From positions 1,556,622 to 1,620,621 of the forward strand of contig JAHRHZ010000061.1 of the NCBI GenBank assembly GCA_024137785.1: a DNA stretch of 64,000 nt. Direction: 5' to 3'. This stretch comes from Ginglymostoma cirratum (Eukaryota). A program made the translations under genes and the position numbers. Below the pieces are notes generated by a model that saw nothing but the letters and a program-made list of their open reading frames with translations, was not told the DNA's origin and searched no databases. Of this stretch, positions 1 through 64,000 are shown piece after piece (positions within the stretch are counted from its first letter, which is position 1; every line of letters starts with the position of its first letter).

Positions 1-123
1 ATTTTCTTGTCTGAGAACCCACAAATGCTGCATTTCCTTTAGACTTATCATTCATTTTTACAGGCTATGGAGCCATTTTGCTTAAGCACTAATTGACATT
101 TGCTTCTTTGGCAGAGCTCTTAC

Positions 124-192
124 CGTTCATTTGCAAACTGCGTTGTAATTTTCTTCATTTCTTCATCCTTGCTCTGAAGTTGCTGGTTCACT
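124..192 (-). CDS. DZIP3: DZIP3 exon, coiled coil: VNQQLQSKDEEMKKITTQFANE(R)
   Basis: cctttag / gtaaga, 69 nt, phase 2-2; resembles human DZIP3 LQRQIHAKDNEIKNLKEQLSMKR. Confidence 0.85.
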
Positions 193-3100
193 CTAAAGGA
201 CACAAGTAAAAATGTTACCATAACTTAAGAGAAAGGAGGAGATGTAGACTGTAAGGCCCACTGAGACTACTTCACCTATTTATCCACAATGGTTGAAATT
301 CTACTTCAATTCAACTACCTACATACAAACATGCAAATTAGGAGCAGGAATATTTGGCCCCTCATACACATTTCACCAGTTGGTATGATCATGGCTGACC
401 CAGTTCTGGACTAAACTCCACTTCCCGACCCACTCCTGATACCCTTTGACTTTCTTGCTCATCCAAATCTCATCTCCCTCTGCTTAAAAGTAGTCAACAG
501 CCCTGTTTCCACTGCTTTCTGGGGATGAGAAATCTAGATAGATGATTTTATTTATGAGAATTCTATTTGTTCTGAAATTTCAGGACATCTCTCCCATCCC
601 AAGAATCAATCTAGTTAAGCCTGTTGTAGCCCTTCTGAGACAGCTTATTCTTCGTTAGAAAAGAAGACTGAGCTTGGAAAAATATGTGCAGATGTGGTCT
701 CCCAGAAGCATATGTAATTGCAGCAAGACTCTATTTCTTTTGTGAACGAGCACATTTGCAATAAAGATGAACATACTACTCGCCAGCTGTTCCTGCATGC
801 TAGTTTCCTTCGATTTGTATCTGAAAGACCCTACACCTCACAAAACCCCCTGAATATAACATTTCCTTTGAAGGCAGGTATTTCAGTTTCATTGCATTTC
901 CTTTACCATTTGCAAGACGGAAACAAGAATCAGATACTGCAACAGGGACTAACACAGGTTTTTGCATTGTATTCACACCAAATCTGTTAGCATATGCTGT
1001 CATCACTCTATAAACCTGACAGTAACTTAAGTCTGCACATAGGCAATGCAGAGCTTCAGAAACTGCTGTAAGTAATTCCTCACTCCTCCACTGAATGGAA
1101 CGTTGACGTTCTTGAGGATAGAAATCAATTCAACATTGCTGACATGACAAAAAGTCCCATTTTTTAAACTCCATTAATATCACTGTAAAATCCCTTGAAA
1201 ATGCTAAGGTTCATTAAATGGGGTTTAAAAGAGGGTTTGTAAATGTCTTTCAAAATCCAAATTATTCAAGAATCCTTTTGGGCCTGAAAAAAAGTATTAT
1301 ATTTGTGGAATGCAAATTTCTCCATTCCATTATTTTTTAAAAAATCATAAATTAATGAAGTTTTGAAAAAAAATTATGACATTTCAAATTTAACTTCATT
1401 CTATGCACATGTTCTAATCATTATTTCAGTTCCTACAAATTATATACAGTGAATGATAACATCTGCTCATTTCCTGTCTGCAAAAAATTTTCAAAGTGAT
1501 TGCCTGCTTACATGCTTGATATTATTGCAGTCACTAGTTTCCAAAGATGCCCTTTAGTGGGCACCAGAATAAAATTAATATCGGGAAATGTGAAATCCAC
1601 ATTACAGAGCTCATTAGAACTCGTCTGGACAACTTTCTTGGAGGTCAGTGGAAGCAGCATAAGTTCATCACTGACCACATAATTCAAGCTAATGTATTTT
1701 ATATCTTGATTTTGAGATCCACACTGTGCATATTCTATATTCAGACACACCTAGATATTTCTAGCTGATAATATTCTTGGAGTCTTGAATACTGGTTCTC
1801 TGCACGGATCCTTTGTTGCTGCTCTTCCTTGAGCTTGGTTATTAATTGGTCTAAATTCCTTAAGAGAGCCTGTAAAAAAGTGAGACAATTAAAACAGGTG
1901 CTGAAATAAAATATTTTGTTTAAGTCACAAATTCCTCCCTATCAACCGCAGGCAGTTATACCTGCAAAATTATCTGTTCATGGTCATTTTCCAACACAGA
2001 TGCATATAGTCTGTTTTAAGAAATTATAATCACACATTGGCAGGATTGGATGAATTACAGATTAACAACCTTTTGTTTAAAAAAGACTTACTTGGTTTTC
2101 ATTTTGTAATGCAAGTAACTTTTGTCTCATTTCCGATTTCTCTTTCACATTTTGCCATAGGTGCTCCTGTACACTAATGGTTCCGTCACCTACTGATGAG
2201 GAGGAATACAAATCCTATAAGAGAAAATCAAATAGCTTAACTTCTCTCAAGACTAAGTCAGCATTGGAACATTTGAACCTGTCGCTATACCTACACCTTT
2301 CCTAGTGACAAAAAAATTTTCTGTGGAGTCTCCCAGCAAAGTTTTGGGATCAATTATTAAGGAAGTCTTAACAATGCACTGAGAAATCATAGAATCATCA
2401 GACAAAATCAATTTGGTTTCACAATAGGGAAATCATATTTGACAAATTTATTAGAGGTTTTGAGAATGGAACGGCTAGGTCAAATAAAGTATATTCAAAT
2501 AAAATGATGTAAGGTGTATGATTTATATATATTTTAATGCCAGTTATTTTGGATTTTTGAATTTTGAACTAGTGGCATATAGGTTTCTGTGTGTCTAAAG
2601 GGGTTTTGTGATTAATTTGTAAGTAAGCCATGGTGATTTCTTTTAAAGCACAGCGTCAGTGAGAGATTTTGTGGAGAATAAAGAGGTTTTGCTTATATTG
2701 GGAGAATTAACAAGAGAATAAAGTAAGCAGTGTAGTTTATTAGAGCTTTTAATAGAAGATTCTGGAATTTTTGCAGGCTTAGTGGAAACGCTCATAGCTA
2801 GGCCAAAAAAAAAACTTTGGGGTTTCAACATGGCAAGTTTGCAGAAATTTTGGCTGATTACCTCAGTGAAAGGAGCTTATTTTATAAGTTTCAGACCAGA
2901 CATTTTTGGATGAAACTCTGAAAGGGTTATTTGAAGCTGAGAAAGTACAGGCTCAATTGTATTAAGGATCTTTAAATAGGCTATCAGATTCAAGACAGAT
3001 AAGTGAAGTCACAGTTAAATTAATCCCCATAGATTTGAAAGCGTAACGAATCAGTCTGGTATGAGTACAGTATAGAAGTATTTTTGGAATTAATAGGTTT

Positions 3101-6100
3101 CTATTTTACTATGTTTTTAAAATCTTAAAATTTCTATTTTATGTAATTAGTTTGCTTTATTCTATTTTATCTTAATTTCTTTTGAGTCATAAACTTCTGG
3201 TTTATTGGTAAACTTGAATCTGCAGTATTGCATGCTTATGGTTCAGTGAAAGGCCACCTGTTAAAAGCAAACAAAAATTCTATCAAGCCAAATTTCAATC
3301 TGGGATCTGTTAGTACAGTAATGAACATCAGCCATGATCATAACAGTATACTTGGATTACCAAAAGGATTCAATAAGGTGTTGCTAAGATGTGGAAAGAT
3401 ATACGCTTCTGCAGTTATGGCTAATATATATTAGCATGGATAAAAGATTTGCTAAAAGGCAGGAGGCAAATTGTAATGATCACTGGAACATTTTCGCAGA
3501 TGGTATCCAATGGATTGCTGCAAGGATTGGTGCTGGAACCTCAGCTATTTATAGTATATATCAACGACTTGGACAAAGAGAAAGAGAATAATGCATCTAG
3601 ATTTGCTGACCATACAAAGCTCAGTGGAAATATGGACTATGAGGATTACACAGACAGTCTCCAAAGAAGCGTAAACAGCTTTAGTGAGTAAGAAATAGGT
3701 GGCAAGGGAATAAATCTGTGCAAGTGTGAGAGTACTCATTTTCTCATAAGGTTAGAAAAGCAGAATTTTTTTAAAGCATGTGAAACTTGATGTTCAGAAA
3801 GACTTGGATTTGCTCATGTGAGGGACACAAAGTTAGCATGAATGTACAGCAAGCATTAGGGAAAGAAATCACACCTGGGCCTGAATTGCAAGAGAAAGCT
3901 GTACAGAAGCTGTACAGAAGGAAGTATTGCTACAATGTACAAAGGCTTTGGTGAGACTACATCTGAAACTGAGTGCAGTTTCAGTCTTAATATGTAAAGA
4001 CATGCTTACACGGAAGGCAGTACAGTAAGGTTTACTAGATTAGTTCCTGGGATGACAGGGTTCTTCCATGAAGGGTGATTTCAATGAAACATGTGAGATT
4101 TATGAAGGAACTTGACAGGACAGACACCGAGGGGGCAATTCCTCTGGCAGGGGAATTTAAAATACAGTGACAGTGTCAGGATGTATGGCTTATCATTTAG
4201 GACTGAGATGAGGAGAAATTTCTTCACACAGAAGATTATGTATCTTTGGAATTCTCTACTTGAGAGGGTCATTGAAACAACTGCACAGAGGCTGGTATCC
4301 CGTCATCAAGTCACTCTTTATTCATGTGTGCACAGTACACCTGCTGTGGCTATCCAGCTCAGAGTCAGTCCCTGAACTGTGGAGATTCTGAATCCCCTGG
4401 TTATGTTGGTCAGCCAGGGTTTCCTGATTGGCCCAGGTTAACAGCCCCAGTCAAGGTTCAGTCAACAAGATCTACCTGGTTCTCGCCCCACCACCCCAAG
4501 TCTGGGATGTAGGCCTGGTCTTTCCCTGCAACATTTTCGCTCCAGGTCTGGTTCCTCTGACATGGATGGTGTGTACTGGACCGTAACCCGTCTCTTGCGC
4601 CCAAAGCATCTCGGGGAGTTTCGTCCTCTTCTTCTGGAGCTAATGGTATCGGCCTCTGAGGTTTCCTCAACACCAGAAGGAGGGGGAGAACCTACAGTTT
4701 CTGACAGGACTTCCGGCTGTTCTGAGGGGCCAAGTGTGTTTTGTTCCTGCTCCATTTGCAAGGGAGCAGATTTCAGATGATCCACGTTTGTTTAGGACTG
4801 CCTCACGACCCGAAGTTTGTAAGTCATAGGACCTGACCTCTTAAACCTCGCCTCGGACCCAAACAGGGCCATTTCCATGGTTCCGGCACCAAACTTCTTC
4901 CCCTGAAATGAACTGTCTCTCACTTAGAGGAAGCATGTAGCCGGCACTGGCATTCCTGCAGCTGTTTCAGGTGTGAATGCTTTATTTTAACTATATGCAA
5001 GGCTGGGAGAAACAGATTTTGGCTTCTCTGAGAATCAAAGGATCTGGAGAGCAGGTGAGAAGTGGAGTTGAAGCCAAAGATCAGCCATGATCGTACTGAC
5101 TGGGAGAGAAACGTTGATAAGCTGTACAGTCCATTCCTGTTCCTACTCCTTACGTTCTTCTATTAGTGATAGGTATAAAGATTGGAAGGTGAATGCAGAC
5201 TAATCAAAGCCAAACTAAGTTAAAACTGTCTCAAACACTATTTGCTTAATTTTCATAACAAAGTCAACATGCATTCTTCTATGCCAGAAGACATTCACCT
5301 TGATCCAAAGCAATTTTGATGTTTGAGTGTCAAACTCCTATTTAAGTTCACCGTTACCAAATATCAGGCCTATGTAATAAATTTTTAAAAATATATTTGC
5401 AAAAGATCACAGATTCAAACTTACTGATGAGGTACATACTGAGGAACTGGTGGACTCCTCATCAATGACAGTATTTTCAATGTCATCCAGCTCTCCGTCA
5501 CTTTGATAAGTTTGGTCAGGTAAGTCATCAAGTTTGTTGACGTCATGACTTGTTAGAAAGGGACCAGCATTACTGTTGTTAGGCATAGTACCAAATGCAA
5601 GTTGCGATGAAGCAGCTATGCTGGCACTAAATGTAGACACATCACAGCTGGAATTTGCCACTTGCTTCTTGCTTCTGCTATCATCCACCTGGTTCTCTTG
5701 CACCGGAATTGATAGGGTCTCACTGTTACAAATAAAACTCAGTTAAGTTTTCCTAACAAGTTTACTGATAATTAAAAATGAGGATAAATTACAGCTAAAG
5801 ACTTGCACTTTTCTTGGACAATCAAATACTCACTTTTATTCACAAAGGTTCTCTTTGTCTCCCATTACTTCCCACAACTTTGTTGATTTCTTTGCATAAA
5901 AACAATATGCGCTTATCCCAAGAGTACTGAACCACAGAGTGAAAAATAGACCATTGGGCTTTCTTTCCAGGTATAACAAAGAATAAAGAACACTACAGCA
6001 CACAAACAGGCTCTTTGACCCACAAAGACTGCGCCGATTACACTTTTCTGAACTAGAAACCTTTTGCGTTTACAAAGACCGTATCTCTCTATTCCCTGCC

Positions 6101-9100
6101 TACTCCCACATCTATCAAGCTTAAAATATGATAGTGGTTTAAAGTTAAATATTTCCAGAAATATAAGAACTTGAGAGCTTCATGTAGTACCTAACATTTT
6201 AAAACCAGATCTTAACACTATATTCAAACTTTAAGTGCTGGAATCATTCAAATAAGTTCATACCTGTGAACTCTCTTCAATAATCAACACTCATTTGAAA
6301 ATAGGGATCGCAATACTGGTCTGTTTCCCAGGGTTTGATCTGTGTCTTCCAAATGGTAAGGCACCAGCAGACATACACATATTTCTGACTGGAAGAAAGC
6401 AAGCAACTGCAGATTCTGGAATTCTGAAATAAAGACAGAAATCACTGGAGAAACTCAGCAGGCTTGGCAGCCTCTGAGGAGAGCATGCAGATTTAATGTT
6501 TCAGCTCCAGTGATTCTTAGGGGCTTGAAATGTAAACCCTTCTTTCTCTCCAAAGAAGCTTCCAGGCCTGCTGAGTTCCTCCAGAAATTTCTCTTTTTAT
6601 TTCAGACTGGAAATGCGCTGAAAGTGATAGAGAAGGGAAACAAGATGTATCCTTTATCCACATCTCCACAGCTCCAATCCTGACTATGTTGCTCATTGCC
6701 AGCCAATATTATTTGCTTCCCTGAACTATAGATCTCTACTTCCACTACTCCCCATCCTGCCTGCGCCTTTCCTATGTTAATGGGGTCAGAAGCCCAATAC
6801 CTGATAGTCCTTAGATCATCATATTCAAGTGCAGGGCAGGTATTCTGCATGGGGTTGTGCTGAAAAATTATCATCCAATTTCTCAGCAATAATAAGGTAT
6901 AGGCAACCAATGCTAACCTTACCAGCGATGCTCAAATCCCTCAAATGAATTTAAAGAATATGTAGTCCAAATTTTACAATATTTTAACTGGATGTCAACA
7001 TTACAATAGAATCATTAGACTGCATTTTACAGAGGGTGACTATTTGTCCCCTGGAAGGAAAGTTAGCCAGAAGGTCACTAGTTCCACATCTTGTGATGCA
7101 TCAGCATAAACGGTCTCATATAGACACAACATTGATATGAACAGGATATAGAAGCAAAGTAATTATGTCAAAATCTGGCCAAAATATAATTGAGTTTAAT
7201 CTAAATGCAGATAAATACGCTTATACATGAAGGGAAGAAACTGAAAATAAATTAAATTGCCAATTAAGTCCCCATTTGAAAATATTAAGTCTATTAAACA
7301 GGAACCTTACCATTGATGAGATGTTATATCCTGAGTTATATTGTGATTATCTTCAGTTGTTTGAGCCTGAAAAGAAAGAACTTAGTTTCAGAAAATTTCA
7401 TTCACACACCTTTGCCTTACTTTCCATCAAAGTAATGATTACACATTTTGAATGAAGTCTGTGTTGACATCAGGGAAAACAGCAGACCGACATACTTCTT
7501 TGTCTGTAGGTTGTAGCAAATAGATTAGAGCAGACTAGATTTAAGTGATGATGCGTTCATATGTTTCATTACAGAGCTTTTGTCTCTCCAGGCCATTAAG
7601 ATGGCCTGTTGTTCAATCATTACCAACTCTCCAGAATCGCTGTACATACTCCTTGTTTATCTTTTTCCAACTGCTTGATGCTTCCGACCACAAACCACAT
7701 TGTCAAGTTAAGACTCTACAGAAACACTTGTGACCAACTGGTTTGCCCAGCACTGAAGCTACACAGGCTCACTTGGCTTTCCCCAAGCTGCATCACAGGC
7801 TGCTACCAACACCATGTGGAATTCACACCAATATGGGTGCACACAAGTGTACTGTTCTACACTCAAACATGCTGAAATAATGCTATGCATCATAAAGCAG
7901 AGGGCAATCCCCCTCTGATAACTAAAACCGAAACACCCAGAGTGGCTCGCCTCGCCTCGCCCTATAATCTGTTAAAAGAAGTGTGAAAAATGGCATAACC
8001 TGCCTCTCACCCTCAATCTGTTATAAAGGAGTGGTTAAATGAAATAAACTCCTGATGCTCACTCTGTAATCAACAAGTAACAATTAATTTATCTAACCCT
8101 AACAGAGAGCAAATTACCTGAACTATTAACAAACCAAACAATTCCCCCTGAACAACCAACCACTGCCGAATAAAACAAGATTCTAATGGTATGCTGTTCC
8201 AATAAATAGAAGTTCCACTATGAAAGCGAAAATAAAAGAAATTAGAACCTAGTCCCTCAAAACTACAGCCAGGTTATGTCTTCCAGAATGTTCTGTGTCT
8301 TCTCCAACAAATTCTTCTGTCAAGAACGCCTTGCCCTTTTAATTTTTGCATCAAGAATATTAGCTAAGAGTGCCGCCATACCTTTATTTTAGATGGAGCT
8401 TATTCTAAGGCTTAGAGAATTCTGTGAGATCCAGAGACTCTTTCTTTTAGAGCTGATAGCTGTTCTCATGGCAGATGACAGTTGGCTCTCACACGATTTT
8501 CCAAATGACCTCATCTTTTATACCTTTGATGACATATCAATTTTTTACAATAGGATTGGTCCTATCTTGCCAAAACCATCAGATATAAATTTAATTGGTT
8601 TTTGGTAGCTAAGGGCCTGGATTAAATTAATTGGCTAAATTTTAAAACCTGTTGTCTTGGTAAAATTATTGCTTTGCCAGCTAACAGTATAGCCTTTTGA
8701 CACAAATGTTTCAATTTAGGTGCTCTGTGTACCTGCAAACCCACACCAGCCAAGAAAAACACATCATCTTTTAACGGGACCATACACTCTTCCTCAATCA
8801 TTTTACAGACACCAAATTCTAACATCCTGCCTTCCAATCCACAAATATTCTGCCCAACTTCACAACATTTGCTAGTGTCACTTAATTTAAATCATTGAGA
8901 TGACACCTGGATTGCAAATGTAAAGAAACAAAATGGGACCTCATTGATGTCATTTCATGGATAAGGTTCCCTGATTGCATGTTAGTAAAATTTTATGAAA
9001 CTGTTTCTGTTGAAACATGGCTGGGTGGCATGGTGGCTCAGTGGTTAGCACTGTTGCCTTACAGTGTCAGGGATTCAGGTTCAATTCCAGCCTTGGGAAA

Positions 9101-12100
9101 ATGTCTGTGTAGAGATTGCACATTCTCCCCATTAATGTGTGGGTTTCCAGCAGGTGCTCTGGTTTCCTCCCACAGTCTAAAAATGTGCAGATTAGGTGGA
9201 TTGGCCAGCCTAAATTGCCTGTAGTGTCCAGGAATGTGTAGGTTAGATGGATTAGCCATTGGAAATTCAGGGTTACAGGATGGGGGTGGGGTGGTGAGTT
9301 GGTGTGGACTTGTTGGGCTGAATGGTCTGTTTCCACACAGTATGGATTCAATGATTAACATATGATTTATTTTTGGAATCATTTTGGTACATTTATCAGC
9401 ATGTGTTGCTGCATTCTCCCAGGGATTGTACAGGAAATAGGTGACCTGTTCATGAAAGGGCTTCAACAGGTACAGGGCGGAGTCAACCTTCTGAGAAAGG
9501 GTCATCGGACCCGAAACACTAACTCTGTTTTCTCCTTCACAGCTGCCGCCAGACCTGCTGAGTTTCTCCTGCAACTTTGTTTTTGTTACTCATGTGAAAA
9601 AGTTATTTAAGAAGGCACATTATTTGTTTTTGAATGCTGCATCCTGACCTGTATTTTGAATGTCAATGAAATATATAAATACATAAATACATCATTTAAA
9701 TGTCTACTCTGAATTGCGATTGTGATTTTTAGTTCAGAAAACACTTCTTTAACTCAGCCAATCGATAAGGCAGCTTACCTTTTTACCTTTAGACTTTTTC
9801 TTTTTCTTCTTAGACTTAGTTTTGGCTTTAGATACCTACAATGAAACCGAAAGAAAATGACCAACGAGTGACATGTAGCCTTTACCGAAAATGTTTCACC
9901 AACTTTCGGTTCAAAATTGCGGACCAATGGGACAACATTTTATATAGATGGGTAATGCAAATTTGCGCATGGCGATCTTGTTAACAATTTCTTTTACATA
10001 TAAGACCATAACATATCGGAACAGAATTAGGCCACTTTGTCCATACAGTCTGTTTCTGCCATTCGCTCATGCCTGATATATTTCTTAACCTCATTCTCCA
10101 GCCCTCTTCCATAACCTTTGATCCCCCTACTAATGGAGAAGCTATTTTCTCAGTCTTAAATACTCTCAATGACTTGGCCTCCACAGTCTTCTATGGCAAT
10201 GAGTTCCAAAAATACATCATCCTCTGGTTGAAGAAATCCCTCCTCATCGCAGTTCTAAAAGTTCAACCCTTCACTCCGAGGCTGTGCCCTCATGTCCTAG
10301 TCCCTCCTTCTGGAAACATTTTCTCCATGCCACTCTATCCAGGCCTCTCAGTATTATGTAAGTTTCAATGAAATCCCCCCGCGTCCTTCCAAACTCCAAG
10401 TACCCAGAGTCCTCAACAATCCTCATATGATAAGCCCTTCATTCCCAGGATAATCCTTGTCTTCCTCCTCCAAGGCCTGCACATCCTTTCTTAGATACGG
10501 GGCCCAAAACAGCTCACAATATTCCAAAGGCAGTCTGACCACAGCCTTATACAGCCTCAGCTGTACATCTCTGCTGTTGTATGCTAGCCCTCTTCAAATG
10601 AATGCTAACATTGCATTGCCTTCTTAACTGCCGCTTGAGCCTGCATGTTAACCTGCACGTACCTGCCAATTTCAAGTTGCGCTACAAGCTCAATTACCTT
10701 GTTTTGTATACTGTGCACGCTTAACTGGAATCATGTCTACCTTATTTCCAAAAATTTACATCTCATTAACCGTCCAGCTCATTTATATACTACTTTGAAT
10801 TCACCTCTTCATCCCAAAAAATTGGATGATGCAAATTCAGAGCATGTACCTGGAGGCTGCAGCTTTCCACTTGTTGTCCCTACAATCACCCAACTCTATC
10901 TTCACCACAGTGTCACTGCATGCTCCATACAACCATGTGGGAAGACTGTCCTGCAGTCAGCATCACAGTGAAGCAGTCTGGGAAGGGTGTCCTGCAATCA
11001 GCATCATGGTGAAGCAGTCAGAGAACAGTGTCTTGCAGTGAACATCAGTAAAGCAGTTGGGGCAAGCGTCCTTCAGTCAGTACCATGGTGAAGCAGTCTG
11101 GGGAGAGGGTCCTGCAGTGAACATCATGGTGAAACAGTCTGGGAAGCATGTCCTGCCGTTAGCACCACGATGAAACAGCCTGGGAAGGGTGTCCTGCAGT
11201 CAGCATTGTGATGACTCAGCCTGGGAAGGGTGTCCTGCAGTTGGCATCGTGATGAAACAGTCTGGGAAGTGTGTCCTGTAGTCAGTTCTTGTTAGAAAAC
11301 GAAGAGTGGCATCACTGTAAAACTTTAAGTTCATTGGCTGAAGTGTTGAATTTTGGGAGATTACCTGAAGAGTTGGGGAGATTACTTACTTGAGCAGTTG
11401 GAGAAACAATGAGATGGGTGGAGAAGCAGCATGGAGCAAGATTATATAAATAAGGGAAAGACTCAAGGCCTACGTCATGCACCTTGTCCGTTGGGGAAGT
11501 ATTGGGATCTGTGAGGGAGCAGTGTGAAGCAGAATTATACACATTACTGAATTTGGGAGTCGAGGAGGTAGTGGAATTTGCGAGGGAGCTTCTCAGGGGA
11601 TAGCAGTAAAAGAATTACAGTTCAGTTCACCTGATATTGGTAGTGAGGGAAATGCTAGAGTCTATTATAAATGATAACAGAACATTTGGAAAGCATCAAT
11701 GGGATTGATCAAAGCCACATGAGTTGTGAAAGCCAAATATACAAATATACTGAGATAACAAGGTGTACAGCTGCATCAACACAGCAGGCCAAGCAGCATC
11801 AAGAGGAGAAGAAAGCTGACGTTTCGGGTCTAGACCCTTTAACAAATATACTGTAGTTTTTTGAGGGTATATCTAATAGACTAGATAAATGAAAACGAGT
11901 GGATATAGTATAATAAATTTTCAAAAGGCTTTTAATAAGGTTCCTTTACGTTAACTTATACAATCATACAGTACAGGAGCAGGCCCTTCGGTCCAACTTG
12001 TCCATGCTGACCAATTTTCCCAAACTAAAGTGTTTGGCCCATATCCATCTAAACCTTTGCTATTCATTATAACTATCCAAATGTCTTTTAAATGTTAAAT

Positions 12101-15100
12101 ACCTGCATCTGCTGCTTGCTCTGGCACTTCATTCCAAATATGAACCACCCTCAGTGTGAAAAGGTTGCTCCTCAGGTCCCTTTTAAATCTTTCTCCTCTC
12201 ACTTGTGGGTCTCACTTTTTACACACAATATCTTCATTGCTCATTTTGCCGTTGCCAACCTCTGCCTTACACTGCTTTTTAACACATAAGGCAGGGCAAG
12301 CAGCTAGTTATGGAATGGAGCACTGAACGTCAAGGAGATGGGCATGTTGATGTACAGCAGCATGTGCCAGCAGCTTAAGTGGAAAGCACTGTCAGTGCTT
12401 CAAGCTGTAAACCATGTGTGAAAGTCAAAGGGCACGAATCCTTATGGTGTAAAGGGGGCCTTTAGTAAGTCAGGGAGTTGGTGCCACAATCAGTAAAGGG
12501 GATTGTCTGATTCCAGTCCAGGGCTTTGGCCATGGTCAGTCACTTGGGGTCAGGAGTTTAGATTGGAGTTAATCAGAAGGTAGTTCACGGAGTCCTGGGG
12601 AAAGTGGGGTACTCAAGATTGAGATGGGTTTCATCGCATTGGATCAGCGAGGGAGTGAATACAGTGATTGGGGTAATTCTATATCAAAGATTGGGACCTC
12701 ATAGGTCATGGTCACTTGTAAGATATCTCACAGGTCCTGATTGCTCTGGCCTTACATCGGGAGGACCATCAAACAAGTGAATTTACAATGCCATGGGCTG
12801 TAGGGGTAAAGTGAGCATGTCAGTGGTAACATGAAGGAGCTCAACTGAAATCGGGAGGCTGTAAGGTCATAGAGGCTACAGGGACAGCACCACACAAGGA
12901 AATAAGAAGGATGGGAGTGTGGGGAATGACAGTCTTTCATCTTGGGCGGAACCTGCAACTCACTGACAAGAACACTTAAGGTGGAACCTTGCAATGTTAG
13001 ATCAAAAGTCAACTGCACAATAATTGCTCAAAATGACAGACACCTTATGCAAGTGGGCAGGGTAAATTTCTAGTTTTGTTTTAACTGACTGAGTAAAATC
13101 CTTGCGAATTGCAGTCCCCACGAGCAGCAACTCATCTAGCTTCAATTTAGACTTAATTGGCAGGGCATACATTGTCGAGATTGCACGGCCCATGTCATAG
13201 CTTCAAGCATCACATCGCACGGACCAATTCCGTCCTTGTTATGTATACAAAGCAACTACAATCAAACAAAGCACTTCAAAATGGAACTTTCCATTTCATA
13301 AATACGTTCCATAGCAAGCACTGGAAAACAATATTTTGCAACTACCACATTCTCCTGCTGAAATCTAAGTATGCAAGAACATGGTCTGCAGTGTAGAAGG
13401 GAACGTTTACTTTAGAGGGGAAATAATCATGGCTTACCGGCAGAATTCTATTCCAAATGTAGCATTAAAGTTTTGGCTGTGCAAAGTACAATTGGACAAT
13501 GTCATGTTCCACAGAGCTCCTTACATTGGCATGACAAGGCCTCCTTGTGAAGCCTCCTTACTGCGTAACATGAGGCTTAACTGTGATAGGTATAAGGGTT
13601 GAGGAATCTTTTCAATAAACTGATGGTTCTGTTCTAGCATTCCCCACAGATTATCTGTTTGTGGATCTCCCATCAAGGATTCCTGATAAGGAAGGCTATC
13701 TGAAGCGAAGGAGCCAGTAGTTTGCGAGAGATGAGTAATGCTAGGCCATGACAAATTCTTTCATCCTTGGGATATTGATACAGAGAAAATAGGTGCAGGG
13801 TCAGCGTTTCAATCCTTTTAGTGTTCCCTATTTTTCATTATAATTATTACTGATCATGCCATTCAACAGCCTTTACATGCTTTTCTCCACATCCTCATAT
13901 ACCTTTAGCCCCAAATGCTACACTGAACTTCTTGAAATCACACAATGTTTTGGCCTTGATGCTTTCTGTGGTAGCAAATTCCACAGGCTCACCACTCTCT
14001 AGGTGAGGAAATTTCTCCTCATCGCAGGCTTAAATGGTTTAGCGTGAATTCTTAGACTTGGACTCCAGGTTCTTGGTCTCCACTGCTATTGGGAACTTCC
14101 TTCCTACATCTCCCCCATCTAGTCCCGCTACAATTTTATCAGTTTCTGTGAGATCCCCCTTCATTCTTCTGAATTCCAGCAAATATATTCCTGATTCAAC
14201 CTCTCCTCGTATGTCAGTCCTGCCATGCCAGGAATCAATTTGGGAAACCTTCACTGCATTCCCTCAATAGCAAGAACATCCTTCCTCAGATAAGGAGGCC
14301 GAAACTGCACACAATATTCCAGGTGTGGTCTCACCGAGGCCCTGTAAATTTCAACAAGACATCCCTGCTCGTGTAGGATCATAGAATCTCTACAGTGTGG
14401 AAACAGGCCCTTCGGCCCAACAAGTCCACACTGAACCTCAGAGCATCCCACCCAGACCCATCCCCTATAACCCACCTAATCTACACCTCCCTGAACACTA
14501 CGGGCAATTTAGCATGGTCAATCCACATAACCCGCACATCTTTCGACTGTGGGAAGAAACTGGAGCACCCGGAGGAAACCCACGCAGACACGGGGAGAAT
14601 GTGCAAACTCCACACAGACAGTCGCCTGAGGCTGGAATCAAACCCAGGTCCCTGGCACTGTGAGGCAGCAGTGCTAACCACTGTGCCACCCACTTGAATC
14701 CTCTCGCTATGAAGGCCAGCAGACTATTTGCCTTCTTTACTGCCTGCTGCATGTGCATGCTTATCTACAGCAACTGGTGTACATGGACTCTTGCAAATTC
14801 CCCCTCCCAATTTATAGCCATATCTTAAAAGTTTGTTCATGTCTCTCAAGATTTGATTTAACCAGGTTCAAAAGTGAAAAAGGAACAACAGTCATGATCC
14901 TGCAATTAGTCATGAACTGGTAAAGCTAGCATCCAGCACTAAAAATGACTTCAGAAACTACTTCATGATATATAATGGTGGTGGTAGAGAAAAGCAACTA
15001 AACTTTGCTATGGTTAGAAAAGAATACACAATGCAAGCAAAGAACTGTCAAGTCTTCCCTAGTGAGGCAGTGAACACCTAACAAGAGGGGCTAATGCAGA

Positions 15101-18100
15101 GCTTGACTGTAAAGGAGAAAGCAGCACATAGTAGGAAGGCATCCATCAGGAGGGAGCTTAAAGATTTGCAAGTGAAGGAGGAAATCAGAGAGTCAGTGGA
15201 CAGCCAGTTAAGATGAATACAACTATGACAGACACTGTGGAAGACTGGCAGAACTCAGCGGCAGACTTGATTCAGAAAACAGGTGATGTAATATCTACAA
15301 GATAATCAGGGAGGACAAAAGCTCAGAGAGAAACTTGGTGATAGAATGAAAATATAGAAATTACAGTTAGGGAAAGGAAGACGCTGTTGAAGAGGTGAAA
15401 ACAGTCAGACCTCAAAGAAGATAAAGAACATCATTAGAAGGGAACAGCAATGTAGAGAAAGTGATTGCTGGAGAAGGATTTCTGGCCAGTGAATGTCTAG
15501 ATACCAGGTATCAACGACCAATATGATATTCTTGCTACCAAAGGGAACAGAAAGAATAAAAAGCTTCAGAAAACTAGCTACTGGAAGTAGGTTAACACAG
15601 GATGAGAGAAATAGATGTACAAAGACGATTACAGGCTGAGCAACCTCAATGTAAGAAGATAAAATTTTTCCATACTGTAGGGATTCCATGATTCTAAAAT
15701 CAAAGAGAGGTACGGTCTATATGTAATTGACTGATGAATAAATTACACAATGACCAAAGTGTGAAGAGGAAGCTACAAATGGCGGAATAACAGCTAGTAT
15801 AGTAAAAGAAATCAAAACAGGTTTGAAAAATGGCAAAATAGTGTCTAGAACCATAGAAACATTACTGTACGGAATTCCCTTGCTTTGTTTACCCTGTCCA
15901 AATGCTTAATCTAGATTGAATTCCATTTACCACTTCTCCACCCATTCATCGAAACCACTGACATCATCCCGCAGTCAACATGCGTCCTTTTCACAATCGA
16001 CTATCTGGCCGATATATGTGCAATGTACTAATTTCCCAATCGTGCCTTCAACATGCAAGTCTAAAGCCTAAATATAGACCACATCAGCAAGTGACCAACA
16101 CTGAGCCATGTGAAACATCAGTGAAAACCACTTTCCATTACAAAAACATCGCTTTGTTCTGTCACTGAACCAACTTTGAATCTAATGTACCGCATTCCCT
16201 TGTATCCATGGGTTTTAATTTTTGGACCAATCTATCATTTGGGACCTTGTGAAATGATTTACTTAACCCATGTAGCTATCATCTTCTGCACTACCCTCAA
16301 TAATCCTCCCTGTTACTTTCTGAAATAAATGCAAAAGCAAGGCGTGATCTTTCCTTAACAAAACCATGCTACGTATACGAGATAACAAGGTGTGGAGCTG
16401 GATGAACACAGCAGGCCAAGCAGCATCATAGGAGCAGGAAANNNNNNNNNNNNNNNNNNNNNNNNNNNNNNNNNNNNNNNNNNNNNNNNNNNNNNNNNNN
16501 NNNNNNNNNNNNNNNNNNNNNNNNNNNNNNNNNNNNNNNNNNNNNNNNNNNNNNNNNNNNNNNNNNNNNNNNNNNNNNNNNNNNNNNNNNNNNNNNNNNN
16601 NNNNNNNNNNNNNNNNNNNNNNNNNNNNNNNNNNNNNNNNNNNNNNNNNNNNNNNNNNNNNNNNNNNNNNNNNNNNNNNNNNNNNNNNNNNNNNNNNNNN
16701 NNNNNNNNNNNNNNNNNNNNNNNNNNNNNNNNNNNNNNNNNNNNNNNNNNNNNNNNNNNNNNNNNNNNNNNNNNNNNNNNNNNNNNNNNNNNNNNNNNNN
16801 NNNNNNNNNNNNNNNNNNNNNNNNNNNNNNNNNNNNNNNNNTCAACTTTCCTGCTCCTCTGATGCTGCTCGGCCTGCTGTGTTCATCCGGCTCCACAACG
16901 TTTTATCTCAGATTCTCCAGCATCAGCAGTTCCTACTATCTCTGTAACAGGCCAACTGGGACTAGCTTAGTTTAGGAAACTTGGTCGGTATGGATAAGTT
17001 GCTCCAAAAGGTCTGTTGCTGTATGACTCTATGACTCCGAGTCCTGCGTTGCCTCATAGTTTTCCTATCATCTTATGTACCTGAAGTTAGATTCCTTACC
17101 CCTTCCATACTGTCTGTTCTATTACTTGTTCTGGAAACTTTAATAACCTCTGCTGAACACCACCTCCCCCACCAACGTTTAACTATTTTGAAGTCCTGTG
17201 GCCACCCTATTTAGCCTTACCACAAGGACCTATTAGCTGCAGAGCAGGCAATCCCAAAACTGTTGCTGGAAAAGCTCAGCAGGTCTAGCAGCATCTGTGA
17301 AGGAAAAAACAGAGTTAATGTTTCGGGTCCAGTTACCCTTCCTCAGAAGTCACCGGACTCGAAACATTAACTCTGTTTTTTCCTTCACAGATGCTGCCAG
17401 ACCCGCTGAGCTTTTCCAGCGACTTTGTTTTTGTTCCTGATTTATAGCATCCGCAGTTCTTTCGGTTTTTAATCCCAAAACTGTATTTGGATGTATAAAA
17501 AATTCTGATAGCCAGCCTGCCTGCAATGTTGTGGCTGCTGGGCAAGATGCAGCTGATCAAATGCCTAAATCATGCACTGTTTATAAAGCACATGCCACGT
17601 CTGCATTAAATAGCATATAGTGAAGCTGCAAGACTATGTTCTATTGTACTGCAGCATTGCTATAAATGTTCATATGGTGGTGCTGTGTTTGTTTCCTCGC
17701 AGTAGCAATACAAAATGAACTGATTCAAATCAAATCAGCATAAGGACCTGTTTAAGAGGAACCAAATTTAAATGGGCCTTTCACTGTTAAACAAACTTTC
17801 TCTTTCTCTTCTTCCACATTCGACAAGTGAAAGAACCATGTTCTATTAGCGTGGTCGTAACTACCTAGTTCCCAAACTTGACCATCAAAAATTTATAAAA
17901 GGGTCTCCTTACCATTGAGTCGTCATCATTCTTTAAGTCTGCCGGCTCCATTGTTTGCTCTTTTGTCTCTTGTGTGGCAGTAAGTGCAGGCAGGCCAGTT
18001 GCTAAAAGATATAACAATTTGTCAGCCTGACTTTCACGTCATAATGTATAATGGTTAGGTTTCTTTCAGTTTCGGGAATGTTAGCACACTGGTTAAACAA

Positions 18101-21100
18101 ACACGTTGGTGATTCTGTTTGCAATAACGAAATTGAATTGAACAGACTCCACAATCAGTTATTATCAAATCACAAACCACATTCTAACAAATTATGTTCC
18201 CACAAAACTAACCCTAAAACAAGACTGCACCTTAAAGAGATTTTCCTTCTGAAAGTGGCTAGACTGAGAAAGAATAAAGCAGAATGGGCCACCCCATGAA
18301 GTTATGCTGACAAAACATTCAGGTTGGATAAACACAGAAACAAAGGATAGTAGCACATTCAGCCCTTCCAGCTTTCTCCACCAATCATCAAGATTATGAC
18401 TTGTGGTCATATACTTCAAAGACTATCCCTACATTTCCCCCATATCCTTTGATCCCTTTAGCCCCAAGTGCTATATCCAACTTCTTCTTGAAATCAGAAA
18501 CTGTTTTGGCCTTGGTTGCTTTCCATGGTAGCAAATTCCATAGACTGACCATTCTCTGGGTAAAGAAATTTCTCTTCATCTCAGTCTTAAATGGTTTATT
18601 TCAAATCCTTAAACTGACAGCCCTGGTTCTGGGACTCCCCGGCTATTGGGAACATCATTCTTACATCTACCCTGTATAGTCCTGTTTCAATTTTATAGGT
18701 TTCTATGAGATTCCCCTTCATTCTTCTGAACTCCAGCGAATATACTCCTAACCGATTCAACCTCACCTCCTACGTCAGTCCTGCCATCCCAGGGATCAAC
18801 TTGGTAAAACTTTGCTGCACTCCTGTAGCAAGAACATCCTTCCTTGGGTAAGGAGACCAAAACTGCACACAATATTCCAGGTGTGGTCTCACAAGGCCCT
18901 GTATCATTTCAGCAAGACATTTCTCCTCCTATACTTGAATCCTCTTGCTATGGAAGGCCAACACACCATTGGCCTTCTTTACTGCCTGCTGTACCTGCAC
19001 AGTTACCTTCAGCGACTGGTGAACAAGAACACCAGGTCTCACTGCACATTCCCTCTGTCTCAACTTATGGCCATTGAGATAATAATCTGCCTTCCTGTTT
19101 TTGCTATCAAAGTGGATAATCTCTCATTTATCTACATAATACTTCATCTGCCATGCAATTGCCCACTGACTCACCTTGTCCAAATCACACTGAAGCATTT
19201 CTGCATCCTCCTCACAGATTGCCCTCCCACTCAGGTTCCTGTCATTTGTAAATTTGAACATACTACTTTTCGTTCCCTAATCTAAATCATTAACGGACTC
19301 CAGCATTCTCTCTACTACTGACGTCAGGCTTACTGGTCTATAGTTCTGGTTTTCTCTCTGCATCCCTTTTTAAATAGAGGAGTTACATTAGCTACTCTCC
19401 AATCAGTTGGAATTGCTCCAGAGCCTACAGAATGTTGAAAGGTGACCATCAGTACATCCACTATTTCTAGGCACAATTCCTGGGATCTAATGCTATGTCT
19501 AATTTCCTTCGTAAGCTATGGTTTTGCCACCTTTCCCTTTTTAGTTTTATGCCAGACAGTAATTAAGAATTCTTGAAGTTCACCCATGCGCTCTTTGAAA
19601 GTTGCTATTGCATTTCCACTGTCATCCTTTAAATAATGTTCCTCAATCTATTTTAGCCAACTCACACCTCATACCATCATAGTTTCTTTAATTTAGAATC
19701 AGGACTTTAATCTCAGAATCAACTATGTCATTCACCATCTTGATTCTGTAATATCATGGGCCTTGCGCAACTACATTGTCGATTATTCCTTTCTCATTTC
19801 ACAATACCGAGTCTAGGATGGTCTGTTCTGTGTTGGTTCCTCAATGTATTGGTCCAGTAAACTATTACATATACACTCCAGGAATTCCCTCTCTACAGTA
19901 TTGTCACTAAATTGACTTGCCCAATCTTAATGCAGATTAAAGTCACACATAATTACAGATGTTCCTTTATTGCATGTATCTCTAATTTCCTGAATAACGC
20001 CAAACATTACCCTACAGTTTGGGAGTCTATATACAATCTCCACTAATACCTTTTACCCATTGGTGTTTCTCAGCTCTACCTGTACAGATTCCATATCATC
20101 AGAGTGAATATCCTTCTCTACTACTGCGTTAATGTCATCCTTAACCAGCAATGTAACTATACTGCCTTTTCCTTTTTGTCTGTCATTCCTAAATACTAGA
20201 TATTCAGTTCCCATCTCTGGTCACTCAGCAGCCTTGCTATCATAATGCAGAGTATATCATAGCTGTTTTCATCTATTTGCATGATCAATTCATCCACTTT
20301 ATTGCAAATGCTCTATGCATTAAGGCACAAACTTTACGGTGACCCTTTTTAACATTTATTGTTCCATTCCCATCATTTTTCACTGTGGCACTGTTTGATC
20401 CTGGCCCTTGATTTCTCCGCCCATCACTTTTCTTATTCCCTTTCTGTCTTTTGTTCTTGTCCTTTATTCCCCTTGCTCTGACTCCTTGTATAGGTTCCCA
20501 TCTCCCTGCAGTTTTAGTTTAAAAATCTTCCCAACCACACAAGCAAATACTCCCTCGAGGAGATCAATCCTGATCCTGCTCAGGTGTAACCCATCCAGTT
20601 TGTATCATCTCACCTCCCACAGAACCGGTCCGAATGTCCTAAGAATCTGAAATCCTCCTCTTTGTGCCATCTTTTCAGCAATATACTCATCTGATTTATC
20701 TTGCTATTTCTACGCTGACTAGCACACAGTGCTGGTAGTAATCTTGAGATCACTACCTTTGAGTTCCTACCTTTTAACTTACTTCCTAACTCCTTAAGTT
20801 CTGCTTTTAGGACCACATCCTTTTTTTCTTTTACCCTATGTTATTGGTACCAATGTGTACCATGTTCTGCAGCTACTCTGAGACATCCTTGACCCTAGTA
20901 CCAGGAAGGCAACATACCATCCAGGAGTCTTGTTTGTACCCACAGAAATGCCTGTCTATCTCCCTTACTGCATTATCCCACAGTTTTTACTCTTCCTCTG
21001 TGAGGCAGAGCCAGCACCAGCACAAAGAATTGGCTGTTGTTGCTTTACTGAGAGGCCATTCCCCTCAACAGTATCCAAAACGGATATCTGTTGCACATAT

Positions 21101-24100
21101 TGTGCATGTTGTTCATCAAGTACCATGATACCAGACCTGCCGATTTTCTCCAGCATTTTATGTGTTTGTTTCAGATTTCCAGCATTCCTAGTATTTTGCT
21201 TTTATAGGCACATAGGTGCCCCAGAGGATTTTGACAAAGTGGAGAGCAGTTTCTCCTTGAAGGACAGCCTCAGACACAGGGACACAGTTAATTTTAGAAT
21301 ATTCTGAAGGTGGAGGGTGATACATTGTTAACTAGAAAAAGGACATAAAGGTTGTCAGAAGTAGGTGGAATTGAGACCACAATCAAATCAGCTATAACCT
21401 TTCTGGAAGACAATGCAGGTTTAAGTCTTCTTTTCCTCATTTGTATGTACAATGTGGGACTTCCTGCCAGTTCCTGCAGGTCAAGAACTGACTTGTTCAG
21501 TCACATGAAGTTCCACAGAGGAACTCATGACCCTGACTAGCTATCATCCTTAAACTGAGAGACAGTATGCGATGATGATACTTAATGTGTCACGATTTGT
21601 CACCAGTGCATAATTTTTGGCAGAAATAATAAAACTGAATGAGCACATTAATATAATGTTGTGCTAAGAGTCATCAGCACAGCCAACTACTTACCGTTTG
21701 TTGACATTTCTCCTTTTGTCTGTGTTGGCGTTCCTATCAAATATTGAAACAAAAAGATTAGAGCTTTTTCATAGTTATGGGTTGCCCGAAAGTGCCTTCA
21801 AGTTACATTTTAGTACTTTTGAATTTATTGATAATAGCAAGTCGGCCTTTTAGCATGTAGAGTAGTCTGGCCAATTCTAAACATTGCTCAATTTCATTCA
21901 ATCACAATCATTCAGTCAGTACGACACTGCGGTAGAGTGAGACAAAGACTGAGTGAATTTCTGACTATACTGTTGAAAATTTAGTTCAAAAAGTGGAAAC
22001 TCAATGCAAAAGTGGGACGGCAGTGCTTTATTTGAGGTTTACTGCAAGAAACCAGATTGAGAAGTCAATGGGAGACGATAAAAGACATGAATTGAAAGGC
22101 CAACTCACAGTAAGACCAGTGGGAGTGTGTGGTCACAAACCACACTGTGACATGAATGGAGGGAAATAAACTGACTAAGTATTAGATTCATACTGGGATT
22201 TTTAATATCTTTTTAGTTTATAAATAAGAAATATTATTACAATAAAGTATAAAGAGCAGGGAATCTTGAGTAATTTGTTTATAAGTTAAAGTAAATACAA
22301 TAGAAACAGCAGGGTGGGTAATATGTAGCTGCTGCAACATGCGGAAGCTGATGGACACCAAAGTGATCCAGAGCAATCAGATCTGGAAAAAGGTTGGCAG
22401 TTCACAGAACATTGCATGTGAGTCAAGAAACTGGAGTCTCAGCTGCAGGCACTGTGTCAGGGAAGGGAAAAGTCACCAAGACAATTTGCTTCAGAGGACG
22501 GTCATATGCTTCAGGTTAGGTAATTCAAAATTGGTCTAATGATCATGGACAGGTGGCTGTGATTGCACGCAAGGCAGGTATGAAGACCATGAGTGTTAAA
22601 ATTCAGGAGCCTTGGTCCTGGCAATTCTCCAATAGTTACAAGTTTCTTGCAAACTGATAATCTAGACAGCAGGACGGATGAACAAACTATCTTGGCACCT
22701 TGGTGCAGGGTGCCATTCAAATGAGAGGAGGAAATAGGAATTTAGCTGTGCTAGGGGACAGTATACTAAAGGGATAGACACTGTTCTCTGCAGCCATCAA
22801 CAAGAGGTTTGAAGTCTGTTTTGCCTGCCTGATGCCGAGATTAAAGGACATTGTTTCAGACTAACAAAGAAATTGGGAAGAGGGAAGGCAAGTTCCAGGA
22901 GCCCTCATCCACGCTGGAACCAACAACATTGTTAAGACTGGAAAGGACACTTTGCTGAAAGATTTTAAACAGTTAGGAGCTAAATCAAAAGCAAGAACCT
23001 CCCAGGTAATAATTTCTGGATTACTATCTGAGCCATGGGTAAACTGGCATAAGGTGAATAAAGTAATGGAGTTATACTGAGGTTGTACACTATGTTGGTT
23101 GAGGCCTCTTCTGGTCACCCAGTTATAGGGAGGATATTATTAAGCTGGAGAGGGTTCAGAATGGATTTACCAGGATGTCGCCAGGACTGGAGGGTTTGAG
23201 TTATAAGGAGAGGCTGGGACTTTTTTCACTGGAGTGCAGGAGGTTGAGGAGGTGACCTTATAGAGGTTTATAAAATCATGAGGGGTATAGATAAGGTGAA
23301 TGGCAGGTGTCTTTTCCCTAGGGTGGGGGATTTCAAGACTAGACGGCATTTTTTTAAGGTGAGAGGAGAAAGATTTAAAAAGGACATGATCGATTTTGTT
23401 TTAAACATATAGTGGTTTGCATGTGGAATGAACTTCCAGAGGAAGTGGTGGATACGGGTACAGTCACAATGTTTAAAAGATATTTAGATAAGTTCTTGAG
23501 TACGAAATATTTAATAACTAAATAAGCATTTGCAAATGAAGACTAAAAAATGATAAAGTGATGTCAAAAAGCAGGGAAATAAGATTAGATAAAGTTGAAA
23601 AGGGTTTGAATGGGATGAATGGTCTTCTCCATTGTAATCTATGGTCAATGGAACCATTTGGTAATAGGTGACCAACATATATTTACTGAATACTTCAAAA
23701 GACGACTTCTACACAATTATAGAAACTATTATTTTCCTTTCCATTTGTACTGTACCTTGTTGAAAAAATGACAACAGCAACTGCATGACATCGGCTACAG
23801 GTTTGCCCAGATAACCAGCCAGTTGATGGTGATCCTCCCAGAGTTTTTCAACAGGACAATTTTTAAGCTCCTTTAATGATTTACGATCTGCTCCTAGGCT
23901 CACAAGGACTTCAGTGATTCTGTCCCACTCAATGGCAAATTCAGGTTCCTCAATTCCGGTGTTCAGAGTTTCAAACAGAAGCTTGTTTCGAAAGTTCCAA
24001 AGACGCAATACAGATGCACTTTTGCTCTGATCATTTGCCAATGGTTCAGCGTCCCATCCACCGCGTGGTGCAGGAAGGATCTTTAGGTGTCTAATAAGTG

Positions 24101-27100
24101 ATGCCAGTAACGTGATGTCGAATCTCTTGGAGTCGGGCTGTTCATTGTTAGGTGGGTAAAGTAAGCTCCATTCACCGGAGTTAAGCACAGACCGAGATGA
24201 ACCCTTGTGATATGGCTCCAGAATGCGTTTATTTTTCAGTAATTCCCTCTTCAGTATCTGAGGTGGTAGAGCCCGATCAAATATCTGCAAAAGGACCTCA
24301 GTTCCCTTTATTATTAGTAGATGAAGGAGACGGTAAAATAAGGAATAATCCATGTTCTGGGAAAGAGGATCCGCAGGCAATATAGTTCCAAAATTAGGGA
24401 CATGGCCTTTGTCTAAATATCAGGAAGCATCACATTAGTGGAAGAATAATCAGCTTATCATTATTTTATATCATACACGTAAGTAACATAGTTATAACTT
24501 TATGATTCCACAAAGGTCATGTACAAAAGAAAGTTAACGAAGAAATCTGTCATTTTCAGTTAATCTCTACTTTTGAATGCACACGTAGAATACAAAATTT
24601 ATCTATGGAAACTAAGCCAGCTTTCAGCAAAACTAGTATATTGTTTATTCATTTACTTCTGTTAATTCCGCTCATAACCTACAGTAAAAGATCAACAGAT
24701 TAAAAAACCTTTCAATTACACTGATCGCGTTAAATGTGCTAGCTGTTCCATGGTCAATATAGCATAGAAGCTTTAGCCAATAACACTGAGGCTTGAAATG
24801 AAACTGGGAATTGCTTCCAGTTTGAATGACAGCAGTGTCCAATCGTTTCTGAATACAGCCTTAAGTCTTCAACCTGTCTCCACTTGCATACCTTACTCTG
24901 CATCACACACTACCTCCAGCATCCACAGTATTTTGCAAGACTGCTGTTGTTATGTTCTGAATAAATATAGAAAGGGGGATTGCTGAAAAGCTGTCAGTGT
25001 GAGTGATGTATGTTTCATCACAGGAAACAAACTCATCCAAAGGCCACTTTCACGTTATGTCATTCCTACTTGTTAAAAGGCCTGAAGTCTGCTACTGCAA
25101 TTCTTTGCTTCAACTGTTGCTGCTCTCTGATTTAATCCAGACAGTCATTCTCTCATGGGTCCATGATGCTGGTACCAAACTACTGTCAGGGTCAGGAAGG
25201 GTCTCATGAGCTAATGCAAGTCCAACCTCTCTCCTCAGCCCTCCTCCAAACTGGAAATGTACCCTAGTCAAAAAGGTGGGAAATGGCAGAAAGTCTAGGC
25301 CATTCTGTTCATGGAAACAGAAACACTTTTCCCTATTTTGAGAGTTCTAATTTGACAATCCTTGACTGTAGATAATGAGCTTTTGTAAGAGTACTTTATT
25401 AAAGCCTTTAACAAGGTTCCACATGGAAGTCTAATGTCCTTTAGGGAAGGAAACTGGAGGCCTCACCTGGTCTGGCCTACAAGTGACTCCAGACCCACCG
25501 CTATGTAGTTAACTCTTAACTGCTCTCTGGGCAATTACGGATGGGCAATAAATGCTGGCTTAGGCAGTGACCCCTCATCCCGAGTGAATAAAATAAAGAT
25601 TCAGGGTGAGCTCGCCAACTGGATACAAAGTTGACTTAACAGCAGGAGACAGAGAGTGATGGTGGAGGATTGTTTCTTGGACTGGAGGCCTGTGACAGTG
25701 TTTCACAGGGATCGATGCTGGGTCCTCTTTTGTTTGTCATTTATACAAATGACTTATTAATCATGCTTTCTCTATTCTCATCTAAGTTTGCAGTGACACC
25801 AAAAACAGTGTAGTGGACAGTAAAGGAGGTTATCTAAGATTACAGCGAGATCTTGATCAATTTGGTCAATAAGCTGAAGAGTGGCAGATGAGCTTAATTT
25901 GGATAAATGCAAGGTATTGCATGGTGGTAAAACAAACAAGGGCAGGGTTTATACAATTAAAAGTAGGGCCTTGGGTACTGTAGTAGAACTGAGGGACCTA
26001 GGGGTACAGGTACATAATTCTTTGAAATTTGCAACACAGGTAGACAAGGTGGTTAAGAAAGTGTTTAGTATGCTTGCTTTCATTTTTCGGACCTGTGAGT
26101 AAACGAGTTGGGACATTTTGTTGAGTCTGTACATGACAGTAGTGAAACCTCCTCTGGAGTACTATGTCCAGTTCTGATTGCCCAGTTATAGGAAGGATAT
26201 CATTAAATTGGAGAGGGTTCAGAAGAGAATTACCAGGATGTTGCCAGGAATGGAAGGTTTAAGTTATAAAGAGATAGATTGGGTAGACTGGGATTGTTCT
26301 CCCTGGAGTGTAGGAGTTGAAGGGTGACCTTATAGAGGTTTATAAAATCATGGGGGTATTGATAAGGTGAATGGCAGGTGCCTTTTCCCATGGGTGGCAG
26401 ATTTCAAAAGTAACAGGCATATTTTTAAGGTGAGAAGAGAAAGATTTAAAATGACATGAGGGCATTTTTGTTTCAAAACATAGAGAATGGTTTGTTTATG
26501 AAATGAATTTCCAGAGGTGATGGATGGGAGTACAGTTACAATGTTTAAAAGACATTTAAGTAAGTACATGGATAAGAAATGTTCGGAGGGATATGGGCCA
26601 AGCACAGGAGGAACTAGTTTAGGTTGGGATTATTATTGGCATGGACTGGTTGGACTGAAGGGTCTGTTTTGGTGCTGTATGACTCTAAGAGATAAATTGG
26701 ATAGGTGGAGTGACATAACTGGTGAAATCTTACCCCTCAGTTTCAATTTGAGATCACTCAACAGCCTCATTATGAATACACCACACCTCAATGGCACTGT
26801 GCTTACCAGCAGCAGAAGTATATGCCTCTGCCAGGACCTCCTGGGATTGGTCTTGCCTGTGCCAAATTTAATGCCCAGTTTGTGCACCAGGTCAATTGCT
26901 GCCAGCAATGAGGAGTCCTTCACAGTACATGTAGTGTGAGGAAAATGAAAAAGAAAAGTTTCAAAGGACATAAGTGGATTAGGAGAAACCTCTTTGGAAA
27001 TAAAAGCTCACATTTGTAAATGTATTGCTACTTTACATCATCTCTTGTCTTATCAGCAGCCTATAGTGACTGCAGCTGCTAGAATCAAGTTAAAATGGCC

Positions 27101-30100
27101 CCCCGTCCTTTGTGTCACACCATGTTAAAACCTTAAGGGAGTGCCACACTTTTCTCAAAAGTCCAGTACAGCATAACATCTTGATATTATTCAATGTAAG
27201 AGTATTACATGCTGGAAAGCCTTCAGACTGTTGTAAACATCATTTTTTATTTTACACCAAGAAAGGCAAAGAAAAGAACAAACAAAAAAAAGCTTCATTT
27301 GTTTCCGGGAGTGCACAGGAACTTGCCTTTCAAGAAACAGCAAATTTTCAGTCAATGAATGATCACTGCATCCCATTCAAATCTGTTGGAAGAGGGTGTC
27401 AACTAAGTTCTGAATGGCTTATTTGTCTGAAGCCGCAGCGCTCTATCATGATGAAGGTGACGTTCCTCCAGCTCAGTGACTTCATCTTCCTCCTAGGAAA
27501 ACTGCTGCTGCTCTCCCAGCTCTTCAGCGACCATCACACCCCCTCCTGTCTGCGCTAATTGCACAAAGCACAGCATTCAAGGATTATCTGGCAGACTCTG
27601 TCTAAACGATATTGCAAAGCTCCCACTCCCTCCACTGTTTCCTCTAATTTTCTCATCAACTACGCAGGCCACTGAGGCCCACGTGCAACAGTGACTTCCA
27701 AAAGTGTAACTGCACAGCTTAGAGGAAACATTTGGTCCATCTACCCTGGACCAAACCAAGTGTTGGACCTTGCCTTCACAAGGCCTAAGATCAACTCAGG
27801 CAAATGTATTTCACTGTTAACTGATCCTCTGGACAATTAGGGATGGGCATTAAATGCTAACCTAGCCAACAATGCCCTATCCAGTGAAAGAATAAAATAA
27901 ATGGTTCTGGCGGAAAATTGGTCTGGATTGTAGCTACACATGCCCTCAGTTAGGGAGTTGTGCAATGGAGTCATCCACCATGGTTGCAAATGGAAACCCT
28001 TGTCTCCCAATAACCATCTTGTAAAAAGTCATTAAATGAAGCACAAATCTGAGAGTCCTCAAGGATATAAGCATTATGGCAAGGTGGTGCAGATCTCCAA
28101 GATGTCGTACTGATGATCACAGATGACTTGTAAACTGAAGGAATGGAACCTTTTCTTGTTAATGAAGTTGGCAGCATTACGATGTGATAGCCACAATGCA
28201 GTGTGTGCACACTCTATAGTTCCCTGCACCTGGGCTAGGTCAGCTATGTTGGCAAAGCCTACTCTCCAAGCTTTGACCTTGTCATAAAGAAATGAGATGG
28301 CGTGTGTGATCTGGTGCAAATTGCCTTGATACAGGTGTGGGTTGAGGATTAAGAGATCTCATACAGGTCCACAGTAGATCCTTGAAAGCAGCTAAGTTCA
28401 TGAATATTTAGCACAGTTGTCACCCTATTGACCACTACTCCTTCAGGTCACAGATCCTACTCCAGAAGATGGCATACTTCTGTGACAGTGTCCCAGGACA
28501 TTCTCGCTCTGTGGAAGCAACACATCTCACTCATCTGGAAGAAACTGCATCATGAATGACAGACTCTGCACCTCTTCTGCCTCCTCTACATCATGAAGGG
28601 ATGTTCAGCTGTGGCTTCTTCATGTGGAGGCTATTTGGCTGCTGCTGGTCCTCGGCTTCCTGGCACATTTATTCTCCCCAACCTCTCTGCACCTGACTGC
28701 TCAGTGGTCACAGCGATGATCACACTTGCTATGGTTGGATCCATTGGTTATGGCTCCAAGGAACCTGCATGGGGAATTTCAAAAGCAAAGTGGGTCATTA
28801 GTAATGTGAGCAGTCAGCATTAGCATCTCATGCAAATGATGGTTAGGCATGGCCCTCCATGCCATCGCAACATGGAGGGTCCTGACAAGGAGAGCCACGG
28901 AATGCCTCCCCATGGATCTTGGACATAATGGATTCTGTCGCAATCTATGCAGCACAAGCCAAGCTGTGCAAATACAGTAGAAGATTGTAAATTCAAAAGT
29001 GATCATAAAAACATTGTCACATCATCCAAGAAAAGCAGTATTATATATTAGCAAATACTTACAGTTCATGGTGAGAAGAAATCAGCTCCATTCCAGCGTA
29101 GAGCCCAGAAGACCTTGGATTGTCTTTGTGAATTATGGCTCGCAGATGACTCTTTTAATGGTGTTTACTTCACAGAGATGACTGTGGTCAGTTATTAATG
29201 ACTAATCACGTGGCCTAGATTGCTTGTGACCAGAATACATATTCCACACAGTTGAACACTGCACTTGTTTCCCATATATGATGCTACAAATACAGATGTC
29301 TTCAAAGATACCAAAGAACTTCAGATGCTGGAAATCAGAAACAAAAACAGAAATTGCAGGAGAAACTCAGTAGGTCTGGCAGTATCTGTGAACAGAAAGC
29401 AAAGCTAATGTTTTAGGTCCACTGACCCCTCTTCAGAATGAATGTCAATTCTGAAAAAGGATCACTGGACCCAAAATGTTAAATCTGCTTTCTCTCCACA
29501 GATGCTGCCCGAGCTGCTGTGTTTTTCCAGATGGCTTCAATCTATATGGAGTAAATACCTAAGTAATGCAATTGGCCCTTAAAGGGCCTGACTTTGTTCA
29601 CAAATAGAGCCTGTGTCCAGAGGCCTGTTGGAGCAAGCAGCGAGCTCACTTTCATATTGGGACTTGTTGCCATCCAATTTTTCTCCAGTGTGTAGGGAAA
29701 TAGGAAATTGCATAAAACCGCTGTGATAATAAGATGGTAATGCACAAAAATAGGCCTCTCACCAGCTAGAGTGTTATCTCACTATTCAGATCTTGGGTGG
29801 TAAATTGGGACATTTCTTCTTGATGTTGAGTATCTCAACTTTCCAATCTCATGATATTTTCACACTGTCTTGCCATTGCCCAAATTCCCAATTCATCAGA
29901 TTCCATCCCCAACCTGGGGATTCTCTGCTCAGAGTAAAACAACCCCTGGTCTGAAATCGCTGAATCGCTCCTGCCCACGCAACATCCTGCTGAATCTCTT
30001 CTGTGCCCACGCTAGTGCAATCACATTCTCCCATTGGTGTTGCAACTACAATTGCACACAGTAATCTAGCTGTGGCCTTACTAACATTATACACAGGCCC

Positions 30101-33100
30101 ACCACAACCTCCTTGCTGTTGTATTCATGCCTTGCCTAATAGAGGCAAGTATCCCATATGTCTTCCTAACCACCTATTTCTGCCTTCAAGGATTTATGGA
30201 CATGCACACCAAGGTCTCTCTGATCCTCTGTACTTTAGAGTGTGCCACCATTCAACAGGTTAGTCTTCCAAAAATACATCACCTCACACAGGAATAAATT
30301 ACATTTGCCATTGTTTGGCCCATCTATACTATCCTGTAGTAGATGGATTTCCTCCTTGCTCTTTACCAAACCAGCAATCTTCACGTTATCTGTGAACTTA
30401 CTGATCATATATTCATGTCTAGATCATTAACTTATAGAACAAAAGGCAAAGGATGCAGCACTGAACGCTGTGGTATGCCAGTGGACAGAGGCTCGCTGTT
30501 ACAAAAACACCCTTTGACCATCACCCTCTATTTCTTGTAGTAAACTCACTTTGGATCCTACTGGACAAATTGCCCTGTATCCTATGGGCTCAACTTCCTA
30601 GCCAGTCTCCCATACAAGACCTTATCAAAAGCTTTACTGAAGTCCGTGTAGACTTCATCAACTGCACTAGCCTCATCTACACACTTTGTCACCTGTGTGA
30701 AATACTTGATCACATCTGTAGACATGATCACCCCTTTACAAAAGGCGATGGCCTAGAATATTATTGCTAAGCTATTAATCCAGAGACCCAGGTGATGACC
30801 TGGGGTCCTTGGTTTAAATCCTGCCATGGAAGATGGTGGAATTTGAATTCAATAAAAATCTGGAATTAAGAGTCTTATGATAACCATCAGACATTTTTTC
30901 GATTGTCTGAAAAAAACCATCTAACACACCTGATGTCTTTTATGGATGGAAACTGCTGTCTCTACCTGGGCTGGACTACATATGACTCCAGGCCCACAGC
31001 AATGTGGTTGACTCTTAACTGCTCTCTGGGCAAGTAGGGATAGGCAATAAATACTAGCCCAGCCAGTAATGCCCATATCTCTTGAAAAAAAAAAGCAACA
31101 CTGACTATCCTGATTAATCCTTACCCTCTTCAAGTGGAGATTAATTCTGTTCCTCAGAATGTTTTGTAACAGCTTTCCTACCACAGATGTTAGATCACTG
31201 GCCTGTAGCTTCCTGGTTTATCCCAGTCTTACATTAGACAATTACTTCAAAGAAAATCTAACTAACTAACTTCAAAGAAAATCAGGCAACCACTTTGGAG
31301 GTGGCTTAAAATAGATTTAATTGATTGATATCGTGAATGAACAGGCTGTCGTATGAAGATAGGTTAGACAACCTGGGTTTGTCTCCACTGGAGTTTGGAA
31401 GTGTGAGGGGTGACTTGATTAAAGGCTTAATGGCCTTGATAAAGTGGACAGGGAAAGTATGTTTCCTCTGTGAGTCAGTCCAGAACTAGGGGGCACTGTT
31501 TAAAAATTAAGGTTTGCTCTTTCAGGACAAGAGTTGAGGAGATTTTTTCTATCCCAGAGGGTGGAAGATTTTGAAGCTCTCTGCCTCAGGTGGTGGAGGC
31601 AGGGGCATTAAACATTTTAAAGACAGAGGTGGATAGATTCCTGTTAGACACGGAAATCAAGAATTATTGAGGTGGGTAAGTTGTCATGTGAAATTCAAAA
31701 TACATACAGACCATCCATGCTCTCACTGAATAGCACAGTGGGCTTAAACTTGTGCTCCTATGTTTGTATGCTCATTGTTCTCAATCTAAAGCTGGCACCA
31801 CTTGCTTCTGTCTGCCTGAACACAGATTACAGAGTGTTGTTCATGTGTCACTTTTGACATATTAAAAATTAAAGATTAGTTGAGTGTCAGAACAAACAAA
31901 GCGTGCTGAAATTGTGATGTCTTCTTCAACTTACTGAATTTCTCAAACTCTCGGTTAAATTCATCAAACAAAGGCTTCAGTTTGGGTAGCCGATCTTGTT
32001 CTTCACCCAGGGCAAATACGAGCTCTCCCATCTTCCAGACATCTTTGTGACTAGTCATTTGTTCCATCAGCATGTTTGGTCTTTGTTCAGATGGGGTTAC
32101 AGCTAGCACCTTTATTTCTTCTTTACTTAAAGCTTTTCTTGAAAGCAGCTTTTGAGCAAAGTTGAGGAGATTTTCCATATCATAAAGAATCTGGATTATA
32201 ACATTTTTGTAGCTATACAGGAAGCACAGGCTACACTGATCACCTAAAAAAGAAGAAAATAACTGTTTGTACGCAAATCAGGTTTATTAGGAAATCTCAT
32301 TCAGGAGGAGGTGAATGGCCTCCACTAGCCGTTCAAAAGGAGCTTGCAGCTCATCATCAGACAATTGTTCAGAGGGAGTATGACTTTGCAACTCAGTCTC
32401 TGAAAAACTGCATCAACTTTTTCCATTGTTTGGAACAAACTGCCAGGTCTTAAACCAAACAAGAAAAATGAGATTAAAAAAAGAGGATTCCTAAAATAGA
32501 AAGGAAAAATCAGATATCGCAAAATGGACTGTTAATTCACCACTAGCCGAACTTGCATGGCTGGTATTAACCAATTACAGATCCTGAGCCAATTAGAAAA
32601 CATTATAGCAGATGAATGTTTTTAAAAACATGCTACTTTAGGAAACTAAATGGGTTGAAATAGTGAGCACCGCTAGTATCAAAGTACAAGAAAAAAATAA
32701 AAAGTGAAGTGATAAAAGCTGTCACAACAGAAATCTCAAAACAGATTATGTCACAATTATCACTGATATCAAGGAAACAGAAGCTAGGGAAAATTCTACA
32801 GCTGGTAACAATATTGCTTTTAATGGTAATGGTGTTTTAGAATGAAAGACTGCTGTGAAACCAGATTTAGGATTGACATGGTATTTTGCAAGAAGGAAGG
32901 CATGACCGAGATAAAAAATAAGTCTGCAGAAATCATCCGGAAGCAGGAGGAAAAGCATCCTGACCACCTGGTTTGAACCTTCATCCTGAAAGGTTTCCAA
33001 AATCCATTTACACCAAAAGTGTTATTCTATTTAAATAATTAGCTCAGTGGAGGCCTTTAAACTAAGATCAGCTCAGCACAGGGAAAATTAAAACTCTAAT

Positions 33101-36100
33101 CTTACCCAGTTCCAAAATATAAGGTATCCATTCCTTTAGTTCTCGGTGATTAGAAAGATTCTCATCTTTAAACGTCATTAAAAATTGTCGGATTTTAAAA
33201 TTGCAATTCCACTCCAAAACATGGTTTACAATCATTTCTGCAGTAATTTCACTGTTTTTCTCCATAAATGCTTCTTTCAAATTACAACTGATTATTAGTT
33301 CAGGTATTTTTCCAGTTTCAACAATTGCACTTTCAATCAATTTTCTTTTCGTAGCGATTTCATGGAACAAGCGACATTTATCTGCAAAAAGCAACAGAAT
33401 TTGGTAGATTTTAATCATTCATTAAAAGTCACATTCATATTTATATACATATACATTTGTCAAGTAGACAGTATTTGAAAACCCAATATTTCACGTTTTC
33501 GTTGGAACATACCGTGATAGATAATATCAAACAACACCCCAACAGAGGTATCATACTGCTTCAGCATAAAGGCTAAATTTAGGATTATCATATTGTACAT
33601 CTTTATGATCTCTTTTATAAAAATTATAATCTTTAATATCTTTAAAGCTCTGTTTTTATTAAAGCATCATTTCCCCAAATTTCCCAAAGAGTTGCAACGC
33701 TCTTTGGTAAATCATAACTCATTTGATATGCATACATCTTCATCTGCATGATGGAAATTTATAAAGGAAAGTATTTAATATTCTGTTTATTATGCAATGA
33801 GCAAATTTCCTGGTAATTTCTACAAGTTTCCAATAATGGTATCAGTAGTAAGAGCACAGAAACAATAGCTATTTGTACCATAGTGACAGATAGGATAATT
33901 TTGCCTAGCTCTTCATACCTAAGGAAATGAAAACTACACCCTTTACATAATAAATGATAAATAACGAATGTAATGTCTTGGCAAAATGTTGATCCTAAAA
34001 GCATGTTTAAACAAATTCCTAGTCGTTATTTGAAGTATAGTATGATATGTGACATTTAATGTTTATTCAAGGAAATGGTTGATCCTATGGTTCCCTGAGC
34101 AGGCTATCCCAATCATTTCATAGAATGCTTTGTTGCCAGAACTTACAAACACCAAGATATAGCTTGACTGATGGTAAGAAAAGCCCTTCTGTTAGAGCCT
34201 TCCTACATGCACAACGTCTCAGCCCTCCACACATAGCCCTCGAGGTAACTAGTGTTACGGAAGAAACTATTGACCACCTACTTGTGGAATTTAGCTTTGC
34301 AAAAAGGTCAGGACAGAGGGAGATACAATGGCTTTTTGTCAAAGTTCAACACAGGCAGCCCTCCAGAGATCCAGGGGCAGAGTGGAGGTAATGGTATCGA
34401 CAAGATTGTATACAGAGAGTTGGTATGGACTTGCTGGTTTGAATGGCTTTCTACTGTATTGCAATAACCACATGATTGCAGTGCACAAACATAAACAGAA
34501 ATTGCTAGAGAAACTGAAAAGGTATGGCAGCATCAGCTGAGAGAAAATAGAGTTAATGTGCTAATCCAGTGTCCCTTCTTCAGTTCTACAGATGCTGCCA
34601 GACCTGGTGAGTTTCCCCAGCAATTTCTGTTTTTGTTTGTTTTAGATCTCCAGCATCCACCGTTCTGTTTTACTTTTATGACTGTAGAGTGCTCGTCATT
34701 GGATGATCATAAGCTTTCTTTCATTAACATGTAAAAATGTGATACCACATGAGGAGTTTTACATGACACGCATCTTCTTCCAATATTATTAAATCATAAA
34801 AAATATATTTTGGTTCTGTCTTCACAAAGGAGGACATAACTCACATCCCAAAATTGTTGGGGAACACACGGTGTAGTGATAGAGAAGAACTGAAGGAAAT
34901 TAGTATTAGTAGAGAAATGGTATTGGGGAAATTGATGAAATCAAAGGCCGATATATCCTCAAGGCATGATAATCTACATAGCAAAGTACTTAAGGAAGTG
35001 GCTCTGGAAAGAGCGGATACATTGGTGGTCTTCTTTACAGATGCAATAAACTCTGGAACAATTCTGTGGATTGGAGGGTAGCTAACGTAACACCACTATT
35101 TTAAAAAGGAGGTCAAGAGAAAACAGAATTGTAGACCGGTTAGCTTGACATCAGTAGTACAGAAAATGCTAGAGCTCATTGTTAGAGATTTAATAGCAGA
35201 GCACTTGGTGACAGGATTGGACAGAGCTGGCACAGATTTATGAAAGGAAAATCACGCTTGACAAATCTATTGGAATTATTCAAGAATGTAACTAGTAGAT
35301 GTTTTTTACTTGGACTTTCAGAAAGTATTTGAAAGGGTCTCCCATGAGAGATTCGATGTGAATGGGATTGGGGCTGGGGTGGGAGGTGTTAGTGTGCTGC
35401 CTTGAAGAACTAACTGGCGAGGAAACAAACTGTAGAAATAAACGGGTCATTTTCTGAGTGGGAGCCAGCGGGGTACTGCAGAGATCAGTACAAGGACTGC
35501 AGCTATTCACAATATATATTAATGATTTGGATAAGGAAACTAAACATATCATCTCCGAGGTTTCAGTCAACACAAAGCTGGGTGGGAGGATGAACTGTGA
35601 GTAGGATGCAGAGAAGCCTCAGTGTGACTTACACAAGTTGTGTGATTGCGCAAATGCACAGTACCTGAAGTATAAGAGGCATTATCCACATGGTTGCAAA
35701 AACAGGAAGGCAGTTTATTATCTGAATGGCAACAGATTGGGAAAGGGGGAGGTGCAACAAGACCTGGGAATCCTTGGGAATCCTGGGAATCATTGAAAGT
35801 ATGCATCCCACTACAGCAGGAGGTGGTGAAGATGACAAATGTGATGTTGGCCTTCATAGTGAGAAGATACAAGTACAAAACAATGGTACAGTGCCTTGGT
35901 GAAACCACACCTGGAGTAGTGTGCAGTTTTAGGTCTTCTTGTCATAGTCACACAGCACAGAAACAGATCTTCGGTCCAACCATAATCCCAAACTAAATGA
36001 GTCCCACCCACCTGCTCCTGGCCCAAACCTCTCCAATTCATGTACTTACCCAAGTGTCTTTTAAACATTGTAATTATTGCCTACATCCACAACTTCCACA

Positions 36101-39100
36101 GGAAGTTCATTTCACAAGCGAACCAGCCTCTGTATAACAAAATTCCCCCAACGGTTTTTTTTAAACTTCTTCCTCTCACCTTAACAACATGTTAAGTCTC
36201 ACACTAAGACACTAACACCTCCCACCCCAGCTCCAATCCCATTCACATCGAATCTCTCATGGGAGACCCTAGTCTTGAAACATCCCAATCTAGGGAAAAG
36301 ACACATACAATTTATCACATCTATGCACCTCATGATTTTATAAACCTCTATAAGGTCACCCCTCAACCTCCTATGCTCCAGTGAAAAAGGTCCTAGCCTT
36401 TCTTTATAGCTCAAACCTTCCACACCCAGCAACATCCTGGTAATTCTCTTCTGAATCTCTCTAGCTTAATAATATCCTTCCTATAACAGGGTGACCAGAA
36501 CTGGGCACAGTACTGCAGAGGAGGTCTCACTAAATCCTGTACAGCCTCATCGTGACTTTCCAACGCCTATACTCAAAAGGACAGAGTAATGAAGGCAAAT
36601 GTTCTAAACGCCTTTTTAACCACCCTGTCAATATGTGATACAAACTTCAAAGAATTATGTACCTGCACCTCTAGGTCCCTCTGTTCTATAACACTACCCA
36701 AAGCCCTACCATTAATTGTATAAGTCCTGCCCATTTGTTGTACCAAAATGCAATACCTTGCATTTATCCAAATTGAACTCCATCTGCCATTTCTCAGCTT
36801 ATTGACCTACTTGATCAAGATTCTTTTGTAGTCTTAGAAAATTTTTTTCATTTTGTTGGAGGATGGATGTTCTGGCTGTGGAGGGAGTGCAATAAAAGAT
36901 TTACCAGGCTGATTCAGAGGATGGCTGGTCTGATGTACAAAGAGATGCTGGTTTAGTTTGCACTATATTCACTGGAATTTAGAAGAATAAAGGGAGGAAT
37001 CTCATGGAAATCTACCCTAATAGGGCTATACAAGGGAAATGATTCCCCATTAGTGGGGAGTCCAAAACCAATGCTCACAGTCTAAAGGAGGAGGTCATTT
37101 AGGACAGATGGGGAAAAATTTATTTACCCAGAAAGTGCTGAGTCTCTGGAATCCTCTGCTACAGAAAGTGGTTGAGGTCAAAACATTGAATGTTTTCACA
37201 AAGGAGGTAGCTATAGCTTGTACGGCTGAAGGGATCAACGATTATGAGGCGAATGGTGGAATGGGCTGAAAGGGCCAAATGGCCCATTCCTGTTCCTATT
37301 TTCTATAGGAGTGTGTTTGGAGGCATGAGTTGTGGGGTTGGGAAGTGGAGTTTCCAAAGTTAAGCTGCGAAAAACATTAATTCTTGCAGACCGTACAAAC
37401 TTCATTAAAAGGAGAAATTTATATTACACCCCATGACCCATGTAATCTCTGGATTTTCCTTTGTTGGCCCTTAGTTTCTTCTAGGTATCTTATACCTCTT
37501 TCAGATGTTTTGATGGTCATTGGAGGTTGGAGAAGTCTCGCCATTATGTTACTGGCATGAGTGTGGGATGGCCTTTACTGGCCAGCACATCTTTTCCTGC
37601 TGATTGTTTTCACATGTTTCAGGCGGGCAAGCACAATGAAAAGCTCTTTAGTTCTTCTCAACAATTCTTCTCCTAACATCTTCCTTGCATCAGAACATTG
37701 AATGAACTTCAAATGTACTTAGTTGGTTGTAAAGCACTTTAGGATTTCCTGAAGTTATTTAAGTCTTTGTTTTTCACTCCACCATAAGAACAGCAACTTC
37801 CCTCTTCAAAATAAAACATATACTACCCCAAAGCACTCCACAGAAGCATAATAAAGCAAAAAACAGAAGTCAAATCAAACAGGACATTATGAACAGTGAC
37901 TGAGAAAAATGATCAAAGGTGTCGATTTTTAAGAAAAACCTTAAAAGGAGAAGTACAGTTAAGGGGAATTCCCGAGTTTGTGGTTCATACAGCTGAAGGC
38001 ATACTCAACTACACAGCTGAGAAAGTGGGTAACGCACAAGACTGAGGTGATGTGGAATTGGAGGAAGATATAGCAGTGAAGCTGCAAAGGGATTTAAAAC
38101 AAGAAGCTAAGCAACAGCCAAGACTAAAACCATTAATGACGGACTAAACAACCTGTTGACAGAGGTAGTTCTGTTTCTTTTTCTTTCCTTCCTTTTTCAT
38201 ACTCATTCTGTTCATTACATCGATTTGATGCTTCCAGGGTATCTACAGCCTTTTGTTCATATTTTCTATAAAAAGAGAATAAAATGTTAGATCAAAAGGA
38301 AACCCAGCTTCTCTTTTGTAGGGCAAGTTGAATATACTGAATCTGTTGATAAGACTCATATAAGTTTAGTGCCCCACAACTGGCCCAGACATTCCCAAAG
38401 CTGGTTTCTCATCTCTGAAGTGTAGGCTGGAGTTGTGCATCAGGACCATTCCCAATCACTGACACAGCTAACACTGTGGGAATTGTCTGGGAAATCTAAA
38501 CATTTACAGGGCAATGCCCCGCCTTCTAGGCCTCTCTTAAAAAGCCCTTTAAAGTTAGAAACTTCAGAGTCTTCAGCTCAGTTAGACTTAACAGTAACCG
38601 AGGAAACACCAGGGGATTAAAAATGTATAACAGTTCCCAGGAAACCACTAAACTGACCTCCCCAATTGTACATGAATAACTTGACACCCTTAACACCTGA
38701 CACTGTATCTGACATGTATCATTCATCTCCCTCCATCCCAGAACCAATGTAGTTCTTGAGGACCAAATACCCACAATGCCATCCATTGGTCTGGCCGCTC
38801 CCCTCTCCAAAACCCAGACCCAACAAAAATCCTCACCATTAACCTGACCCTACCTCACTGGACATGTCAGACACAACATGACCCTCCCTGAAACATTGTT
38901 AGCCATCAGATATTGAAACAATCCATGATTACATGCAGTATGACCTGGATAATATTCCAACTTAGGCTGACAAGTGGCAAGTAACGTTTGTGCTACACAA
39001 GTGGCAGGCAATGGCCATCACCAACAAGAGAGAATTTAACCATTGCCTTTTGACACTCAATGGCATTACCATCACTGAAGCCTCCACTATCAACATCCTG

Positions 39101-42100
39101 CTGATTATCTTTGATCAGTAACTGAACTGGACCAGCCACATAAATACAATGATTAAAACAGCAAATCAGAGGCTGGAAATTCTGTGATGAGTAACACACC
39201 TCTGGGCTCCCCATTTGCCTGGATGTGTGGAGCTTCTGTGATGCTTAGGGACCTTGATACCATCCAGGACAAAGCAGCTTACTCGATTGACATCCCATCT
39301 ACCAGTTTCAAAATTCCATTCCTCTACCTCTTTTGCGGCAGCGGTGTGTAACACCTACAAGATGCACTGCAGTAACTGACCAGGATTTCTTGACAGGCCC
39401 TTCCAAACCCAACACCTCTACCAGTGAAGGACAAGGACAGTTGATACATGGGAACACCATCGCCTGCAAGATCCCCTCCAAGCCACTCACCATCCTGACT
39501 TGAAGTATATTGCTGTTCCTTCACTGTCACTAGGTCAAAATCCTGGAACTCCCTTCCGAACAGCATTGTGGATATCCCTACATCCAACAACTGCGGTGGT
39601 TCAAGATGACAGCTCGGCACTACCTTCTCCTGGTTAGGAATGGCCACATCCCATAAAGTTAGAGGAAAAAAATCCCAACTCCTCAGATCCTCAAAAGTGT
39701 CTCTACGGACCTTGAGATACAGTCAGAAACTGAACTGAACTAAACTTCAAGAAACTGCTAGAAACCAAGTCTGTGAAGTGATTCAAGCTCTCCAACGTAG
39801 CAAAACAAAGAAAACTAATCAAAAACCTATTTGTGGAAAATAAAAACACTATCTTTACATTAACATTTCCCAATTAGTAAAATCCAAAATGATTTGACTA
39901 AAATGAACTAGCAATCACAACATCAACTTCCAACTTTATTCCCCAATTATACACAATAATTTCCTGTCTCTTGCATTTTATACATTCCCACTACCTCTGC
40001 CGACCCACACTCTGTCCCATATCCTGCTCAGCTCTGCCCTCTGGCCCTTCCTACTAAGCCTTGTTGCTTTACTACTTCTCCACAAAATTCATTCCATCAA
40101 TTATCCTTCTGATAATTTTTTCTAATGTTCAAGCTGCTTTCTCAAATTGAATGCATTTAAATTACACCAATGCAGTAACACAAATGTGGCGTGATTAACA
40201 AATGCAGTTTGTTCTTTTAATACACTTACATAGCTGAAATTTGTGGTGACAGGTCTGAAATCTTTATCTCAAACTGCAATAGAAAAAATTGAAAAAGTTA
40301 AAGCAATTCACAAGATTAAAAAAGAGCATAAAATTAAGAGAAGGCAGAATTAAGCAGTTCAGAACCCGAAACCGTGTAGAAATCACAATAGTTTGGGGCA
40401 AAACAGATTACTTAAATAATAGAGATCAAAATTAATAAACTAAGATATCAAACAGTGAACTCAGACTTAAACTACAACTTAGTGCCTGGGGATCAAACTG
40501 ACTATCTGACTAGAACCAGAAACAGACTGAATTCCGCTGATACTACCGCATTTACTTTAAATGTGAACATGCTGAAAAGTTCATCTGATGTGTCAACCTA
40601 GAGGATTGTGTGTAAAGAATCAAAATATTATGCTAGGCATCAGGGAATTGATAGCAAATGTTCTAAGCTCACTAATGTTACCCTGTCATAGGGTCACACA
40701 GTTCTTTAACAGTCTAACATATTTTACTGTCTTTTAGGTTCTTACCTCAGTCTGAATACTTCCTGAAGCTTGGTGAATTACACATTTTATGATCAGACCT
40801 TTACAGTCACTGCTCATACATTTCATTGAACAGAAATCCTGAAATATATAAAACTAAATGAATTCATTTTTGTTTTTGAAGTCAAGGCAAATGCAGAATA
40901 AAACTTGAGGCCTGATTTTCAGAACTGCGGAACTTCAAAAATGGTGGTGGGACCTGGACTTGAAAATCCAGTTCCTGTTTCTGGCAGATTCCAATTCTTG
41001 CCAGAAGAGGGAAGGGTGTGATTCAAATAGTTGTGAAACCTGAACTCAGCAGGGACATTTGAATTTAATTGCTGAGTTTAAAGAGGCTCTGTTTTGGCTG
41101 TTCCAGCACCTTAATCTTCAGTGGGGGAGCCACAATTTGATGGAACAGGTTCATACAACGTGAAGGGCAAGTCAGAATCCGTTTCAGTGTCATTATGTTT
41201 TCTTTTAAATTTTGCACTCTCAACATTGAAAAGAAAAGCTTAAATTGTCATTGAAAAATGAAAAAAAAATTTTATTTTCAGGCCATGTAACATAGAATAG
41301 AAAAAAAACATAACTACCTGTTCCACATTTTCCCCAGAGCGCTTTAATGACATTTCCCAAGAGCTATTGTTATACTGTTACAAATGCCAGGCTCAGTTTC
41401 CAAAGGTTCAAAAGCACATGTCACAGCAAAGGGCTCTGGGTTCAGAGCTTGATTATGAGTTTGGAGATGATCTTGAAGGATCTGGCTACTGAATAGAGAT
41501 GTGTTTGTTTTTGTAGTATATTATTTGAAGAAATTTGAAAGCCTTGATGAGGTTCCATGAATGGGAGTTTCTTTTCACTGTCAAGTGTACATGAGTTAAA
41601 AACTGTATTACATTGTTGGAAGGTTTTTCATAAAGATCTGGTTCCTGAGGCCTGCTGGATACATGGTGATTGTGGAAATAGCATGAGAAGTTTGACAAGG
41701 TATACAGGTGGGTGGGGGCAATGTCTGTACAGGGGTCGGAGTTAACATGGAGATGGTATGGAGATGGAGGGATAAAGACTACGGGCCCCAACAACTCCAA
41801 AATCAACACAAATAAAGTCCCAGGGAACACAGGCTTCCTAATAATGCTGCCTTGACACTCACTTATTCTCAAGCTTGCTAATGATCTGCTTCCCAGGTTG
41901 GTGGGCTGGAATCTATCATTGACCAACTCACCGACCACCAGTGTCTAATGGGGCACTCCAAACTTAGGCAGGCCTATAAGTTGAAAATGTCAGGACTCGA
42001 TCTATCTCCTTTGGTCACAAAAGTCTGGCTCTTGATCTTTCAGGACAGTAGAAGCAGAGCTTCAGAAGGGCACAGACAAGTTGGTGGAGTGGTTAGCCAG

Positions 42101-45100
42101 GTGGCAGATGAGTCGCAATGCAGAGGACTGGGAAGTGATACATTGTCATGGGAAGAACAGTGAAAGACAACACAAAGTAGGGGTACAATCCTAAAGAAGT
42201 TGCAGGAGCAGAGAGACTAGAGTGTATTTGCACACAGATCTTTGAATATGGTGGGAGAGGTAAACAGAGCTTTAAGTAAAGAATAAAGGATCCTTGGCTT
42301 TATTAACAGGGCCATAGAATACAAGAGCAAAGATGGGGTGTTGAACTTGTGTAAAACACTTGTTACACCTTAACTGGAGTATTGAGTACAATTAAGTAAA
42401 TAAAATGGAGAGTTTGTAGAGGCAGTCTAGAAGAACGGTTTCAGGGATGAGAAACGTCAGTTATGGAGGGTAAATTGAAGAAGTTGGGACTGTTGAGATG
42501 GTCATTGGAGAGAAGAAGGCTGAGGTAGGTCTTGATAAAAGTTTTCAAAATTATGAGTGGCTGGATAGTGTAGATATGATGGAAGCTGTTACTACTCGTA
42601 AACAAAAGAATATGGATGTAAAGTGATCTGCAAAAGAAGCAAGGGTGAAGTGAGGAAAAACATTTTCACTCAGTGAATAGTTAGGGTATGGAATGCATTG
42701 CCTGACAGTGTGGAGAGGCAAGTTCAATGCAGACATTCCAGAGGACACTGTATGATCATTTGGTTAAAATTACATGCAAAGGTATAGGGGAGAAAGCAGA
42801 TTTCTAGGCAATCATTTAACAAGTTAGCGCAGGCACAATGCACCAATTGGCCTTCTCCTGTGCCATAATACTTCTGTGATTCTGAGACACCAGAAACTGT
42901 AGACAACAGCAACAATGTTTAATTTAGTGGTGGCTTGCTTTATATTGTATTTCCTGCTCTCTTCCTGTTAAAACAGATAAAATAAATACATTGAAAAGTA
43001 TTTCTTACCTGATTAGATTTCCCATGATACTGAGTCTCCTTTAACCTTTTCCAGCAAGTAAGATGATATGATATCAAGCAATAAGAGTCACAACAAAATG
43101 CTATATAGCCCTGAAATGAGGCAAAGTGGTATGCATATATGTGTCAAATTTCATAGATATAAAAATAAATATTTCTTCCTGTATTTTTGGAAGAAATCAA
43201 GAAAAACAAAAAGGAAAATGTTGAATTTTCAGAAACATTTTGTTAAACTTGCTGAACTGTTGAAGTTTAATGAGATTAATATTGAAGGACAACAGTAAAC
43301 AGGAGAAAGGATAAGGATTTTGTCAAAATTTAATAGACATTGGATGCTTCTTGTTGACAGCTATCCAAACTGAGGCCCAATAATAAGACGGTTTTCCTTC
43401 AGCTTTTCTGCATCCTTTATTGTACGTGGCTTTTATTGCAAGAGCCTAATACCAAAAGCTATAATAGTAGAAGTATGCCATTCAACCCACTGAGTCTGCT
43501 CCACCATTCGCTGAGATTATGGTTGATTTGATAGTCTTCAATTCCACTTTCCTGCCTTTTCTCCAGAACCCTGGATTTCTCTACTGATTAAAAATCTGTC
43601 TATCTCAGCCTTGAACATACCTAGCGAACCAGCCCTCACAACCCTCCAAAATGTACAACCTCACATTTCCTATATGATGTTCCACCTGCCAAAATTTTGT
43701 CCGCTTGCTTAATCTATCTACCCCGCTGCAGACAGTTATGGCATCCCCAGTACTTGCCCAGCCCACCGATTTCTGTGTCATCTGGTAATATTACATTTGC
43801 TTCCCACATCCATATTATTAACATATACTGGCCCCAACACTGATCCCGGATATTCTACTTGTCAGGTCGCCATTAAATTAGAACTTTTTAAAAATTAGAA
43901 TCCCTACAATGTGGAAACAGGCCCTTCGGCCCAACAAGTCCACATCAACCCTCAGAGCATCCCACCCATCCCCATCCCCCTATAACCCACCTAATCTACA
44001 CATTCCTGAACACCACAGGCAATTTAGCATGGCCAATCCACCTAACCTGCACATCTTTGGATTGTGGGAGGAAACCGGAGCACCCGGAGGAAACCTACAC
44101 TGACATGGGGAGAACGTGCAAACTCCACACAGACAGTCACCTGAGGGTGTAACTGAACCCGGGTCCCTGGCGCTGTGAGGCTGCAGTGCTAACCACTGAG
44201 CTACCATGCCATCCTAAAAATATTCTCTTTATCCTAACTCTGTGCCTTCCATGAGTTAGCCAATCTGCTGTACAGATATACTACTATCAATACATAGGCT
44301 CTTGTCTTATTAATTAGCCTAATGTGCAGTACCTTATCTTTTAGAAATTCAAATATATTACATCTACTGGTTCCCATTTACCTCCCCTTGCTTATTACCT
44401 CCTCAAAAAATTCTAATAAATTTGTCAGGCATGACTCCCTTCATGAAGCCATGTTGACTCAACTTGATTATATCATATGTTTAGAATCATAGAAAATAGA
44501 AACAGCAGTAGACCATTTGGCCCTGTGACACAGCTCACTGATCCTTGTGGTACTCCACTAGTTACAGGTTGCTATCTTGAAAATGCTACCTTGATCCCAA
44601 CTCTGTGCCTTCTATTAATTAGCTAATATTGAAGCTAATATACTACTGCCAACACAATTGCTCTGATTTTATTTCAGTAGCCATCTGCTTTTACCAACTG
44701 CTTTGCTATTACATCCATTATAATAGACTTTAATCTTTTTCCAAGGATATGTTAAGCTAACTGACCTACATTGTTACCTATGGTTTTATCATTTTGCCTT
44801 TTTGACTAAGCATGCTCTCTTATCTATTTCCTCCAGAACTTTTCCACATTATAAGGATTCTTGGAAAATTACTACCAGTGCTTCCACTATCTCTGGAGCT
44901 GCTTCCTTTAATATCTTAGGATGTAATTCAACAGGTCTAGGGGACCTATCAGCCTTTAACCCCATAAGTTTCCTGGAAGATTTTTTTTTTATTCATTTAT
45001 GGAATGCAGGTGTTGCTCTCTCATATAACACTCTGCTGCATTTCTTCCAATTATACCAACTGAGCAAGTCTGTTACTTAATTTCCAAATCTACATTTTTA

Positions 45101-48100
45101 TCTTTTGCCACCAAACCCAGGTCTTAGAACTGGACATTTTCTCAAGTCTTCATCCATAAACTTTATGTCTTCAATGTGATCTTCTTCCTTTGGCTGAAAC
45201 TGATAATTCATAAATTGGATCTTGGGGCCGTTGATCTTCACATCCTTGTCTTCGAGTATGCTTCTCCAGTTTTCCAGATACTCAGTCGTGTTCTCATCAT
45301 CACCGTCACATAGCTTGGTCTTCCTGATATTTCTTAGCAACTTGTCTCAAAACAAAAAAATGTTTTGTTTCTTCTGGGCTTTAATCCAAATTGGCATTCA
45401 TTAGTTCCCACTGTTTTTCTCAGCCACTGGTCCATGATTCTCACCCAAACTTTAAAGTTATGTGGTAGGAGCTCAATTTCTCAGTTGTTTTTGCAACCTT
45501 GAGTGTCTCTCTTCCCTTTGGAAAACTGTATAAAATTGTTTTGCCTCCATGTCCTTGAGGTTTTCTCTTTATTATAAACACAATTCAATAGCTTATTCAG
45601 GACCTGGACCCCTTACTTATTTGTAAGTGCCATACTCCCACTAGTACCTCATCTGGTCCTACTAAAACCAATGCGCTGAGGACATAGATAGACATATGAT
45701 TGCATAATATAACTATAATGTTATAATGGAAACTTGGTTAAAGAAAGGCAAGGATTGCAGCTCAACACCCCTGTGTATAGAATTTCCGGGCTGAAAGAAG
45801 GTGATAAAAACAAAGGCGTACATTTTTAAAAAAATAATCAATTGTAGCATTAAGTAGGAATGATATACTAAATGAAGCATCAAATGAGACGAAAAGGCCA
45901 CATGAGAAACAAAGAAAAGGGAAGCTGTACTGCTCACATGTATGTATAGCCCCCCCACATGGTGGGAGAGAATTAGTGGGACAAATATGTAGCAAATTCC
46001 TGAGTTCAAAAATAATAGCATAATAATATTTGGGGACCTGAACTACCCAAATACCAACTGGTATATGAACAGTTTAAAAGGTACAGAGGGCACAAAATTC
46101 TTGATTGCATTCAAGAGAATTTTTTTTTGCCTGCATGCAACAAGAGAGAGGGTGTAATTCTGGATTTCGTCTTCAGAAATGAAGCTGGGCAGATGGATGT
46201 AGTAGTCGGTGATTGTTTTGGAGGTAGTGCTCTCAATACGATTAGATTTTGCATCATTAGGGAAGCGGACAGAGATAGAACAGCAGTAAAAGTCTACATT
46301 GGGAGAAAGCAAACTTTTTCCAAGCGGAGCGATAATTTGGCAAAAGTGGACTGACTACAGCTACTTAAAGAAAAGGCATGGCAAATCATAAGAGGCATTC
46401 AAATTGAGATTCTACAGATACAGTATATGCATGTCTTCACAAAGAAAAAGGATGGTACTGCTAACTATAGAGTTCACTGATTATCCAGAAGTGTACAGGG
46501 TGAGATAAAGAAGAACACAGCTCATGACAGTCTCAAAAAAGTAATACTTCATGAAGAATATTGAAACATAGAAAGGACAGCGATGAAATTTGGAAATCAG
46601 AAAAAAATTGGCCAATAAAATTAAGGAAAATCCAAAGATGATTTAATACATTGAGTCAAAGATGATTAAGAGTAAAGTTGGGCCTATCGCAGAACTAGAT
46701 GGTAAATTATGCATGGATGCATTGTCACTATATTCACAATGGAAGGGGGTGATGCAGACATTCTAGTTAAAGAGGAATGTGAAATATTACATAAAATAAG
46801 CAAAATGAAAAAGGGGATGGATTGGAGGGACTGATCTCCTTGAAGACGGATAATCACCAAGGCTGCAGGAATTGTTAAAAGAATCCAGGGACAAAATAGT
46901 GGATGCTCGGAGAATCATTTTCCAAATCTCACTAGAAACAGATGCGGTACCAGAGTTCTGCAAACATATCTTATTCGGAAAGGGTGCTAGAAATGGACCA
47001 AATAATTATTGGCCAGTCAATCTGACCTCAGGAGGTGGGAAAATTACGACAGTCAATACTGTCACAGAGTCATACAGGATGGAACCAGACCCTTTGGTCC
47101 AAATTGTCCATGCTGACCAAGTTTCCCAAACTAAACTAGACCCACTTGCCTGTGTTTGGCCCAAATCCCTATAAACTTTTTGTATTCACACACCTATCCG
47201 AATGTCTTTTAAGTGTAACTGTACCTGCATTCACCACTTCATCCACAGACGAATCACCCTCTGAAAAATTTGCCCCTCAGGTCCCTTCTTTCTCCTCCTA
47301 CCTAAAAAATACGGTCGCTAGTATTGAACTCCCCACCCAAAGGAAAAAAACTTTTGCTATTCACCTTATCTATGTCCCTCATGAATTTATAAACCTCTAT
47401 AAGGTCACCCCTCAACCTCCTATGCTCCAGTGAAAAAAGTCCCAACCTATCCAGCTTCTCCTTATAACTCAAACCCTCCATTTCCAGCAACATCCTTGCA
47501 AATTTTTTCTGAATCTAAATCTCCAATTTAATAATGCTTCCTAAAGCAGGGTGACCAGAATTTTGCACAGTACTCCAAAAGTGGCCTCACCAACATCCTG
47601 TATAACCTTAACATGACATCTCAACTCCTTAATTCAATGGTCTGAGCAATGAAGGCAAGTGTACTAAATGCCTTCTTAACCACCTTGTCCACCAGTGACG
47701 CAACTTTCAAGGAACTGAGTGACCTAGGGGTTCAGGTACACTGTTCAATAACACTATCCAGGGTCCTACCATTAACTGTACAAGTCCTGCCCTTGTTTGT
47801 TTTACTAAAATTCAACACCTCACATTTATCCAAATTAAACTCCATCTGTCACTCCTCAGTCCATTGGCCTAAGTGATTAAGATCTTTTTGTATTCTTAGG
47901 TATCCTTCTTCACTGTTGACTATACGATGGTTTGTAAACCATGCCTCCTAAATCCTCATACAAATCATGAGAGTTGCAATTAACTGTTACTTGGAAATGG
48001 TTCAAGACACTATTTTGCCATTTTCAAACCGGTTTTGATTTCTTTTACTATACTAGCTGCTATTCCACCATTTGTAGCTTCCTCTTCTCACTTAGGTCAT

Positions 48101-51100
48101 TGTTTAATTTATTCATCAGCCCATTAAATATAGACCCTACCTCTCTTTGATTTTATCTTCTTACATTGAGGTTGCTCAGCCTGTAATCTTCTTTGTACAT
48201 ATTTCTCTCATCCTGTGTTAACCTACTTCCAGTAGCTAGTTTTCTGAAGCTTTTTATTCTTTCTGTTCCCTTTGGTAGCAAGAATATCATATTGGTCGTT
48301 GAAACCTGGTATCTAGACATTCACTGGCCAGAAATCCTTCTCCAGCAATCACTTTCTCTACATTGTTGTTCCCTTCTAATGATGTTCTTTATCTTCTTTG
48401 AGGTCTGACTGTTTTCACCTCTTCAACAGTTTCTTCCTTTCCCTAACTGTAATTTCTATATTTTCATTCTATCACCAAGTTTCTCTCTGAGCTTTTGTCC
48501 TCCCTGATTATCTTGTAGATATTACATCACCTGTTTTCTGAATCAAGTCTGCCGCTGAGTTCTGCCAGTCTTCCACAGTGTCTGTCATAGTTGTATTCAT
48601 CTTAACTGGCTGTCCACTGACTCTCTGATTTCCTCCTACACTTGCAAATCTTTAAGCTCCCTCCTGATGGATGCCTTCCTACTATGTGCTGCTTTCTCCT
48701 TTACAGTCAAGCTCTGCATCAGCCCCTCTTGTTAGGTATTCACTGCCTCACTAGGGAAGACTCGACAGTCCTTTGATATGGTTTCGAAAAAATTACACAA
48801 TGGAAGCAAAGTTCAGCTATGTTTCCCCACCACTACCATTATAGGTCACGAAGCAGTTTCTGAAGTCATTTTATTCAGCAGGGCTTAGCATTATCAATTG
48901 GTACAACATGATAAATTGCAGGAACTGCTGTAGTTTCTTTTTCACTTTTAAAGCTGGTTAAATCAAATCCATGTGAAATGGATTTCAGATATGGCTATAA
49001 ATTGAGAAGGGGGGAATGAGCACGAGTCCGTGTACACCAGTTGCTGTAGATAAGCATGCACATGCAGCAGGCAGTAAAGAAGGCAAATAGTCTGCTGGCC
49101 ATCATAGCGAGAGGATTCAAGTACACGAGCAGGGATGTCTTGTTGACATTTACAGGGCTTCGGTGAGACCACACCTGGAATATTGTGCGCAGTTTCAGTC
49201 TCCTTATCTGAGGAAGGATGTTCTTGCTATGGAGGGAATGCAGTGAAGATTTCCCAAATTGATTCCTGGCATGGCAGGACTGACATACGAGGAGAGGTTG
49301 AATCAGTTAGGCATATATTCATTGGAATTCAGAAGAATGAAGGTGAATCTCACAGAAACCTATAACTTTGTAGCAGGACTTGAACAGGGTAAATGCAGGA
49401 AGGAAGTTGCTAATGGTTGAGGAGGCCTAGAACCGGGGCTACATTCTAAGGATTCATGGTAAATCTTTTAAGACTGAAATGAGGAGACATTTCATCACCC
49501 AGAGAATGGTGAGCCTGTGGAATTTGCTACCACAGGAAGCAGTCAACGACAAAACATTGCATTTACTTCTTACGTTTCTAAGAAGTTGGATATAACACAT
49601 TGAGGTAAAGGGAGCAAAGGATATGGAGAGAAAGCCGGAAAAGGCTTTTGAATTTGATGGTCAGCAATAATTACAGTGAAAAGCAGAGAAGGCTCAAAAG
49701 GACTGAATGGTTGACTTCTGCTCCTATTTTCTATGTTCCAATGATGAAAGAAATATGTCCCAATGATGAAAGAATTTGTAATGGCCAAGCACTGCTCATC
49801 TCTCACAAACTACTGGCTCCTTCGCTTCAGATAGCCTTCCTTATCAGGAATCCTTGATGGGAGATCCACAAACAGATAATCTGTGGGGAATGCTAGAACA
49901 GAACCATCAGTTTATTGAAAAGATTCCTCAACCCTTATACCTATCACAGTTAAGCCTCATGTTACGCAGTAAGGAGGCTTCACAAGGAGGCCTTGTCATG
50001 CCAATGTAAGGAGCTCTGTGGAACATGACATTGTCCAATTGTACTTTGCACAGCCAAAACTTTAATGCTACATTTGGAATAGAATTCTGCCGGTAAGCCA
50101 TGATTATCTCCCCTCTAAAGTAAACGTTCCCTTCTACACTGCAGACCATGTTCTTGCATACTTAGATTTCAGCGGGAGAATGTGGTAGTTGCAAAATATT
50201 GTTTTCCAGTGCTTGCTACGGAAAGTATTTGTGAAATGGAAAGTTCCACTTTGAAGTGCTTTGTTTGATTGTAGTTGCTTTGTATACATAACAAGGACGG
50301 AATTGGTCCGTGCGATGTGATGCTTGAAGCTATGACATGGGCCGTGCAATCTCGACAATGTATGCCCTGCCAATTAAGTCTAAATTGAAGCTAGATGAGT
50401 TGCTGCTCGTGGGGACTGCAATTCGCAAGGATTTTACTCAGTCAGTTAAAACAAAACTAGTAATTTACCCTGCCCACTTGCATAAGGTGTCTGTCATTTT
50501 GAGCAATTATTGTGCAGTTGACTTTTGATCTAACATTGCAAGGTTCCATCTTAAGTGTTCTTGTCAGTGAGTTGCAGGTTCCGCCCAAGATGAAAGACTG
50601 TCATTCCCCACACTCCCATCCTTCTTATTTCCTTGTGTGGTGCTGTCCCTGTAGCCTCTATGACCTTACAGCCTCCCGATTTCAGTTGAGCTCCTTCATG
50701 TTACCACTGACATGCTCACTTTACCCCTACAGCCCATGGCATTGTAAATTCACCTGCCTTTGATGGTCCTCCCAACGTAAGGGCCAGAGCAATCAGGACC
50801 TGTGAGATATCTTACAAGTGACCACGATCTATGAGGTCCCAATCTTTGATATAGAATTACCCCAATCACTGTATTCACTCTCTCGCTGATCCAATGCAAT
50901 GAAACCCACCTCAATCTCGAGTTCCCCACTTTCCCCGGGACTCCATGAACTGGCCTCTGATTAACCCCAATCTAAACTCCTGACCCCAAGTGACTGACCA
51001 TGGCCAAAGCCCTGGACTGGAATCAGACAATCCCCTTTACTGATTGTGGCACCAACTCCCTGACTTACTAAAGGCCCCCTTTACACCATAAGGATTCGTG

Positions 51101-54100
51101 CCCTTTGACTTTCACACATGGTCTACAGCTTGAAGCACTGACAGTGCTTTCCACTTAAGCTGCTGGCACATGCTGCTGTACATCAACATGTCCATCCCCT
51201 TGCTCCCTACTGAAACTAGCTGCTTCCTCTGCCTTGTGTTAAAAACCAATGTAAAGCAGAGAGGTTCACAGCCTCTGACTGAGCAACATGTCACTGGCTT
51301 ACTTGTTCAAGTAGGCAATGTTGTCACTAACCTGTGCAGGTAACTGAAAACAATGCACAATTTCCATCGTGTAGTAGAATCCTTACTGTGGTTTCTTGTG
51401 CTCCATTACACAAGACCACTAAGTGTATCAGTAGAAAGTAATTTTATTTTCAGTGTAAAATTTCTTTGAAAACCTAGAGTATATATGTGAAAGTGACTTC
51501 TCAGTCAGTTTTCATTTTGAAGTAGTTGTCCATTGTGCCAATATCTTGCTCAAAAAGACAAATCTGAACACTATTTCTGGATGATCACTTATTGTTTGAA
51601 TCATTGGCACTTAGCAGCAGCAGTTTATGCATCTGGTTGAAAACAAGTCACTTCACAGTTTTTGCAGGTTATTGCTATGAGCTGTAAAAGCTTGTCTTTT
51701 GTGGGGAAAAGCCCACACTTTTGCACTCTGCTGTTCTTGGGTTTACAAAACCAGAGTCTATTTATGACTTAATTTGTCTTTCCACTTGCTCTTTTCAGCC
51801 TTTATAATACCCTGCTTTACAGGCCTTTACCCTTCATTTATTAGTTTCAAAATTGTGCACAGTATACTCTTACAATCAGAGAACCATACAGCATGGAAAC
51901 AGACCCTTTGTTCCAACTTGCCTGTGCTGACCAGACATTCCAATCTGAGCTAATCCCATTTGCCGGCATTTGGCCCAAATCCCTCTAAACCCTTCCTATT
52001 CATGTACCCATCCAGATGCCTTTCCAAATGTTGAAATTGTACCCACCTCCACTACTTCCTCTGGCAGCTCATTCCGTACACACACCACCCTCTGCATGAA
52101 AAAGTTACCCCTCAGGTCCTTTTTAAATGTTTCTCCTCTCACCTTAAACCTATGGCTTCTAATTTGGATTTCCTCACCCCAGGGAAAAAGACCTTGGCTG
52201 TACACTGTATCCATGCCCCTCATGATTTTATAAACCTCTGTAAGGTCATCCCTCAGCCTCTGATGCTCCAGAGGAAGAAAGCCCCAGCCTATTCAGCTTC
52301 TCCCTATAACTGAAGCCCTCCAGTCCTAGCAACATCCTTGTAAATCTTTTCTGTACCCTTTCAAGTTTAACAACATCCTTTCTATAAAAGATGACCAGAA
52401 TTGTATTCAGTATTCTAAAGGTGGCCTCATCGATGTCCTGTTTCAGCACAATGTGAGATTCCAACTCCTGTACTCAATGTTCTGACTAATGAAGTCAAGC
52501 ATGCCAACTACCTTCTTTACCACCTGTCTGCTTGCAACTTCAGTTTCAAGGAACCAGGCACCTGCACCTTAGGTCTCTTTGTTCAGCAACACTCCCCAGG
52601 GTCCATTCATTATCTGTATAAGTCCTGCCCTGATTTGCCTTATCAAAATGCAACACCTCACCTTTATCTAAATTAAACTCCATCTGCCAGTCCAATGCCC
52701 ATTGGCCCATCTGATCAACGTCCTGTTGTACTATGAGGTAACCTTCTTCGCTGGCCAACACACCACCTATTTTGGTGTCATCTGCAAACATACCAACCAT
52801 GCCTCCCATATTCACATCCAAATCATTTATATAAATGACAAAGAGAAGTTGACTTAACACACCGCTGATCACAGGCCTCCAGTCCGAAAAGCAACTGTAT
52901 ACACCTCCCTCTGCCTCTTACCTTCAAACCATATTTGTATCCAATTGGCTAGTTCCCCTTGGATCCCAAGCAATCTAACCTTAGTAACCAGTCTACTATG
53001 CGGAACCTTGTCGAATGTATTGCTGAAGTCCAATAAAAAGTATTTGGTTCTATGAATAGTTAAGGAAAAGATTTAAGTGGCTTCACACCACAATGTGTAT
53101 TTTAACAGGAGTATCACTTCTTCATTTGGAAAATTTGAATTAAAATCAATTTCCATGTTTAGAATATCAGTTAGAAATGTAGGTCCTTTTTCAGTGTAAA
53201 CCAGAATAGCAATTGAGAGTAGATGCTGTTTAAAAACTGGGTTTCTTATGCTGAAATATAATTAGAAATATGATTACATTATAACTTCAACGAGGTTAGT
53301 GGGTCATCTGGCAACACATTTTCCAAAAAGTTAAACTCAAATGATAACTTGTGTCAGAGAACCATTTTAGAATAAATTATTACATGCAAGTATTCCGCAT
53401 ATGAGAAATACTCCAACCTTTAATACAACTGGCAAAGCAATTTGGATTTTCTTATAAAGACATACCTTGTAATCTGGGTCAGATGGATAGATTTCCCTTT
53501 TGTAATATCCATGACAATTTGCATCTTGGCAGATGGCTACAGGATTAGGAGCATGTTTACACATTTCAATATATTCATTTATTTTGATCTACAGGATGAA
53601 AAAAAAGTTTCACGTTATTTTGAGCAAACAAAAATAAAATGAGAGTTACTGGTTCTAAATAATTAAATATCTCAGACAGATTTGGATTAGGATATTAACT
53701 CCAGTCAAGTGGTCTGGTTCCAAAGCAAAAAAAGTACTAACTGAGGCACTTTCAGATGAAGCCAATCTGCTTCCTTTAACATTTTGTAATAATTTGTTTA
53801 TAGCGTCACAAGGCTTGAAGATATGAATTTTAAAACTTCCAACTGGTTGGAATTGTTGCAAATTGGACTGAGACAAGACAAACTGCTTGAATGTGCAAGG
53901 CTACCTTCTAGATGAAAAAAAACAAATAAATCATACACAGGGAAGTGTAAAAGGAAAGATTTCCAGACACCCCCTGAAACTATCACTGGCCTCAATTAGG
54001 CATTAATAAATGTAAAATACGGGGCATTGATACAATGACTGGCACAGACCAACCAACCCAAATAACTTCTTGGAAATACACACACTGGAACTGGGATTTC

Positions 54101-57100
54101 AAAAGGAGGCTCTAACAGCATTTCTAGCAGATAATTGAACAGAAGCTGCCATCTCTATTTTTCTCTCTTTCAATAAGTTAACACCAACTTCCCACAGAAA
54201 TAGCCAAAGCGAAAATCCATCAAAGGACCAAGAATTTTCTACAGCTGCAAGATCCACTACGACCAACTACATCCAGGAAACAAGCTAATCAACATTTGCC
54301 TCAAGTTAAAACTTCACGCAAAAACAGGGCTCCGTGTTGGTGCCCTTGCTGTTTGTAGTTTATACAAAGGATTTTGACTTGCATGTAGAAAGGCTGCTCA
54401 GTAAGTTTGTGGATGATATGAAAATTGGTTGGATGGTAGTTTGGAGGATAGCCTTGGACTGTAGAAGGATATAGTGGGTTGGTCAGATGGGCTGATCAGT
54501 GGCAAGTGGACTTCAATCCAGATAAATGTGAGGTAATGCATCTTGGCAGACAAGGGAAGGGAATACGTGATGAACGATAGGTTCCTGGGAAGCAGCGAGG
54601 ATCAAAGAGATCTTGGTGTGCGTGTCCACCAGTCCTTTATGGTAACAGGAGAGGTGGATAAAGTGGTTAAGAAGGCATGTAGGATGCTTGCTTTTGTTAG
54701 CCGAGGCATAGAATGTAAGAGCAGGGAGGTAATGCTGGACTGTATAAAACATTGGTTAGGCCACAGTAAAGGATGGGCAAAAAATGCTGCCCTTGAGTGA
54801 TGCCCACATCCCATTAGCAAATAAAAAAGACTTTGGGCCAAGTCCTGGGAAGTAGGATTAGAATAGTTAGGTGGTTGCTTTTGGCTACAGACTCGTGGGT
54901 TGAAGGGCCTTTTTCTATGCCACAGACATCTATGTCAGCCAAAGTCATATATTCTTCTACTTTCTTTTGTGTTGTCTGGTATTCCCCTTTAACTTTTAAT
55001 ATGAGTGTGCATGTACCGAAGTGATTGCGTGAGACTGTATGCTTGATGCTGTATTTTTCTCTCACCTCTTTGGGTTTAATGATTAATCAATTTGTTCTTT
55101 CTTTGACTCAAGAAAACCTTGCTAGCCCAGGTGATGCTCACATTTTATGAAAGAACATTTAAAAAAAAGTTTCTCCTTATCCAAAAACCAGACCGTGGCA
55201 AGATGGCATCAGGGCCAAATAGGTAGCAGCAAATAAATGGTTACGGGACTCTTGGAAAAACTGCAAAATTTATAGGGGGTGGATGGAAAGTAGAAAAGTT
55301 TCAGCAGTTACTTTTCAAAAAAGCCACCTGCAGACTTTTCTGAGATTAAAATTGACATTTTTCCCTCACAGTAAAAATAGTTAATTGTATTTTTAACTCA
55401 GGAGATGAATAGCTTCAGACAAAAGAAATTAAACCTTAATTGTTAACAACTGGGAAGGGTGAACAGATGGAAGCCAGTTCACCCCTTTTCACATAATCAT
55501 AACAAATGCAACATTTGTCGATTTCAAATTCAGCACTGGTTATATACCAGGTTATATACCATCTAAACTAATTTCACTGAAAATACCCAATAGCAAAAGT
55601 TGGTAGTGAGCATGGCTTTTGCATGGATGAGAGGATGCATACTTTCTGATTTTAAAATCATTTTCCAGTCACAATCTTAGGTCATTAGGGGCATCACTAT
55701 AAAATAAATCAAAGTGAAATTGGTTGAGTTGCCTTTCTGCGCAACTGCAGCTATGGATCACATGTAACAATGATATTTATAATGCTATAAATAGAAGGCA
55801 AAGTTTTGGGAGACAACTTCTAACCCGCCTCACCTCCACTATTACTAACTATGAATCTTTGCTGAACAATGATTATTCAAATGGTAATTTTTGTTTGACA
55901 GAAATAGAGTTGCCTCAAAACAAAAAAACCCATTACTATGGAAAATTTCATGATTAGGGGTGATCTAAAAGCAATTTACAGCCAATAAAGTCCAGGTATA
56001 ATCAACTGTAGAAATGTGGTGGCTAGTGTATGCACAGCAAGCTCCAACAAAGAATAATGTGATAATGGAAAAAAAATTGGTTTATGTTTTATTGATATAG
56101 GGATAAATGCTGGACAGAACCCTGGAACTGGCAGCGTGGTGTTAATAATAATATGACTATATGTCAGATGCCCAGACTAGTGCTCTAGAAATGTGTTCAA
56201 ATCGCACTACAGCGCTGGAATAAGAAATCTAGTCTCAATAATAATGATCGCAAAACTACTGAATTGTTATAAAAATTCTTCCAGTTCACTAATGCCCTTC
56301 TGAAAAGAAAATTTAAGATTAAGGCAGATCTGCACTCCATCCACATTCAGTTGTAAATGCTGGTGGACAATTAAACAACTCAGCAGAGGAAAAGACTCCA
56401 TAAACATTCCCATCTTCAATGATAGGGATATCTAGCACATCAATGCAAAAGACAGAACTGAAGGATCTGCAACCATTTTCACCCAAATACTAAGCACATG
56501 ATCCATCTCAGCATCTTCCTACAGTCTCAACCATTATAAATGTCAAACTTCAGCTAATTTAGTTCATCCACACAATAAAAAGAAGCAACTGAAAGCACTG
56601 GATACAGACTGGACAACATCTTGGCTGCTGTACTGAAGACTTATGATCAAAAACTAACCACAACCAGGTTGTTCCACTATGGCTTTAGCAGTTGTATCCA
56701 CCCAACAACACAGAAAATCACCCAGGCATATCCTATGCAATCTTCCCAATTACCGTCCCATCAATCTACTCTCAACCATCAGTAAACAGATGGATGAACT
56801 CATTGATACCACTACCAAGCAGCACTTGCAGAGCAATAACCTACATACCATCTCATTTGGAGTTCCATCAGGATCACTTAGCTCCAGACTTCATTACAAT
56901 CTGAATCCAAACACTAAAAAAAAGCTGAACTGAAAAACTGAGGTGAGACGGACTACCCTTGACATCAAAGCAGTATTTCACAGGGTGTGGCAAAACTGAA
57001 GTCAATGGGAATCAAGGAGAACATTCTTCTTTAGTTAGAGCCATATGTCATACAAAGGTTTTGGTTGTTGGTGGCGGTCAATTATCTCAGCTCCAAAACC

Positions 57101-59633
57101 TTGCTGCAGATGTCCTGAGGGCAATTTCTTTGACCCAACCATTTTTAGATACCTCATCATTGGCCTTCTCTCTAAAATGAATCTGGTGATAATGTTAACT
57201 CATGATTCAATGTTCCGTAAAATTTATCAGTAAATATAACAATCCACGTCTATATGTAGGAAACTCTAGGCACATTCAGGTTTGGGTTGATAACAAACAA
57301 AAAATTTGACCAGCAGTGACCTTATTCCAATAAGACAGATTCTAACCCACATACGCTCGGCATCCATCAATATTATCATCACTTAATCCTCACCATCAAC
57401 AGCCTGGGGGATTATCATCAATTAGAAAATAATTTTACTAGTCACATAAGTACTGTGGCTACGACTCCGAAGATTATATTTGTAGGAAGTACCCCACCTG
57501 CTGAAAACCTACCCTTCATCCATGAGGATGTGATGGAATACTCTGCTCTTGCCTGGATGATTACAACTCCAACAGAAAGTTGACATCTTCCAGAACTAAT
57601 CAGCATACTTGATCAGAACCCCACTCATCAATTTAAACAGTCATCTCTCCGCAACCTGGACACCATGGCTGTGGTGTGTACAAGATGCACTACAGAAATA
57701 TGCTAAGCTACTTTCAACCGTTCCTTCCAAACAAAATACTTCTACCAACTAAGACAAAAACTATTGCAGTAGACACAAGGGAGCACCACAACCTACATGT
57801 TCCCATCTAAATTGCACATCATCCTAACTCTGTCTTCTACAGATGTCAAAATCCTGGAACTATCTTCCTAACAGCACTGGCACATCATTTAGGAAAGACT
57901 GCTCAATAGTTTTTCAAGGGAGATTATTATTCAATTAAATGCTGACCTTGCCAGTGAAATGCATTCCACGAATGATTTTTGTTTTTAAAAACACTTACTA
58001 CAAAATGTTTTGGCTCAATCTCTTCTGCTTTTAGCACCACATCAGTCCATTCTATAGTTGGAGGGTTATCCTGAAATTCTTGCTTTGAATTCTGAAACCA
58101 TTTCATAGCCTCTTCAAATCTGCAAAATAAATTTTGAATCTTAGATCTCTACTAATGAGCTTAGAGAAATGAGGAAAGTAGTAAAAACATAATCAAAATG
58201 CTAAAAAGTCTGTACAATTTAAGTTATGTAAAATCTGAAAGGACATTGCAATTTTGAACCAAAGCCATGGTGTTTAAGATTTGTCACAAGGAAAATACTT
58301 GAATCGTTTATTAAGACCAAAGGAGACTTTGGTGCAGAAGCAGGCCATTCAGCCCATTGAGTCTGCTCTGCCATTCAATGAGGTCATTGCTGACCTGTTA
58401 ATCCTCCACTCTACTTTACTGCCCTGTCCCATAACTTTTGATTCATTTACTGATTAAAAATCTGTGTACCTCAGCCTCAAGTACACTTGATGACTCAGTT
58501 TCTACAGCACTCTGTAGGTAAAAGATTCATAGATTCGCTACCCGCAGACAAAAGTCATCCATGTCTAACTTAAACAGATGATTCCTTATTCTGAGATTAT
58601 GCCCTCTGGTTCGAGACTTTCCACAAGGAAAAACAATCTCTCTGCATCCACACTTTCAAGCTCTCTCAGAACCTTATTTGTTTCACTAGGGTTTCCCCTT
58701 ATTCTTTCAGACTCCAGTAAGTACAAGGTCAATTCACTCAACCTCTCCTCATAAGGAAATCCCTCTATACCCTGGATCAACCTAGTGTACTTTCTCTATC
58801 GTTGCCAATGACAATACATCTTCCCTTACATAAGTATATATAAATCTATCATTCAGATATACACACAAACTAGATGTTTCCTTAGCATCAAAATTGTTCA
58901 CAGTCTTCAAGGTGTGGCCTTGTATACTTTTAGCAATATATTTTGTTTTCATTTTTTAAAAGAGTTTTATACTCCATTCCTTTTGAAACAAAGGCCAACA
59001 GTCCAGTTGCCTTCTCTATTATTTGCAGCCCTTGGGTGCAGGTTTGGCGATTCGTGCATTAGAACCTCCAATAATATTGAACTCATCTATCCTTCCTGTC
59101 AAGGTGCACAATATCACATTTTCCCACATTACATTCAATTGCCAAGTTTTTGCCCACTCACTCAACCTGTATGCACCCCTCTGAAGACTCTGTGTCACCC
59201 TCACTGACCCAAATGTCTTTTTATGGTAATCATCAGCCCTGTTATCTCAACCTTAATTATAGTTTCTACCATTTTCCCTGTGACTGATGTTAGGCTGATA
59301 GGCCTATAGTTTCCCATTTTCACTTATTTTCTAAAATAGTGTCATTATATTTATCATCTTCCAATCTATTGGGACCATTTCGGAGTCTGTAGAATTTTGA
59401 AAATAACCAGCATTGAGATGATTGCAAATGCTTGTTTCCAAATGCAGGTATATTCCTGTATGTGTTATTGCTTTCTTTAATACCCAACTTCTGTATCAGA
59501 TTCCTTACCTATTTTGCTTGAAGTATAAACAGCCAAACGTGTGATACGCGACATACACAAAACTTTGACATTCTGGGGTCTCCTTTGTCATTTTCTTAAT
59601 TGCCACAATCTGTTTTTCAGCTTCAGACAGATC
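124..59633 (-). CDS. DZIP3: DZIP3-like E3 ubiquitin ligase (TTC3/DZIP3 family), partial; 18 internal coding exons, 5' and 3' ends outside window
   Basis: 18 exons with AG/GT boundaries and continuous reading frame. The HEPN exon closely matches recalled human DZIP3 (FYRLLHLLIIKGT..LLYPPN..PAP.GGW..DQSKSA..HQL..YLG.PV..QQG). The order TPR-like / Cys-His / HEPN / Lys-rich / coiled coil is as in DZIP3. Confidence 0.9.
1751..1869 (-). CDS. DZIP3: DZIP3 exon, coiled coil: ALLRNLDQLITKLKEEQQQRIRAENQYSRLQEYYQLEIS(R)
   Basis: ttttttacag / gtgtgt, 119 nt, phase 0-2. Confidence 0.8.
2092..2214 (-). CDS. DZIP3: DZIP3 exon, coiled-coil start: DLYSSSSVGDGTISVQEHLWQNVKEKSEMRQKLLALQNENQ
   Basis: tcttatag / gtaagt, 123 nt, phase 0-0. 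Confidence 0.85.
2508..3345. mobile_element. Solo-LTR-like insertion within CR1
   Basis: AT-rich block tgtaagg...cataaca splits the CR1 motif gatgta|gtatacttgga. Confidence 0.45.
4273..4969 (-). mobile_element. Gypsy/Ty3 LTR retrotransposon 3' fragment (integrase tail, PPT-like tract, LTR end)
   Basis: Minus-strand GPVWVRGEV..SGPMTYKL..VDHLK integrase C-terminus, G-rich tract near 4490, AATAAA and terminal CA. Confidence 0.7.
5425..5722 (-). CDS. DZIP3: DZIP3 exon, Ser/Asp-rich low-complexity region: ETLSIPVQENQVDDSRSKK...STSSSVCTSS
   Basis: tgtaacag / gtaagt, 298 nt, phase 2-0; overlaps ORF 5407..5703. Confidence 0.8.
7311..7366 (-). CDS. DZIP3: DZIP3 exon: AQTTEDNHNITQDITSHQ
   Basis: ttcttttcag / gtaagg, 56 nt, phase 0-2. 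Confidence 0.75.
7916..8786. mobile_element. Solo-LTR-like element
   Basis: tgataac...cataca termini flanked by ctct-like short duplication; no coding capacity. Confidence 0.45.
9023..9350 (+). mobile_element. HE1 (V-SINE) tRNA-derived SINE
   Basis: A box tggctcagtggttagc, B box ggttcaattcc, V-domain ggtttcc..ggtgctctggtttcctcccac, CR1-like tail. Confidence 0.9.
9779..9835 (-). CDS. DZIP3: DZIP3 exon, lysine-rich RNA-binding/NLS-like motif: VSKAKTKSKKKKKKSKGKK
   Basis: cattgtag / gtaagc, 57 nt, phase 0-0; equivalent to human DZIP3 VKSKQRKKKKTKNKK. Confidence 0.85.
10030..10650 (-). mobile_element. CR1 LINE 3' fragment
   Basis: CR1 3' UTR and RT tail in reverse orientation. Confidence 0.75.
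10938..11285. repeat. 41-bp minisatellite, about 8.5 degenerate copies
   Basis: Unit consensus gggaagggtgtcctgcagtcagcatcatggtgaagcagtct repeated head-to-tail. Confidence 0.9.
12257..15854 (+). repeat. Arm A of intragenic inverted segmental duplication (partner 47997-51266)
   Basis: Reverse-complement match to 47997-51266; ORF-track translations 13381..13602(+) and 49928..50149(-) are identical. Confidence 0.95.
14376..14692 (-). mobile_element. HE1 (V-SINE), inserted into duplication arm A only
   Basis: Full-length HE1 structure; the empty site gtgta|cttgaatcc is present in arm B near 49120. Confidence 0.92.
16380..16945. mobile_element. Penelope-like element termini in inverted orientation around the gap
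   Basis: gagataacaaggtgtggagctggatgaacacagcaggcc.. on the left and its reverse complement on the right; same family as 11750-11840 and 61060-61290. Confidence 0.7.
16442..16841. other. Assembly gap (400 N)
   Basis: Run of N, flanked by inverted Penelope-type termini. Confidence 1.
17262..17470. mobile_element. Penelope-derived inverted-repeat (hairpin) element; similar copies ~6395-6600, 29315-29535, 34490-34670, single arm 9490-9585
   Basis: Arms gctggaaaagctcagcaggtctagcagcatctgtgaagg..ttaatgtttcg and their reverse complement. Confidence 0.75.
17913..18001 (-). CDS. DZIP3: DZIP3 exon: ATGLPALTATQETKEQTMEPADLKNDDDSM
   Basis: atcttttag / gtaagg, 89 nt, phase 1-0; needed to restore phase. 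Confidence 0.75.
18340..21090 (-). mobile_element. Long degraded CR1 LINE including ORF1 SGNH-esterase region and RT 3' end
   Basis: ORF 20610..20816 ELGSKLKGRNSKVVISRLLP..FRFLGH (CR1 ORF1 esterase); KRNFFTQRMVSLWN RT tail. Confidence 0.8.
21695..21733 (-). CDS. DZIP3: DZIP3 39-nt micro-exon: GTPTQTKGEMSTN
   Basis: tttgatag / gtaagt, phase 1-1, open frame; no homology support. Confidence 0.6.
22250..23520 (+). mobile_element. CR1 ORF1 (esterase) fragment followed by CR1 3' fragment
   Basis: gtgctaggggacagtata (VLGDS), cacgctggaaccaacaac (HxGTN), gtaataatttctggattacta; then RT tail. Confidence 0.7.
23756..24412 (-). CDS. DZIP3: DZIP3 exon encoding the whole DZIP3/hRUL138-like HEPN domain
   Basis: atatttag / gtacag, 657 nt, phase 1-1; ORF 23709..24380 with FDITLL..LIRHL..PAP.GGW..D.S.SA...RL...RN motifs. 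Confidence 0.95.
25360..26690 (+). mobile_element. CR1 LINE RT/3' fragment with nested SINE
   Basis: QGSMLGPLLFVIY, LNLDKCKVLH, RDLGVQVH motifs; tail gtatgactcta. Confidence 0.85.
27960..28560 (-). pseudogene. PIF/Harbinger (HARBI1-like) DDE transposase remnant
   Basis: AQVQGTIECAH ~ FPxVxGAIDCTH; FINKKRFHSFSLQVICDH ~ NRKGFHSxNVQxVCD; CHNAYIL ~ HDAYIL; frameshifted. Confidence 0.85.
29850..30750 (-). mobile_element. CR1 LINE fragment
   Basis: Reverse-strand RT motifs (DFSKAFDKV region near 30620). Confidence 0.7.
30755..31085 (+). mobile_element. tRNA-headed SINE with L2-like 3' tail (partial relatives at ~25428-25592, ~56130-56310, ~60838-61050)
   Basis: B-box-like ggtttaaatcc, shared core gactccag..cacagcaatgtggttgactcttaactg, tail gggatrggcaataaat. 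Confidence 0.65.
31935..32243 (-). CDS. DZIP3: DZIP3 exon, TTC3-like helical (CARD-like) module 2: GDQCSLCFLYSYKNVIIQILYDMENLL...LPKLKPLFDEFNREFEKF
   Basis: ttttttag / gtaagt, 309 nt, phase 1-1; overlaps ORF 31876..32178; C-terminus resembles TTC3 LIWLLEEHRDKFPALHSALDEFF. Confidence 0.85.
33106..33381 (-). CDS. DZIP3: DZIP3 exon, TTC3-like helical (CARD-like) module 1: DKCRLFHEIATKRKLIESAIVE...RELKEWIPYILEL
   Basis: tttttgcag / gtaaga, 276 nt, phase 1-1; within ORF 33068..33418. Confidence 0.85.
34070..34350 (+). mobile_element. Tx1/L1-clade LINE ORF2 C-terminal zinc-knuckle remnant
   Basis: VRAFLHAQRL...EETIDHLLVEFSFAK resembles the zf-RVT ETxxHLLxECxFAK motif. Confidence 0.6.
34805..37310 (+). 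mobile_element. CR1 LINE with nested antisense CR1 3' fragment (~35943-36850)
   Basis: ISREMVLGKL..LHSKVLKEVA RT region; inner element in opposite orientation; outer element resumes near 36860. Confidence 0.8.
38153..38265 (-). CDS. DZIP3: DZIP3 linker exon: KYEQKAVDTLEASNRCNEQNEYEKGRKEKETELPLST
   Basis: Strong acceptor ctctttttatag, weak donor AG/gttgtt, 113 nt, phase 2-1; bridges the phases of its neighbours. Confidence 0.65.
38905..39655 (+). mobile_element. L2-clade LINE 3' fragment
   Basis: ggctgacaagtggcaagtaacgttt..aagatgcactgcag..aaatcctggaactcccttcc, typical of fish/shark L2 3' ends. Confidence 0.7.
40230..40273 (-). CDS. DZIP3: DZIP3 short exon: FEIKISDLSPQISA
   Basis: ctattgcag / gtaagt, 44 nt, phase 0-2; starts with FE as in TTC3/DZIP3. 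Confidence 0.75.
40746..40838 (-). CDS. DZIP3: DZIP3 exon, Cys-His domain part 3: DFCSMKCMSSDCKGLIIKCVIHQASGSIQTE
   Basis: atttcag / gtaaga, 93 nt, phase 0-0; matches TTC3 DFLQGICLTPDCEGVISKI. Confidence 0.88.
42090..42890 (+). mobile_element. CR1 LINE 3' fragment
   Basis: Degenerate RT tail and 3' UTR. Confidence 0.65.
43009..43110 (-). CDS. DZIP3: DZIP3 exon, Cys-His domain part 2: GYIAFCCDSYCLISYHLTCWKRLKETQYHGKSNQ
   Basis: catttcag / gtaaga, 102 nt, phase 0-0; family motif C-x3-C-x3-(F/Y)H-x2-CWKK. Confidence 0.9.
43896..44214 (-). mobile_element. HE1 (V-SINE)
   Basis: A/B boxes, V-domain, tail ...tgtagggattcta. Confidence 0.9.
45010..45700 (-). mobile_element. RTE-clade LINE RT remnant
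   Basis: LENWRSILEDKDVKINGPKIQFM ~ LExWRxxLExxGxKIxxxKTEYM; a related ETWWxNE-like segment lies in the duplication arms (~15330). Confidence 0.55.
45830..47965. mobile_element. CR1 endonuclease/RT fragment (+) with nested antisense CR1 3' fragment (~47064-47965)
   Basis: REGVILDFVFRNEAGQ (endonuclease), NYWPVNLTS (RT); inner reverse copy LEHRRLRGDLIEVYK. Confidence 0.8.
47997..51266 (-). repeat. Arm B of intragenic inverted segmental duplication (partner 12257-15854)
   Basis: As for arm A; lacks the SINE and the 30-bp insert present in arm A. Confidence 0.95.
51880..53030 (-). mobile_element. CR1/HER1 LINE 3' fragment
   Basis: ORF 52546..52872 LLFVIYINDLD..FADDTKIGG; LERVQKRFTRML. Confidence 0.9.
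53466..53588 (-). CDS. DZIP3: DZIP3 exon, TTC3/DZIP3 Cys-His domain part 1: IKINEYIEMCKHAPNPVAICQDANCHGYYKREIYPSDPDYK
   Basis: cctgtag / gtatgt, 123 nt, phase 0-0; matches TTC3 ECKFPPVPDAICCYQKCHGYSKIQIYITDPDFK. Confidence 0.9.
54330..54925 (+). mobile_element. CR1 3' fragment inside an LTR-like block (~53640-55505)
   Basis: QRDLGVRVHQS..VVKKACRMLAF RT tail; flanks resemble the 2508-3345 element ending ...atcataaca. Confidence 0.6.
56340..57975 (+). mobile_element. L2-clade LINE RT/3' fragment
   Basis: NYRPINLLSTISKQM motif; same 3' end as 38905-39655. Confidence 0.75.
57999..58119 (-). CDS. DZIP3: DZIP3 exon: FEEAMKWFQNSKQEFQDNPPTIEWTDVVLKAEEIEPKHFV
   Basis: ttttgcag / gtaagt, 121 nt, phase 2-0; similar to the TTC3 RFPEALNHF..LTWPTSNVIIEESQP region. 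Confidence 0.85.
58320..59410 (-). mobile_element. CR1 LINE 3' fragment
   Basis: YEERLSELTLYLLE, RLSEWAKTWQ motifs. Confidence 0.8.
59509..59633 (-). CDS. DZIP3: DZIP3 exon (TPR-like helix): DLSEAEKQIVAIKKMTKETPECQSFVYVAYHTFGCLYFKQN(R)
   Basis: ctctgtag acceptor, gtaagg donor, 125 nt, phase 0-2; aligns to recalled human DZIP3 DYTEAENKF..CENFMSLVYFGRG. Confidence 0.85.
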
Positions 59634-61059
59634 CTACAGAGAGAAAAAAAAACTATAAAATGGCTGCAAAGCATATGCAACTGAAAATCTTAAAGACCCC
59701 TGGTGAAAAATTGGGCAATGCTGATAAATGGGAGCAATTTAACTTTCCAGCACTTGCTCTAACAGAGGTGGGCAGCAGACATTTTTAATGCTGGGGTTAG
59801 GCATGAGCAGTGGTGCACAAGAGGTCCTCACGGATCAACATTCAGATGAAATTGGTGACCATTTCTCAGTGTCTGAGCTTTAATGATCCCAAATAGATGA
59901 TCAGCATCAGTTAAAACATCTTCATTTGACATTTCCTACCACTTGCTTCAAGCATCTCCTGCTGCTCAATGTACCACATCTCCTCCACTCAGCCATCACC
60001 AGTCCCTGGCACTCAGGACCTACACATCCATCATCCATATACTGCACCTATCCCACAATTATCTTCCAATGCTGCCAACCTCACACCTACCTCTCACTGC
60101 CTCCACATGCTTCCCACAGTTTAGCTGTGGCATGCAAATTACCTAAACATTGTGCAGTTTAATCACTGAAATTCTTCCCTTTTTCTTGCAGAAAGAAAAT
60201 TGGCACACAAAGGAGGGTGTGCAGTGCAGAACGCATAGAGAACACTTGCATCATTGTGGTGAGCCGACTCTTCTCATCATAAGACCTGTGACTGCATAGC
60301 CCGTGATGTCTGATGTTGCTGAGAACCTTACTAGTACACAAAGAATAAAGAACCGTACAGCAAAGGAACAGGCCCTTCAGTCCATCAAGCCCGTGCTGAC
60401 ACATTATGCCTTTCTAAACTAAAAACCTTTTGCCTCTACTCCCTCTCTTCCCTGCCTATTCATGTTTCTGTCAAGTTGCTTCTTAAACGTTGCTATTGTA
60501 TCGGCTTCTACCAGCTCATCTGGCAGTGCATTCCAGGCATTTACCACCATCTGTGTAGAAAACCTTGCCTCTCACATCTCCTTTAAACTTCCACCTTTTA
60601 CTATGCTCCCTAGTAACTGACATTTTTACACTGGGAAAAAGACTTTGACTATTCGTTCTATCCTTGCCTCTCACAATTTTGTAAACTTCTATCAGGTCAC
60701 CCCACTCAACCCCTAATGTACAAATAAAAGCAAACCATGTTTGTCCAATCTCTCATAGCTAATACCCTCCAAACCAGGGGGCATCCTAGTGTCCTTTTCT
60801 GTACCCTCTCCAATGCTTCCACATCATTCTGCTAGTGACAGCCCAGTGGCATTATTGTGAGTCTGTTAATCCCGAGACCCATATAATGTTCTGGGGAGGA
60901 GTTTGAATGATGTCATGGCAGATGGTGGAATTTGAATTCAACAAAAACCATCTGGAATCAGGAGTCTGATAATGACCATGAAAACAATGTTGACTGTCAG
61001 CTAAAACCCATCTGGGGTTCATGAATGTCCTTTAGGGAAGCAATCTACAGTACTTATCT

Positions 61060-61290
61060 TAGGGATAGTAGGAACTGCTGATGCTGGAGTCTGAGATAAC
61101 AAGGTGTGGAGATGGATGAACACAGCAGGCCGGGCAGCATCAGGGGAGCAGGAAAGCTGACGTTTCGGGTCTGGACCCTTCTTCAGAAATGGGGGAGGGG
61201 AAGGGGGCTCTGAAATAAATAGAGAGGGGGGGAGGCAGTGATAGAAGGTGAATAGTGGAGCAGATAGGTGGAGAGAAGACGGACATTTCC
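61060..61290 (-). mobile_element. Penelope-like terminal repeat with hammerhead-like core
   Basis: Minus strand ctgaagaagggtccagacccgaaacgtcagc. Confidence 0.7.
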
Positions 61291-62123
61291 ACTTCTGAAA
61301 GAGAAGTTCTAACGCAACTGGACAGCATGTCAAGATGGATTAGGATGAGCTTGTACTCGTTGCAGCTTAGAAGAATGACAGGAGAGCTTACGGAAACATG
61401 TATGATTATTGGGGGCTTGACCAGGTAGATGTAGAGAAATTGTTTCTCATGTGAGAATGCCTAGGACCAGAGAGCATTATCTCAGAGTAATGGATTGCTC
61501 AGTTAAACAGAGATAAAGACATATTTTTTTCTCTCAGAGTGTAGTTGATCTGTGGAATTCCTTACCTGCAGAGGGCTTTCAAGTTTTGATTGGTAAGTAT
61601 AGTCAAGGATGAGGTAGTTACATTTTTAATCAGTAAGGGAACAGGGGTTATAGAGCAAAAGACAGAGTGAAATTGAGGATTATCATATCAGCCATGATCC
61701 CACTGACTGGCAGAGCAGACTCAATAGGCTGAACAGACTATTTCTGCCTCTACATTTTATGGTGTTATAGAGGGTGGTATGCCTGAAGCCTGGAACATTT
61801 GAGGACCAGTCTGCTTTGCTTGGCAGGATTCGTGCAGGTGAGATTGGATATGCCCAGCCAGTTTATAAGCATCTGCTCATTTTTGCACATCAAGCTCCAA
61901 GATTTTAATGCGATCATTGGTAAGCATCGAACACATCCAGGCTTTTCTCTGCGGCATCTGAATCACAATCACAGACCAGTGAAATAATGAACAGCCGCAT
62001 TCTGCAGCATCTTTTCCAGCCCCAGCCAGCACATCTCTGAAGAACTGCAACTGCTACTCTTAAAGGAAGTACCATCAAGGCATTCAAACTCACCCTCCAT
62101 CAAAACAAAACCTTTCACCTCGG

Positions 62124-62340
62124 TCAGAAATCATATGACACCAGGTTTCAGTCCAACAGGCTTATTTGAAAACACAAGCTTTTGCAGTCACACTCCTTTT
62201 TCAGGTGACAAATACCTGAAGAAAGAGTAATACTCCAAAAGTGTGTGTTTTCAAATAAACCTGTTGGACTAGAACCTGACGTCGTGTGATTTCTGACCCT
62301 GTCCACCCCAGTCCAACACCGGCACCTCCACATCATTTCA
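62124..62340. mobile_element. Penelope-derived palindromic element (second family)
   Basis: gtcagaaatcatatgacaccaggtt..ccaacagg..atttgaaaacac paired with gtgttttcaaataaacctgttggact..ttctgac. Confidence 0.75.
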
Positions 62341-63624
62341 CCTCGGTGATTAACTATGTGCAGTAGACACAGGGGTCACATTCTGGTCAGTAAAGAGGTG
62401 GAAGAAGTGGCCAAGGTCTCTAACATTTGTAGGACTAATAGGAGGATAGGACCTTGCTGAGCCTACTACACATGATGAATCTCTGGGTTTTCTGACAGAG
62501 ATGCAGAGGAAGTGGTGGAAGGTCTGGCAGAATCATAGAGTCATACAGCACGGAAACAGACTCTTCAGTCCAACTCATCTGCAGCGACCAGACATCCCAG
62601 GTGCCAGGTAGTAGGAAGTGAAAGATGAAAGTACAAAGTTAATCTGAATGCATGACTGTGAACCTTTTGTAAAATACTTCCATGAAAATAAATTCCCCGC
62701 AGTGTTCTACATTCTTGTCATCTCATGCAATCCATTTATACCTCCTACGGTTTTGCCATAACATCAATGCTCACATACACATCAGGTGCAGCATTGCTAA
62801 GAACACCGATGCTCTCATGCACAGCTTGCAGCAAACTCTCTGGGAAGTGAGAATGTAAGCTACAAGGTTGGGTTGTGTGAGTCAGTCAACATGTGCGGCT
62901 CCTGCTCATCTCTGTAATAACTGAGGATGATGGGCAAGCCAGGGCAATGGTTAAGATGCAACTGAAAGGCCCAGTGAACCTGATAGAGGCTAAATTTGAG
63001 AACCAGTAAAGGTCGGTGCAAACAAAGGTCAACATATTACATGCTTGGCTTACATGTAAAGCCATAGAACTCAATCCTGATGCTCTGGCCTTCAAACTCA
63101 ACAGACTTTATTGGTGCGAAGGTAACAAAGAACTGTACAAGGCATGGCAAACAGAGCAACATTAAGTTTCCCATTCTATAACAAGTATTTCCTTGAAGCA
63201 GTAGACATAACTGGCTATTAGTTCTGCATGTCCACAGATTTTCATGCAAAGTTATTGGTTCTCAAATTTAGCCTTTATCAGGTTCTCTGGGCCTTTCAGC
63301 TGCATTTTATTGCTGCCCTGGCATGCTTAGCATCCTTGGCATTGGTGTTCATTCCCTCAGCATCTAAGTCAGCTTAACCTTCTTCCTCATCCGAGGAGAC
63401 AGTTGGCTTCTCCATCTCCCTCTCATCAATGCTCTTATTGTTGAGCTAGGATGTGCAATGCCCAGCAAACAATCATTATTCTGGAGACCTGGCAAGCACT
63501 ATACCTCCTGAGACCTCCTGAGCAGTCCAGGCAACAGAAGCACATCTTCAGATTTTCTGTTCAATAGTGGCCCACACGTGTGTTGCATTGTGGTGCTGTT
63601 TGCCATCAGTCTAAAAGTCTTCAT

Positions 63625-63980
63625 TGAATCATAAAATTCCTACGGTGTGGAATTAGGCCATTTGGCCCATCAAATTAACACCGACCCTCTGAAGACCATC
63701 TAACTCAGACACATCCCCTTGCCCTATCCCTGTAACCATGCATTTCCTATGGCTAATCCATCTAGACTACACATTCCTGGACACTGTGGGCTGTTTAGCA
63801 TGGCCAATCCACCTAACCTGCATATCTTTGAATTGTGGGAGGAAATTGGAGCACCTGGAGGAAATCCATGCTCACAAGGAGAGCTTGCATACTCCACACA
63901 GTCGCCGGAGGGTAGAATCGAACCTGGGTACCTGGTGCTATGAGATAGCAGTGCTAACCACTGTCACACTGTGCCATCCC
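63625..63980 (-). mobile_element. HE1 (V-SINE)
   Basis: A/B boxes, V-domain, CR1-like tail. Confidence 0.88.
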
Positions 63981-64000
63981 AGTGTTTTACACTGGAGTCA

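Follow-up and report, generated by a model that had tools for sequence, protein, structure and literature searches.

The window analysed here, a 64,000-nucleotide stretch of the genome of the carpet shark Ginglymostoma cirratum, carries on its minus strand an intact gene for a DZIP3-like E3 ubiquitin ligase. The gene model has 18 exons in the window (whose numbering we use for exons and introns), all with AG/GT ends, and these encode 937 amino acids without a stop, 878 of them identical to the Stegostoma DZIP3-like protein. The domains of the orthologue are TPR, TTC3/DZIP3 Cys-His, HEPN_DZIP3, TTC3 helical and RING; in the 93.7% identical orthologue P0002, TTC3_DZIP3_dom, HEPN_DZIP3, the TTC3 helical domains and the C-terminal RING all score above Pfam cut-offs, and the RING of the host gene falls past the window edge. 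Exon 3 (53466–53588, 123 nt), which encodes the first part of the Cys-His domain, is followed by exons 4 (43009–43110, 102 nt, starting in phase 0), 5 (40746–40838, 93 nt), 6 (40230–40273, 44 nt), 7 (38153–38265, 113 nt), 8 (33106–33381, 276 nt), 9 (31935–32243, 309 nt), 10 (23756–24412, 657 nt), 11 (21695–21733, 39 nt), 12 (17913–18001, 89 nt, ending in phase 0) and 13 (9779–9835, 57 nt). Exons 8, 9 and 10 are each phase 1/1, and encode two predicted CARD-like modules and a DZIP3-type HEPN, respectively. The gene keeps the ancestral exon order with its reading frame intact, and this order is colinear with that of other sharks across a 400-N assembly gap (16442–16841) that is flanked by two inverted short-repeat halves.

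The preliminary description called the products of exons 8 and 9 CARD-like, which holds for the predicted fold, more weakly for exon 8 than for exon 9, and finds no counterpart in Pfam. Structural modelling indicates a six-helix death fold matching solved CARDs in both. The exon 9 model aligns best with the NOD1 CARD (Z 9.8, rmsd 3.0, 84 residues aligned), and 14 of its top 15 structural matches bear a CARD or are likely to, the other being a designed protein. The exon 8 model aligns best with the caspase-1 CARD (Z 7.8, rmsd 2.6, 79 aligned), and its match list consists mostly of CARD and death folds, yet lies within the range of common helical matches. Foldseek gave no match at E≤0.001 for either model, a Pfam search returned 0 families, CARD included, at E≤0.1 for both exons, and an Atlas match to a CARD cluster scored 0.82, under its reliable range. 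We rejected a tandem duplication as the source of the two exons, as BLASTP produced no alignment between them.

Two introns of this gene hold the arms of a long inverted repeat. Arm A (12257–15854, plus strand, 3598 bp) lies in intron 12, between the exons ending at 17913 and starting at 9835, and arm B (47997–51266, minus strand, 3270 bp) lies in intron 3, between the exons ending at 53466 and starting at 43110, leaving a spacer of 32,142 bp. Self-BLAST of the window returned them as inverted matches 12260–14375/49122–51261 (91.2%) and 14692–15854/47997–49122 (88.2%), by far the strongest among 55 within-window repeat pairs, and global alignment of arm A with the reverse complement of arm B gave 93.7% identity over 3202 columns, with 201 mismatches and 31 indel events; the repeat thus stands at the arm coordinates first proposed for it. 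Most of the length difference is an insertion found in arm A only, a 316-bp SINE-sized dispersed repeat (14376–14691) that is 88% identical to a copy at 43896–44205 and that we infer to be a SINE. When inverted matches between the gene's introns are compared over 13 intron pairs, the arms score 4578 bits and the runner-up 694, so that both pre-mRNA pairing and inversion by NAHR are physically plausible.

Within the window, the arms supply the sole two copies of their outer 1.47 kb and of their inner 1 kb, which supports reading them as two distinct real sequences and not as a young high-copy unit; about 75% of each arm has no further match there. Beyond the arm ends, we found generic LINE and SINE matches and no extended arm homology, and the ends themselves carry no LTR, terminal inverted repeat or target-site duplication. 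A single young transposon inserted twice was rejected on the latter grounds and because divergence is non-uniform along the arms. The six read-through frames of arm B gave no Pfam match and the window no Rfam match, on which basis coding sequence or structured RNA in the arms was rejected; the arms showed decayed LINE remnants and no genes. The arms thus appear non-coding, although an unknown non-coding RNA within them is possible.

Arm identity is a mosaic, comprising 1734 columns at 99.1%, 689 at 94.8% and 779 at 80.9%. The dispersion of the differences (9.6), the longest perfect run (302 bp) and the sum of squared runs were each reached by 0 of 10,000 permutations. Along the plus strand of arm A, homogenised tracts lie at 12343–12566 (99.6% to B 51190–50967), at 12777–13724 (948 columns, 99.2% to B 50753–49806), which contains the longest perfect run and has no further copy within the window, and at 15051–15612 (98.8% to B 48762–48201), which contains a decayed LINE ORF2 remnant (~15195–15425, endonuclease–RT linker) that we take to be RTE-like. 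Tracts that appear unconverted lie at 13725–14191 (79% to B 49805–49306) and at 14784–15050 (84%, 13 indel events), the latter including a micro-inversion of about 40 bp (A 15003–15042 versus B 48771–48812). K2P distances are 0.222, 0.054 and 0.009 for the 80.9%, 94.8% and 99.1% classes. Perfect runs of 200–300 bp, such as the arms hold, are adequate substrates for recombination. The preliminary description mentioned neither this mosaic nor the 400-N gap.

Both arms share a 5'-truncated LINE 3' fragment (A 13776–14829, minus strand; B 48985–49752, sense on the plus strand), presumably CR1 from its motif resemblance; a related LINE copy at 52549–52917 has a Pfam RVT_1 match. The 3' junction of this fragment falls in the diverged tract 13725–14191 and its 5' junction in 14784–15050, and both junctions, together with non-LINE flanks, are common to A and B at just 83–86% identity. 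A third, independent copy of the same LINE subfamily (18331–19700, minus strand, right end approximate) serves as an outgroup to the arms. Where the LINE is diverged, 15 sites join A to B to the exclusion of this copy, versus 8 and 8 for the alternatives, with outgroup D, a modest quartet excess, and 11 versus 3 and 4 do so with another outgroup; the private branches of the arms are nevertheless long, at 34 and 37 changes versus 53 in the third copy. The shared junctions and flanks, and this grouping, suggest that the arms likely descend from one duplication. We rejected a young duplication with its LINE tract overwritten from elsewhere, as the non-LINE flanks are equally diverged, and an arm A pasted into a pre-existing LINE whose halves would be its two flanks, as these map about 500 bp apart on a reference copy and the inner flank resembles a different, older subfamily. 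Transitions are slightly scarce relative to transversions within the diverged LINE tract (ratio 0.98 versus 1.10–2.18 in six other pairs). With per-year rates derived from bamboo- and whale-shark values in PMC9826928, the three tract classes would date to about 103–128, 25–31 and 4–5 My; the date is rate-dependent, the hammerhead rate from the same source giving a duplication age of ~690 My that is not credible, and K2P varies between tracts from 0.14 to 0.26. We therefore place the duplication at roughly 100 My, on a weak calibration. The high-identity tracts are far more alike than that age allows (K2P 0.009 versus 0.222).

Inverted arms, mosaic identity, shared LINE junctions lying in diverged tracts, and an insertion and a micro-inversion each specific to one arm together suggest that the arms are probably one old duplication of 3.3 kb of LINE debris kept similar by repeated patchy gene conversion, and that they probably serve no selected function. 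This reading draws on one assembled sequence, in which read-polishing or gap-filling may have raised the identity. When one arm breaks, repair would copy its partner, 32 kb distant, and return tracts of 0.2–1 kb to near identity; tracts interrupted by indels would have escaped. Non-crossover repair would be harmless; a crossover would flip exons 4–12 and be purged, which would explain why the ancestral orientation is the one seen. Homogenisation of inverted repeats is described in yeast and for primate X palindromes in PMC9731477 and PMC8327919, respectively. Selection for RNA pairing could itself account for the long persistence of the 99% tracts, and PMC8327919 contends that it is selection which maintains palindromes of great age.

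Selection of that kind is the core of one alternative, in which conversion would maintain a ~100-My-old palindrome of dead transposon DNA, both arms in one coding gene, for the duplex that it would form, either freeing a 1722-nt circRNA encoding tandem CARDs and HEPN or looping out exons 4–12 and so stripping these modules. The arms are the strongest inverted match between the gene's introns, folding of a 450-nt piece gives a duplex of −862 kcal/mol, and the nine enclosed exons do sum as described earlier (102+93+44+113+276+309+657+39+89 = 1722 nt, or 574 codons, phase 0 at both ends), with skip junction and back-splice circle both stop-free in frame 0. Inverted repeats on either side are what drives back-splicing at Sry and other loci (PMC4201285), and they can promote skipping too (PMC8330042). 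Same-phase ends, however, occur in 44 of 136 intron pairs, so chance alone would match the frame one time in three; the arms stop 4887 and 2059 nt short of the back-splice sites; and intron 3 would have to stay unspliced through another 27–31 kb of transcription. The proposed skip is in frame and does remove most of the Cys-His domain (64 of 114 residues), but it thereby divides that domain and is not the removal of a clean module. Among the matches listed, exons 1–3 are joined to exon 13 in 0 of 27 cartilaginous-fish homologous proteins or annotated isoforms, a count from searches that scored ~8000 candidates each and showed cluster representatives, which may miss a rare isoform, and in species that may or may not carry the repeat; all full-length homologues among these matches retain exons 4–12. 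Where domain switching is annotated for this gene in other sharks and rays, it takes the form of cassette skipping within exons 9–11: 10 isoforms in five species drop the HEPN exon (10), with or without exons 9 and 11. We see no sign, then, of the functional switch that had been suggested, given the chance-level frame match, the split Cys-His domain and the absence of the skip from the 27 homologues, and we consider a selected duplex unlikely.

Under the conversion reading, a pre-mRNA duplex, A-to-I editing and a minor circRNA are nonetheless plausible. Because the arms lie in one transcript, they could pair whenever splicing of intron 3 is delayed, and editing, a minor 1722-nt circle or a 3-to-13 skip would be by-products and not the gene's switch. 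Our literature search, with subscription journals mostly outside its scope and supplements excluded, found no report of a shark DZIP3 repeat or of a circRNA at this locus, and no study of circRNA or A-to-I editing in sharks.

Quite unlikely, in our estimate, is that the arms are real and their near-identity partly an assembly artefact, reads of one arm having polished or gap-filled the other. The scaffold gap lies 587 bp inward of arm A, and in the whale-shark reference the same gene is split into three models, one break falling within the arm-A intron, so the locus is hard to assemble. Against this, the 99% tracts contain 16 scattered differences in 1734 columns, perfect runs end at 302 bp and intermediate tracts of 92–97% exist; because copies 80% alike would not cross-map, an artefact could sharpen the mosaic and hardly create it. 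It is very doubtful that the arms belong to a dispersed, composite repeat whose many genomic copies recombine, two of which landed here in opposite orientation by chance: the arms are composed of LINE remnants and 32% of the window lies under other repeats seen at least twice in it, but the clean arm ends, the non-uniform divergence and the share of each arm that has no other match in the window speak against it, and two copies 32 kb apart suggest a local event. A flip-flop genomic inversion, segregating or somatic, that switches the gene between full-length and short forms can appeal to the perfect runs, to the recurrent flipping of a 24-kb region between 4-kb homogenised repeats in yeast (PMC9731477) and to exon skipping by intragenic inversion (PMC8421701), but is highly improbable, since the spacer is part of the gene and its flipping deletes 574 codons that the full-length homologues listed all keep, the longest opposite-strand open frames (top 177 aa, in a LINE copy) suggest no alternative cassette, and the split whale-shark gene, rejected as a sign of the inversion, is colinear over exons 3–7 and its models do not show it.

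The verdict on the sequence is a concerted-evolving inverted repeat in an unusual place, both arms within one coding gene, and probably neutral. If conversion is confirmed, the locus would offer a small natural experiment on the time for which non-coding inverted repeats can sustain themselves where crossover, as a flip of nine coding exons, is forbidden; converted and escaped tracts adjoin within 3.3 kb and could be dated from several related shark genomes. Searches for circRNA and A-to-I editing in sharks also gain a well-defined target here. Were a selected duplex true, its product would be a circle encoding tandem CARD folds and HEPN, or an E3 ligase stripped of immune-type modules; if there is no RNA product, the locus amounts to a neutral oddity that probably makes trouble for assemblers.

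Among known systems, the host gene is closest to the DZIP3/TTC3-like RING E3 ligases with HEPN, and PMC3710099 lists DZIP3-type HEPN fused to CARD for animal lineages; in sharks and rays there are two predicted CARD-like modules plus HEPN, each on its own phase-1 cassette exon. The FLNA–EMD repeats and primate X palindromes (PMC8327919, and Caceres 2007 cited there) share with the shark arms their long inverted arms, a spacer of tens of kb and identity kept high by conversion, possibly over ~100 My, as proposed here. Their arms are 8–140 kb, >99.8% identical, mostly hold genes and enclose whole genes, whereas the shark arms are 3.3 kb of intronic transposon debris, patchily homogenised, around a spacer of nine coding exons. 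The Saccharomyces chromosome XIV flip/flop (PMC9731477) is alike in scale (4-kb arms, 24-kb spacer), in recurrent homogenisation and in mobile-element insertions in one arm only; its arms carry essential sporulation genes, and its inversion is harmless and polymorphic. The shark arms, by contrast, seem to code for nothing, and an inversion between them would cripple the gene that contains them. At F8, the partner copies lie outside the gene. The F8 intronic inverted segmental duplications (PMC8421701 and the reference list of PMC3961182) offer an intronic repeat copy as substrate for gene-disrupting inversion, and RHOH HsInv0102 (PMC6748972) inverts one non-coding exon; flipping internal exons removes them from the mRNA, as predicted for the shark, where the two arms are both in introns and enclose 574 codons. 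Inverted complementary sequence marks mouse Sry and the reverse-complement-match circRNA loci (PMC4201285 and PMC8330042) too, which have it on both sides of exonic sequence in one transcript. Sry has a single exon, repeats of >15 kb and a demonstrated circle; the shark gene, unlike Sry, has nine exons over 25 kb, arms 2–5 kb from the splice sites and a circle that is predicted only.

The inverted repeat that had been noticed from the sequence is real: arm A (12257-15854) and arm B (47997-51266) align over 3202 columns with 201 mismatches and 31 indel events (93.7% identity), and a spacer of 32,142 bp separates them. An assembly gap of 400 N (16442-16841) lies 587 bp to the inner side of arm A, and the orientation across it is fixed because the exon order is known. 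Judged from the assembled DNA, arm-specific insertions, a micro-inversion and diverged tracts show that both arms truly exist as separate sequences, although the 99% tracts could owe part of their sharpness to polishing.

Both arms fall within one minus-strand gene; with introns numbered within the window, intron 3 contains arm B and intron 12 contains arm A. Searching with its HEPN exon returned 14 proteins, of which 12 are shark and ray proteins named DZIP3-like. The gene was mapped to 18 exons in the window, all bounded by canonical splice sites and together giving 937 codons uninterrupted by a stop; the encoded protein is 93.7% identical to a zebra-shark protein and 93-98% identical to three whale-shark fragments, with which it clusters in a tree (support 100/99), placing the window in a carpet shark. 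As the preliminary description had it, the nine enclosed exons sum to 1722 nt, start and end in phase 0 and include HEPN. Both the skip (exon 3 joined to exon 13) and the back-splice circle (exons 4-12 closed) read without stop codons. Exon 10 (23756-24412) encodes the Pfam domain HEPN_DZIP3, and exon 11 is at 21695-21733. The two CARD-like modules named in that description hold as predicted folds matching solved CARDs, clearly for exon 9 (31935-32243; Z 9.8, rmsd 3.0, 84 aligned) and more weakly for exon 8 (33106-33381; Z 7.8, rmsd 2.6, 79 aligned), and not as Pfam CARD matches, of which there were none. Each of these modules and HEPN occupies its own phase-1/1 exon. Among homologues compared over exons 8-12, seven residues occur in the window protein alone; four are in exon 8, including one at an almost invariant proline, and the HEPN exon carries a private change at an invariant valine, possibly reflecting relaxed constraint or sequence error. 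At the Rx4-6H position, which we take to be the HEPN catalytic motif, R and N are present and the histidine is absent, so by this motif the region may be inactive as a nuclease. A short minus-strand open frame (28074-28358), presumably akin to a Harbinger-type transposase fragment, has no Pfam match.

From its outer end inward, arm A comprises 1.47 kb without further match within the window, the 3' part of a LINE truncated at its 5' end (13776-14829; a sibling copy lies near 18331-19700), and an innermost ~1 kb containing a decayed LINE ORF2 remnant. Reading through this remnant matched five proteins at E<=0.001, two of which carry RVT_1; in one match the aligned part falls between the endonuclease and RT domains. 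We assume a resemblance of repeats in the arms to CR1, RTE and SINE elements. Arm B gave no Pfam match in six frames, no Rfam match was obtained, and the arms showed neither terminal repeats nor target-site duplications.

Differences between the arms are strongly clustered. Segmentation resolved three tracts at 98.8-99.6% identity (1734 columns, 16 mismatches, 0 indels), a middle class of three at 92-97% that spans 689 columns, and a diverged class of three at 79-84% that spans 779 columns and has 25 indel events. In 0 of 10,000 permutations did the dispersion attain the observed 9.6, the longest perfect run the observed 302 bp, or the sum of squared runs its observed value. Both LINE junctions fall within diverged tracts and the adjoining non-LINE sequence is likewise only 83-86% identical, indicating a single LINE insertion before the duplication and an old duplication. 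In the diverged LINE tract, the arms are sisters relative to the sibling copy (15 informative sites versus 8 and 8), a grouping also obtained with a second outgroup (11 versus 3 and 4); private changes number 34 and 37 in the arms and 53 in the sibling copy. K2P distances of 0.222, 0.054 and 0.009 for the diverged, middle and high classes correspond to ~103-128, 25-31 and 4-5 My if yearly rates are calculated from the values that PMC9826928 gives for whale and bamboo sharks. Only "old" is a safe age for the duplication, because a hammerhead rate yields an implausible 690 My. A 316-bp insertion (14376-14691) is present in arm A alone; it is 88% identical to a sibling copy of its own (43896-44205). 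The surrounding tract is nevertheless 97% identical between the arms, nearly perfectly so right next to the insertion, so homogenisation seems to have reached the insertion from either side and neither transferred nor erased it. A micro-inversion of ~40 bp between short inverted ends also separates the arms (15003-15042 versus 48771-48812).

This mosaic is best read as the outcome of a single local inverted duplication, after which gene conversion without crossover would have acted repeatedly between the arms, probably over stretches 0.2-1 kb long, while tracts rich in indels escaped it. A crossover would flip exons 4-12; the ancestral gene order is present in the window and in every full-length homologue, which is consistent with purging of crossover products. 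Because the arms share one transcript and their inverted match (4578 bits, against 694 for the next) far exceeds any other in the 13 intron pairs that have one, pairing, editing and a low-level circle would be expected as by-products (PMC4201285, PMC8330042).

That the arms instead form a selected RNA switch we consider improbable. The matching phases argue weakly for it, as phase is shared by 44 of the 136 intron pairs (28 of them 0/0), and the TTC3/DZIP3 domain, 114 residues long, would keep only 50 of them after the skip. Distances of 4.9 and 2.1 kb separate the arms from the back-splice sites, and splicing of intron 3 would need to be delayed until a further 27-31 kb had been transcribed. 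Exons 1-3 were joined to exon 13 in 0 of 27 cartilaginous-fish proteins (annotation models and cluster representatives, excluding 13 distant HEPN-only matches). Other exons do vary: exon 10 is missing from ten isoforms of Chiloscyllium plagiosum, Cetorhinus, Carcharodon, Mobula and Hemitrygon, some also without exon 9 or 11, one bamboo-shark isoform lacks exon 9 (the second CARD-like module) alone, and exons 10-12 have no match in a Callorhinchus protein. The annotated isoforms without HEPN or this module suggest that immune-type modules in a RING E3 ligase are under a conserved cassette switch.

The whale-shark gene is split into three models (P0015, P0001 and P0016), one with exons up to 7 plus the C-terminus, one with exons 8-12, which lie on a 25-kb contig, and one from exon 13 on. 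The breaks fall in intron 7, in the intron of arm A and past the window's edge; either misassembly or real rearrangement would account for this. We rejected an inversion between the arms as its cause, since this needs a break in intron 3, and of the two introns with arms only that of arm A has one. Intron 7 of the window contains a 62-bp inverted pair (35334-35395 and 36209-36270, 98% identity), and the arm-A intron contains a minisatellite (10938-11285; 41-bp units, 8.6 copies).

Our literature searches found no paper on this shark DZIP3-like locus. Passages of PMC3710099 already record a CARD fused to a DZIP3-type HEPN, and human inversions within introns or spanning an internal exon are known from sections of PMC6748972, PMC3961182 and PMC8421701. 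Homogenised by conversion, the arms would work like the FLNA-EMD repeats and other inverted repeats on the X chromosomes of primates (PMC8327919), and like the yeast flip/flop region (PMC9731477). Unlike in those systems, the arms here are short, gene-free and both within one coding gene.

Follow-up and report, generated by a model that had tools for sequence, protein, structure and literature searches.

What do two additional exons encode in the middle of the DZIP3 gene of the shark Ginglymostoma cirratum, and what might their products contribute to an E3 ligase whose mammalian counterparts lack them? To address these questions, we analysed a 64,000-nucleotide stretch of genomic DNA (the window) together with related proteins, RNA reads and predicted structures.

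A cartilaginous-fish DZIP3 gene with two additional exons

Judged by its domain set and its nearest mammalian relative, this gene is the cartilaginous-fish orthologue of DZIP3. The orthologue P0002 carries the Cys-His domain PF19179 (E 4.9e-38), HEPN, PF24525, PF24905 and RING-H2, and the named mammalian relatives among the best 120 of 449 matches are all called DZIP3 with one exception, none being TTC3. The exception is a cat protein named for its RING alone. The window does not extend to the exons for the helical domain and RING-H2; PF24525, PF24905 and RING were found on full-length orthologues, which bears out the presence of a RING that a sequence-only reading of this DNA had presumed. 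TPR matches on P0002 are weak and below the Pfam cut-off, and no N-terminal exons upstream of 59633 were found within the window.

Thirteen exons can be chained from 59633 to 9779 to give 716 codons without a stop, and the phase 1-1 assignments in Table 1 are those of this chained frame. Two additional exons, A and B, are confirmed to be spliced between the Cys-His domain and the HEPN exon, as the sequence-only reading had proposed for two in-frame exons of this phase. Each has a pyrimidine tract with an AG acceptor, a GTAAG donor and a single open frame. Reads from RNA run X17, of which about 24% was sampled, cross the joints between A and B (10 reads), B and HEPN (6 reads) and HEPN and the 39-nt exon (10 reads), and contigs from runs X1 and X5, which are tentatively taken to be RNA, carry the same three joints.

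Table 1. Exons of the DZIP3 gene in window coordinates, listed in the direction of transcription
Feature	Position	Strand	Length and phase	Assignment and basis
TPR-like region, two exons	59633-59509, 58119-57999	(-)		tblastn to P0002
Cys-His TTC3/DZIP3 domain, three exons	53588-53466, 43110-43009, 40838-40746	(-)		tblastn to P0002; only the last exon (40838-40746) lay in the stretch compared with RNA reads
Short linker exon past Cys-His domain	40273-40230	(-)		RNA joints at both ends
Linker exon preceding exon A	38265-38153	(-)	phase 1 at end	tblastn to P0002; RNA joint on upstream side
Exon A	33381-33106	(-)	276 nt, 92 codons, phase 1-1	first CARD-like death-fold domain, shortened (predicted)
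Exon B	32243-31935	(-)	309 nt, 103 codons, phase 1-1	second CARD domain (predicted); cassette exon
HEPN exon	24412-23756	(-)	219 codons, phase 1-1	DZIP3-type HEPN without catalytic histidine; Pfam PF18738, E 2.8e-30; RNA joints
39-nt exon 3' of HEPN	21733-21695	(-)	phase 1-1	RNA joint
Lys-rich basic stretch, two exons	18001-17913, 9835-9779	(-)		splice sites, frame, match to P0002
Low-complexity and coiled-coil exons (region 90..7366)	~7366-7311, 5721-5455, 2214-2092, 1869-1751, 192-124	(-)		tblastn to P0002; boundaries approximate

The joint into exon A is not among the RNA joints listed, reads being cut at a repeat (38161-38198), and we place this splice on the strength of annotated orthologue proteins and of an X1 contig that extends over 839 nt, 588 of them on A and B. 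Exon B is not a chance open frame, because 18 named cartilaginous-fish proteins match it at 56-99% identity (E 1e-58 to 3e-28). When both strands were scanned with strict splice-site criteria, only exon B and one piece within the HEPN exon came back, exon A falling below the scan's pyrimidine threshold. A hidden exon within the A-B intron can be rejected, given that 32290-32470 holds no open frame and an RNA joint passes over the region. Annotated isoforms omit exon B or the HEPN exon independently of each other. In run X5 the contig depth is 29 at the A-B joint versus 279 at the joints upstream of it, which hints weakly at frequent skipping.

Predicted folds of modules A and B

Both exon products had been described from the sequence as CARD- or death-fold-like modules. 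Structure prediction and structural searches with each product make both of them predicted death folds that lie nearest to CARDs, clearly so for module B and more weakly for module A. A winged helix or other fold leads neither structural list and no Pfam winged-helix family matches, although absence from a list does not amount to exclusion. The best VIA-align scores, both of which lie below the tool's caution value for helical bundles (Z 13), are Z 11.9 for module B (rmsd 2.3, 86 aligned) and Z 7.8 for module A (caspase-1 CARD, rmsd 2.6, 79 aligned), with no match for module A at Z>=8. Neither module has a Foldseek match at E<=0.001.

Module B very probably folds as a CARD. Its AF2 model (pLDDT 89.8) has a split helix 1 followed by five helices (2-10/12-21, 25-34, 40-48, 54-66, 68-80 and 88-100), and the predicted six-helix bundle with a split first helix is the architecture of the CARD family PF00619 (Apaf-1, caspase-1, ASC, NOD1). 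Death-fold titles fill 48 of the 50 listed VIA-align rows, with CARD entries at the top and no other kind of death fold until rank 30; identity to CARDs in the structural alignments is 10-21%. Among the matches listed, the closest folds are the CARDs of caspase-1, ASC, NLRC4, NLRP1, NOD1 and Apaf-1; the cIAP1 CARD appears at ranks 19 and 25, and the MDA5 and RIG-I CARDs stand farther down at ranks 21 and 31. Foldseek pairs module B with the Apaf-1 CARD (prob 1.00, TM 0.64/0.70, E 0.2), and the top Atlas matches are CARD clusters at 0.85, which we treat as a lead.

Module A is probably a shortened death fold, as judged from its model (pLDDT 87.8), in which helices 2 and 3 are short. Compared with its paralogues it has about six residues fewer around these helices, and in this species there is a proline in the last helix; CARD A looks degenerate. 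It differs from the whale-shark model at 6 of 91 positions versus 1 of 102 for module B. Death-fold titles nevertheless appear in 45 of the 50 listed VIA-align rows, and Atlas gave no usable match.

Unlike established CARDs, the modules of the main gene lie below Pfam detection: PF00619 matches neither the window exons nor any of 12 main-gene stretches. A profile of the modules finds two divergent chondrichthyan paralogues (E 4e-16 and 2e-10) across both modules, and both paralogue stretches do match Pfam CARD. The stretch from P0133 scores 26.2 bits against a gathering cut-off of 23.9 (21.2 bits for P0133 as a whole protein), and its counterpart of module A is among the regions that match, which inclines us towards a CARD-type death fold for module A as well. 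Against PDB sequences, the narrow module profile yields only two weak, unrelated matches, and a broadened profile best matches the Apaf-1 CARD at E about 0.09. Of 194 alignment columns, 43 hold a hydrophobic residue in every one of the 16 rows, which is only a proxy for the 14-position CARD hydrophobic core (h1-h14) as defined by Boyle and Monie. A tandem duplication of A to give B was considered and rejected; the profile-profile probability is 0.1-0.3%, and a common recent origin is unsupported because this score is no better than that of a reversed control.

Distribution and ancestry

All 25 entries of this gene from cartilaginous fishes contain module A, and 21 of them contain module B as well; both are conserved across sharks, rays and chimaera. 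Identity to the skate protein P0021 is 46/88 for A and 58/102 for B, beside 52/109 for the Cys-His domain and 10/46 for the linker. In mammals the situation is different, as had been claimed in the sequence-only reading. All 96 mammal-type DZIP3 entries lack both modules, and the search for a CARD remnant with broadened profiles reached 2.7 bits at best. The distance from the Cys-His motif to the start of HEPN is 95-113 residues in mammals (28 entries with both marks) versus 306-339 residues in 12 chondrichthyan entries carrying both modules, making the mammalian spacer about 215 residues shorter. Otherwise, mammalian DZIP3 (hRUL138, an RNA-binding RING-H2 E3 ligase) shares with the shark protein PF19179, a His-less HEPN (PF18738), the Lys-rich stretch, PF24525, PF24905 and the RING; the C-terminal 400 residues are about 40-43% identical, and HEPN-less isoforms are common to both groups.

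We lean towards the view that the A and B pair predates the shark-mammal split and that mammals lost it cleanly, as would be expected because both exons are symmetric. In the best trees, themselves unsupported, the CARD-bearing paralogues fall outside shark and mammal DZIP3, with support of 48/14 for HEPN and 80/52 for the C-terminus, and long branches meet. A chondrichthyan-only origin is also compatible with the trees (p-AU 0.31 for HEPN and 0.29 for the C-terminus).

A deeper origin can be proposed only tentatively, and we consider it somewhat doubtful: tandem CARDs might be ancestral to the whole TTC3/DZIP3 ligase family, retained alongside HEPN in at least two gene lineages of cartilaginous fishes, lost as two symmetric exons in mammalian DZIP3 and persisting unnoticed in human TTC3. 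To our knowledge, TTC3 has no HEPN domain. It shares the Pfam TTC3/DZIP3 families with shark DZIP3 by name, and its reported layout of two TPR pairs and a C-terminal RING is similar (PMC9239942). A 2016 preprint independently lists TTC3 as containing one low-confidence CARD candidate (bioRxiv 10.1101/087908). A search of 1.84 billion representatives with the module profile gave no TTC3 at E<=0.001, and a metagenome scan for TTC3 returned a single locus (L001), a bacterial-looking contig without a module or HEPN match.

What the tandem modules might do

The HEPN domain next to the modules is likely an RNA binder rather than a nuclease, because it is without the catalytic histidine. When the R-x(4-6)-H catalytic motif was assessed, this residue was missing from all ten main-gene rows and all four mammalian rows, whereas all eight aligned HEPN-NTPase proteins from invertebrates keep it (R-N-x(3-4)-H). 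An active HEPN RNase effector was rejected on this ground. None of ten invertebrate DZIP3-type HEPN proteins compared matches modules A or B; a CARD fusion to this HEPN type is tabulated in the literature without species or domain order.

We place at about even the chance that the predicted tandem CARD pair is the docking module of the E3 ligase, presenting to RING-H2 a partner that itself bears a CARD, likely a protein of cell-death or immune signalling, for ubiquitination. CARDs are described as binding mainly to other CARDs (bioRxiv 10.1101/087908), and human DZIP3 is reported to bind RNA and build K63 chains (PMC9298949; bioRxiv 2023.10.05.561086). A partner would dock on the pair, with CARD B as the main binding surface, and would then be brought to RING-H2 and ubiquitinated, while the His-less HEPN and the Lys-rich stretch might bind RNA. 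Skipping of exon B or of the HEPN exon could then toggle partner input or RNA input, respectively, while the RING stays. It runs against a docking function that the CARDs sit in mid-protein, between the Cys-His and HEPN domains, instead of at the N-terminus, where most signalling CARD proteins carry theirs, and that mammals manage without both modules.

The internal position adjoining HEPN would suit CARDs that act intramolecularly, either packing on HEPN, the coiled coil or the RING to restrain the ligase, or driving self-assembly. In cIAP1, too, a CARD lies inside a protein that has a RING, and there the CARD holds the RING in check; the cIAP1 CARD is among the structural matches of module B. 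The presence of module A in every chondrichthyan entry would also fit a structural part. However, the RING is about 800 residues away, and the independent skipping of B and HEPN argues against an obligatory interface between them. We judge this explanation unlikely.

More improbable still, the modules could be CARD-derived pseudodomains, folded and conserved for a non-CARD interaction or as a spacer, en route to the loss seen in mammals. This would account for the paralogue retaining a Pfam CARD match that the main gene lacks, for the deletion, proline and greater divergence of module A, and for the low A-B depth in run X5. It sits poorly with the confident and complete predicted fold of B and with the finding that, from sharks and rays to chimaera, both modules are as conserved as the Cys-His domain.

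Least probable is a RIG-I-type sensor, in which RNA binding by HEPN would expose the CARDs to MAVS or a caspase and the RING would add ubiquitin chains in cis; the combination of tandem CARDs with an RNA-binding domain and an E3 in one protein, HEPN_DZIP3 in reported invertebrate NACHT receptors (PMC8260672) and reported effects of human DZIP3 on antiviral readouts (PMC7761617; bioRxiv 2023.10.05.561086) recall such a sensor, but helicase families are absent from all eight scanned proteins, the CARDs are internal instead of forming the N-terminal 2CARD, DExD/H helicase and CTD order of RIG-I-like receptors, the CARDs of caspase-1, ASC, NLRC4, NLRP1, NOD1 and Apaf-1 are structurally closer, among the matches listed, than those of MDA5 and RIG-I, and module A appears degenerate. 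More generally, shark DZIP3 is without the BIR, helicase, NACHT or protease domains, unlike the CARD-RING ligases cIAP1/2 and the tandem-CARD proteins RIG-I, MDA5 and NOD2.

Implications

In vertebrates this E3 ligase has been viewed as an enzyme of RNA binding, chromatin and the cell cycle, and these findings add two unannotated, predicted death-fold domains to it. The comparison of shark and mammalian DZIP3 offers a clean natural deletion, and the naturally occurring isoforms, which include or omit CARD B and HEPN, provide built-in controls. The shark paralogues also bridge the sequence gap to the old hint of a CARD hidden in human TTC3. Should the family-wide ancestry hold, the RNA- and ribosome-linked TTC3/DZIP3 E3 ligases would act in death-fold signalling by tagging CARD partners. 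A tie to CARD pathways would then have been missed for human TTC3, from the Down-syndrome region. Shark DZIP3 also becomes a candidate for regulating CARD signalling in cartilaginous fishes, the most ancient lineage of jawed vertebrates still alive.

Two CARD-like exons in shark DZIP3

The two extra phase 1-1 exons (A and B) between the Cys-His domain and the HEPN exon of Ginglymostoma cirratum DZIP3 are real, expressed, conserved and CARD-like. They lie inside a DZIP3-like gene located by a tblastn search whose query was a zebra-shark protein named DZIP3-like, and 13 chained exons of this gene yield 716 stop-free codons. A, B, the HEPN exon and a 39-nt exon form four successive phase 1-1 cassettes. 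RNA reads from run X17 cross the A-B joint 10 times, the B-HEPN joint 6 times and the HEPN-39-nt joint 10 times, and contigs from X1 and X5, two runs that we presume to be RNA, carry the same three joints. These joints, together with splice sites and open frames, bear out the sequence-only reading that both exons are spliced into the transcript. The joint into exon A is absent among the joints listed, and is thus taken from annotated orthologues and an X1 contig. In an X1 contig of 839 nt, 588 nt fall on A and B. Exon B has 98-99% identity with proteins whose names refer to whale shark and zebra shark.

Features of the window, with coordinates as window positions
Feature	Positions	Strand	Remarks
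DZIP3-like gene	at least 59633 to window start	minus	contains A and B
Exon A	33381-33106 (276 nt)	minus	AG acceptor, GTAAG donor, single open frame
Exon B	32243-31935 (309 nt)	minus	AG acceptor, GTAAG donor, single open frame
HEPN exon	24412-23756	minus	phase 1-1
HEPN cassette and following 39-nt exon	24412-21695	minus
Joints upstream of A	38153-40838		X5 contig depth 279
A-B and B-HEPN joints	31935-33381		X5 contig depth 29
Inverted repeat, two arms	12260-15854 and 47997-51261		intronic, ~3.3 kb, 88-91% identity
Transposase-like frames	27974-29021	minus	B-HEPN intron
Reverse transcriptase fragment	52549-52917	minus	intron, LINE-like, RVT_1 E 0.0004

Contig depth in X5 is about a tenth as great at the A-B and B-HEPN joints as upstream, and 127 at the HEPN-39-nt joint, a hint, from what is a poor measure, that many transcripts in this run skip both CARD exons. 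The arms of the inverted repeat lie on either side of the exon series that begins with the Cys-His domain and ends beyond HEPN. Such intronic pairs can promote exon skipping or back-splicing. Two ORFs within the repeat have no Pfam match. The broken frames in the B-HEPN intron resemble a Harbinger-type transposase by eye and have no Pfam match at E<=0.1, and many related, diverged repeat copies occur throughout the introns.

Predicted fold and sequence evidence

In AlphaFold2 models from 16-row alignments (pLDDT 89.8 for B and 87.8 for A), helix 1 of both modules is split, as is characteristic of CARDs, and five further helices follow it. Compared with 48,161 solved chains, B reaches a Z of 11.9 (rmsd 2.3, 86 aligned), and 48 of its best 50 rows carry death-fold titles (an unnamed protein and a designed one make up the rest); CARDs come first, and the first non-CARD death fold stands at rank 30 of the 50 rows listed. 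Module A is weaker, with a best Z of 7.8 to the caspase-1 CARD (rmsd 2.6, 79 aligned), no row at Z>=8, and death-fold titles in 45 of its best 50 rows. Foldseek finds nothing at E<=0.001 with A or B; the Apaf-1 CARD heads its list for B and comes second for A. Because both Z values fall below the threshold under which the tool urges caution with helical bundles, the fold call draws on these uniform lists and on sequence evidence, which together agree with the CARD-like assignment originally proposed.

No Pfam family covers A or B in full-length orthologues. A 12-row A+B profile run against 1.84 billion representatives (E<=0.001) has only four matches. One is an orthologue from a skate, one is a fragment, and the remaining two are divergent proteins that align with both modules (E 4e-16 and 2e-10). 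The latter, P0133 of Heptranchias (sevengill shark) and P0134 of Hemitrygon (stingray), represent further DZIP3-like genes in species that also carry the main gene, and show 20-34% identity in the modules. Both keep HEPN, coiled coil and RING, giving a CARD-CARD-HEPN-coiled coil-RING core, and neither has a Pfam match to PF19179. P0133 carries Hop/SGTA-like TPRs. The Pfam CARD family is matched by module stretches of both paralogues, and P0133 module A exceeds its cut-off (26.2 vs 23.9 bits). With a five-row profile that includes the paralogues, the best PDB match is the Apaf-1 CARD on A (E ~0.09), and BCL10 matches B weakly. The Atlas places B nearest CARD clusters (0.85, a lead only) and returned nothing for A. 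The 197,924,442-base longest contig is listed for both P0134 and the main stingray gene, so the two may share a chromosome.

Distribution and evolutionary history

Full-length orthologues combine a weak TPR, PF19179 (Cys-His), HEPN (PF18738), helical PF24525 and PF24905, and the RING-H2 that had been presumed; its position, read from these orthologues, is beyond the window. Of 449 proteins matching the C-terminal 400 residues, the best 120 divide into 24 of cartilaginous-fish type and 96 of mammal-type DZIP3 (94 of the latter from named therians); the name TTC3 occurs on none of these 120.

Chondrichthyan main-gene entries have A in 25/25, including the chimaera Callorhinchus, B in 21/25 and HEPN in 14/25; where B, HEPN or both are missing, the entry is an annotated isoform that skips them. 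As first proposed, mammalian DZIP3 is without the modules (0/96 mammal-type entries, best score 2.7 bits). Coverage of other groups (birds, reptiles, amphibians, bony fish, lampreys, invertebrates) came from the 1.84-billion-representative search alone, which gave no module match in them. Annotated isoforms without HEPN occur in sharks and mammals alike, so skipping of this cassette may be a conserved feature of jawed vertebrates. HEPN is missing from the only entries obtained for Callorhinchus and for marsupials. Module B of P0010 (Heterodontus) has a 25-residue, internal duplication-like insert (residues about 500-525 of the annotated protein), which may be genuine or may stem from faulty annotation.

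By identity, the main shark gene is nearer to mammalian DZIP3 (HEPN 88/200, RING 38/54) than to either paralogue with CARDs (HEPN 68/219 and 59/217). The best trees, from which rows without the region were dropped (P0035-P0037 for HEPN, P0011 for the C-terminus), likewise join shark and mammal and set the paralogues apart. On this grouping the CARD pair would be ancestral and lost in mammals, with low support (48/14 for HEPN, 80/52 for the C-terminus), alternative trees unrejected (p-AU 0.31 and 0.29) and long branches meeting. The TTC3 motifs from which an ancestral TTC3/DZIP3 hybrid had been proposed resemble the ends of A and B by eye, more strongly in P0133, and are a lead.

Possible roles of the CARD pair

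The HEPN catalytic histidine, kept in 8/8 HEPN-NTPase outgroup proteins, is absent from 10/10 main-gene and 4/4 mammalian rows, so that the domain is likely a non-catalytic RNA binder, judging from sequence. We give an even chance to CARD-mediated docking as the role of the pair, for which we infer binding, partner, chain type and pathway alike. The CARDs, chiefly B, would bring a CARD-bearing protein to the RING, the dead HEPN and the Lys-rich stretch would bind RNA, and cassette splicing would turn each input, CARD or RNA, on or off. Intramolecular control by the CARDs, as in cIAP1, is a less probable role. It is unlikely that the modules are pseudodomains; their identity to skate is at the level of the Cys-His domain and more than twice that of the linker. 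In favour of that reading, module A of the main gene is missing ~6 residues near helices 2-3 that the paralogues have, and in G. cirratum its last helix contains a proline (the same letter in contigs of the sequencing runs, with no variant letters on 33104-33384). A RIG-I-like sensor is more doubtful still.

Earlier hints of such CARDs exist. CARD is listed among the fusions of the DZIP3 HEPN family in passages of PMC3710099, species and order not given; the figures and fuller supplements of that paper could bear on novelty. TTC3 is a low-confidence CARD candidate in bioRxiv 10.1101/087908, the text of which does not mention DZIP3, and is described with TPRs and RING only in passages of PMC9239942. 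We found no description of CARDs in DZIP3, or in shark DZIP3, in the full-text literature, a scope outside which subscription journals and InterPro structural labels fall. The CARD pair gives shark DZIP3 an architecture that is new among families already known, and its significance would grow if TTC3 homology or a binding partner were shown.
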